The notes under the pieces: model-generated
The model's database searches: none
What the model saw: only the letters and a program-made list of their open reading frames with translations
Told to the model about the DNA's origin: nothing
Assembly (NCBI RefSeq): GCF_028641065.1
Contig: NC_073399.1
Location: 18,972,001-19,036,000, forward strand
Direction: 5' to 3'
Source of the DNA: Leucoraja erinacea
Lineage: Eukaryota
DNA length: 64,000 bases
Shown here: piece by piece, positions 1 to 64,000 of the stretch
Numbering within the stretch: the first letter of the stretch is position 1
How the letters are laid out: the number at the start of each line of letters is the position of its first letter
Program-made: the position numbers and the translations under genes

Positions 1-1631
1 ATAGCGAATGGGTCATGTGTGGGCACGATCTACATTCTCCACATCATAATCAATACTAGCTGCAGAGAATAAATCCTTCAAGGCACCCAAAGGCATACAG
101 TACTTCAATTGAGCATCTCCGTAAAAAAATACTGGCATTTTAAAATGCGCCATTATTACTTCCATTAGTCCACGTGGAGCAACTAACATTAGGGGAACAT
201 CCAGAAAGAAGCAATAACACGGTTACAGATTATTCCAAGATAAAATTAGTCAACTGAAGAAGGACCAATCTCAAGGGATAGGGAGAGATCCGGACCAAAT
301 CGAATCAAAATCAAAGAAAAACTACAGGTTCTGAAAATCTAAAATAAAAAAGAACAGAAAATGTGAAAAAATAGCCAGCTGGTCAGGCTGGGCATGTTCT
401 CCACTCCCAGAGGCGAAGGGAAAACAGGCTGAGCTAATTCAGATGGATAATTCACTGTTGAATGATGGCAAGATGCAGCCATTCACTTGCACTAGTCCAA
501 CCTAGTGAACCGCAATGTTCACAATGTGGCCTCCTCTGTACTTAGGAAATCAAATGTAGATTGGGTGACTTTCATGTTCATTTGTGACAAGACCAGAATT
601 AGGCCATTCGGCCCATCGTCTGCTCCACCATTCAATCATGGCTGACCTATCTCTCCTTCCTAACCCCATTCACCTGCCTTCTTCTCCCCATAACCCATGA
701 CACCTGCACTAATCAAGAATATATCTCTCTCTGCCTTAAAAATATCCATTGACTTGGCCTCCAGAGCCGTCTGGAAACAAATTCCACAGATTTGCCATAG
801 TTACGCACAGTGCCTGAGTTTCCGCTTGCCTGCACCTCAATTCCCCACTCAATTCTGACCCATGATTTGCATTGTTACAAGGCCCCAATGCAAGCTTGAG
901 GCAGCACCCCGCCTTCTGCCTGGGAACATTAGAGCTTTATGCACTCAATATGGAATCATGCAACTTCTGCTGACTTGATTTCTACATGTATCAGCCGTCC
1001 ATCTCTAATATTTGCAGAGCTTATTTATTTTATTGTCTCTGGGATTGGAAGATGACTGTAGCCTGTCATGGCGGGCGTGTCGTTCTGCTCTGCATTTTAT
1101 ACTCTGACATTCTTTCATTGATGTTCTCACTCTCCAGCTGCTCCCTTTCACCCACTGATCAGATAACCCCCTTTACAGTTTATCTCCGGGGTTATCATCA
1201 TGGTTTCAACCAATCAGAGATATTCCCCTCCCCTGCAGTCTTTCTGGAGGGGATGTTTCAACCGCAGTTTAGGTGCATTCCCAAGAGGGAGAAGTGAAGC
1301 AAAATTGAAGTTTCCATGAAGAGAGACGGCAAAACAGAACACAAAGAAGAGCGGGGCTGGTTACAGAATGTTCAAAGGAGAAGTAAGAAAAGGAAATGAG
1401 AGTGTAGGAAAAAAAGGCTGGGAGGAACCATAAACGGGTTAATCCAAAAATATTCTACACGGGAAAAGTATGAGGGGAGAGGTGGGGCTAATCAGAGACT
1501 CCAAAGGAAACCTAGTCGTGGAGGCACGTTCTGCAGGATGCATTCAGACTCGAGTCAATTCAGGCTGGGTTGGCTTAGATCTTTATAAATATACTATTAA
1601 TACATATTTTTGCTGCTCTGTGTGTGCAACT

Positions 1632-1905
1632 GTTTAGTTTACAGATACAGCCCTTCGGCCCACTGAGTCCACACCGACCAGCGATCCCGGCACATTAACA
1701 CTATCCTACACACACTAGGGACAATTTACACTTATACCGAGCCAATTGACCTACATAGCTGTACGTCCTTGGAGTGTGGGAGGAAACCGAAGATCTCGGA
1801 GAAAACCCACGAAGGTCACGGGGAGGACGTACAAACTCCATACAGACAGCACCCGCAGTTAAGATCGAACCTGGGTTGCAGGCGCTGGAGGGCTACCGTG
1901 CCGCC
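1632..1905 (-). mobile_element. tRNA-derived SINE
   Basis: Reverse complement of the family seen at 42010 and 58046; tail taaactaaac. Confidence 0.85.
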
Positions 1906-2445
1906 CTCACCGTTTCTCAAACGTACTTCTGGCATTGTTACAATTACCCCAAGAAGAAAACTCAGTGTAAGGTGTAGGGTTAAGGCGTCTGTGTTCTCAA
2001 GCCTCGCTGAGAGAGATTCTCATTTTAAAGCAGGGATGGAGAGTAAAAAAAAAACTAGTTAGTAAATAGCAATTTCAAGAGGGTGATGTGATGTGATCCA
2101 AGGGGGAAAGAACCAGTTTCTCAGATTGGAGATGGGCTGAAGAATGCGAGTGTGGGAATAACTAACAATAATGTCACTGCACTGCACATTTTACACTCAA
2201 TGCCTCAGCACCACTGTTTCAGGTTGAGGATACTGTACTAAAACTTGCAAAAACTTCAGGTGTGAGACTTTAAAGCAGTTAGTGAGAAAGTTTACATTTA
2301 ACCAGGCAAATGTAAACATTTTCTTCTGGATAAGAAAATCAGGACAATAATATAGCGCTGTTAAGACCATGTGTATGGCAGGGCTTTCAATGATACAACA
2401 GGAGCAGCATCTGAAATTGCAGAGACTGGAGAGGCTACTAAAAAA

Positions 2446-2468
2446 CAAAGATCTTGTAGCGTTCTTTG
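2446..2468. mobile_element. 23-bp transposon-end footprint with 8-bp TSD
   Basis: CAAAGATCTTGTAGCGTTCTTTG flanked by CTAAAAAA on both sides. Confidence 0.7.
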
Positions 2469-5013
2469 CTAAAAAATGCTCGCAGATCACCTGTCCAAAG
2501 CTGTCCGCCAGTGGGCAGTAACAAGATACAGCACTATGTGGCTGATGCAGAATTGAATTCCTGAGCTTCAGGAAAAAGTAGGCCTGTGTGGAGAAAGTCG
2601 GAATGGAAATCATGCTTTGCCGTTATTGGAGAATTTCCTGTGGCCATTTCATGAAACTCAGGGGCACCTGAGGGAGATCTATATCCAATATTGAACGGGT
2701 AATTCCACGGCTCGAGAACTTCAACAACATGATAGGACACTTTCTCGATACTCCAATGCAAGCCAGTGCCAGATAATCTCACATAAACTACTTGTCCACC
2801 CCCTCTCCTCCATGAGATGTTCCCCTGGCCTAAATGTAATCAGCTCCAAATGTTGTTCAAGACAAGGAAGAAGATTATCCAGAGCTGTGCGGACATTAAG
2901 AAAAGCAAGCAATATGGGTGGTGATGAAGCTTCTTAGGACTAACTCACCTTGCTGATCGGGAGAATATGCATCAAGCACGGGTTACAGTTGATTATATGA
3001 AGCAGTATACATCACGTACGTCACTGTGGCAAAGGGTCTCTTCCCACTGACGTGGCTTGATCTGCTGAGTGTCGCCATCAGTTTGTTTTAATCTTAGATT
3101 TCCAGCTTCTGCATTCTTTTTTGATTTCTGCAGTATTTTGTCCCCCTGATGGGCACAGCTGGCTTTATGTCCCAGCAACACCAGCCAGGAGCATTTGTGT
3201 CTGGCTGGAAGGATGACTGACGACCAAAGCCCGCGTCTCAATAGCAGGAGTGAGATTATTATATCTACAGCAATGAACAGGTCAGATAATAATATAGCAC
3301 TCGTGCAGACCTCATTGCTCAATGCTGCTTTGCCAAAGCTATTAGGTTCTAAATCACATTACAGAGCCTCAACAAAAATGGGCAAAAGAGTTGAATTCTA
3401 GCCATGACATGAGAGTGATCCCTTTGATATCAAGACCGCTGATAAAGCTGGCGTCAAGGGAAAGAAAACTCTCCACTGACTGACCTTGCACATTGGATGA
3501 TTCTTGTGATTCAAGAAAGAAGCTTCTCAAGAATATTTAGTGAAGAGCAATAAAATAAACTGCTTAAAAGTAAAACAAAAAATGCGATAAGTACTTCTGT
3601 CTGACCTGTTAAGTGGCAATTTTTAATATCTGCAAAAACAAACCTCACTATTCATTTGTTACCCAAAACTGAGAATTCAATGTTCATATTGTTGGGTTGT
3701 GAGCTACCCAAGCGGGATATGAGGAGGTGTGAGTGGCCTAACTCTGTCAATGGTAAAGGCCCAGGATAGAAAGGTCGGTATGGGAATGGGAAGGGGAGTG
3801 GTTAGCAAACAGGAGATCCAGCAGGCCTTGGCGGACCAAGTGCAAGTGTTCGGTGAAATGGTCACCTAATCTACGCTTGGTCCTGCCGATATAAAGCTGT
3901 CACATCTGAGATTTCTGCCCCGCGTTTCCAAAGAAGTGCCCTTTGTATATATGCCAAAAGGTAAGGGATTAAAATACATCAGTTTATAAAAGCAATGCGT
4001 TTCAAACCCCTACATGAAGCATTTGCACAGTAAAAGCGTCATCAGGGCATTCTCCTGTGAAAGTAGGGTATCTGGGAGGACAGTCGTGTTGTGGGATCTC
4101 AGGAAAATGTTCCCTAAACTTCACCAAGATTCAACAGAAGTAATATTGTAGCAAATGATACCAATTAGTAAGTCTCCCCTCATTCTAAAGAGCACATTAC
4201 TGATCGAGGTTCACCACAATTAAATATTTCCTCACTGGCACAGTGGAAAATGACAAAGCCCACTCAGAAAACCAGTTCCTAGTGTTTCCAGTCAAAATGC
4301 AGTGAGCTGTGGAAGGCTATGTGATAATATCTTGCTCGATGGCATTAAAAGCCTTGCTAACTCTCAATGTCTAGGATCACTCGAAAATTATAGCTACATG
4401 GTTCATATAACCGAGAAAGTACGTGTGGCGTTACCCCAGTAAGAATCAATTCCCAAAACAAGGCATTACAAGGCTACTGAAGCATCAAGGAATAGTGCCA
4501 GTACTGTGTGAAGCCTTGCCCAATGCAAAACGAGGGGGTTCAATGGAAGAAAACCATTCAGCCCCCTGAACATTGTTGCCATTCAATTAGATCAGTGCTG
4601 ATCTGTATTTCCTTTAACTGCCTTGGTTCTGCCACCCTTAATGCGTTCAGTCGCTCCAGTGCTGCTTCTGCAAACCAGGCTTGGGAGAGAGCCAGGCACT
4701 GGCAAGGGGACTGCTATCGATATAGCGGGGGTGGCAGCCCATCCACAACTCTATAGTCAAGAGTTATGGCAGAGCGTAGACCCTGAGGCAGCACTCGTGG
4801 CTTGGGGCCAGGGGTGGGCAGTTTCAAGTTCTTTCCACCCATCGTCTATCAACTGCTGAGGGGATGACCACCGAGTAATGCGGAACATGACCTGTTTCTC
4901 TCTTGCTGCTTTACGGTAATACTTCAGGGCCAGGGATCAGATGAGGCTGGTTTGTGGATTAAGTTGATGTCTGGATGGTCTGATCAATGGCTGGTGAATC
5001 TTTCGATCTCTCC

Positions 5014-18620
<13,607 letters not shown>

Positions 18621-18689
18621 ACGTCCACTGCCCATCTCGCCCTTCACATGGTGGAGCTGGGGCTGGAACAGCTGCGGTCACAGTTAGGA

Positions 18690-19015
18690 TCATGAGGGAT
18701 AGGAGCAGTATTAGGCCATTCAGCCCATCAAGTATACACCACCATTCAATCATGGCCGATCTATCTCGTCCTCCTAACCCCATTCTCCTGCTTTCCTCCC
18801 ATAACCTCTGACACCCGTACTAATCAAGAATCTATCCCTGCCTTAAAAATATCCACTGGCTTGACCTCCGCAGCCTTTTGTGGCAAAGAATTCCACAGAT
18901 TCACCACCCTCTGACTAAAGAAATGCCTCCTCATCTCCTTTCTAAAATAACGTCCTTTAATTTTGAGGTTATGACCCCCTAGACTCTCCCATTCCACATC
19001 CACTCTATCCAAGCT
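18690..19015 (-). mobile_element. CR1 LINE 3' end
   Basis: FFSQRVVNLWNSLPQKAAE; related copies at about 590-800, 5120-5390, 10140-10430 and 47425-47550. Confidence 0.85.
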
Positions 19016-19034
19016 TAACTCTGACCATATGAAG

Positions 19035-19054
19035 CAAAGATCCTAGGATCTTTG
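19035..19054. mobile_element. 20-bp perfect palindrome with degenerate 8-bp TSD
   Basis: CAAAGATCCTAGGATCTTTG flanked by ATATGAAG / GTATGAAT (6/8 match). Confidence 0.65.
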
Positions 19055-19299
19055 GTATGAATAGCTGGGGTTATATTTAGCTCTGACAATGCCACAATCA
19101 GCATGAGGTTTGCAGTTAACCTCTAATTGACACTTCAATTTACGGAATACCGACTATTATTTATAACAGGATTATGATTGCTACACCCATGTGGACTGGA
19201 GAAACAACATTTCGTTTGAACCTCAAGGGGTTCAAATGACAAATACATTGTATTGTATTGTATATTTGTATTGTATTGTATTGATGCTCTGGTCGGCAT

Positions 19300-19640
19300 G
19301 TGTGTTACTTGATACACCCATGATCTAATTCATTAGTAGGTTACCTGAAACACGCATGATCTGATTGACGGGCGTGTTCGCTGAAACACCCATGCTCTGA
19401 TTGTTGAGCGTATTAGCTGAAACATCCATGATCTGACTGACGGGCACATTACTTGAAACACCCCATGATCTGATTGATAGGTGCCCATGACCTGAAACAT
19501 CGTGCTCTGATCAGCCTGTGTGTTACCTGAATTATTCATGATCTGATTGATGGGTGCTTTGACAGGGGCCTCTCTGAAACACCCATCTTCTGCTTTACAT
19601 GTGTTTTATCTGAAACACTCATGGTCTGATGACACGTGAC
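19300..19640. repeat. Degenerate 36-bp minisatellite, about 9 units
   Basis: Consensus ttacctgaaacacccatgatctgattgacgggcgtg; unit starts at 19305, 19341, 19377, 19413, 19449... Confidence 0.85.
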
Positions 19641-19825
19641 TTTACAGTTAGTCTCATACATACACTAAGAGCAAAATCGTGCTAGACAAACTAATGGGGC
19701 CAGAGGCTACTCCCTTGGGCACAATGGCCACTAGGATCTTTGTGCAAGTCGATGCATTGTGGACACACGTGTTGTAATGTACTAAAATTTCCTGGATTCT
19801 GAAAAGGTCTTGAAGAAACACAAAT

Positions 19826-20140
19826 GGCGGCACAGTGACGCAGCAGTAGATTTGCTACCTAACTGCAGCAGAAACCAAGGTTCAATCATGACCACATGTG
19901 CTCTCTGTGTGGAATGTGCATGTTATTGCCGTGACTGTGTGGGTTGTCTACAACAAAGATCCTATAAGATATTTGGTCTACAATGATCTAGTTCCACCCA
20001 CATTCTAAAGTCGTAGGTTAATTGGCTTCTGTAAAGTGCCCCTGGTGTGCAGTATAGAACTAGTGTATGGGCGATCATTGGTCGGCGCGGACGCAGTGGA
20101 TCGAAGGGCCTGTTTCCACGCTGTATCTCTAAAACTAAAA
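19826..20140 (+). mobile_element. tRNA-derived SINE interrupted by a footprint insertion
   Basis: A/B-box-like head ggcggcacagtg...ggttcaatc, family core and tail ctaaaactaaaac. Confidence 0.82.
19954..19975. mobile_element. 22-bp near-palindrome with 8-bp TSD, inserted in a SINE
   Basis: CAAAGATCCTATAAGATATTTG flanked by GTCTACAA on both sides. Confidence 0.75.
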
Positions 20141-20699
20141 CCAATGGCACTATTAAGAGGCTGCCCTAAAGCAGGAAACTTTAGGGCAATTATCCTAACA
20201 TATGAATTGGAAAAACGCAGCAATCTATTATTAAAGAGTCCATTCAAGAGTCAAGAGCGTTTATTGTCATACGTACTGAAACGGAACAACTACATTTTTA
20301 CATGCAGCAGCAACAGCACAGCAGTTTTGTAATCATATTATATACATATTTTCGCCCAAATCTCAGCAACATGTTATTTCTTCGCTGTCAGACATCTCTT
20401 TATTAGAACTTACCACCGCAGGTTTATCGCCGCTTGATCCACTTTGGAACAGTGACCACACTTCAAAAGCATCTTCTGGGAGTAGCAGTGACCTTGGCCT
20501 AAAATTGATCACTGAGTCCCGCTGTCAACAAGTTTCATCCCATTCCGGAACCCACCTCCTATATTGGCCATGCCCCAAGCCCAATCTCATCGCCCACTAG
20601 AAGACAGCGAAACACAGAGTGCTGGAGGAACTCAGTGGGTCAAGCAGATTCTGGGGAGAGAATGCATGGACGGCGTTTCGGGTCGGACGCCCATTGTTT

Positions 20700-21300
20700 C
20701 ATTTCAGCTCCGCCCAGAGGAGCAGGCTCCGCATTGTCACCTAGGAGACGACGCCCCGTCACCTTGGAGACGCGGTATTGCTTTGGACCAAAGATCTTAT
20801 AGCAAAGCTTTGCTATAAGATCTTTGCTTTGGACGATGCGCTAGGCCCCGCCTCGTCACCTAGGAAACGCGGTATTGCTCCGCCTCAGAAGCAGACTCGG
20901 CCCCGTCACCTTGGAGACGTGACTTACTCCACCCTCGGCCCCGTCACCTTGGAGACGTGACTTACTCCACCCTCGGCCCCGTCACCTTGGAGACGCGGCC
21001 TTGCACCGCCCCACCAAAGACTCCGCCCCGTCACCTAGGAGACGTGACTTACTCCATCCTCGGCCCCGTCACCTAGGAAACGCGGCCTTGCTCCGCCCCA
21101 GAAGCAGACTCCGTCACCTAGGAGACGTGGCCTTGCTCCACCCCCGTCCCAGGTCCCGCCCTTAAGACTAGGGAACCTCGCCATGCTTCTCCACCACTCC
21201 TCCTGGCGGTCTGAGTGACGGGGCGCCGCGCCGCACCGAGTAGACAGAAGTGCGCGAGGACCGGACTTGTGGAAAAGACGGTTTCCTTGGACCCTGGCCG
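20700..21300 (+). promoter_or_regulatory. CpG-island promoter of the RUN-PDZ-PTB gene, with nine X-box-like motifs and GC boxes
   Basis: GTCACCTWGGARAC at 20736, 20758, 20855, 20905, 20943, 20981, 21030, 21068 and 21113, interleaved with ctccgcccc-type GC boxes. Confidence 0.7.
20789..20826. mobile_element. 38-bp perfect palindrome with 8-bp TSD (P-like transposon footprint or mini-MITE)
   Basis: CAAAGATCTTATAGCAAAG/CTTTGCTATAAGATCTTTG flanked by CTTTGGAC on both sides. Confidence 0.8.
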
Positions 21301-21309
21301 TAGACGAAG

Positions 21310-21346
21310 ATGTCCAGAAAGGAACCGCTGCTAGGCGCCTTGAAGG
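21310..21346 (+). CDS. RUN-PDZ-PTB gene exon 1
   Basis: aagATG, MSRKEPLLGALK, donor G/GTGAGT, within a CpG island. Confidence 0.8.
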
Positions 21347-24300
21347 GTGAGTGCAGTCCCGAGTGAGGCGGAACGGCCTGATGATGGGGCGGAGGAGGGG
21401 AGGTCAGTAAAGGGGCGGGGCCGTGCCTGGGTTTGGGAAGGTGGGCAACTTGTCACTGGCCACCTCTCACTATCTTCGTAAAATAATTCCAAACTACTTT
21501 GAAACAATCAGAGTGGGGAACTTCATTAAAACTTATGTCAGGGTGGAGCAGAGCAGATACTGGGAAATATTTCATTATAATCTATGTTGAGAAAAAGTAT
21601 TTGAGCAAGACAGAATACGTTGAACGATCTTTCCTATTATTATTAATTTACTGACACGTCGACGTCCAATTTTATTAAGTAAATCAATTCGGCCAAGATG
21701 AATTGATTGCAGAGGTGGCATGGAAGAAGTATATTTTTTGGGGGAATTAGTATTTTGGGAATTGTATAATCACCACATGAAGAAATGTATCTGAAGCAGC
21801 TATAAATTTATGACTCATGTTTGAACAGCACTTTGGTGGAAAGACATTTGTGTTGCAATACAATGGCCTCTATAAATACCATCTTTACCTTGTATTATCC
21901 TATTGCCTCTGCATACTATTGTGCATTATTTTACAAATCTGTGACGGTGAGCATTCTTCTTTCTTTGGCTCCTTGATTTGCTTTCTTTTTACAGTCTTCC
22001 CATTTTCTGTGTGTGGTTCTCTATAACTTACTTATAGGTTACATATAAATTATCTATTTGCTATATCCTATCTCTCCACCTCCGAGAGTCCCTTTTCACT
22101 TCGTGGCCATCGTCTTAGAAATAAATAAGACCAGTATTCCGCGGCCAGTCCATGTGATGAAGAATGTTTATGGCACAGAAGGCCATTTAACCCATGTCTG
22201 CTGTTCAAAAAGGGTTAAATAATCCAATGCCAACTGGATCGGCAACCACATCAAATGGGTGGTACAATGGGTCAACTGTTAGAGTTGTTGCCTCAAAGTG
22301 TCAGAGAGCCCGATTTGATCCTGACCTTGGCTGCTATCTGTGTGGAGTTTGCATGTTCTTTCTCCCCATCACCATGCAGGTTTCCTCTAGGTGCTCCGAA
22401 TTCCTCCCACTTCCCAAAGACGTGTGAGTTTTGTAGGCTAATTGACCTCTGTAAATTGCCCCTAGTGGATGGGGAGTGTGAAAGTGGGATTGTTAATTCT
22501 GGCCAAATTTGAGATGCCAGGACACTAAAATTGAGTAATGGCTTCTGGGCTGCTAGACCATTTGGTCAATTTAAATGTGCCTTCTGCAGAATGGTGCCAG
22601 TTTGTCTAGAGCCTAGATAAGAGTTGCAGGAAGAGAATGGAACATCTGCAGATTCTGACAATTAGGTGTAAATTGCATGGAAAGAATTGGGTGAATGCAA
22701 ACCAGACATACACATTGTAAATATTGTTGCAAAGCTTTACTTTGCTAGATGTTGATTGGGTTAAGTGCTGAGCCTTGTCTGGGTTTCTTGAATATCCAGA
22801 CATTTGTGTTGCATAATTCATCTCTAAACTTTCATCTAGAAACTTTGTCAGATACATTGTATTAGTCACTGTATTATTGGGTTTGGGGAATGTCTATCAT
22901 GTACTGGGTTAATCGATATCTGTTATTGGACTGTATACAGACCACCCCCATATGGTTCGGCCCCTCAAGGTTCGGGGACCTATAAAAGGCCGCTCCCACG
23001 AGGTCCTGTGTCGATCTTCTGGGACTGCATGACCTTCTGGAGTGTCTCTTCTTGCAAGAGGCTAGGAGGGCTTGGCCAGGCAGATACAAGGATCAAACCC
23101 GCGGTGGTTTGGTATAGTAGTGGGAACCGTTATTGTGTTTTTCCAAAAAATAAAGTTTAGATGCGCAAGTGCTTGACTCAGTATTTTATTGACTGAAACT
23201 AGACTGGGGAAGCTTAGAATGAGCTATTTACAGGATAACATAGAAGAGTGTTTTTAAGTCCCTCTTTAAACTATTTCTATAATAAATGTAATATTATATT
23301 TCTAAGTGCCTATCAATGCCTTTAGCTTAACTGCCCTGGTCACCACACTCCATGCATTTTACTGATTTCACATTAAATCCTAAATACTGGTCAAAGACCA
23401 GGAGTTTCCTGAACCATCTTCTTGTCCATTTGCTCTACTGGACAGAATCCCTCTATGCATGCACTCTTGAATCATAAGTAACCATCTCATGAAAGGTACA
23501 CTCTATGAAACTATTCGCTTCAGGATCAGCTGCTGCTCGGGCACAAACCCAGAGCTTGACTTGCCCCAGCCGATGTCACTTCATTCTGATTTGATTTAAT
23601 CACTAAACAAAATGATGAACAACATAATTAATAATTTAAATAGAAAGTTGCACCATTGCACTTGCCTCACTGAAGTCCCTTGCTCTCCATACACTGCACC
23701 TTGATTGTTCAGATCTATTGTTGGTGCCCAGTGTTAAATCCAAAACAAACACATTAGGTTTGACTCGGATCAGGATAACAGAGTCCATAGGTTTTGTTGG
23801 CTTATTGAAGTCTTCAAAATGATAAAGGAATTTGATAAAGGATATGCAGGAAACGATTTCCTCTCACAGAGAGGAAATAATCGTGTTATGCTATCAATTG
23901 ATGAAAAATAGGCAATATCCATGTCTGACACAATTCTTCTTGGACAGTAGGATATAGTAATGAGGGATAGCAGGAATAATGAAGTGGAGGAAAAGAGTAG
24001 CCATGATATTATATGGCAGATCAGTCTAGCGGACTGATTGGCCTCCTACTACTACCATACGGAAAATTTATTTTTATGAAATAACCAATCACTGTTTTAT
24101 TCAAGTAATTGCTTCAAATTGGGAGATAAAAGAAAGTAGATAAAATTAAGAGTTCTGAATTTAAAAACTAGACTGTCTAGTTAAAAAGGGTGTGGTTGCT
24201 GTAGACCATTGATGAGCAGTGAATGCAACTTGCATTCTTCATCATGTCACTGATGTCTTTGTTGCCTCCATGGTGAGGTTTTGATTGTTGTGGTTCTGCT

Positions 24301-27300
24301 CACATAATTATAGGGCTTGAGTTGCGCATCAATTATCTTGTTGGGCTAGAAATCTAAAAGCCAAACAAATAATCCAGTTGACAGGATTTCAAATGCCATC
24401 ACAAAGTTTAATAGAATCTGGAAATGAAAAGGAATGACAGCCAAACTATTAAATTATTTTACAAACTGAACTGATTCACTGGTGAGTTTTTGGGACAGAA
24501 ACTACCAAGCCTCATCCAGTTTGAGCTCGTTCCACATCAGTGTTTTGATAATTAAGAGCCTCAGCAGTAGATTGGCATCACAGCCCATAATGATAGGTAA
24601 AAGGGTCATCACTTTCTTTTTGGCAAGTACGAATTGGTAGTACAGGTATATAAATACACCTTCACGCTATCTTTAGAATTTTAACCTTTAGAGATACAGT
24701 GAGGAAACAGCCCTTCGGCCCACCAAGTACATGCCGACTAGCGATTTAACTGTTGTTATAGTACATTAGAGTATAATGCTCCCCTCTCCCAAAGGGCAGG
24801 CAATACAAAACCTTGGATGCACAAAACACTAGATTCAGGAAAAACAACTTCCCCACTGTTATCAGATTACCGAACAGTCCTCCCATAAACTAGGTTGTAG
24901 CCCATATCTCCCAATCCACTTCATTGTAAACCTTGGAACATTTCTCTTGAACTGTATTGTTATAATGCTGCAACACTATATGTTTCTCTCTGCATTGCCT
25001 GTTGTACTTGTATATGGCTTAATTCTACTCGTATTTAGAATGATTTGACTGGGTAGCATTCTAACAAAGCTTTCACTGTATCCTGGTGCAAATACAACTA
25101 TTGCCATACGCAAGTACCACAGGTAGTGCAAAGAGAAAAATGCCAGAGTGCAGGTTAGCATAAGCGTTACAGTACCATGCAGCTGCAATAAATCGTTACA
25201 TCTTTTGGGAAATCACACAACAATGTCACTCTTCTGATGGACTCCTAGATGAGATCGTTTTTGATGGAATCGCAGAAGGAAATTGAGATTGTTGAGCACG
25301 TTGTATTCACAGAACAGGAAGAGGCCATTAGGTTTGTTGCACTCAGCTCAGTTTTTCAAAAACTTTTTATTTTTCAAATGAATTTCTGGTTTTCAGTTAA
25401 AAGCTGTTGGACCAGATTTTACTGATAATGCTGCTGTTCCATGTGTGCTACGGGCATTTTCCCGCAAAACTATCAGATTTGGGACTTCCTGTGCAAATAT
25501 GGAACTACTGAGCTTCCTAACAGTTTCTCTGTGAATTTTCTGATATTGGTCATCATGCAATCCATTGGTAGAGTGACAACATCCTGTGGTTTCACAGCAG
25601 ATGTGTTGGGGAATCTGCTGCTGAGCATGTGACTATCTCTTGTGACTCCATTCATTTTAATGGAGAAAAATACCTACAAGGGAAAGGAAACGAGTAGTTA
25701 AGTATCAAGTAATTTACATTTATTGAATTAATGTAAATGTAATTAACCAGGCAACTGAACGGTCCCTCATCAGCTAGAGTGCGGTCCCGACTTCCCTTCT
25801 GCCTGAGACCTTTAACCATCGTTTATTGAACTTCAATGTTATATCTTGCACTAAACATTGTACCCTTTATCCTTGGGTAGACAAAAATGCTGGAGAAACT
25901 CAGCGGGTGAGACGTGCATCTATGGAGCGAAGGAAATGGGCGACGTTTCGGGTCGAGACCCTTCTTCAGACTCGTCGCTTATTTCCTTCGCTCCATATAT
26001 GCTGCCTCACCCGCTGAGTTTCTCCAACAGTTTTATCTACCTTTGATTTTCCAGCATCTGCAGTTCCTTCTTAAACATTACCCATTATCCTTTATCTGTG
26101 CACTGTGGACAGCTTGATTGTATTCATGAATAGTCTTTTCTCTGACTGGATAGCACGCAAACAAAAGCTTTTCACAGTACCTCGGTACACATGACAATAA
26201 TAAACTAAACTTAACTTAATTGCATTTGAACTTAATTTTTTTTGTTTTTCTCTTTAACATTTCAATGTATGTTTAATGGTTTTTGAATGCTTCTGAATAT
26301 TCTTGCCACTCTAACTATTAAACAATTAAAATGTTTGGCAGTTAGTGGTATTTTGATAATCCTCTGTACCCATCTTCTACTTCTGAATTCGCTTGCTCCC
26401 TGGAAGAGCTGAAGCCCTTAATTCTATGATCGTCCGGGAATTTATTTACCTCAACTTTAAATATATCCAATGATCCAGCCTCCACCATTCTTTGGAACAC
26501 AGAATTCCTGAGACGCAGTCCTGTATCTTGAAACTTTGACCTCTCATTTGAGATTCTTCCACTATGGGTCTTTGTGAATTCCAACTAAACCATTGTTTCT
26601 GTGTATAAATGCCACACGCTAACTATACTCATTAATTTAAAATATTTATAATGTCAATCCCTGGGTGGTTTACAATGATCGGTTTGGAACAGATGAAGCT
26701 ATAAGAAAGCAGTCACTCTTCACTACATGTTCCACTTTACTACCCTCACTTCAGTAGCCTCTTTGTACTGCTGCAGTCATCAAATTGCATAATCTTCCTA
26801 CACTTTATTTTCATTTAACAAGTATCTGTTGAACACAGTCTGTGGCTGGGACTCCTGCATCCCCCAAATGCTAGGTTGCATACTTGCCTGGCTTTATCCT
26901 TCTGTTATCTGACAATTGTCCAAATTTAAGCTATGAGTAACCTGAGGGGTGTAACTGCATCCTGGATCAAAGTCTGCACATGTCAATCTCTCATGCCATA
27001 CAAGGCCAAAGGCTGAGACTCCATTGTAACTCTTAGCTGAAATTCCCCAGTATGCATATATTTACTGGCAGCATCTTGGGCTCTTTCTAGTTTCTCCCAG
27101 TTCTCAGATTGGCCCAGTTATTTCAGGGGAGAAACACCTGAAAATTGTTTTTCCTATTTAGTTCAGATAATTTCTGCATACATTCAGCAATAAATTATCC
27201 CAATTATAAAATGGGACTCCATGAGAAAGGCACCATCTGTGGTTAACAAAGACATCAAGGAAAATGTTTAATTGAAAAGCAGGGATTCAGACTTGCAGGG

Positions 27301-30300
27301 GCTGGTGGTAGACCAGAGGATTGGCAATTTAAGGATCCAATAGCAAATGATTAAGAAGCCCACAAGAGTGGAGAAAGTTGATTTTTAGAGAAAACATGAG
27401 TGCAATATCAAAACAAACAGTAAGAATAGGAAGAACCAGCTCGGGTAGGTGTGGGATTTCCAGAAAATGAGTCTGATGACTTGACAGGAAACAAATAAAT
27501 GGCAGATATGTCAAACGTAGTCAACATTAGTTTATGAAAGGTGAATCATGTTTGTGAAATTTGCTTGATTTCTTTGAGGATGTGACGGGTAGTGTTGATA
27601 TGAAGTTTTGGAGGAACATTATCAGTGGGGATTGAATGGTGGCTGTTGCCTACAAAAGAGTTGAGATAAATGGATCCTATTCAGACCATGGAATTGCAAC
27701 TGATGGAGTACACCAGGGATAGGTTCTTGGCCCTCAACTGTTTATTATAATGACTTGGAGGAGGGAATGAAATGTAAGGTTTCAAGTTTTTCCTCATGTT
27801 GCAAAAATATGTGGAAAGACATGTGATAAGGATGCTGTGAGTCTTCAACAGGACATGGAAAGATTAAATGAATGGGTTAATACCTACCAAATGTGGGGGA
27901 GTGGAGTTCATTCATCCATTAAAAGGAACAAACAGGTGGATTATTATCTAAATGAAGAGAGATTGCAAATTAATGAAGTTCAGAGGTATCTAGGTGTTCG
28001 AGTACATGAATCACAAAATGTTAATAAGCAGGTCTAACAAGTTAAGAGGGCAAATGGCATGTTTATTTTTAAATGTTGGTGTTTAATAATAATTTCTTAC
28101 AGTTGTACTGACTGTTGGCGACACACCTAAAATATTTGTACAGTTTTAATCCCTTAATCTAAAAAAGGATATCGTAGCATTGGAGAAAATGGTGGAAATT
28201 GATAGGAGCACAAATATTGATGTCATACAGTGTGAACACAGGCCCTTCGGTCCAACATGCCCACAACTGACCAATATGTCCCACCTACACTTCTTCCACC
28301 TGCCTGTGTTTGGCCCATATCCCTCTAAATCTGCCCTATCCACGTGCCTGTCTAATTGTTTATTAGATGCTACTATAGTCCCTGCCTCAACTACCTCCTC
28401 TGGCAGCTTGTTCCATAGACTCACCGCCCTTTCTGTGAAAAAGATAGTCCTCAGATTCCTATTAAATCTTTTACCTTAAACCTATGTCCTCTGATTCTCG
28501 ATTCCACTACTCTGGGCAAGAGACTCTGTGCATCTACCCAATCTATTCCCCTCATAATTTTATAGACCGCTATAAGATCACCCTTCATCCTTCTACGCTC
28601 CAAGGAAGAATCCCAGCCTGCTCAACCCCTCCCTATAGCTCAGACCCTTGAGTCCTGGCAACATCTTCATGAATCTTCTCTATACCCTTGCCAACTTGTT
28701 ACTCTGGCTCGAGGGTGGGGAACCTTTTCATGTTGCAATGCCGCATTAAGTTAGCTGTAATCTAATAAGGCCGCATCCAAGAAACTTCAATTAGATATAC
28801 AGGTACTTCAAAATATACATTATTTTGTAAAAATCAAACTACTATGTACTAACTTCAAGAAGATGAAAGAAAATTGTTAATTCAAAAGTTAATTAACCTT
28901 TTAATGACTTTGTTGTGACTGCATTTTGTGGGAAAGCATTTGAATATTTGGTTGCAACATGGAGGTACGCAGTTTCAGATGATCTTCCAGATGGGTATCC
29001 GTCATTTGTGACCTTAAGGGCGTCTTGATTTGGGTTAGGTAGGAGAACGTAGATTCGCAGCAATAAGTGGTTGAAAAGCAAGAAAGCATTTTTCGTGCAT
29101 GTCAAACGTACATTCTAGAGTCGCATTAGAACTAAATCATGAGCATAACAGGTGTTAAAATAGCCCTCATGATTTACTAATGTTTTAATTGTGTCCGTCA
29201 GTTGGGGAGGATTATTTTGTTGAATATTCTTTTACTCTTTGGTATTTTAAATACGTTCATTTTAAGAATAAAAATAATAAAAGACGAACAAAAACATATT
29301 AGTAAAAATAAAGGGATTTGTGCTCCAAAATTTGGATCCATTCAAAAGGCCGCACTTAATGGCCTAGAAGGCCGCAGGTTCCCCACCCCTGCTCTGGCTG
29401 ATCTTGCCTGGAGTGTGTAGAATTTTCAACTAAGTGTTTTTGAGTAGTCATCATCTTTGGTAATTCAACATATTTGCAAATGCAAGCTGCCATGATGTTT
29501 CACTGTGCTCATTTTCATTGTTGTTGAAAGCTGCTCAAATTTCAAGACCCCATCAATGAATATAACCCTAGTATGTTTTAATTCCCATATTCTTTAGTCA
29601 CGAAAGGGGATTCTCTGTAATATTGAAGACTCGCAGATCAGTTAGACCCTGACTTTTGCTGACGTAAATGTCTTTAATAATTTTTCCAAAAATAAATTTT
29701 TTTCCAAAAAAAATCCCTATTACTTATCTATTTCTCCCTTTCATTCATGATTTAGTTTGTTGAGTATGGCCATCATTTTGTTTGCTACATTGTCAATTAA
29801 TTCCTGTTAATATCATGGCCATCAGTAAAAATGCAGTCCCACCATTGCCTGTGTCTTTAATTTTCTTTTATCCCTTATGCGATCCACTAGCTTGTTTGGT
29901 TTTATTCCAACAGCTAGGCTAATTTAAATGCCTCCAAATATTCCTGCATGAAACAAATAATTATTTATTTAAATATTATTTTAACGCACTAGCTTTTAAG
30001 CTACTTGTTGTTTTAAATGTGTGTACAATGATCTATGTATATGCCATTTTTCTTTCTAAATTTCCCATAAGTTTAAAATCTCATATCTGATGGATATGGC
30101 GAATCAGTTCTGTCATTGCTCCAGTGAGACTATTTTATGGGTAAACACTTCTGTACTTATTTATTTTATTGAAGTGTTTAATGTCCCAAGCACATCCATT
30201 CCTAAAGATTATGGCAGGACAGTTCTCGTGGATTTTAATGCCGTGTTTGAGTTAATTCTGTGTTCTGGGAGACACTTTGAGATTTGATATCCCTGCATTT

Positions 30301-33300
30301 TGTGAGATAATTACTATCTCATTCTCCCTGACCATTAGATAATTGACTGAAGAACCATTTATTTCTGTTACAGAGTGCAGTGATATTATCTAGTACACTG
30401 CTTAAAAGGTAATAAGAAACTATTTATTTTACAACCCACAAATAGAAATTTGAGAAAAGGCATGCAAAGAAAAGGTTTCTATGGTTATGAAGAGAAAACA
30501 GTGTTGTGGGACAAGAGCTCTTTCAGAAATAAAGACAGTGCGCCAAATGGAAGTCTTCTAAGCCAAAACATGATGCCACTCTGCTAAAGTTTGTAACTTG
30601 TGCAGCAGAACAATGCAGCAGACCCAGTCACACTCTAGTCCCATATCTGTCTTCCTGCTTGAACCCATTAAGAGGAGGGAGGGGGAGGGGAAGGGTAGGT
30701 GATAGTGAGCAATACGATGATTTAGAATGTCAATGAGAATCAAAGTGGTATCAAATTAAGAATCAGTGCAGGGCAGCAGTGGATTCTTGGCCATTTGTAT
30801 GAGTTGTGGTAAGGACAGCATGACCTTGAGTTCATTTTTTTTACCATGGGTGATGGCGCATAGAAGAAGTGCCCACTATCTCAGCATAGCCTGAATACTA
30901 AACCATAGTACTACACTTTGATGTTCAATTTCAGATTGATTTTACTCCCCAGTGTGGCCTTCTACACTAATGACAGTTGATTTGTTTTGTCTACAGCATG
31001 CATCCTAAACATCCAGGCAGACAAAGATCCCATCACCGATGGTCATCCTCAGCTCACATCCTTATGTGATATTCTTGAAATTATCCTGCGGAAAGGAATC
31101 CGACGTAAGTAACTGCAGTGCCTGGCGCGCTTCTTTCTTTTGGAGATCTGCTGTAACGTATGTTACCATAATGCAAATAGGATAAAATGTAATAGAGTCA
31201 AACAGCGTAGAAACCTGGTGCTTCAGCCCAACTTGCCCATCCCAACCAACAAGTCCCACCTGCCTGCGTGTGGCCCATATCCGTCTAAACCTCTCCTATC
31301 CATATACCTATCTAAATGTTTCTTAAACGTTGTGATAGTAACTACCTCCTACGGCAGCTTGTTCCATACATCCATAACCCTTTGTGTAAAAAAAAAAAAA
31401 AAGTTGCCCTTCAGGTCCCTATTAAATCCTTCCCTTCCTCGCCTTAAAACTATGTCCCCTGGTTCTCAATACCCCTACTCTGGGCAAGAGATTCTGTACG
31501 TAATCTATTCCTCTTGTGATTTTGTACACCTCTATAAAATCACGCCTCTTCCTCCTGTGCTCCAAGGAATAAAGTCGTAGCCTGCTCAACCTCTCCCTAT
31601 AGCTCAGTCCTGGCAACATCCTCATAAATCTTCTCTGCACCCTTTCCAGCTTGACAGCATTTTTCTTATAACATGTTGCCCAGTGCCTCGCCAACGTCTT
31701 TTATAACTGCAACATGACCTCCCAACTCTATACTTAATACTCTGACTGATGAAGCCAATGGGACAAAACCTTTTAGGCCCCCACCCCCCCAACAGTGGAG
31801 AGTTTACTGACTGGTTGCACTATGGCCTTGTTCTGTAAGTCGAACACCCAAGAGCAAAGAGAATTGCAGGAAGTATGATAATATATTGCCCAGCCCATCA
31901 TGGGTATTGACCTCCTCAGTTCAGAAGGAATCTATAAGAAGCATTGACAGTAAAATGAATTTTTGCTGTTGTGAAATGGTGGAATTGTCTTGTTGCAGAG
32001 CCAGTCCTGGGGCTGTGGAGAAGAGACTACTGGCACTGGATGGAGCAACTTCCACAACAGGATACCTGTTCCAGGTAATATACTGCCACCAATTTCAACA
32101 GAATTTGCTTTGGAGGAAGGGACCAGTTGCCTTATCAGGTCTATCAGCTCTTTGAAAAACTTGTTCAACCTGGATCGATTCCTCAACTTCTTCCTTGTGC
32201 CCTGTGACTCGTTCAATTCCCGTTGAACATTGCTACTGGATTTACTGCTGCCCCTCCACTTGGATGGGGCACACTTGCTTATTGGACTCTAAGTCTAAAT
32301 AAAACTGAGAATTTTAACAGGGAATGCGACTGACAGGAAGTGATTGAAATAAATAATATATCACCAAAAACAGCCGATGTGGTCATCGTTACATCACAGT
32401 GATCAAGTTTACAATCAAGTTTACTTGCTGTGAAAGATACGTATAAAGTTCCTTCCTCTATGCTTGGACTATTTATTTGATACATTGGATAGGTAAAGGC
32501 ATGCCTTAATTCATGAAAGAAGTAACCATTGTTCATGTGAAAAGTCAGTTTTACATAAATGGAATTATGTAACACTGTTAGCAATTAGAATCCAGCAACT
32601 GGAAGCTTATTTGTGTTGTACTGAAGTGAATGGGCAAAGTATGTGAGCTGCCAGCACATGTGGAGCACAGTTCAATTACAAATATCGAGGGGCAGAACTG
32701 ACTTGTTATGCAGTTAAACTGAAAGATGGTGGACAACGTGCATCTGTAATTTGAGCTATTCCATGGATGGGGAAAATAAATAACCATCTTCCCTTAATAA
32801 AGTGGTTTGAAATGTATCTTTTAATATGTATTTTATTTTCCTCATTGCTCTCAATAATGTGGTGATGAACCACTGCCTTGAACCACTGCTGTCCTTCTGG
32901 TGAAGTGTCCCCAACCACAAATAATGTGGGCGTGTTATAACTTTCAAAGTAGAGCTGACGGACCTGCGATATATGTCAAAGGGAGGATGGCATGTGACAA
33001 GGAGAACCTGCAGATGTTTGTAATTCCGTGTCCATAACCCCTTAGCCCTGGTAACATTGGAAAATGGTGCCAGAATAATGTCGTGACCTGTCTTGTCCTG
33101 GGTGATGTCAAGCTCTTTCAGTATTGTTAGATCTACACTTGTCCAACCAAGTGACGTTATTTGGTGGCAGGATGCAAGTCATTTGCTCCCAGTATTGACC
33201 ACAGTATTTTGATGATGCCGAATGCCATGAGAGATTATGCCATCAAGTATCAATGACTGACACTCATTGCAGATGTTTAGTTTAATTTAGAGATACAGCG

Positions 33301-36300
33301 CGGAAACGGGTCCTTCAGCCCACCGAGTCCGCACCGACCAGCGATCCCCACGCATTAACACTATCCTACACCCATAATATTGAGAATAAAGTTAGATTAG
33401 ATTAGTGTAGTGTTGGTGTAAATGGGCGGTTGATTGTCAGTGAGGGCTCAATGGACCAAAGGGTTAGTTTCCATGCTATGTCTTTCTAATAACCTAGGTG
33501 CCAAGTTTGAATGTTACCTGGGCTTTGTTGCATTGAGGAGTTGTGAATGAATTTCAATGTTACACAATTCTGAGCAAACATCCTCACTTCTAATGTTTTG
33601 AAAATTGGAATATCATTGACAAAACAACTGAAGATGGCTAAAACTCTGCCCTGAGCAATGTCCTGGGCTTGGATATTTGATCTCTAACAACTTCAGTTTT
33701 GAGCAAGTGAAATGTTTTCCTGTACTGTCCATTTACCAGGGTTTCATGATGTGGTCTAGGTGTACAGATAATCAGTCACCTCGCCTCATCTAGGCCCGTC
33801 TGAAGAAATTGCCTGACCCAAAATATTATCCATCCATTCCCTCCATAGATGCTGCCTGACCTCCTGAGTTCCTCAAGCATTTTGTGGTTTCCTCAAGATA
33901 CCAGGATCTTGACCTCGGCTCTTTTGTTCATTTTTGGACTAGACTGTGTTCTGCAACTAAACCTGCTTGGTGAAATCCACACTGGGTATTGGTGAATGAC
34001 AGCCTCTTGAGAATACTGTTAACAACACCATTTATTAATTTGCAAATGAACATGATTGCAAATGATTCAGGCTTGTCTTTAGCACTCACGTGCTCGCCTC
34101 CACCAACAATGATCTGGAAGTCCTCACAAACTAGCAGCTTAATTGTCCATCAGTCATCATGAGGTGTGGTAGTCATGCAGAGATTTGTTTTGATTTATTG
34201 TTAATGGGATGACTTACTTTTTGCACACTTTTGCTGCTTTGCCATTTTTTCAGGCATGCCCTTCTACATATCTCGTTGAACCAGGTCTGATTTTCCTGTG
34301 CTATAACAATGAAACATGTTGGTAAGATCATATAACGAAAGACATTTCTTTCTGCTGCTGATGATCCACAGTGCCTCAAGGCTGCCCATTTATGCACTGC
34401 CTGATCTTGTCTGTGTCTAAAAGCCAAATGCTGGAAGCTTGTGAGCAGGTCAGACAACATTTGTGGAAAGATAAATTGTTAAATTATGATCTGATTCTTA
34501 CAGCAACGTATGAATGCTGGGGACAGAATCCATGTGTGTGTAATTTTGTCTGGCCACTGCGCAGACAGGTCATGTGGAAGTGGGTAAGATGTCCGGCATG
34601 TCTGCTACATTCTTCACGTCCCGCAATGGCGGAGTAAGGCAGGCATAACAACAGCACAACAGCTTGGTCTTGTGGCTAATACCTCTTCATCCCCACGCTT
34701 CACAATCTTCCAAAAGAGCTGGCTTTTGTTCACATTGTAATCAATGTTGACTGATCTTGAGAGAGTGCTGCCAATGTTTCTCCACTACTGAAAATCTCTG
34801 ACTATTCACAAGGATGTTTGGTTCTGTCTTTGGTGCAGGCTGGTGCATAATTTCCGTTTTCTTTGCACTAATTGTGAAGCCAGGGTTGCTACAGGTGCTG
34901 GCAAATTTGTCTCCGTTTTCCTGCAGATCGGCCTCGGAGCTACCATTGAGGACCCAGTCAGCAAAGAGGAGGTCCCTTAAGGTGCATTCTTGTACTTTGG
35001 TTTTGGCTGAGAGTCTCTCTAGATTAAAAAGAGCACCATCGGTCCTGTAGCTTAAGTTGATTCCATCTTGTTTATCAGGGTAGGCATTGGGCAGCATTGC
35101 AGAGAATATCATATAAAACATACAAAGAAAATCATAAACTAAACTTGCCATCACAATAACAACGATCCTGGAGTAATGTGTTTCCACATATGTTTTTGTG
35201 CTGGATTGTTCCTCAGCTATGTTAATTTGTTTTTAATGGTGTTTAAAGTCCAAGAAGCCTTCACTTTCTGGGTTGAATTTTGATTCTGTTAACCATGCAA
35301 ATAATATGAAGTATGTCAGCAGGGAGGCAGAGAAGGGGTGTCATTTGTGAAGACGTGTAATATTGCAATTCATACAGTATAATTTGGTTACTTGACTTTA
35401 ACCCCACACATGGTCTGAAATACGCGAGTATTTGTGAATAAAGGGCTGATTTGTTGATTTGCAGACAAAATGCTGCAGTAACTCAGCGGGTCAGGCAGCA
35501 TCCCTGGAGAAAAGGAATAGGTGACGCTTCAGTTCCGAACATTTTTTCAGACAGCCCAACATTAACATTTATTGACTGTTCCTTTCCTCGTTCCCCAGAT
35601 TACCTCAGCTCTCCATGGCCTTGGAGAAAACTCTTGCTTGCAAAAGGACACTGACGGCACAAGGCCGGGGCCGATATTATATCCGCCAGGCAATGAATCG
35701 GAAGATCATGGCTGTTACAATACACCATCTACTCCACACTCCAAGACTCCTAGAGGTATCCACACCTGTTTCTTCAATGCTCTATGCCAAACGGAAAAAC
35801 CTCCTTTCCCAATATTCAGGCATCACTCAATCATCACCTATTGTCATTTTTCCTTGGATATTACTTCTTCTACACATTCCTTCCTCCTGTCTTCATTGAT
35901 CCCCTCATTCCATTCATCATCCATCCATTTATTATTGAAGCTTGACTTCGGCGACATAACTATAATAAACCATTTCAAAATTGTAGCTGAAGTAACCTTT
36001 GCACTCTGGGTGGTTTGCCTATGCTTCTGTTTGCAAACAGATTGTGATGACTTGTGGTGGGTCAATCTTTGATTTGGGGTAGGGATGGGGGAATAGTGTG
36101 GCGTTGGTCTGTCGTCTTGTGAATGTAAGCCCAGTTTTCCTTTTGCCATGTGGTATTCCAGACTGAATGGTGGGGTTCATCTAGTAACTGATTAGAGGGG
36201 CACAGGGCTGTAGAGATTGCAATCAAATACAGGTGCGAGAGTAATAATAATCCAGTTTTGACAGACATATTTCACAGAACAATCTCAAAGGCGCTCAAGG

Positions 36301-39300
36301 CCTGAAACGCATTAATAAGCATTGACCAGAAAAGTACATTCAGAAATACTAGAAAATTTGTCATTGATCAGTCTGATCTAAATCATTCCTCTCTTTAACC
36401 TCTCCGTTCCTTTTTGTTGCAGTGGTATGATCGTGAGAGCTCCGTCCTGACCAATGAGTGTTTTGCAGGTAAGAGCTCTGGTAGTTTAGTATTCTTCTGA
36501 TTTAGGATTTTCTCCAACCAATAACCTGATCAGGTTGGGGCCGTTGTTATCTTGGACGGGGCAAAAACTCCCTGGAGTTTACAAAGGATTTCAATGGAAT
36601 AGCAATAAAATTTACAATTAACGGCGTTTAGAAGAGTTCTGCCTCGCAGTTCAATCCTAACTTTGGGTGTAGTTGTGTGAAGTTACCCATTCTCCCTGTG
36701 AACTCATGGATTTCGATTGAGCTCCAATTTCCTCCCACGTTCTAAAGACACGAGTTGGTTAATTGGCCACTGTAAATTACCTCGAGTGTGTAGGAGAGTG
36801 GTAGAATCTGGGAGAAAGTTGATGTGAATGTGGAGAAAATAAAATGCGATTAGTCTAGAATTAGTGTAAATATCATTTACTGCTTGATACAGACTCAGTT
36901 AGCCAAAGGGCCATTTTCTGTGCTGTAAGTCTCTATCAAATGGTTTTATACACTTGGAAAAGGGATTGAAATGTGATGTGGATTTGTGAAGTATCTTTAT
37001 GGAATGGGTTGTGCAGCTTGTAAAGGGGAGAGTTTATGGGTGAAGGATTTCAGAAATGGATGAGGTTGAAAGGTTAATGAGAATATCTGCTTTATCGTTT
37101 GGGTGGAAAGATTTATGCAGCATGGGAGATTTTAAGGTGAAGTGCTTATGAGGAGGGAGGTCGGGCAGTTGGAGAGATGAAGGAACGTTCAGAGGAGATG
37201 CTTTGAAGCTTCAAAGTGTTCACCTTATTCTCATTTTCCTTCAGTAAATGTCTGAGTATTTTAAGCAAAAAATTATTCATCCTCCAGAATCTTAATTAGC
37301 ACTTTATTCGAAGATGAAATAGGATTTTAATTTTGGTGGAATTGCAAATGATTCTTACATCCCAGAAATCCGTTCTAACTGTGGTCAGTGGCGGACTGGC
37401 CAGGGTGTCAGCTTGCTCGATGGCAAGTGGGCTCCTGATGAAGTTGGCCCCCTATATTAAGTGGGCCCCTGATGAAGTGGGCCCACTTTGTCTCCTGGCA
37501 ACCAATATTTTTAGACCCAGTCCGCCACTGACTGTGGTGTCCAACGTATGACCCTCACCTTGTGAGTCTTGGTTCTTGGTTTCTTGGTCCTCCAAAATAT
37601 TCCAAATGGAATTTAAACTGAAGGTGGTGAAGGGAGGGCTTAAGCCAGAAAGGGTTATTGGGAAGAAAGAGCTACTTTAAATTTAGTTGCATCTGGTTGA
37701 GTAACTATGGTTGGGTGGAGTTTATTCCATGCTTTAATTGTGCGGGGGAAGAACGAATGCTGTATATATCTGTCTTTGTAGCTGGGATCACAAATTGGAT
37801 CGAATGCCCTCGTCTGCTCCTAATTGGTTTGGGTTTGGTGTAGGTCTTGTAGCCCATGTCGAGCTGACCATTTAACATTTTGTAAAAACAGGTCAAACGG
37901 TGAGCTTCATGTCTGTCTTGGAGAGGGTTCCACCCCAGGTTATTCAGAAGTTTGGTGACATTCGCTTCTCTCTCATAGGTGTTAGTAACAAATCGAGCTG
38001 CCTGTCTTTGGACACGTTCGATGGATGAAATGTTTTTAGCCGTGTATGGGTCCCATGCTGCAACTGCGTAGTCCAAATGAGGTCTAACGAGGATGAAGTA
38101 TAGCTTCTTGACAGAAGTTGAACAATGATGAAAGTTGTGCCTCAGAAAGGACACCTGTTGCTTTCACCGTTGCATGATGAGTCTGACCATTCCAACGCAG
38201 ATCATTCTGCAATTTGATGCCAAGATACTTGGTTTGTTTGGATTCTTCAAGGTCATATCCACCTGCAGAATAGGTCTGCCCAGCCTGTGGGCTCCACTTC
38301 TGTCCTTTCTGGCCTGTATGGTAATGGACGTGGCAGCAGTTCCTGGGATACTCGGGACAGTCCCGACTCCTTCAAAGGAATGGCCATGACGTTATCCATC
38401 GACACTACAGGAGAACTGAGACAAGTGCTGTAGCTGCAATCATGAATTAGAGGTTTACCCCTACAATCATCCCCACCATTGTCCATATCCACACTCCCAA
38501 TCCCTACCATCACCCCAGGACCCAGGGACCACAGAGCCTGAATCCTGACCTAGCCTTCATTGCATGTACTGTACAAGTTTCGCTGTATAACACCATGGTG
38601 CAGTGTGGCAGGGGATGTGATTGGAAAAATGATGGGGTACAATACTGGTCGGTCTGTCATTGTGCAATGTTAGGGTACAGTATTCATGGTATCAGTCTGT
38701 CACTGTAGAACACATGGTACAGTATTGGTGGGGACTGTTATGTCATTGTATAACACTGAAGTCCAGTTCTGGTGTGCATGGGTCTGTCACTGTCCAACAA
38801 TGGGGTACAGTACTAGTGGAGATGGGATTGTTGTATAACACTGGGGTACAGTATTGGTGGGGATGGGTCATTCACTGTATAGTACTGGTGGCAATGGGTG
38901 CGTATTACACTGGGCTACAGTACTGATGGGGACGGGTCTGTCACACTAGGGTACAATACTGGTAGGGTTCTGTTTCGACCTCCCTGTTAATTAGAAACCC
39001 TCATGATCTGAGCTGAACGCCTGATCAATACTCAATGGTCTTCCCTAATTTTAATGAATGTAATCACCCTGCCTGAAAGCCATTGATAGGGAAGATAAGG
39101 ATTGTTCAGGGCAGGTGCATGAACAATTTATGCAAGTATATCCCGGCTTGGTGCAGTGATCTCTCATTACTCAGCCCGATCCCTGTAGCTCTTAGTTCAC
39201 TTTTGGCTTTTTCTTTTGTACAGAGCCTTTCCTCTCACTGCTACTGGTCTTGTCACAGATGAAATTCACCCTTGACCTTGAGGTTAGTATTGATAAATTG

Positions 39301-40307
39301 GATAATCACAATAAATGTTTTTATTGATGGTCAGTCTGGATTGCTAATCCAAAATTTCAAGAATTAATTATTTATCTCTGATAATTTCCAGTACTTTTTG
39401 TTTAAATTTAAATATCAAATAAATGTATTTGATTCCAGGTAAAGGGTCTCCTCCTCGAAGAACGTTCAGTATGCAGTAGTTTCAATTTTCATACTATAAT
39501 AACCTTTTAATTGCACCTTGTGTTAATTGGTTCCAACTAAAAACTGGATGGAGATTGACAAACTAATTCTATGTCTAGGTGTGTTATTCTGAAGTAATGA
39601 GATATTTCTGTTTGCTTTTTTTAGAACAGCAGTTTTCTGGATGAGAGCTGGCTCCTTCCAGTAAGTATAGGTATTTCTGACTCAAATGTATAATTAAAGG
39701 GAATGGCAGCAACCTCTGCAATGTGTTGCTCAAGATCAACATGGAATGATGTGGAAAGTAATGCCTAGAAATTGGTCATTTCTCTACCTTGTCTTTACCA
39801 GCTTTTACATTCTAATGACTTTTGTATTCAACAAGGGTCAAAAAGTTTATTCTAGCACAAATATCAAACTGCTGGAGGAACTCAGTGAGTCAGAGGCAGC
39901 ATCTGTGAAGGGGAATGGACGGATTACATTTTGGGTCAGGATCCTTCAGTCTGTCCATTTCCTTCAGCGGATGCTGCCTGACCCGCAGCATATAAAAGGC
40001 ATGCTCAATTGGGTTCAGATCGGGTGATTGACTTTGGCCACTCAAGAATTGACCATTTTTTAGCTTTGAAAAACTCCTTTGTTGTTTTAGCAGTATGTTT
40101 GGGATCATTAGCAGTATGTTTGGGATCATTGTCTTGCTGTAGAAAGAACTGCCGGCCAATGATTTTTGAGGCATTTGTTTGAACTTGAGCAAATAGAATG
40201 TGTCTATATATTTCTGAATTCATGAAGCTACTACCATCAGCAGTTGTATCATCAATGAAGATAAGTGAGCCAGTACCTTCAGCAGCCATACATTCCCAGG
40301 CCATAAC

Positions 40308-40343
<36 letters not shown>

Positions 40344-43300
40344 ACCACCGTGTTTTCACAGATGTGGTGGTATGCTTTGGATTTTGGGCAGTTCATTCTC
40401 TCCTCCATACTTTGCTCTTGCCATCACTCTGATATGTTAATCTTCATCTCCTTTGTCCACAAGACCTTTTTCTAGAACTGTGGTTGCTTTTTTAAGTACT
40501 TCTTGGCAAACTGTAACCTGGCCATCCTATTTTTGCAGCTAACCAGTGGTTTGCATCTTGCAGTGTAGCCTCTGTATTTCAGTTCATGAAGGCTTCTGCT
40601 GACAGTGGTCATTGACAAATCCACATCCGAGTCCTGAAGAGGGTTTCTGATCTGTCAGACAGGTGTTTGGGGATTTTTCTTTATTATAGAGAGAATTTTG
40701 TCATCAGATCAAGCTCTTCCTTGGTCTGTCAGTTCCCTTTGTGACTAGTAAGCTCACCAGTGCTCTTTCTTGTCTCCAACAGTTTTATTCTTGTTTCTCA
40801 GTCTCATAATGGCTTCATTGACCTTCATTGGCACAATTTTGATCCTCATGTTGATAAACAACAATAAAAGTTTCCAACGGTGATAGAAAGACTGGATGAA
40901 AGACTAGTTGCTGAGAACTCTCTTATACAGCATTAAGGAGGCAATTAAACTCACCTGAGCAATTACAAATGCCTGTGAAGCCATGTGCCCCAAACATTAT
41001 GGTGCCCTGAAATGGGGGGACTAAGTATAAACACAGGTATAATTTTTACCTGGTGAAACCAAAATATATTAAAAAAACTTTTAATAAAATCTGATAAATG
41101 TGCACCACATGCGGTTTATTTATTTTTTATTTTTTCCTTTTTTTTTCTCTATTACAAATTTCAAATTGTTGAGTACAGAGGCAAATAAATAAATGATTGG
41201 TTTTTGTCCCAAACATTATGGAGGACACCGTATTTAGGTCATTAAAATTTCAGCCTAACCTACTGAGCATTTGCACAATATTTTGCTTTAGTCATTTGGT
41301 TTCCAAGAGCAATAACCGAGTAATGATCTTGTGCCTCTTGCTACATTGGCCAAATATACTGAGACCAACTGTGGTATCACCAATGCAGATAAGTTAATAC
41401 ATTCAGCAGGAATTAAAGCCGGGAGTTTCTTGTTTGTATATCTGTAGGCTTCCTGCAACTACATCTAAAACATATTCAATTCTATTTTTGTACATTAACC
41501 TCCGGAATTCCCGAGGGTGATGGGTAACTTGTTTCTTGCTGCCTATGTGCTTGTGTTAACTCCAATTTGCAATAGCCCATGTAAGAGACTATTAGATAAA
41601 TTTAAGTGGTAACAAAAGGTTTGAAAAAAGTGTATTGGATCTACTTTACTCTCCCATTCCTTGATTTGCAGTTCTACTACACATTAAACTTCAAATCTAT
41701 TTAACCTTTAACTCAAAAGCTTTTGGGAGCAGAGGGGTGTACTGTATTATGCACTCTGAGGAGTTGACTAATCCAGATTTGTTCTTGCACAGGTGTGCGA
41801 GATGTATAACACGGTCCCTTGTCGAGAGCTGGGAATGGTACTCTGGTAAGCGGCAACTTTGCAAGAGAGGCCTCACCAAGAAATATGAATTGATTGAATT
41901 GTATGTTGCAATGATCTCTTTCTGTGCTGTAACCATTCAATGATTCAGTCCCTATAATGATGACTACAGTGAAAAGTGGAAATTACAATGCAGTGCAGTG
42001 GGGGGGGGGGGGCACGGTGGTGCAGTGGTAGAGTTGCTGCCTTACAGCACCATAAACTCGGGTTAGATTTTGACTACAGGTGCTGTCTGGCAGAGTTTGT
42101 ATGTTCTCCTTGTGACCACATGGGTTTTCTCTGGGTGCTCAGTTTCCTCCTATACTCCAAAGGCGTAAAGGTTTGTAGGTTAATTGGCTTCCGTAAAATA
42201 TTGTAAATTGTCCCTTGTGTGCAGGATAATGCTAGTGTACGGGGTTATTGCTGGTAGGCCGGTCTCAGTGGGCCGAAGGGCCTGTTTCTGCTCTGTATCT
42301 CTAGAGTAAAGTATTTAATCGTGAGTCTTAGTGCCTGGAGGTTCGTAAATAACTAGAAAATGCCCCTAACTTCAAGAATATCAGAATTTTCTGGGCTTAA
42401 GTGTAAAGATTCTAGACTTGTCTATAAGAGTGACGGTGAAATAAAAAAACTATTTGGTGATCTGGTGGTTTAATGCTGAGACATTAGAAAAAAATTGTGC
42501 CTACTGACAGCTGGCATTTCCTTACAGGTACACTGGTGGCCGTATTTTTGTAACGGAGGTTATTGCGGGAAGTCAAGCTGAAGCAGATGAATGTGTCCAG
42601 GCAGGAGACATTATCGACGAAATTAATGGCGTTGCTTTGAGAAATGCCAAAGGGGGAGAAGTACGTGCCTCTTGCTCATTGTCAAAGAATGGCATCTGTC
42701 CTACACAGCATGTGTTTGTCTTCATTGTTGTACTCCTAGTGCCATTGATCTGGAGTTAAATCTCAGGTCTGCAGTAACAGTTTACTCCTTCAGTTTCTCC
42801 ACCCACGGGTTATCGTGTTTCGGTTCATTCATAAGACGTGGCAATCATCAGCAAGGCTGTTATTTGTTAGTGATCTTCAAATACCTTCAAGATAGCCCCA
42901 CACCTTCAACCACTGCAACCCTTGTCAACCAGATAACCAATGATACCCAGTATCACTGCTGCAAATTAACTTCCACCTAATGGTCACGTCGCACAGACAC
43001 ATCTGCACTTTAGTCTGTTTGAACTGTTTTGACTATTTTACTGTTGTAATGTTCTTTTTACAAACCATGTTCTCGGGGTATCTAAATTTTATTAGTTATT
43101 TAAATTATGACATTGGATGGAAGCTGCATACCAAATCTCGTTGTGCTTATGTGCAATGACAATAAAATATAATATTATTATTATTATTATTATGCTAATA
43201 CGTTTGAGAATTATTATCCAGTTTAGTAAGTGAGTGATTAAATGTAACAACATGTTTGATCCAGTCAATAACTTTGTCTTGGTCCATCACAAAGCCAGGT

Positions 43301-46300
43301 TTGATGTTCAGTCTGACCCACTGCAGCTCAAGAAGTTTCTTTGAAGAATTTAGCGAAGATTCTGACGACTGCAGTGGCACTATTGAGAGCATAGCCTCTG
43401 AGTGAAGAGATCTCATTCTGGTTAAGTTTCTTACAATGTTCAATATATTGTACCTCAGGAGAAAAATATTTCCTTTGGAGGGCTGCAGTATCAATTCAGT
43501 AGGATAGTACTGAGGCTTAGACAGTTACTTTCAAGCTGGGTTGCTAAGCTCAGCATTGATTCCAATGACTATTGAAATTGGAGGTTGATATGATCAGGTT
43601 GTATAACATTAAAATAATTCCATAGAGTAGACACGATACATTGGATTCATACTTGAACTATGATTCTCTCTCTGAAAACGGAATCTTTTTGTGGATGCTG
43701 GGCATTAATTGAAGTTTGAGTATTCTTAGATAAGGGATTCAGTGATGAAGCAGCAGAGGTGAGTAACTCCTGAAGTACATATTAACAATGATGGTGATGG
43801 AGACCAGAAGAAGTGAACAGCCAATTCCAATTCCTAAGTTTCCATGCTGAGGATGGGTTTACTTGTGAAGAGTGTGCTTAAATACCTGAGAGTTTCAGTA
43901 ATTTATCCAATATAAGAGACCCCAGGAGAAGGATAATGAGAGGAATTCCCGAGGAAGTTGAGAGGGCAAAATAAAGGGATATGGTCACATGGTGATTCAT
44001 TTACTAGAGTTGCAACCAGAAGTACAAAGAAATCTGAGTTTGAATTCTATCATGGGAGCTGGGTATTCAAATTGAATTAAATGCATTGAATTAGAAAGTT
44101 ATTTATTTTTAAGAAGGAACTGTAGATGTTGGAAAATCGAAGGTAAACAAAAATGCTGGAGAAACTCAGCGGGTGAGGCAGCATCTATGGAGCGAAGGAA
44201 ATGGGCAATGTTTTGGGTCGAGACCCTTCTTCAGACTGCTTCTTAATTAGAAAGTTAAGTTGGTCTCAGTAACGATGATCACGGAACACCCACATTTTTG
44301 TTAAAAGTCCATCATTCATGGATTTCCCTTGAGGTAGTTAACCTGTCCAGTCTACCAGTCTACCAGTGACCCCAGACCCACCAATCTCGTTGAGTCTTAG
44401 TTGTCTTTTCATTGCGTCCTCTGAGCATTCCTTTTCAAAACTTGTTATTTTTCTGACCATGCCCTTTCCATTTGTTGCTGTGATTACTTCAGGCTCAAAC
44501 AGTTTTACAGAAACTTCGAGGAAAGCCGTTAAGTTTCCGCATGATTCACTGGAAATGGCACGATGGGTCGGTTTACAGACCCATGCTGCCTCATCTCCAG
44601 CTGATGCAGAAAGAGTTCCCTGACTTTCAGCTTCGATATGATACCAAATCAAACAAAGAGATGTCAGAAGACAGGCTGCAAGATGACAGGTGAGAATCTA
44701 ACCAACTCAAAGCTCGTTCTCATACCTGTGACTTTGGAGATACAGTGCGGGAACAGACCCTTTGGCCCACCAAATCCACATTGAACACTGACGACACCGT
44801 ACACTAACACTATACACACTAGGGACAATTTTACCGAAGCCAATTAACTGACAAACCTGTAAATCTTTGGAGTGTGAGAGGAAACCCATGCGGTCGCTGG
44901 GAGACAACACCAACTTTGTACAGACAGTACCCATAGTCAGGATCGAACGCGGGTCTCTGGCACTGTAAGGCAGCCACTACCACTGCCCACTGATTCTCTT
45001 AACTCTTGAAGGCCATAGCTAGCAGTGCACTTGGTTTACAGGCAAATTGGTTGGTTTCCCGATCATCAATCTGGCTTGATCCAAATAAAACTCATTCCCT
45101 TCCTGTCCGTCCAAATTCTGCCATTGTTTTGGTAAATAAAATGCCAGATAATTATCACCTTTAATCCTCTTAAACTATCCCATCACTTCTCCATTTTCAA
45201 CTCCCAAGGCATGAAGACTCTGTATCTCTTCTCAAAGACTGACTGTACTACCATAGCTGCCTCCACACCAGTCCATACTATTCCATTGAATCGTGTGGGC
45301 TAGCTTGAGTGATTTTGATTTGAAGTTGGGTGTGGTGGCATTTGGTGCTGAAAACACCAATCCACCTGTTAGATCAGCATTAATCGGCACCGAGCATCAT
45401 CCTGTACTGGCCAGTTTGAATTTATTTTATTTTTCTCATGGATTAATGGGCCCCAAGGGAGAGAGTTTAAACATGGACATGCTTGGTGTGGTTTAATGCT
45501 GAGGTTTTTGTGGATGCACTACTGAGGATTTTCTTTCTGCTGCAGGTTGCTGTATTCGCTGCGGTACTTGGGCCAGGTGAACATTGGAATGGTAAACACA
45601 GTTAGCAGTGAGTTGTCTGTGCTCCCCACTAATAAACAATAATTGCGGTGCTACATCAGGGAGCTTGGAGTCGGCACATGGGGCAGTTTTTGTTCCACAA
45701 ATGTTGAGGGGCTAAACGTAACTTTTTTAGTGAACTAGATTATGGAACTTCTCCAGCAGTTGTGTGATGCTACAGCAGGCATTTTGGGAAAAAATCTGTG
45801 TTAAATGCAATCAAGTGCTTTGTACATCACCAGCACATCTCCCAGCTTCGAATCTCAATACATCGTGCACAGCATGGTGATCACTGGGCTTCCACAGGGA
45901 TGTCAAATAACTTCAACAATGCTTCAGGTAGTCCCGTGTGAAATGTGACCATGTTACCAGATCAGTGAACAGCGAGTGCCTTGTACACTGATTAAGATAA
46001 TGAGAAAGTTCTGAGGAGATAACTAAATGTGATGAAGGGGAAAATGTAGAAGCAGTGTTTTTGGTTTTCTAGAAGGCATTTGATTAGGTTCCATATCAAA
46101 GGTTACTGATAATGCAAGTTGTGTGAAGTCGGACGCAATATAGCTGCTGGAGCTGATAAGCAGAAAACAGAGTCCAGATGTATCGATGATTGTCAGTATG
46201 TTTGCTTCCACAAAACTGCTCTGTTATTTCAATTGGAGCTCTCCCATGCACGGGGCAATCTCAGTCAGTGCAGCACTGATCATCTCCCCGACCCCTCCCT

Positions 46301-49300
46301 GCATCGTGACATTTCAGGTTGAAACCCTTCTTCAGACCCGTAATGTCACCTATTGCTTTTCTCCAGAGATGTTGCCTGACCCGCTGAGTTACTCCAGCAT
46401 TTTGTGTCTATCTTTGGTGTAAATCAACATCTGCAGTTCCTTCCCATACTGTCACTCTGTCAGACGGATTTCTGGATTGAACTGGCTCTTGGCTGCAAGG
46501 TGGCAGTTAGTAATGGAATACAGTGTCATCCTGAATTCATACAGTAAAGGCTAACAATATCATCATCTCCAAGTTCTGTGTGGGTTATAATAACACCCCA
46601 TGTCAGCAGAGGTGTGAGAAGGGTGGATCAGCTCGAAGACCTCATCTTGTGTAAGACGGCGTAATTTATTTTAGGTGAGATATTGGGTGTCGGATAACGG
46701 TGCAGAAAGGTACAGAAATGTACCTTGGCATTAACCATTTTGCTGAAGTAAGATGCACATGGGGAAAAAAATGAAATGGCTTCAGCATAACCAAGTCCAT
46801 TAAACTCTGAGAGCTAAGTACGTAATTGTACATTAAATGCTGTTTGCCTTAACTACCTGAAGTAAGGATATGACTGCATGGTTTAGTAGGTACTAAGGTC
46901 CGACTATCTTGATCATAACCGGTTAACTATATTATGCTTTTGAATGTGTTTTGCATGAAGCAGCCTGAGGAACGGTGTACAGAAATGGCTAACAGTATTT
47001 TTTCTCACAGTATGGCGGAAAGGAAGTACTGGATGAAGGCATTGAGAAGGTCCTGCAGCAAAATCTAGTACCACAGGTAAGATCATCCAATGATTAATAA
47101 ATAAATAACAGAGAAATGAGACCCAAATGTTGTGTCTTTACGGTGCCTCTGATACCAAATATTAGGCAGGTAGATGCACAGGGGCCACTGCCAGGTCCAA
47201 CTTTCCCATCAAGCTGGGCTGATCTGGATACATTTCACTTCCCTTCACCATCCACAGGCAACGTTACTGCAGCAAGTTCAAGAACGCAACCCCCTAACCA
47301 TTTCTCCAGTGCTGCGTAGTGGGCAGTTTTGTAGCGTAATAGATGAGTGGGAGTGAGAAGAACACTGCTGGGGGAACGAGGTCAAGTCTTACTAACTCCA
47401 ACTTGTGTAAGGGTTACATTCCTTACGGAGTCAAGGGATACGGGGAGAAGTCGGGAACGGGGTACTGATTGTGAATGATCAGCCATGATCAGTGAATGGT
47501 GGTGCTGGCTCGAAGGGCCAAATGGCCCACTCCTGCACCTGTTGTCTATTCTGTTGTTACATACATCGGAAACTGAAGTGCTACTGCGCACGCGGAAATT
47601 CAACGGGTTCACGTGGAAGCAAGCGCGCGAACAGCTAACTGGCTTGTGGAAACGGCCACATGCGACAGCAGCAGTGCACTACTACCGAGCTTAAAGAATT
47701 GCTTCCATAAGTGCGAGTTTACGCAAGTCGCCTATTATGTAAATTGAAGAGTTCTTGTATTGCGTGCGGTTCTGATCGCCCAAATACAGGAAGCATGTGG
47801 AGGCTTTGGAAAGGTGCAAAGTGGGTTTACCAGAATTACGCCTGGATTAGGGGGTATTAGCTACAAGGAGAGGTTCGTCAGACTTGGGTTGTTTATTATG
47901 GAAACAGTGGAGGTCTTTAGGGCAAGATGCAGACTCCTGCAATTCCTTGCAAAAAATAATCTGGGAAGTAGTCAATTCTGGGGGAAAATGGTACCTTGTA
48001 GCAAGTTCTATTGATGGCAGTAATGTTTTAACTCCATCCATTTTGTTTGTCTCTATTAGGAGGTGTTGCTCGATGTGAAGGAAACAGAAGTGATTAGTAT
48101 GGAAAACTCCACACAGGTAACGGGTTCATTGTCTCCATGGCAAAGTTTAAAAACTGATTGTTTAAGTTGAAATATTGATCATGTGCCTATTGGGGTGAGG
48201 GGTGGTATAACATGGGGTATCAAACATTCCTAAAACAGAATCAATAGTCAAATAGTTCCCACTGTCATGTTCTGCAAATCATTCCCAGGAAAGGTATAGG
48301 TGGGTTAGATGGAGAAGAAAGAGACCTCTACATTGTGCACTCCTGGTTTTTCTAGCTGCTCTCCCATCCCTACTCTAGCCAGATACTCATTTTCTAATTT
48401 TGTTGCAACCGTTGTAGGGGTTTTATGTCGGATTTCTCGACAATGCAAATGCAAACAAGTTTGAGGATGGTCAGCCTTGTCAGTTCTGATTTGCTCTCAT
48501 TGATATTTCAGGTGCTCTTTCATCATCATTACCCTGAAATTGCTTCGGTGGGACAACGGCTCGACAGGCGGGCCCTCTTTGCTTACTGTGTGGCGTAAGT
48601 GACAACCGCTGATTAAGTCTTGGACCCTGAGCCTCAGTGGTGGATGGATAGCCTGAAGGGCAGTGCAGCAGCCAGGCACCCTTGCCAGGACAGTGGTGTC
48701 AACCAGTGTGCAAAGAAAACATCATGGTCATCTGTGGCTCCACCCCCCTCTCCGTATCCACGGTCTCCTTTGCCAGGGAATTGCCCAGTGCAGCAGCCCT
48801 TGCCCCTCCCCAGCAGCTCCTGCCTTGCCCAGCAGCTGTAGCCATAGCTTTTTAATTTGAACCCCACTTCCAGAATTTTGAGCACATGGTTTAGACTGAT
48901 ACTGAGCCGTAGAGTGATGCAGCATGAAAACGGGCCCTTCAGCCTACCCTGTCCATGATGACCAAGTTGGCTGATCCATTTGCCTAAATTTAGCCCATAT
49001 CCTTCCAAACCTTTACTAGCCAAGTGTCTATTGAAAGTTGCAATTGTATCCGCGTCTATAGCTTCCTTTGGCAGCCCGTTTCAGATTTGAACCGGTCTCT
49101 GAGTGAAGATGTAACCCCTGAGGTACCACTTAAACCTTTCCACTCTCCCATTAAGCCTATGCCCTCTAGGTTTTGAATCCTCTATCCTACCATTTCTAAT
49201 TTCTGCACCATTTGCAACTTTATTACATCCTTCCTATAGCTGGGTGACCAAAACTGCACTCAATCATTCAAGTGAAGTCTAATGCAGAAATTGTAGCATG

Positions 49301-52196
49301 ATGATGCAATCCCTACCTATATCTTCACCACCCATCCAGATAGTGCATTCTGTATTCCAAACATCCTCTGGATGGGATAAGTTCTTCCTCAGATCCCGTC
49401 TAAATCTCTTGTGTTTACCTGAACCGATGCCCTTAGGTTTAGATATCTCTACTATGAGGAAAATGTTCCCACTATTCCCATCTATGCCACTCCATCAGGC
49501 TCCATGGAAACAAACTTATTTCTGCAATCTCTGCACACAATTGAGATGCTCCATACCAAGCAACATTTTGGTGAATCTCCTCTGCCCACTCCCCAATTCT
49601 TCCCATTGTATGTTAACGAGAACTATACACACTGCTTCAGCTTTGGCCTAATTAATATTTTTATATACCATGCCATCTTTGTTCTTATATTCTAGGCCTG
49701 GTTCATAAAAGGAAGTATCCCCTAAGCCACCTTCGCTATTTTATGTACCCCTGCTGCCACCTTCAGCGATCTTGGGCTTGTATATTAAGTCCCCCACTTC
49801 CTCACAACTCCAGTATGTATGTTCTAGCACTTATTAGTCCTCTTCAGATTGATTGTGATGTTGGGGGGGGGGGATCACAATTACTCTGAAGGATCCTGAC
49901 CCGAAACGCCATCTATCCATGTTCTCCAGAGATGGTGTCTGACCTATTGAGTTGCTCCAGTACTGTGTTTTTTGTAAACCAACATTTGCAGTTCCTAGTC
50001 TCTCTTAAAATTCCTGTAAACTGCCACCATCTTCACTATCAACAGTACTGACTATTTTATGTTATCTGAAAACTTATGAATCATGCCCCCCCCCAACATT
50101 TGTATCCATATTGTTAATGTATATAGCAAACAGGATCCAGGACCAACCCCTGTGGTGCACCCACCGTTGGTCACAGGCTTTCAATCACATTAACAACCCT
50201 CCATCATCACCCTCTGCCTCATAAACAACCATGCCAATAAACTATCCAGCATTTTGTGTCTACCTTCGATTCACCAGCATCTGCAGTTATTTCTTAAACA
50301 TGCCAATTTTGGATCCAGTTTACCAACTTGCCTTGGGTCCCATGGGTTTCCAAACCTTCCATATGGGACATTGTCAAAAGTCTTACTGAAGTGCATGTAA
50401 ATCACATCTACCACACTGCCTTTAAAGACATTTTGTTGAATATCTTTGATTAATCCCAGTTTCTCTAAATGCAGATTAATTCTATCCGTCTGATCATTTT
50501 CCACTAACCTTTCTCCGCTTGTCCCCCCCATTGAATACACTGACAAAGAAATTTAAAAATTCATACTCTATTAATAAATTTCTCCTTGCAGGGTTTGTAA
50601 TAATATCTGATGCCTCTCTGTGTGATTCTTGTGTATTAAAGGGGAGTTGTTTTATTTCAGGGTCTCTCCAGAAACACCTCGGACAACATCTTTTGACTGT
50701 TTGGTGTTTGAGTCCAGCTCGGTTAAAGATGCAACTGAAATTGTCTCGAGAATAGGCAAGTGTCTGTGGATCTTCAAATGCAGGGGAGAGCAGTCTTTCT
50801 CCTTTACCTATTTTCCAGAGTTAAATGCACACAAAACCTGTCCTACACTTATACCCTCGTGAGACTTTGTTGTATCAAGTAGACTACCTGTGGTTAGTGC
50901 TGTGCTTCCAGTTCCTTATCACGTAAAGGTTCCTAATCCACTATTAAATGCACTTTGATGCCAAAGAGATTCTTGTTACAAGCAGTGCCATGTACTCAAA
51001 GTCTGAAGAAGTGTTTCGGCCCGAAACGTTGCCAGTTTCCTTCGCTCCATAGATGCTGCTGCACCCGCTGAGTTTCTCCAGCAATCTTGTCTGCCATGTA
51101 CTCAAATGTTTGTGAGAAACTTATAGATTGCAGGGTGGGTGGCAGTTCTCAATACTACCACCCCTAGGACAGATGCATAGGAACTCAAAGGGAATGCCCC
51201 TGCACAGATCATCATGATCTGGTTTTGTGTTGTTCTAGTAAGGGCTTTCAAAAACTATGGAACTTCTAAAATATGTTATCTTCAGGGAGTAGGGTATGCA
51301 GAGTCTATCTGAAAGCTGGTCCCCCTTCCTCTGAAAATGCACGGCAACTCTTGTTCTCCACTCATGGTTACATTAACATTTATCAGCCTCTGCAGAGACC
51401 ATGGGGAGCAAGTCTCTCGACCCAAAACTTCGCCTATTCCTTCGCTCCATAGATGCTGCCTCGCCCGCTGAGTTTCTCCAGCATCTGCAGTTCTTTCTTG
51501 AACATGGGGAGCAAGTCCGTAGCTCCCTCAAAGACACAACACATGCATGGGGAAGTGAAAAAGGCATATTATACGGTTACCTTTATTGACAGGCATTGGT
51601 ATATAAATTGGCCTGTCACATTACAGCTGTATAAAAACATTGTCTAGAACGTACATAGAATATTTTGCGCATTTCTGGTCACCATACTAAAGGAAGGATG
51701 TGGTAGTAACAAAGAGTAGAGATTCACTAGGATGTTGCCTGGTATGATGTGCTGTAGTTCTAAGGAGATTGGAACATAAGGGGCGGAGGAGTGACCTAAA
51801 AGAGATTTATAAAATTATGAGGACATAGAATAGTGAGAATCCATTTTTTTCCCCAGGGCACAAGAGTCTAGAAGAGGGCAGAAATTTAAAATTAGAGGAG
51901 ATAAACTTAAAGGGGATCTGATGGGCGTATTTTCACCGTCTGCTGAATATATGGAACAAGCTGCCAAAGAAGGTGATGTAGACAGATATAATTACAATGT
52001 TTAAAAGGTGCTTGAACAGGTACTTCAATAAGTAGAGAAGATGGTCAATGTAGGCAAAGGAGATTAGTGAGGTTAGGTTGGCATGGATGAGATGGGCCAA
52101 AAGTTCCTGTTTGTACTGTACGACACTATCATCTTCATGTTAACTGTCTTTGATCTTTCAGCTGCAGGATTCCGAAACACTGAGTGGTTTGTGTGA
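21310..52196 (+). CDS. Uncharacterised RUN-PDZ-PTB(PID)-like domain protein, 16 exons, 427 aa
   Basis: Exons 21310-21346, 30997-31104, 31999-32074, 35599-35755, 36423-36468, 39224-39282, 39625-39660, 41793-41845, 42528-42660, 44493-44689, 45546-45591, 47011-47076, 48060-48116, 48512-48594, 50661-50755, 52162-52196. Phases all join into one stop-free 1284-nt frame. RUN-like motifs: LC.ILE.IL.KG, DYW, GRGRYYIRQAMN, EWY, F.LDL. PDZ-like: ELGM, IFVTEV..GSQA, GD.I.EING. PTB-like: Y.LRYLG, HYPEIAS, FAYCV, C.VF. Confidence 0.9.
22258..22490 (+). mobile_element. tRNA-derived SINE
   Basis: Same family core. Confidence 0.75.
22870..23232 (+). mobile_element. Possible solo LTR
   Basis: Compositionally distinct block TGTA...TACA with internal TATAAAA (22981) and AATAAA (about 23149); TSD not confirmed. 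Confidence 0.45.
25867..26075. repeat. Penelope-type fold-back repeat nested in a Rex1 3' UTR
   Basis: About 60-bp inverted arms; minus-strand CTGAAGA-GGGTC TC GACCC-GAAACGTC core at 25942-25969. Confidence 0.78.
27300..28190 (+). mobile_element. Old CR1 LINE fragment
   Basis: LQQDMERLNEW..YQM, YYLN, QRYLGVRVHES; many disablements. Confidence 0.75.
28220..28700 (-). mobile_element. CR1 LINE 3' end
   Basis: LWNKLPEEVVEAGTI...LDRHVDRADLEGYGPN. Confidence 0.85.
28710..29391 (-). mobile_element. Non-autonomous hAT (Charlie/SPIN/GTF2IRD2-like) DNA transposon
   Basis: Termini CGAGGGTGGGGAACC / GGTTCCCCACCCCTG; perfect 8-bp TSD CTCTGGCT (28702-28709, 29392-29399); remnant ORF 28901-29089 FSTTYCCESTFS...IKTPLRSQMTD.HL...QQSH-stop matches a hAT C-terminal dimerisation domain. 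Confidence 0.92.
30997..31104 (+). CDS. RUN-PDZ-PTB gene exon 2 (RUN start)
   Basis: CILNIQADKDPITDGHPQLTSLCDILEIILRKGIR, donor GTAAGT. Confidence 0.9.
31185..31770 (-). mobile_element. CR1 LINE 3' end
   Basis: LERVQRRFMRMLPGLSYRERL..L.LYSLE.RR. Confidence 0.88.
31999..32074 (+). CDS. RUN-PDZ-PTB gene exon 3
   Basis: PVLGLWRRDYWHWMEQLPQQDTCS, phases 1 and 2 fit the neighbouring exons. Confidence 0.88.
34500..35110 (-). mobile_element. RTE-clade LINE RT fragment
   Basis: YRTDGALFNLERLSAKTKV..RDLLFAD...TISAKKTEIMHQPAP. Confidence 0.88.
35599..35755 (+). CDS. RUN-PDZ-PTB gene exon 4 (RUN core)
   Basis: LPQLSMALEKTLACKRTLTAQGRGRYYIRQAMNRKIMAVTIHHLLHTPRLLE. Confidence 0.9.
36423..36468 (+). 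CDS. RUN-PDZ-PTB gene exon 5
   Basis: WYDRESSVLTNECFA, donor GTAAG. Confidence 0.87.
37386..37530. mobile_element. 145-bp hAT-type MITE
   Basis: 14-bp perfect TIR CAGTGGCGGACTGG; perfect 8-bp TSD ACTGTGGT (37378-37385, 37531-37538). Confidence 0.92.
37560..38255 (-). mobile_element. CR1/L2-group LINE 3' fragment, distinct from the common CR1 family
   Basis: LVRPHLDYAVAAWDPY...IERVQRQAARFV...LGW.PLQDR; short repeat tail (ccaagaa)n near 37570. Confidence 0.85.
38570..38970. repeat. Degenerate minisatellite of about 44 bp
   Basis: Consensus cactgtataacactggggtacagtactggtggggatgggtctgt, about 9 units. Confidence 0.85.
39224..39282 (+). CDS. RUN-PDZ-PTB gene exon 6
   Basis: PFLSLLLVLSQMKFTLDLE, donor GTTAGT. 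Confidence 0.87.
39625..39660 (+). CDS. RUN-PDZ-PTB gene exon 7 (36 nt)
   Basis: NSSFLDESWLLP, strong acceptor, donor GTAAGT. Confidence 0.85.
39988..41230 (-). mobile_element. Degenerate Tc1-type transposon, one end truncated
   Basis: Frameshifted transposase with QQDNDPKHTA, ILEWP and SQSPDLNPIEH; TIR ending at 41230 followed by TA; inner direct repeat of the TIR motif near 40990. Confidence 0.9.
41793..41845 (+). CDS. RUN-PDZ-PTB gene exon 8 (PDZ start)
   Basis: VCEMYNTVPCRELGMVL, donor GTAAG. Confidence 0.85.
42010..42312 (+). mobile_element. tRNA-derived SINE, full length
   Basis: ggcacggtggtgcagtggtagagttgctgccttacagc...gggccgaagggcctgtttc. Confidence 0.88.
42528..42660 (+). CDS. RUN-PDZ-PTB gene exon 9 (PDZ core)
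   Basis: YTGGRIFVTEVIAGSQAEADECVQAGDIIDEINGVALRNAKGGE. Confidence 0.92.
44493..44689 (+). CDS. RUN-PDZ-PTB gene exon 10
   Basis: AQTVLQKLRGKPLSFRMIHWKWHDGSVYRP...RLQDD, donor GTGAG. Confidence 0.88.
44733..44990 (-). mobile_element. tRNA-derived SINE
   Basis: Reverse complement of the family consensus. Confidence 0.85.
45546..45591 (+). CDS. RUN-PDZ-PTB gene exon 11 (PTB start)
   Basis: LLYSLRYLGQVNIGM. Confidence 0.85.
47011..47076 (+). CDS. RUN-PDZ-PTB gene exon 12
   Basis: YGGKEVLDEGIEKVLQQNLVPQ, donor GTAAG. Confidence 0.87.
48060..48116 (+). CDS. RUN-PDZ-PTB gene exon 13
   Basis: EVLLDVKETEVISMENSTQ. Confidence 0.85.
48512..48594 (+). CDS. RUN-PDZ-PTB gene exon 14
   Basis: VLFHHHYPEIASVGQRLDRRALFAYCV, donor GTAAGT. 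Confidence 0.88.
48905..50540 (-). mobile_element. Fragmented CR1 LINE(s) with nested Penelope-type repeat
   Basis: VDVIYMHFSKTFDNVPY RT motif (ORF 50271-50546) and a CR1 3' end near 48910-49150. Confidence 0.7.
50661..50755 (+). CDS. RUN-PDZ-PTB gene exon 15
   Basis: VSPETPRTTSFDCLVFESSSVKDATEIVSRI, non-canonical donor AG/GCAAGT. Confidence 0.85.
51550..52130 (+). mobile_element. CR1 LINE 3' fragment
   Basis: Degenerate match to the CR1 copy at 6050-6830. Confidence 0.75.
52162..52196 (+). CDS. RUN-PDZ-PTB gene exon 16 (coding part)
   Basis: acceptor gatctttcag, then (A)AGFRNTEWFV-stop. Confidence 0.82.
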
Positions 52197-53340
52197 CCGA
52201 CTCCAGGGATGACTAGTGTCAGGTGGGTACGTGGCCTTGTGACAGTTTTGTTACCTGATCTGCATGTTATTGAAGCAACTGGCCAGGTACTGTTGGAAAG
52301 GTGAAGACTTCTCCAATTCACTTCTGGATGTCGACCATCTGTTGCATTACATCAGAGGATCCACGCTCCAATATCAAGTCTAAATGCTGTCAGATAACAG
52401 TACAACTGAGGAGTGAGACGTTAATATATGCACCTGACGGGATTCCCCCTTTACAAGGGAATTTTTCATATTTCCATGGAGAAAGACGGTGATCATCTAC
52501 AATTTGGTGGAATTGGTTCTCGTCCATTGGAGCACATGTTACAGTTGAACAGCTTTTCTGGGCCAAGACACTGCCCTCTTTCTCTACCTCAGAATTGTGG
52601 CCAGCTGTTTTTGCACTGCCTATTGCACTTATTGTGAGGATTATTTGGGTTTTATTTTTACTAATACTTGATTTTCTTAGCCTCCTTATGGCTCCCCTAC
52701 AAGAAAAGCAACATGTCCGAGATGCGCAGTGACATAGCCACACCAGTCAGCACTACCAGCCACTATTGCAACCTAGTGTGAGCTGTTGAAAGTGGGTCCT
52801 GCTGAAGTTTCACGGCACATATTACCCCTCCCCCAAAGTGACACTTCTGCACCTTTTGTCATTGCAGAAAGTGACAATAACAAAGGGTTCCTCTGCACTC
52901 GACTGGTATAGAGCATGAAAGCAAGTAATGGAGTTTCAGTTCAATCTCATATGGAGTAACTCTAAGGATATATTGGCAGGATTGCAACAAGATTCATCGA
53001 ACTACAAGGACAATTGCTTGCATCAGATTTAATGTGGAAATGGGCTATCACGGCAAGCTTCCATATTTAGAATGGTGGAGAAAGTTTCTCAGAATAACCC
53101 TTTTTGTTTCTTCAAACCATATGCAAATACTGTGTCTGTTAAAGGCCCTGAACAAATTTCTGATCCTGTTCGCTGTGGATTATTTCAAATCTAATTATCA
53201 GTGAACTTTCACTGGCATCTTTGGTTGATAGTGTTTAGTTAATGAAAAGTCAAGAGACCTTGGGTATGCAGGTGGGAGTTATGTGTCTATATGCTAACAT
53301 CCAATTTTAGGCTTGGGTCTAAATGATGAATAATGTGGTT

Positions 53341-53346
53341 AATAAA
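53341..53346 (+). terminator. Candidate polyadenylation signal of the RUN-PDZ-PTB gene
   Basis: AATAAA about 1.15 kb after the stop, followed by T-rich sequence. Confidence 0.5.
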
Positions 53347-53589
53347 AACTTTATTTACATTTTCTCTTACAATTTTTTTTAATGGTCCTGAATGCACTGT
53401 GATCACTATTTAAATGTTAAATTCACAAAACAGCATGGAAACAGGTCCATTGCCTTACTGAGTCTGTGCCAACCTGTGATCACCCCGTCAAAATTAGACA
53501 CCAGGGGCAATTTACAGAAGCCAATGAACATACAAACCTGTATTGGAGGAAACCGAGCACCTGAAGAAAACCCATGCAGTCGCAGGAAG

Positions 53590-53665
53590 ATACAATTCTA
53601 GTAACAACGTGGCAAGTGGTAGGTAAGCTAAATACAATTCTAGTAACAACGTGGCAAGTGGTAGG
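53590..53665. repeat. 34-bp direct repeat, 42-bp period
   Basis: atacaattctagtaacaacgtggcaagtggtagg at 53590 and 53632. Confidence 0.9.
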
Positions 53666-55769
53666 AAAGACAAGACTCAAGGACATTAGAGTGGGAATAT
53701 GATGTTGTTCTGATGGCCAGTAATATCATAGCTTTCACAGCCCTGCCAGAATTATAATTACATTAATGTCTCTATCCAAAATACAGATGTATACACCTTA
53801 TCAATCCCTTTCATAATCTATCTTGTAGTCCTTTTGATCTTAAGGAAAACCCGTGACCCAGGAAAGTAATATATACACTGTCCAGACACATGGATGCAGA
53901 CTAAAATTAGTTTTTTTTAAAATATGGTCTTAAAGTGTTATAACTATCGGCTTTATTACGCTTGGATGTTGTTTTTGTAAGCCAATCCTACTCTAAAAAA
54001 TAAAAATGTAAATAGTCTCACTAAGAATAAACACTAGTCCCACCTGCCCTCTATAAAAGTGGGCAGATGGGACGAGGCTAGTTAAGATGAGGGCTCCAGT
54101 TCCATTCTCTATGAATCTAAAATGCTCAACTTACTCATTATTTCACCAGCTTGCTCTGTCATTTAACAGCTTCCTCACTTTCCCAGTAGCTGTGGATAGT
54201 GTATAGCTGATAAATATCTTGGTATTTGCAACTTGTCAAATACCTTTTGTAAATCTCAATGTATCACTATTTTCTTTAGCTTCCCTGTAGCAGCAGTCTT
54301 AATAAAACACTAAATGTATTAAACATCCTCTTTCTTATTCTAAAATCACAAATATTACTAACAATTTGTCTGAGAAAGGATACATCTTCTGGTCCATAAT
54401 GCATCTTTCCCCCTCTTTAAAATGGCAGCACATAACACTGCTGTTAAATCTGATGAGACCACGAGTAATGCTTCCACCTCCTAGAACTTCATGTAATTTA
54501 GGTCCATTTGATTTGTCAGCTTTAATTTCTACAAAATGATTTGTTTTCAGTTCTCTGTGGGATAATTTGATCTGTTATTGCAGAATAGTGCTTGAACAAT
54601 ACATTTATGTATTTGCATGTTTTTAACTCTAATAGGAAAGGAATGGTGGGTCTTTAATTTATGTTTCTTTTTAAGTGAAGTTGCAAGCAGCTATTTTGGG
54701 TTGTCAGCATTTCAACTCGTTGTGGATAATAAAATGGGGATGGGGATGGAGATTGTGGTTAATTGAAGGTAATAATGGAAAGAAACCCTTGCATGGATTT
54801 TTTTTTCTACCATCCAACACTGCCCCTTAGTGTCAGCACAAGATTCATCCATTTGCCTTTCGCACCAATTTATGCTCAGCATGACTGCCAAATGATTGCA
54901 AAACTAAAAGCAAGAATCATTTGTACTCCACCTAGTGGATCATTTAATGTGGTGCTCCATTTTGTGTCACTTCCAGCTGTGTAAAAATAGAAAATTCCAT
55001 TGAGCCAAGAAGAGGTCTGAAACATTAATATAGCTTTGCCTCATCAAGGCTGACCAACCAGAGTTCCTCCTGCAGGGGTTTGGAATATTACAGTACATTA
55101 ACTGGATCTTTAACTTCACCCAAAAGTTACTTTTGTAGCTCACCCTGATATTGATTTGATATAATTCACCACTGTATGGTCATGCTAAATGGCTCAATTA
55201 TACATCTTGCCTCACTGGAATCTCAAATTCACAAGCTTCAACCACTTCAAATCTTCCTCCTTGCTGGACACAAAATTCAGTCAGTCACTGTACTGTGCTA
55301 ATAGCATCCGCCCTCATGCAAGATGCATATTAGAAGCTTGGCATTTCATCCCATGCAACATATAAATGGCCCACTAGACTTACTTTAAAGAATTATGTTT
55401 ATTAACTATGATTATGATTTTTTTTGCATTTGTTTCAGTTGGCTATGCTGCATCATTAGCATTTAAGAATTAAAAGAACAAGTTTCCATAGTGTGACAAA
55501 GCTAATTGACCTTTACTCATCAGACCTCAAATCAAACAACCTGTCTTTGGGTTTAAAACATGGGGTGCCATCACAACACCATATAAACAAATCAAGCACT
55601 CAGTATAAATGAGGCATCTGCTACATAAGCAGTTTGTAGCAGGGTGATTTATCAATATGGCTCAACTGAGCAGACTGACAAATTCAAATCTGAGCCATGC
55701 CTAATGTATGAGCACTGCTGCAGACTGGAGATTGAGCACTGAAATAGCTCACCCAAATTCTGTAGTTTG

Positions 55770-57487
55770 CAGATTACTGCATTTATTGCATTTGAAAATA
55801 CAGTACATTCTGTAACAATTACAGTAGTATTACAAGAAATTTAGTTCGTACTTTAATGCAGTATTTACAAGTTTACCAGCTTCTGTTTTGTAGCACAGCA
55901 CGTGATCCTTTGCCAAAAGGACTCCAATTTTAGGTGAAATCAAGTCCACGACAACCACTCCAAGCCTTTGAGGCTAGCAACACTAATAGCCCCAGTAGCA
56001 CCAAACTATGCACTATTTGCACAGGAATCTATAGTATGTCCCTATTGGCAAGGGACAAAAAAACAAACAGCTCCATACCTTTGAGGATAAGATCCAAATG
56101 TTACTTTTTACTGAGCAGACAAATGGGTAACATCACTGAATGCCACAGTAGAAAACCTTTCTCACAGTTCCACTAGGCAATACGAGTGACCTCCGCACTT
56201 CTTTCTCGCCCAATTTAATAACCCGGTTAAGGATCAGTGTGGACTGGCATTACCCTGGTAAAGATCTCAAACAGAATGGCATCTCCTTTGGTCATCCATA
56301 GTAGATGGCCTAGATAAATATCCTCAGGCTGTGGAGGCCCAAGATGCATCCAACCCAGTGGCCAATACAAGTGAATCTCTAATACTAGCAATATTACTTC
56401 CTTTACACCAAGATGAAGAAGAAACTCTTAAGACAAGAGTGCTGTTGGAAGCAGTGTCAGGAGGGCTGCAACCCCATCTTTACAGTCTGGGCATGGGGAA
56501 ATTCTACAAAGCATCTTGAATCACTTGGCAAATAACCAAAGACACTACTTGCATCAAGCACAATGTCAGCATCCTGGTCAATAAATGCATACCATTCCAA
56601 TCGGCAAGAGATGGGATGTTGTTTTAGGACTAAAACACTAGTGGGGAGAGCAAAATAATTTGCAACTAATTCCAAATGTAAAATTGCCCCAATCTGGGCA
56701 AGTGAACCCCATGTCATTAAGGAGCAACACTGCACTGCTTCCAACAAAGTTTGCAGAATGGCATTCACCTAAACATTGTTAATTCACAGGCTACTAAAGA
56801 ATTCAAACTAGCCCTTATCTACATTTTCCCCCAATGTAAACCACTTGTTTGCACGAGAACAAATAGCAACACATGCGAGTCCATTAACAATTTAATAAAA
56901 GATGAATTAACTTCCCCTCCCCAAAACAGATAACATGAAAAACAATGCATAAATAGGTACATAGCTGCCAAGCCGTACACTCCAGCTTGATGTACAAAAT
57001 ATCAATGTAATTTACTTGGTGTAGGACCACAATTCCTCCTGAGTTACCAATGGAATGAATTTAGGAAGTATTTTCCCAGTACATTCCCTTCAGTTGACTA
57101 ATATAAAATGCTCTAGGAAACAGTCTAATAGAAAACCCAAGTATAATATAAAATAAAAACTTAACTCAAGTGCTTGAAGAGCAATGGGCATTTCCCACTT
57201 GCACCTCATGCAAATGACAAGTGGACATTGATCTGTTCCAATTCCAATTCAGTTAGTTGAGATTTATTTTTTTTTCTTCCAAAATAATAGCAAGGGCTCC
57301 CAAACCAGCTTAACCCCTCCCCCCCACCCTATTAAACTTTAGAAAATTGAATAAAAACAGCAAATACCACATATTCCATTTGCACATATCACTCCTTAAA
57401 AGTTCGTATCCTGACAATCCCATCTGTAAATCCTGCAATATTAAAAAAGGTCCCACAGTCCATTGTGATAGAATGAGTCTGCTTCAA
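55770..57487 (-). other. H3F3B: H3.3 long 3' UTR with several poly(A) signals
   Basis: AT-rich stretch with no recognisable repeats; minus-strand AATAAA 57263-57268, ATTAAA 55852-55857, AATAAA 55782-55787. Confidence 0.6.
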
Positions 57488-59243
<1,756 letters not shown>

Positions 59244-59631
59244 TCAGGCTGGGGGCGACAGAGGAAGCAGTCAGTTAACGGCCAGCCTTGCGTGCGGGAG
59301 GGGGCGGAACTGGCGGTCAGGGGAAGAACGATCCGGAGACGTTGGGCCACACACCCACTGTTCCCTCCTTAACCGAGCCCACTCGCCGTTACCTCTACCC
59401 CAAGTGAGCTCTACCGAACAAAAGCTTCAACGCTGCCGCCGGCCCCGACCAGACCAGGCCCGCCATTTTGTGCCGAGCGGCGCGGCCCTCACCCCGCTCC
59501 AACTCCCACCCAACCATAACCTCCCCGCCGATAGTAACCACGAAAAAAGACAGGCGGCAGGAATATCACGGGCACATGGCGGGTTGTCGGTCGAGGAGCT
59601 AGGAGGCGGCCTGTCCCGGCGATTTAATTAC

Positions 59632-59673
59632 CTTCGAGCAGTACTCCTCCCCGTCACCGTCAATCACCAGACT
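59632..59673 (-). other. H3F3B: H3.3 non-coding first exon
   Basis: Inr-like CCAGT about 31 nt downstream of TATAAAT; donor AAG/GTAATT at 59631; acceptor near 59248 upstream of the ATG. Confidence 0.7.
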
Positions 59674-59694
59674 GGGCCAGCCGCCGCCGACACC

Positions 59695-59885
59695 GCCATT
59701 TATACCTGTGACGTGTCGGCGAGCTGACGTCACCCTCGCCCACACCACCTCCCCGGGGACCGAGCCGGCTCTGATTGGATACTTATCCTGCTTCTGATTG
59801 GCCTTTAAACTCGCTTCACCATAGGTCCATTGTCTCAGAACGAACCAATCGTTTATAAGCGAAATAGTGCGTTTTGATTGGCTTA
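59695..59885 (-). promoter_or_regulatory. H3.3 promoter (TATA, CRE, CCAAT boxes)
   Basis: TATAAAT 59698-59704 (minus), TGACGTG 59709-59715, perfect CRE TGACGTCA 59725-59732, CCAAT/ATTGG boxes near 59774, 59797, 59845 and 59877. Confidence 0.8.
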
Positions 59886-62054
59886 TATTAAGGCACATTT
59901 CGATCCTCCGTCTGGCACCAAGGTCTGGCTGTCAGAATGAAGCGAGGCACAGAGCAGCAGTTTGCAGCCTCCTGGCCTCTGGAAAGGTCAGCCAATTGTG
60001 ATTCTTAGAGGGTGAGAGCAACACGTTTAGATCTAAAAGTACAGCCTGGGTTTGCCCAGTAGAAATAAACATAACAAGAAGGGTCTCGACCCGAAACGTC
60101 ACCCATTCCTTCTCTCCTGAGATGCTGCCTGTCCCGCTGTCCCAGCATTTTGTGTCGATAACAAGAAATAACTTGTGCATGTCTTTATTTCAATGTACTA
60201 AATAGTCATTTTCCCCAGTGCTTCCATGTCTTTCCGCTGACTGGTTAGCATGCAACAAAGTTTTTCACTGTACCTTGGTACCAGTGACAATAAACTAAAT
60301 ATAAACTTAATCCCAGTGCTCCCACAGTGACACCTTGTATAATCCCAGGAATCCCACTGCCCGGCCCTACCTTTATAATCCCACTGCGTCCACAATTCAG
60401 CACGCACCATGCATAATCCCACAGCCCAGTACCCCACCCTGTTATTCCCACTTGTCAAACAGGCCACAGCAGATAAACAGGCCCTTCAACCACCGAGTCC
60501 ATGCCAACTATCAAGCATCTAATGACAGATGCTTCGACACTGTCCTAATGTTTTGCTACCACCCCACATTCTGACCATCACCCCCAAATTCTATCATTCG
60601 TCTATGCACAAGGGGCAATTTACAGCGATCATTCAACCTATAACCTGCACAGGATCTGGGAAGAAATGGGAACGCTCGGGAGAAACCCATGCAGTCACAG
60701 CGAGAACATACAGACTCCACACAATCAGCACCAGAGGTCAGGGTCGGAGCAGGGAGGCAGTGGCTCTACCAGATGTATTACAGTGCTGTCCCATACACAG
60801 ATGCACTACAATGACACTTCTCGATGTGACTGATTATTAAACACTGGTTACAAGCAGGTGGTGTGAAAACTGCCCAGCCTTTATGGGAATTTCCTTCCGC
60901 TGGTGTCTTTATGGTTTAAAAGGAGGCTTGCTTCACAAGTCTATTAGCAAACATTATCTCCCTGTATGTCTGAGCCACACATGAAGACACTGGCATGTAA
61001 CAAAAAACTAGACAAAGTGCGGTGGTTTAGGATGAGCTCCAGATGCCCAAAAAGCATTTTGCTGGCTGCAGGATTTTGCCAATGTATTTCCATCACAGAC
61101 CATTCTTGTATCTCGAGGGTAGACACAGCACAATTTAGAGTGTAGCTGTCTTCACACCATTCCATAATAGGGAGGATTCAAGGCTATCTGTACAGCTCTG
61201 ACATGGCAGCTGAGGTACCTAGAGCAATGGTATATTTGGAGACCATCATGTCAGTAGCAGTTCTTTGAATGACCTCTTCATCTGGTTTCACTCCCCTCTG
61301 CAAATTTTCCACTTCCAGTATTTATCCAATTTCATTTTACAGATTCCTGTTGCTCTGTTTCCACCAACCCAGCAGCAGGCAGTGTCATTCACTTTCCCAT
61401 CAAATGGCTCCCTCCACAGCTCTGAAGAGTCAAAGTGCTGTGTTTTCACCAACCATGTTACAAAACATAAATCCGCGTTACCCAACTTCTAGCTATGCAC
61501 AGCATCGCAATCCAAAGATGCTTCTGCAACCAGAGTCACAGCTTGGAGAGCAGCCACAAGCTTCACCACGTCACTGAACCTCAAGTTTTCAGCAGCTTTT
61601 TAATAAAGGGACAAAGGATGAGTGGAGCTTTGTGTGTGAGTAAATTTGACTTGACTTGACTTGAATTCTAGAGCTTGGTGCCTCAGCAGCCAGTAGTAAA
61701 ACGTTCCAAGGACTGGGACAAAGTGTTTCACTACCTCGGTGTAGGCGACAACCATAAACCATTGCCCAGGAAAGAAGCCAAGTTGTGGAGTAACTCAGTG
61801 GGCCAGGCAGCATCTCTGGAGAACATGGATAGGTGATGTTTTGGGTTTGGACTCTACTTCAGACATTGCGGGGATGTGGAGGAAAAGAAAGCTAGAGGGG
61901 TTTATGAGAATAGCAATATTGGGTGGATATTTGTCACGGGTTATGTGGAAAAAGGGGCAGCAATAACAGGTGATCAATGGTTGGTGCGAACTCGTTGGGC
62001 TGAAGAGCCTGCTTCCATTCTGTATCTTTCAAGCAATTAATTCATTGGTTTGGC

Positions 62055-63040
62055 TGCACTTGGAATATTATGTGCGTTGCGGTACTACAGGAAGAATGGT
62101 GTAGAAAACATTCACAAGCATGTTCCCTAGACTGGAGTTATAAGGAGTGACTGGACAGGCTGGACGATTTTCCCTTAAGTGGAGGAGGCTGAGGGGTGAC
62201 CTTATAAAGGTTTATAAAATGAAACAATACATAAGGTTGATCACAGTCTTTTTCCCAGGATAGGGGAGTCTAAAGTTAGAGGGCACAGGTTTTAGATGAG
62301 AGGGGAAATATTTCAATGAGATCTGAGGGGCAACTTTTTCCACACAGAGGGTGTGGGCATCTGGAATGCACTGCTAGAGGAAACTAGAGGTGGGTATCAT
62401 CTGTAAAATACATTTGGACAGATACATGGATAGGAAAGGTTTAGAGGAACACAAGGCAAACTCAGGCAAATGGGATTAGTGTAGATAGGCACCTTGGTCG
62501 GTATGGACGAATTGGTCCAAAGATTCAGTTTTCATGCTGCATAATGGCCTACTCCTGCACCTATTGTCTATTGCCTATAACTTTATGAATCTATGAATCT
62601 CTCAGTTTTACTCCAAATAGTCAGAAACTATTTTGTGCATATCTGGATATCAGAAAAAGGAAAAAAGGACAGTGAAGCTTCAATAATCCAGCATCCTCGG
62701 GGCTTTGAAAGTGCCAGACTGGAAGGTTTTAGACAATAGACAATAGTTGGGGAGTAAGTCATTCGGCCCTTTGATCCAGCACCGCCAATCACTGTGATCA
62801 TGGCTGATCATCCGCAATCAGTACCCCCTTCCTGCCTTCTCCCCATATCCCTTGACTGCTATCATTAAGAGCTCTATCTAACTCTCTCTTGAAAGCATCC
62901 AGAGAATTGGTCTCCACTGCCTTCTGAGGCAGAGAATTCCACAGATTCACAACTCTCTGGGTGAAAAGGTTTTTCCTCAACTCCGTTCTACATGACCTAC
63001 ACCTTTATTCGTAAACTGTGGCCCCTGGTTCTGGACTAAT
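62055..63040. mobile_element. Two CR1 3' fragments in opposite orientation
   Basis: Plus-strand copy about 62055-62590; minus-strand copy about 62730-63040 (MRKNLFTQRVVNLWNSLPQKAVE). Confidence 0.8.
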
Positions 63041-63514
63041 GGATACGACTCTCATTATACACACAAACACATCTTTAGATGATGTTTTTTAAGATGTCAC
63101 CCACACCACCAGTAAAATGAATTTTCCTGTGAATGAGTTGAGAATAAAAGGAGCAGAAAAGAAGCTGCTGGAGGAACACAACAGGACAGGCAGCATCTGT
63201 GGAGGCAAAGGGACAGTCGTGTATCAGGTAAAGACCCTGTATCAGGATGCTGACTGAGCCGCTGAGTTACTCCAGCAGATTGTTTCTTGCTCCAGATTCC
63301 AGCATCTGCAGTCTCTTGTGTCTCGAGATTAAAGAGAGGGTAAAGAAAAGGAAACTGGACCCTGGTGAGATAAATGGAGCACAGGAGTAAATTGGGCGAG
63401 TAGATTCCAAAGCATGAGGATTTCCAAATGCTAGGATAGTGGATCATTGGAGATACTGCAATGACACATATTGATGCACCTATTACTTATGCATCACATC
63501 CAACGCTTTTGAAG

Positions 63515-64000
63515 TCAGCCGCCTGCCACTTTTGCGGGCTGGAAGAGTCTGTGTACCACGTGTACATGGAGTGCGTGAGGCTGCAGCCACTGTTTCAATA
63601 CCTAAAGGGGCTGTTCCTTGCCTTCTGGCTGCATTTTTCACCCACCATCCTCATCTTTGGACACCCTGTGCGTAGGGGAGAGGGTAGGGCTGAAGATGTC
63701 CTGGTTGGGTTGCTCCTGGGCCTGGCCAAGCTGGCCATCCGCGAGTCAAGGCGCCAGACGGTGGAGGGCTCTACCCGAGCCAGCTGCCTGCCCCTTTTCC
63801 GGGGATACGTCCGTGCCCGGGTGCGCATGGAAAGGGAATACGACCCGTCTACGGGCACCATGAGGGAGTTCCATGACCGCTGGGCACCGAGGGGGGTTGA
63901 ATGTATCCTGGACAAGGATTGCAATATAGTTGTTTAGCAGTTGCTTAGCATATTTGTGTCGTCTTGTATTATGATGCTGTTTTGATATTTTAATATTTGA
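63515..64000 (+). mobile_element. Tx1/L1-group LINE ORF2 C-terminus (CCHC zinc knuckle)
   Basis: ACHFCGLEESVYHVYMECVRLQPLF...LLGLAKLAIRESRR..., open to the stop at 63937. Confidence 0.85.

Follow-up and report, generated by a model that had tools for sequence, protein, structure and literature searches.

Thousands of short palindromic inserts in the genome of the skate Leucoraja erinacea are best interpreted, with a probability of roughly 0.86, as end-joined donor sites left by the excision of P-superfamily elements. These inserts share their termini and 8-bp duplications of the target site (TSDs) with long elements, some of which encode a P-type transposase, and the arms of terminal inverted repeat (TIR) that they retain stop at a single position of the TIR. 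This position lies at 20 nt, or at 18 nt in a variant TIR that is 2 nt shorter, which fits a long staggered cut, though not one of 17 nt. If this reading is true, the cut geometry of a transposase could be read from the genomic fossil record without biochemistry.

The inserts were noticed within a window of 64,000 nucleotides (contig NC_073399.1, positions 18,972,001 to 19,036,000), for which the first-pass annotation had reported three inserts with common termini. Their places, sizes, palindromes and TSDs were rechecked and stood as described (Table 1), and 8 was the sole fit among the TSD lengths of 6–10 tried on the window inserts. Two of the three satisfy the strict pattern of the genome census described below, for which chance predicts 0.0035 matches per 1.8 kb (P ~6e-6, calculated post hoc). 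Read against the TIRs, insert 1 may represent two TIR stubs joined either on a 4-nt CTAG microhomology (short-TIR type, 12+12) or on a 2-nt TA microhomology (long-TIR type, 11+11). With insert 2 and one TSD deleted in silico, the sequence again aligned with numerous copies of the short SINE-like repeat that hosts it (SINE being the first-pass label), and these copies provide the empty paralogous sites for this insert. The same annotation had also listed an orphan element end; it is unsupported because two of its letters (19735 and 19741) differ in all four related sequencing runs and a partner end for this 12-mer was searched for and not found, and it was consequently dropped.

The surroundings of the inserts showed several further features. 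Upstream of the plus-strand gene, some 10 GTCACCTWGGARAC units form the array that hosts insert 3; they presumably resemble RFX X-boxes. A decayed 36-bp tandem array (19273-19630) lies between inserts 1 and 2, and a 39-bp tandem duplication at 18408-18481 doubles the galactokinase start codon. A Pfam scan of 142 of the 161 window frames returned galactokinase exons and one PDZ exon, and yielded no identity for the plus-strand gene; the PDZ-domain exon, at 42508-42756 (+), is possibly part of that gene, whose likely first exon lies at 21310.

Table 1. Inserts and neighboring features in the window, with positions counted from its first letter.
Feature	Position	Strand	Size and palindrome	TSD	Remarks
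Insert 0	2446..2468	.	23 bp	CTAAAAAA, perfect, 8 bp	Fourth, decayed scar; missed by the first-pass annotation
Galactokinase (GALK1-like), first coding exon	18262..18471	-			Left flank of the head-to-head region
Insert 1	19035..19054	.	20 bp; palindromic 20/20	ATATGAAG / GTATGAAT, 19027-19034 / 19055-19062, 6/8	
TIR-like 12-mer ('orphan end')	19731..19742	-			In window sequence; unsupported as element end
Host repeat of insert 2, SINE-like	19826..20140	+			Bounds approximate
Insert 2	19954..19975	.	22 bp; palindromic 18/22	GTCTACAA, 19946-19953 / 19976-19983, 8/8	14+14 over CTATAG; in SINE-like repeat
Tandem array of GTCACCTWGGARAC units	20724..21156	+			Hosts insert 3
Insert 3	20789..20826	.	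38 bp; palindromic 38/38	CTTTGGAC, 20781-20788 / 20827-20834, 8/8	20+20 over 2-nt GC overlap
Likely first coding exon	21310..21346	+			ATG to GTGAGT donor; right flank, CpG-rich stretch

A census of genome G000 with the strict pattern CAAAGATC N(0-30) GATCTTTG recovered 4,248 matches against 7 for the reversed pattern used as a control; being exact, such patterns overlook decayed copies. Among 81 distinct short inserts in the fetched loci, 57 are flanked by an 8-bp TSD matching at 7/8 or better, and TSD lengths of 5, 6, 7, 9 and 10 fit at most 3 of the 81. The matches do not all represent independent events, as 70 centred loci collapse into 53 flank clusters and about a quarter of the sampled loci are copies carried in other repeats; as a rough estimate from a sample biased to long arms, independent exact-match scars may number about 3,000. 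Of these 53 independent scars, 26 have an 8/8 TSD, 40 have one matching at 7/8 or better and 13 fall below 7/8. Empty paralogous sites were recovered for 20 of 103 short inserts (one being a self-overlap match). Though short enough to escape repeat annotation, the scars are likely more numerous than the surviving long copies.

Some scars sit inside other repeats and others inside P elements themselves. One CpG-rich dispersed host repeat (L180-L182, L186, L187, L198, L200-L202, L206) has spread a single scar to many contigs, and a second (L007, L141, L151, L153, L185) has likewise spread one, with filled and empty units of both repeats found side by side. The P elements themselves harbor scars and nested members of the family (in L015, L009 and L046 and in intron 1 of L095), some of them inherited by many copies; an element of short-TIR type, with an 8-bp TSD, is nested in L046.

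MITEs and other short palindromic non-autonomous elements are, like the skate inserts, short, TIR-bounded, TSD-flanked and abundant. We nevertheless regard it as most improbable that the 20–40-bp palindromes are themselves minimal mobile elements driven by the P transposase, even with copies in the thousands, recurring sizes and fresh-looking TSDs speaking for it. The first 15 loci already hold ten different lengths, and the sizes that recur are those that microhomologies predict. Identical multi-copy forms have common flanks and are therefore carried in host repeats, so that the homogeneity of length and sequence at independent sites that marks a MITE was not found. Unlike MITEs, the skate inserts have no homogeneous master sequence, and their arms are capped at one TIR position. 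Moreover, fly P requires internal transposase-binding sites beyond the TIR, according to the available text of PMC7776569, and such sites are unlikely to fit within 20-nt arms.

Longer elements with these termini, whose existence the first-pass annotation had anticipated, span 0.9-10.5 kb and are flanked by 8-bp TSDs. Extending the terminus to 22 bases gave 2,138 genome matches, and a variant end 2 nt shorter gave 561, including a 3.4-kb non-autonomous family; exact long ends in the genome thus number at least 2,699. On C1, 18 long-TIR pairs enclose 894-8,062 bp with differing left and right subterminal sequences, and non-autonomous copies of the P family measure 0.9-3.9 kb. The 8-bp TSD is perfect in 19 of 23 long elements, and the target consensus S-T-N-N-N-N-A-S is identical for these 23 elements and the short inserts. 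A search for the P GTP-binding domain family returned 38 genome matches; when 20 transposase loci were extended, 12 ended clearly in the family terminus (background check: no end 11-mers in 200 kb), and all coding copies examined between these termini were P-type, none hAT.

The predicted THAP/P transposase partner was likewise recovered. An element at C956:134044-144562 has both ends and a perfect 8-bp TSD and encloses a 773-codon exon that matches PF12017, PF21787, PF21788 and PF21789 above cut-off and the fly structure PDB 6p5a with an E-value of 1.3e-42, while D206/D296/E524 of P0001 line up with the catalytic D/D/E motifs. A THAP (C2CH) domain is encoded in the TIR-bounded deleted copy L049 (PF05485, E 1e-10 on exon 2, with a weak match on exon 1), and exons homologous to its THAP exons are present in L095. 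The parent element accordingly agrees with P-superfamily membership in the sequence features tested, namely the THAP and transposase domains, TIRs and TSD. Two other long elements, L046 (8 kb) and L047 (3.9 kb), were rejected as transposase sources, the 6 frames scanned giving a weak zf-RVT match and no transposase match.

Six copies of the 773-codon exon are 98.4-100% identical. An 882-aa open spliced frame of three exons, with a GC-AG second intron, was found in three of the five copies tested (C1305, C1087, C1296); C956 and C1188 are frameshifted and have no full spliced frame. Because near-identical transposase ORFs (98-100%) occupy different sites, the family moved recently, and the uninterrupted 882-aa copies may still be active; if so, they would offer a P system native to a non-teleost host, together with thousands of natural germ-line end-joining products. 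The six copies do not all represent separate jumps: over 1.6 kb the flanks of C1188 and C1305 are 98.6% identical, making these two duplicates, and the C956 flank is different. The near-identical copies (C956, C1087, C1188, C1296, C1305, C154) all lie on small contigs, and the C956 element carries a LINE-like insertion within its 3' part.

The long TIR is carried by a second transposase subfamily, whose amino-acid identity to the first is 78-79%. Part of copy L108 matches the first subfamily at 97.6% identity, yet L108 also has a long-type end, and TIR type is therefore not strictly bound to enzyme lineage. Within the best 120 of 356 protein matches, those relatives that bear a name are molluscan (34-40%); with most matches lacking a name, this gives a weak hint of a horizontal origin of the transposase. 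Separately, a 733-codon P-transposase-derived frame at L111:4474-6672 (G000:C3:15.88 Mb), 71% identical to the mobile copies, has no family end within 10 kb and is 99% identical to P0004, whose cluster comprises 32 members, the 15 listed being all 677 aa; it is a candidate domesticated copy.

For the length of the scars' arms, a staggered cut predicts a hard upper limit. Matching the short inserts to the long TIR, with an allowed gap of 0-30 nt after the arm throughout, gave 1,451 arms of at least 18 nt, 990 of at least 20 nt, 74 of at least 21 nt and 21 of at least 22 nt, with base 21 departing from the TIR in 916 of the 990. In most of the 74, the extra A is attributable to the opposite arm; of the 21 longest arms, 13 are equally readable as a 20+10 join, and five inserts clearly overrun the limit, past base 25. 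A 21-nt overhang was rejected because blunt 20+20 joins occur (4 in the first 100 rows of the list of arms of at least 20 nt) and 21+21 joins do not (0/74).

The limit shifts with the TIR. Among 155 arms of at least 16 nt assigned to the short-TIR variant, set against its 561 long ends, one gets to base 20; most of those listed end at base 18, and blunt 18+18 joins occur, about a third of the rows being one inherited 36-bp mixed 18+20 form. One event, present in duplicate (L189/L190), may be taken for a short-variant arm of 19-20 nt. In either TIR type, GAGC lies just before the limit and AAGAT just after it, and the stubs retain both TSDs with arms not exceeding the inferred overhang. A hard limit was thus recovered, at 20 nt, and at 18 nt in the variant, rather than at the 17 nt known from Drosophila. 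From the paired limits we lean, by a modest margin over even odds, toward a P-superfamily stagger that is no fixed 17-nt ruler, in which the inner cut would track GAGC^AAGAT, shifting from 20 to 18 nt with the 2-nt TIR indel, perhaps through fold-back pairing of AAGAT. The two TIR types, with their limits of 20 and 18 nt, provide a direct and cheap handle on what positions the inner cut, and the arm-limit method is applicable to any genome with P-type elements.

The same limit bears on a transposase-independent collapse, whereby slippage or recombination between short repeats in both TIRs would have deleted long elements, a process comparable to the 'nearly precise excision' of bacterial transposons. 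Microhomology at 36 of 70 junctions and the direct repeats supplied by palindromes internal to the TIR are compatible with such a collapse, which we still consider very unlikely: slippage has no cause to halt at base 20 or to shift its limit to 18 with the TIR variant, and blunt 20+20 joins need no homology. The form expected from the 5-nt AAGAT microhomology (bases 21-25) occurs at only 12 sites against 990 20-nt arms, and the matching form without this microhomology occurs 7 times.

A further reading accepts excision and holds that the stubs were recopied from the sister or homologue by gap repair that aborted early, making arm length a measure of synthesis rather than of the cut. That P donor sites undergo homologous repair is established, by the available text of PMC7776569, and long internally deleted copies were probably made in this way; the five inserts with arms past base 25 also point in this direction. 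Aborted repair, however, predicts a tail of lengths past the cut, and only 8 of the 990 arms exceed base 21 outside the ambiguous 20+10 form. We therefore give it little credence as a general account, while the few long-armed inserts probably do derive from it. Slippage, minimal mobile elements and aborted gap repair each fail on a limit sharp to one base that moves with the TIR.

The junctions of the 70 loci are divided into 36 with overlap, 5 blunt and 29 with an insertion or mutation; templated insertions and other junctions are exemplified by L007, L146 and L176. Under excision followed by end joining, the element would insert with an 8-bp duplication, favoring S-T-N-N-N-N-A-S targets in CpG-rich DNA. 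To release it, the transposase would make one cut at the tip of the element and a second, on the opposite strand, between GAGC and AAGAT, such that each flank keeps a 20-nt (or 18-nt) 3' tail of the TIR. The identical tails would be end-joined blunt (40 bp), with short templated insertions, or alternatively via 2-6-nt self-complementary words, giving products of 38, 33, 28, 27, 22 and 20 bp. Once fixed in the germ line, a scar would be immobile alone and spread only as a passenger of other repeats. With thousands of such scars, the genome would contain a natural record of how long, non-complementary 3' tails are end-joined in the germ line.

The cut position is here read from end products; the apparent position could be displaced by trimming or by repair proteins that protect the tail. 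In a comparison of 88 long ends with 103 short inserts (~1 Mb fetched), no site held a complete element in one copy while another copy was scarred, and excision is for this reason not directly observed. As to how the inner cut might be placed, one AAGAT copy occupies bases 3-7 and a second lies immediately inside the inferred cut, so that five pairs could form between the non-transferred strand and the transferred-strand tip; this pairing would close a loop of variable length, with the 2-nt TIR indel falling between the AAGAT copies. The arrangement would resemble the fly strand-transfer complex, in which the transferred strand is looped out and folds back to pair with the non-transferred strand's 5' part, bases -14 to -18 being disordered (PMC7776569, available text).

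Such footprints are already known from fly experiments, as is a TIR-bearing P-type element from zebrafish. In the available text of the fly studies, Drosophila P is cleaved at its 3' ends with the other strand cut 17 bp inside (PMC7776569). After repair, its donor sites still have the two 8-bp TSDs; between these, each TIR contributes at most 17 nt, and the join is blunt, relies on microhomology or includes templated insertions (PMC2895639). The skate family shares with Drosophila melanogaster P a transposase of THAP-HTH-RNase H/GTP-binding-insertion architecture with aligned D/D/E, the 8-bp TSD, TIR tails joined between TSDs in the same three ways, and clustering. Its target motif resembles GTCCGGAC at positions 1, 2, 7 and 8 (PMC3276498, in the part available); this is non-discriminating because hobo's motif is similar. 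Unlike fly P, the inferred tail is 20 or 18 nt rather than 17, the TIR is ~25-32 bp with another sequence, the 882-aa frame has three exons with a GC-AG second intron, and the scars are fixed in the genome by the thousands, whereas the fly junctions were recovered from laboratory crosses.

Among vertebrates, zebrafish Pdre2/zfTHAP9 is likewise P-type, with TIRs, an 8-bp TSD and internally deleted copies, but Pdre numbers ~50 copies with 13-bp TIRs of other sequence, against at least 2,699 exact long ends and ~4,000 scars in the skate; the available portion of that account maps no cut position (PMC10983969). Human THAP9 has the same protein architecture and is, by the available text of PMC7776569, single-copy and without TIRs, in contrast to the multi-copy skate family with its TIRs and TSDs. 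The literature covered, lying mostly outside subscription journals, contained no account of this family, which may already be catalogued in Repbase or Dfam, no description of P elements in skates or cartilaginous fish, no report of P scars fixed throughout a genome, and none of a stagger that departs from 17 nt.

Concerning insertion context, the CpG observed/expected ratio (o/e) in the window is 0.64-0.90 at 17501-19000, 0.33-0.50 at 19001-20000 and 0.76-0.84 at 20001-21500. For 45 single-copy scars away from long ends, flank CpG o/e has a median of 0.59 against 0.38 in 200 background kb (p 3e-8), although this background was drawn from 20 stretches and young CpG-rich repeats could yield the same signal. 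Island-like flanks accompany 7 of the 45 scars and 11 of the 200 background samples (p 0.03), and CpG o/e around scars declines with distance from 0.63 to 0.46. Scars also cluster on C1, where 6 of 49 gaps are below 10 kb and 1 would be expected (p 4e-4); some of these lie inside P elements. For fly P, a preference for promoters and local hopping are described (PMC7776569, available text). The first-pass suggestion of a germline-open promoter stands insofar as the first exons are arranged head-to-head and CpG is enriched; the three window inserts would then be independent visits, at different times, to this CpG-rich promoter region.

The ages of the window inserts were approached through related organisms, by aligning contigs of four runs (organisms A-D) to 18800-21400. 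Between the window and orthologous pieces of B-D, divergence amounts to ~2-3%. Contigs of B and D extend across insert 2, and the two letters that would make its palindrome perfect are present in all four runs; common to these relatives, it is therefore older than their split. The proposed recent P-type activity thus holds for the family and does not extend to every scar. The window differs from all four runs at 19735 and 19741 (toward the TIR-like word) and at 19967 and 19971 (away from the palindrome), letters that are either private alleles or assembly errors. The bin at 19061-19147, adjoining insert 1, has almost no cover in any of the four runs.

For insert 3, a contig of organism C covers 20799-21044, including the right part of the insert. 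In organism B, 157 letters of a 238-letter contig align to 20620-20777, and the contig end was placed near 20904 with the help of a same-depth difference at 20885 and of the next bin's depth; the remaining 81 letters therefore imply a skip of 46, equal to insert 3 plus one TSD. By this contig arithmetic, insert 3 is likely absent in organism B and so likely varies between related organisms; such scars could serve as lineage markers.

Follow-up and report, generated by a model that had tools for sequence, protein, structure and literature searches.

The window, a stretch of 64,000 nucleotides (64 kb) from Leucoraja erinacea, contains on its plus strand a gene with 16 coding exons (21310..52196) that encodes a RUN-PDZ-PTB(PID) protein of 427 amino acids. 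Apart from the exon edges, the 16 coding exons matched the Leucoraja proteins P0001 and P0124. Pfam gave RUN, PDZ, and PID domains in the close homolog P0002, in agreement with the RUN-PDZ-PTB protein read from the sequence in a preliminary description of this DNA; a search of solved structures returned PDZ domains only. The gene was treated there as unnamed. A database name exists, and we identified the gene as the ortholog of si:ch211-250n8.1. A text search of the literature with the single term ch211-250n8.1 did not find it in paper texts. Among the 20 long profile matches that were looked up (150 were listed), 14 belonged to named clusters, which represented lamprey, crabs, snail, coral, flukes, insects, sponge, and copepod; the homologs in crabs and the copepod were full-length. 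The family ranges from sponges to birds and is pan-animal. When a turtle protein was used as the query, no mammal was observed among the best 120 of 373 matches, which suggests that the family may have been lost in mammals.

The transcribed leader and the first coding exon of this gene occupy 21150..21346 on the plus strand, with the ATG at 21310 and the splice donor GT at 21347. They are located in a CpG island at 20600..21450 (GC 0.61, CpG observed/expected 0.82). In the RNA run X24, of which 5% was used, the depth was 0 over 20918-21033, 0.03 over 21034-21149, and approximately 6-8 over 21150-21381; on exon 1 of the neighbouring GALK1 gene it was 0.9-1.7. Because RNA coverage begins near 21150, the repeat array described below lies upstream of the transcript, approximately 25-410 bp from the first RNA coverage. 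The array is thereby placed less than approximately 500 bp from the probable start of transcription, and functional X-boxes were reported to cluster in a -500/+500 window in the available part of PMC5838959. X24 also showed a depth of 10-18 over 20686-20917, where 96% of the placed reads continued in a manner unlike the window; we infer that these reads came from repeats elsewhere. In the leader, an upstream reading frame of 11 codons was observed at 21183-21218, with the ATG in the context CGCCATGC.

The first coding exon of GALK1 is encoded on the minus strand at 18260..18471, head to head with the RUN gene, and lies in its own CpG island. Its ATG is 2839 bp from that of the RUN gene and 2265 bp from the array. 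A compact promoter common to GALK1 and the RUN gene was considered and rejected, since each gene has its own CpG island and the islands are separated by 2.8 kb. At its start, GALK1 carries a tandem duplication of 39 bp (18417-18499), as a result of which ATG blocks occur in frame at both 18471 and 18432. At the other side of the RUN gene, an intron-bearing gene for an H3.3-type histone has its first coding exon on the minus strand at 59100-59237, tail to tail with the RUN gene. In the frog tables, H3F3A and GALK1 are on one strand with a 20-kb gap between them, in the same order as in the skate; a gene model between the two was not found in the tables accessible from PMC5245798.

The array itself is a degenerate GC-rich minisatellite (20706..21150, plus strand) of one monomer family that occurs in a 50-bp and a 38-bp form, with a partial unit at each end. 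Each unit is composed of a 14-mer and a spacer. The 14-mer GTCACCTWGGARAC gave nine exact matches on the plus strand, at 20736..20749 (site 1), 20758..20771 (site 2), 20855..20868 (site 3), 20905..20918 (site 4), 20943..20956 (site 5), 20981..20994 (site 6), 21030..21043 (site 7), 21068..21081 (site 8), and 21113..21126 (site 9), so that the spacings are 22, 97, 50, 38, 38, 49, 38, and 45. The sites lie 184-574 bp upstream of the ATG; the preliminary description had correctly placed nine copies with these spacings 180-570 bp before it. When two or fewer mismatches were allowed, only three additional matches were obtained in the 64 kb, and they were the same sites read on the minus strand. The 12 matches exceeded the mean of 1.53 in shuffled sequences, and 12 was reached in none of 100 shuffles. 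Because all nine are copies of one minisatellite unit, this excess is trivial and shows repetition only.

The nine 14-mers form the common core of the 50-bp and 38-bp units, and Tandem Repeats Finder and a repeat scan gave array periods of 38, 87, and 125. The 38-bp spacer type corresponds to the 50-bp type minus approximately 12 bp, plus a few transitions; unit 1 is incomplete, and unit 2 is interrupted by an insertion. The tandem amplification of a promoter module that had been proposed is indeed visible as a monomer repeated head to tail, and GC boxes are present, as had been noticed (CCGCCC at 20710, 21006, 21023, 21093, and 21156; CACCC at 20930, 20968, and 21139). No fixed helical phase was seen in the spacing of the nine sites. 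Two other repeats were observed in the vicinity. A second, unrelated minisatellite, degenerate and with a 36-bp period, occupies 19306-19640 in the same intergenic spacer and is covered by contigs of two of the other organisms compared below (organisms B and C). Directly upstream of the array, 20613-20660 is a short high-copy repeat, which is a tandem unit elsewhere according to the RNA reads (a joint going back 47).

The insertion in unit 2 had been overlooked previously. The 97-bp spacing consists of a 51-bp unit and a 38-bp palindrome with an exact 8-bp duplication: at 20781..20834, two exact copies of the 8-mer CTTTGGAC enclose a perfect palindrome (20789-20826), the removal of which leaves the 51-bp unit. 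The bins over the palindrome (20686-20917) showed repeat-level depth in all three DNA runs. Shorter relatives were found in the window at 19954-19975 (8/8 letters of the duplication) and 19035-19054 (6/8). Non-autonomous hAT elements have terminal inverted repeats and an 8-bp target duplication. The insert at 20789-20826 has these hAT-type features, including many copies; it resembles such elements in being a perfect inverted repeat with an exact 8-bp duplication and two relatives in the window, whereas it differs from them in that the skate inserts are only 20-38 bp long and contain no internal sequence. The palindrome would thus be a micro-insertion made of hAT-like terminal repeats, the family presumably being hAT. 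The palindromic inserts of 20-38 bp with 8-bp target duplications form a small family, like hAT ends lacking the interior. When the array was folded as DNA, a z of -4.8 was obtained. A structured-RNA reading was dropped because the centroid consisted mainly of the 38-bp palindrome and because the array lies upstream of the RNA coverage. An Rfam search of 18200-22000 gave a single match at chance level (E 0.67), and a G-quadruplex pattern was not found on the G-rich strand of the array.

Subsequently, the array was compared between animals using four of the 24 listed runs, namely the DNA runs X2 (organism A), X7 (organism B, a related skate), and X14 (organism C), and the RNA run X24. Organism A was taken as the species of the window on the basis of the highest word share, and the copy-number statement at the level of individuals assumes this. 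In the single organism A DNA run compared, the X2 contig skips 21066..21110, a 45-bp unit on the plus strand that holds site 8. The bin depth of X2 was 47.2, and 47.3 was expected for complete absence of this unit. Thirteen letters are common across the joint, which appears too few for an assembly jump with 31-letter words; hence, X2 is considered to carry an 8-site allele. The copy number of the array differs between individuals, with eight versus nine sites, as had been anticipated; this difference is new here.

In the related skate, 20799-21044 was contained in one X7 contig with seven changes and one gap, and sites 3-7 keep their order. The ends of the X7 contigs were explained by only one of three models, that with a full-length unit 8, in which two letters unlisted for X7 were borrowed from the X2 rows. 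The depth of X14 was 2.2 over 20918-21033 and approximately 12 nearby, hinting at a different arrangement of the array in organism C. The window letters at 21005, 21015, and 21235 differ from both X2 and X7 and are either private alleles or assembly errors. More broadly, at 21005-21017, 21235, 21277, and 20716 the letters of the window are unlike those of X2 and of one or more related species, reflecting a private haplotype or an assembly error. The coverage of X2 includes GALK1 exon 1 and the greater part of 20619-21549 and leaves out the unique stretch 19294-19757, a pattern that would fit an active-chromatin library.

The 14-mer had been likened to the X-box bound by RFX factors, and scoring with RFX matrices had been suggested. 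We used the RFX2 matrix JASPAR MA0600.1 as given in supplement 3 of PMC5838959; its T row was derived by subtraction, and nine printed values were reproduced. All nine sites scored 8.6-11.7 bits (relative score 0.87-0.90), corresponding to medium RFX2 sites, and all nine exceeded the JASPAR threshold of 80%, in support of the X-box likeness. The scores were 8.6 bits for sites 1 (TAGG-GAC type), 7, and 9 (approximately 25 bp before the start of RNA coverage), 11.5 bits for sites 2 (TTGG-GAC type), 4, 5, and 6, and 11.7 bits for sites 3 (TAGG-AAC type) and 8. On the better strand, p ranged from 3e-5 to 1.3e-4; with a uniform background, p was below 1e-4 for six of the nine sites with 14 columns and for eight with 19 columns. 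In organism B, one change in site 4 gives 8.6 bits, and two adjacent changes in site 6 create a GGTAAC half-site, giving 15.1 bits and a full match to the Emery consensus. A tenth, weak X-box-like match of 9.4 bits is located in the 5' leader at 21281-21294.

In all nine sites, 12-14 of 16 positions are self-complementary, forming an imperfect inverted repeat of two 6-nt halves and a short spacer, and the sites score with the matrix whichever strand is read. The loose consensus RYYNYY-N2-RRNRAC fits all nine copies on both strands; elsewhere in the window it occurs 1.4 times per kb, and five sites there reach at least 11.5 bits. No copy in the window fitted the Emery consensus GTNRC(C/N)-N0-3-RGYAAC or the restricted Drosophila consensus (0/9 each), and the previously quoted form GTNRCC-N0-3-RGYAAC likewise fitted none of the nine. 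The RGYAAC half-site was absent on either strand of 20690-21310. According to the available part of PMC2375033, the degenerate consensus alone is not predictive of RFX dependence in flies. In the human material at hand, validated X-boxes span 6.6-21.4 bits, and five of seven exceed every skate copy; seven of nine validated sites were scored, the shorter ALMS1 and CD70 forms being left out. The matrix and position tests were passed and the strict consensus failed; we filed the array as X-box-like and not as a proven X-box.

These results are also open to another explanation, namely that the array is a neutral GC-rich minisatellite in which the palindrome is like an X-box by chance or is bound too weakly to have an effect, and that the promoter works through the CpG island alone. 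We consider this rather unlikely, though it deserves serious attention. Conservation of the motif is relevant here. In units 3-9, two of the 14 motif columns and 12 of the 26 spacer columns were variable (Fisher p 0.08, two-sided); the count excluded units 1 and 2 on account of the truncation and the insertion, respectively. Permutation gave p 0.047 when the X-box window was fixed, but 0.37 when the 14-column window was freely chosen, and 0.51 for the free window after one window-private change was dropped. Hence, the earlier statement is right only as to direction, the 14-mer being more conserved than the spacers, and the significance of this difference is borderline. Against organism B, the array was 2.8% diverged and the flanks 1.2-2.7%, with only close skates compared, so that the array showed no excess conservation; three of the six listed changes fall in motifs, and one of them lowers the score. 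The signs of selection on the motif thus appear weak.

A neutral origin would also be in keeping with the absence of the strong half-site and with the lack of a whole unit in one sample. Other tandem repeats are present nearby, and the unrelated 36-bp minisatellite in the same spacer indicates that such repeats arise readily here; moreover, since many factor motifs exist, a chance match to a repeat unit would be expected. Nevertheless, a palindrome of X-box grade that scores on both strands arose in only 0.11% of simulated 50-bp CpG-island stretches, which makes it rare per monomer (it arose in 1.1% of 500-bp stretches, and a single-strand 8.6-bit match in 12% of simulated 500-bp islands). The palindrome is found at the typical position of an X-box. 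In addition, the variants tend to hold or raise the score: when 42 single changes were ranked by how far they raise the score above that of the TAGG-GAC form, the two variants among the window copies came fourth and fifth, a ranking that is post hoc and assumes the polarity.

Another reading assigns the array to CREB/ATF and Sp/KLF factors, which would use the GC and CACCC boxes and a CGTCA half-site overlapping the 14-mer on its left, and not to RFX. CREB/ATF proteins use half-sites of the CGTCA type. CGTCA is present in eight of the nine copies, both kinds of box occur in the spacers, and the invariant block reaches left beyond the 14-mer. This reading, however, gives no reason for the retention of the right half, GGARAC, in every one of the nine copies, where it completes the 14-bp palindrome, and we regard it as improbable.

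We favour, with modest confidence, the view that the array is a promoter VNTR multiplying an X-box-like site to which RFX factors bind. The closest comparison is the 33-bp VNTR of the TRIB3 promoter, which, as described in the accessible text of PMC7425993, is likewise a repeat in a proximal promoter that overlaps a factor element and varies in copy number between individuals; in the skate array, too, the units stand head to tail in the proximal promoter. The TRIB3 repeat contains a C/EBP-ATF site, occurs in 1-5 nearly identical copies (one copy in other mammals), and alters expression to an extent that has been measured; it exemplifies promoter VNTRs that tune expression by multiplying a factor site (PMC7425993, same text). 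In contrast, the skate array carries an X-box-like site, has two unit lengths, and is composed of older units.

As to the site, the array resembles the RFX X-box promoters of MAP1A, IL5RA, FGF1, DYX1C1, and DCDC2 in its imperfect inverted repeat of 14 bp, which has a 2-bp spacer and lies near the start of transcription, as far as the available portions of PMC5838959 and PMC5024701 describe them. The validated human site of IL5RA shares its TA spacer and GGAGAC half with the skate sites (PMC5838959). Each of these known promoters has one or two sites, which are for the most part stronger and were examined by binding or mutation tests (PMC5838959, PMC5024701), whereas the skate array has nine weaker, repeat-derived copies that lack the RGYAAC half. 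A repeat array of RFX sites was not found in the literature, as judged by titles and the beginnings of abstracts.

On our preferred reading, an ancestral proximal-promoter monomer of approximately 50 bp would have contained a GC box and a single X-box-like palindrome of medium strength. Head-to-tail copies may then have arisen by unequal exchange or slippage, a deletion may have given the 38-bp form, and a tiny transposon remnant may have entered unit 2, in an order of events that is our reconstruction; the gain and loss of units would be ongoing. Dimers of the RFX1/2/3 type probably bind at least some copies; the array would then behave as a group of weak sites and, in concert with the Sp/KLF sites, hold the promoter open and activate si:ch211-250n8.1. 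The copy number may influence this activity; tissue specificity is no part of the proposal.

The X-box likeness had been taken to predict that the protein is an RFX-driven trafficking adaptor of cilia or testis. This is compatible with a VNTR of RFX-bound sites, yet we think it unlikely, and inferring a cilia or testis role from the X-box is unsupported. A row for the gene was not found in those expression tables of PMC4199137, PMC5245798, and PMC9252172 that could be searched; control terms likewise went unmatched in PMC4199137 and PMC9252172. RUN, PDZ, and PID domains, confirmed here, are used in trafficking. RFX is the top motif at the promoters of multiciliated cells (PMC5245798) and at RFX2 targets in testis (PMC4498915), in the parts of these reports available. 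However, known cilia genes account for only 180 of the 911 direct frog Rfx2 targets (approximately 20%; PMC3889689). In the accessible direct-target table of the same study, which includes genes within 10 kb of a peak, frog galk1 was absent and the control IFT88 was present; frog galk1 was found in a list carried over from that study. The absence makes a strong Rfx2 peak in the surrounding 10 kb slightly less likely, the draft assembly and the intergenic distance being caveats. The distribution of the family is also to be considered. Full-length homologs are kept in crabs and a copepod, the sperm of which are not known to have flagella, and mammals, which retain all known types of cilia, were absent among the best 120 of 373 matches to the turtle query. 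This range does not point to a part of the motile cilium or the flagellum.

If RFX does not bind, the array is an ordinary minisatellite. It is very doubtful, in our opinion, that selection amplified weak RFX sites as a copy-number dial for an ancient adaptor acting in cilia or sperm; if that were true, the natural alleles would test whether many weak X-boxes can replace one strong one. The RUN-PDZ-PTB gene, an ancient and unstudied adaptor, may deserve more attention than the array itself. Should RFX bind, the skate alleles would form a natural series of weak X-boxes at different doses and would provide the first functional handle on the si:ch211-250n8.1 gene family.

Follow-up and report, generated by a model that had tools for sequence, protein, structure and literature searches.

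Characterised RUN-domain effectors join small GTPases to motors, tethers or lipids, and the closest described counterparts of the skate (Leucoraja erinacea) protein considered here resemble it in one part and depart from it in others. PLEKHM1 and SKIP/PLEKHM2, both Arl8b effectors, share an N-terminal RUN domain with an equal basic signature, whereas the skate protein is much shorter, has no PH or Rab7-binding domains and carries PDZ and PTB domains. FYCO1 and RUFY1-4 offer the closest RUN fold (FYCO1 in particular, at E 1e-8 in sequence), but the skate protein has neither their long coiled coil nor their FYVE finger, and for that reason probably does not serve as a motor-activating adaptor. 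The phosphorylation-independent PTB cargo adaptors (ARH, Dab, Numb, Fe65 and JIP1) have in common with it the PTB fold and, probably, the Phe that is invariant here in the final helix; in the skate protein, however, the PTB domain is C-terminal, joined to a RUN domain, and followed by no long clathrin/AP-2-binding tail. X11/Mint/LIN-10 likewise unite PTB and PDZ in a single adaptor with a conserved hydrophobic C-terminus, although there the PTB precedes tandem PDZ domains, whereas the skate protein has a single PDZ ahead of its PTB and a RUN domain in front of both.

The gene lies on the plus strand at 21310..52196 of the window (the whole stretch of DNA analysed, 64 kb). It has 16 exons (1, 21310-21346; 2, 30997-31104; 3, 31999-32074; 4, 35599-35755; 5, 36423-36468; 6, 39224-39282; 7, 39625-39660; 8, 41793-41845; 9, 42528-42660; 10, 44493-44689; 11, 45546-45591; 12, 47011-47076; 13, 48060-48116; 14, 48512-48594; 15, 50661-50755; 16, 52162-52196; all plus strand), which splice into a CDS of 1284 nt encoding 427 amino acids and a stop codon, with zero internal stops. 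An AG acceptor is present in 15 of 15 introns and a GT donor in 14, the sole GC-AG intron being intron 15 (50756..52161, plus strand), where the rest of the donor site follows the consensus. The spliced product matches RefSeq LOC116988012 (Amblyraja radiata) at 419 of 427 residues, with 8 differences and zero gaps; because this alignment is gap-free, the intron 15 join is supported and the 16-exon model is not a matter of chance. The original prediction of an intact, stop-free gene of this size is thereby borne out, all exons having been located. Exon 10 has a single match in the searched genome (G000). A relative, X5, gives signs of an indirect kind: variants in exons 4, 9 and 10 share one contig depth (29.5), the pieces end no more than a few bases from the exon limits, and an X5 piece begins 2 bases off the exon-16 acceptor; an RNA origin for X5 is a guess.

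The neighbours were also correctly anticipated, both being on the minus strand. GALK1 (galactokinase; 7300..18471, 3' limit unmapped) lies upstream, head to head, with about 2.8 kb from ATG to ATG, and an intron-containing histone H3.3 gene (57488..59237) lies downstream, tail to tail. The histone has H3.3-type residues, read by eye; its name as H3F3B rather than H3F3A rests on synteny, not on protein sequence. ITGB4 and UNC13D are found just beyond the window edges.

The predicted domain order likewise held when the LOC116988012 protein was scanned at Pfam cut-offs, all three domains passing, the last marginally. The RUN domain (aa 1-173 including a conserved C-terminal extension; 21310..39660, plus strand, exons 1-7) scores 53.1 bits with PF02759 vs a cut-off of 22, and its fold matches the FYCO1 RUN at Z 22.0 (rmsd 2.7, 166 residues aligned). 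The PDZ domain (aa 174-256; 41793..44555, plus strand, exons 8, 9 and the first part of 10) scores 32.9 bits with PF00595 vs 23.2, and its secondary structure agrees. The Dab/ARH/Fe65-like PTB domain (aa 299-424; 44682..52184, plus strand, end of exon 10 to exon 16) reaches a marginal 21.5 bits with PF00640 (PID) vs 20.9 and is under the cut-off in a further scanned protein, P0004; its fold is confirmed by a match to the ARH PTB at Z 18.1 (rmsd 2.1, 123 residues aligned). Single-exon scans recover the PDZ at E 6e-8 and the RUN at E 0.009. Beyond RUN, PDZ and PID nothing exceeds the Pfam cut-offs, with no PH or Rubicon-homology domain; a FYVE finger is matched in none of five proteins scanned, and the AlphaFold2 models contain no long coiled coil, their longest predicted helix having 19 residues. 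A beetle member, in its Atlas model, superposes on two other family clusters at TM 0.76-0.78 over 392-410 residues, which is consistent with a fixed three-domain unit. Modelling residues 1-282 in complex with residues 294-427 returned a score of 0.00 with alignments unused, and is not counted as evidence.

Residues at the presumptive binding sites are strongly conserved. By alignment to 8jc5, the RUN domain bears a basic signature G96-R97-x-R99-x-x-x-R103 (35663..35686, plus strand, exon 4), and K45 (exon 2, 31092), R97, R99 and R103 align with PLEKHM1 H60, R117, R119 and R123; a basic residue occupies these positions in 79%, 97%, 100% and 100% of 80 sequences, with the K45 position varying among invertebrates (K or R in 22 of 39). 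The four PLEKHM1 residues are required for Arl8b binding, according to PMC5379943. As judged by alignment, then, the basic residues of the PLEKHM1/SKIP type that an Arl8 effector would need are present, though they are not specific to Arl8. In the PDZ domain the binding loop is of the form x-L-G-hydrophobic (L186-G187), with G187 invariant in 80 of 80 sequences. The PTB fold matches ARH best, followed by Fe65 (Z 18.0) and Numb (Z 17.9), the ARH/Fe65/Numb/Dab group spanning Z 15.8-18.1, and G371, G419, F420 and T423 are invariant in the 80 sequences. NPxY binding by PTB domains relies on a conserved Phe (PMC3599065), and F420, which sits in the last PTB helix, is its probable counterpart, the PTB-only profile (4 fragments) being too shallow to show this correspondence. 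No basic lipid patch is strongly conserved on the PTB, where three positions are 59-74% basic.

With the gene, its three domains, the conservation of these residues and its animal-wide range before us, we infer, with about even confidence, a cargo adaptor recruited by a small GTPase. The RUN domain would bind a small GTPase in its GTP-loaded state, Arl8 on endolysosomes being the likeliest partner and a Rab or Rap the alternative; PTB and PDZ would take hold of the tails of membrane proteins, NPxY-type and C-terminal; and the free aromatic-x-Val tail may plug into another PDZ scaffold. Such an adaptor would act by sorting or holding receptors on a membrane marked by the GTPase, not by activating a motor, a preference that follows from the lack of a long coiled coil. 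Of the original suggestion, the GTPase-to-cargo half is thus retained as the best putative account, and the link to motors finds no support in the models for the same reason.

The same domain logic could instead operate at the base of the cilium, or in sperm or sensory cells, in a ciliary trafficking adaptor under RFX factors, a setting that we consider unlikely but for which the upstream region offers a new lead. Nine palindromic RFX X-box-like 14-mers occupy 20736..21126, which places them 184-574 bp before the ATG; most fall within a ~38-bp tandem array in a CpG island (observed/expected 0.82), an array not found elsewhere in the searched genome (G000). Inserted among them at 20789..20826 is a 38-bp perfect palindrome with an 8-bp target-site duplication, a tiny dispersed transposon-like element. 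The nine sites give 18 strand matches vs 3.9 expected, a number reached by 0 of 100 shuffles; all nine are upstream of the ATG with none elsewhere in the 64 kb, and functional X-boxes concentrate near start sites (PMC5838959). However, the pattern was picked with the sequence already in view, and the majority of the sites are copies within one tandem array, so that the shuffle test overstates them. All nine fit the degenerate consensus RYYNYY N1-3 RRNRAC of PMC2375033, but the strict form GTNRCC..RGYAAC fits none of them and GYTNYY..RRNRAC fits two, and the same paper holds that an X-box by itself is not predictive; the main text of PMC5024701 gives no consensus. The presence of the family in strongly ciliated early-branching animals agrees with a ciliary role, while the sites could instead serve the head-to-head GALK1.

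A second departure from endolysosomal sorting, improbable in our estimation, would place the protein at the plasma membrane, as a scaffold for signalling or junctions linked to Rap or Rab. Arl8 is not singled out by the RUN domain, because the basic signature is widespread in RUN domains and binders of Rap2, Rab35 and Rab6 score nearly equal: the Rap2-interacting protein at Z 18.5, Rab35-bound RUSC2 at Z 17.7 and a Rab6-binding RUN at Z 15.0, the first two close to Arl8b-bound SKIP (Z 19.7), with Arl8b-bound PLEKHM1 at Z 17.1. The PDZ sequence matches are junction scaffolds, among them INADL, ZO-1 and MPDZ, and the conserved tail would suit a PDZ network; the PDZ matches are weak and generic, however, and the top RUN matches remain FYCO1 and PLEKHM1 in sequence (E 5.6e-8 for the latter) and FYCO1 and SKIP in fold.

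Compatible with the cargo adaptor, though doubtful, is an autoinhibited state in which the protein's own tail would sit in its own PDZ groove until a GTPase opens it, autoinhibition of this kind being a property of X11/Mint. The candidate PDZ-binding motif is the C-terminal aromatic-x-Val tail (52185..52196 with the stop codon, plus strand), and GF..T.[WFY].[VILM] closes the protein in 73 of the 80 aligned sequences, which were picked for being full-length; those that keep it range from coral to birds. Scored by features, no other PTB-PDZ proteins come nearer than Lin-10/Mint-like clusters (0.78), a lead only. Against this, the tail has a pLDDT below 50 in both AlphaFold2 models, and T423 lies within the last PTB helix in the deeper-alignment model, so that part of the motif's conservation is explained without PDZ contact. 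Neither a kinesin-light-chain nor an LC3 motif was found in the tail by eye.

The gene belongs to an uncharacterised family, si:ch211-250n8.1 in fish, LOC417372 in chicken and LOC116988012 in Amblyraja radiata, with identities of 98% to the Amblyraja radiata entry and 50-62% to bony vertebrates, and length and tail alike. In NCBI CDD, the model PTB_LOC417372 gives this RUN-PDZ-PTB order as being of unknown function. The gene had been called unnamed: no named or characterised orthologue was found, but it already stands in RefSeq/UniRef under placeholder names. Relatives were identified in sponge, placozoan, coral, fluke, arthropods, basal nematodes, urchin, tunicates and lamprey and up to birds (29 of 150 listed representatives, from 776 matches, were looked up by name; of 30 clusters looked up, 9 carried no taxon, with Drosophila and C. 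elegans falling outside the set), so the family is pan-animal, not an ancestral vertebrate one as had been proposed. In a quick midpoint-rooted tree, lamprey groups with jawed vertebrates at support 99.

The proposal of loss in some lineages fared better, since mammals appear to lack the gene: they account for 0 of 161 vertebrate clusters listed in a search confined to protein clusters. A single loss on the mammalian stem, leaving GALK1 beside H3F3B, is likely, and in the human genome we take these two to be neighbours. Survival of a diverged, truncated or unannotated copy in some mammals, such as monotremes, is improbable; the 161 clusters do come from lists of 120 of 365 and 120 of 363 matches, near-length proteins only, and the turtle-query search scored the top 8000 candidates. 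Yet its list extends beyond sharks, chimaera and sturgeon, still without a mammal among the matches listed; the three unnamed clusters among the 161 are frog-like, teleost-like and galliform; and the best high-identity matches of vertebrate-like representatives are mostly birds, reptiles, frogs and fishes. Mammalian-stem losses form an established class, with 147 chicken genes in PMC3296468, whose Table S3, of genes lost before eutherians, may already include this one. The apparent absence from mammals would explain why no paper was found on LOC417372, ch211-250n8.1, LOC116988012 or an uncharacterised RUN+PDZ+PTB family; these gene names are not found in the supplements of PMC4199137 (file 2 excluded), PMC10810531, PMC8405809, PMC3889689 or PMC5901865 (files 13-19 excluded), where other identifiers may be in use.

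An artefactual model, or one that is a wrongly split part of a known gene (RUFY4 or FYCO1, for example), is already disfavoured to the point of being scarcely credible: a few database entries do carry the automatic names RUFY4, RUFY1-like, FYCO1 or PLEKHM1, but an independent RefSeq model aligns without gaps, FYVE is missing from every protein scanned, and frog-like, teleost-like, galliform and coral members have full-length ORFs on Logan contigs of 1.4-2.6 kb, which implies spliced mRNA.

The sequence and domain order were already public in databases; new here are the sponge-to-bird range, the apparent mammalian gap, a proposed residue-level mechanism and a promoter lead. The family has been kept since before the coral-vertebrate split, and the direct fusion of a RUN domain with two readers of cargo tails would represent a different design. 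Its value is that of an overlooked, testable protein rather than a new kind of system. A long shot as a whole is the combination of these leads, an animal-old effector of Arl8 type that, in contrast to known RUN effectors, would read cargo tails directly through its fused PDZ and PTB, belong to an RFX ciliary programme and have been deleted in the mammalian ancestor; if true, it would be a receptor-sorting route invisible to mammal-centred cell biology.

The RUN-PDZ-PTB gene is real and intact. The peptides of the original prediction fall on the + strand from window position 21310 to 52196, and all borders of the claimed 16-exon gene could be fixed, yielding 1284 nt of coding sequence and 427 aa with no internal stops. 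Its exons measure 35-197 nt. All 15 introns end in an AG acceptor and 14 begin with a GT donor, the exception being intron 15, which begins with GC. Used as the sole query, exon 10, which has a single match in the searched genome, retrieved a 427-aa RefSeq protein of Amblyraja radiata (LOC116988012, hereafter P0001), with which the skate model is identical at 419/427 positions without gaps. Likewise, a RefSeq isoform from Leucoraja erinacea itself (P0011) agrees with the model at 235/235 and 112/113 residues and is missing 81 aa, in frame, the length of exons 10-11 (window 44493-45591); skipping of these exons would remove the end of the PDZ domain and the start of the PTB domain. In the RNA reads, with their repeat-rich tables, the evidence for a spliced contig was all indirect and came from a relative.

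The RUN, PDZ, and PTB domains originally called by eye each score above the Pfam cut-off on P0001 (RUN 53.1 bits, PDZ 32.9, and PID 21.5, the last barely over its cut-off); this is an unusual architecture among RUN proteins. AlphaFold2 models built from 40 and 80 sequences reached mean pLDDT of 81.5 and 88.2 (pTM 0.69 and 0.66), with values under 50 solely at the linker near 286-298 and in the last few residues. Separate structure searches with the RUN part (residues 1-173) and the PTB part (300-427) recovered FYCO1 (Z 22.0) and SKIP (Z 19.7) for the former, and ARH (Z 18.1), Fe65 (18.0), and Numb (17.9) for the latter. Position 191 (exon 8, window 41833-41845) is Trp in the skate model and Arg in 40/41 vertebrate sequences, a skate-specific change in the second strand of the PDZ domain.

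Residues K45, R97, R99, and R103 of the skate RUN domain align with H60, R117, R119, and R123 of PLEKHM1, all four of which are required for Arl8b binding according to a passage in PMC5379943. Across 80 aligned family members, these positions are basic in 79%, 97%, 100%, and 100%, respectively, a pattern that points to a functional GTPase-binding face without naming one GTPase, because Rap2-, Rab35-, and Rab6-binding RUN domains match too. The binding-loop glycine of the PDZ domain is kept in 80/80 members. In the PTB domain, G371 is invariant and adjoins the near-invariant I367 and S368; F420, in the last helix, is also invariant and may be equivalent to the conserved Phe which, as an excerpt of PMC3599065 has it, underlies NPxY binding in other PTB domains. 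The C-terminal end follows GF..T.[WFY].[VILM] in 73/80 members, all chosen as full-length sequences (39/41 vertebrate and 34/39 invertebrate), and the same five terminal residues recur in 105/121 unselected vertebrate matches; the last three, unplaced in the model, look like a PDZ ligand.

Given these conserved residues in all three domains, and since no long coiled coil is predicted in the 427-aa skate protein, we favor a cargo adaptor over a motor activator and do not adopt the motor half of the earlier proposal. The RUN domain would dock on a small GTPase, probably of Arl8 type, recruiting the protein there as a cargo adaptor, a scheme to which we give roughly even chances.

Control by RFX factors, and with it a ciliary role, is unlikely. 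Its appeal lies in nine palindromic X-box-like 14-mers in a CpG island (window 20736-21126, 184-574 bp upstream of the ATG), amounting to 18 strand matches against 3.9 expected, and none elsewhere in the 64-kb window, for a pattern picked post hoc with the sites already seen. The sites also fit the degenerate published consensus. However, they miss its strict form, tandem duplication accounts for most of them in a locus-specific array between the head-to-head starts of GALK1 and the RUN-PDZ-PTB gene, and a passage in PMC2375033 warns that an X-box by itself does not predict RFX control.

A perfect palindrome of 38 bp, flanked by an 8-bp target-site duplication (window 20789-20826; copies at genomic loci L013-L021 and L023), is dispersed in the genome, with 78 BLAST rows, many counted twice because both strands match. 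The duplication is perfect in 5/7 exact copies, the window copy included, and in 3/3 variant copies checked. The palindrome resembles a pair of terminal repeats joined end to end, from a transposon that we take to be hAT-type; it is unusually small, yet seems to have moved. By eye, fragments resembling Tc1-type transposase and LINE reverse transcriptases lie at window 39800-40400, 63440-63937, and in several introns; SINEs in the same places have very deep RNA coverage.

Gene order in the skate is ITGB4(+), GALK1(-), RUN-PDZ-PTB(+), H3.3(-), and UNC13D(-), while in human, GALK1 and H3-3B are presumably adjacent, with UNK, we assume, between H3F3B and UNC13D. The last C2 exons of UNC13D (genomic locus L002:2203-6419) lie ~7 kb beyond the H3.3 ATG (window 59237), an interval with little room for UNK; local rearrangement is possible. 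The GALK1 start (window 18417-18499) sits inside a 39-bp tandem duplication with two in-frame ATGs. GALK1, H3F3B, UNK, and UNC13D appear in that order, three of them at 17q25.1, in an excerpt of 10.1101/683367 that is a list of candidate genes, not a map.

Profile searching returned 776 representatives, and among the 150 listed, many are full-length at 24-39% identity. Thirty clusters were looked up (29 of these 150 plus P0343), with a taxon given for 21: deuterostomes (lamprey, two tunicates, sea urchin, and galliform birds), arthropods (crab, copepod, tick, damselfly, bug, and three beetles), and other animals (fluke, three basal nematodes, coral, Trichoplax, and a calcareous sponge, whose 639-aa member has a C-terminal extension). 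The last of the 21, from a protist, shares the RUN domain alone. The looked-up members, sponge, placozoan, coral, and nematode among them, therefore make the family pan-animal, from sponge to bird, replacing the originally proposed ancestral vertebrate origin. In Trichinella nativa (P0202), the member makes up the N-terminal portion of a 901-aa entry called Tectonic-2, a ciliary transition-zone name; the entry is probably two neighboring genes fused by annotation.

Full-length searches of near-length protein clusters gave 365 and 363 matches, and the best 120 of each, 161 different clusters assigned by hand from species names, include cartilaginous and ray-finned fishes, coelacanth, lungfish, amphibians, reptiles, and birds, three unnamed clusters (frog-like, teleost-like, and galliform), and no mammals. 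The turtle-query listing, drawn from protein clusters under length limits with a fixed number of candidates scored, extends beyond sharks, chimaera, and sturgeon. If mammals had kept an orthologue of ordinary length and rate, it would therefore be expected within this listing.

The gene is known to databases and unstudied. It is annotated without function in RefSeq and UniRef (si:ch211-250n8.1 in fishes, LOC417372 in chicken), stands in the Atlas collection of protein clusters as three clusters, unnamed or auto-named, and its PTB domain has, we believe, a model in CDD. Our literature search found no study of the family; the gene may already figure as a mammalian loss in Table S3 of PMC3296468. 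What marks the family is its range from sponge to bird together with its apparent loss in mammals.
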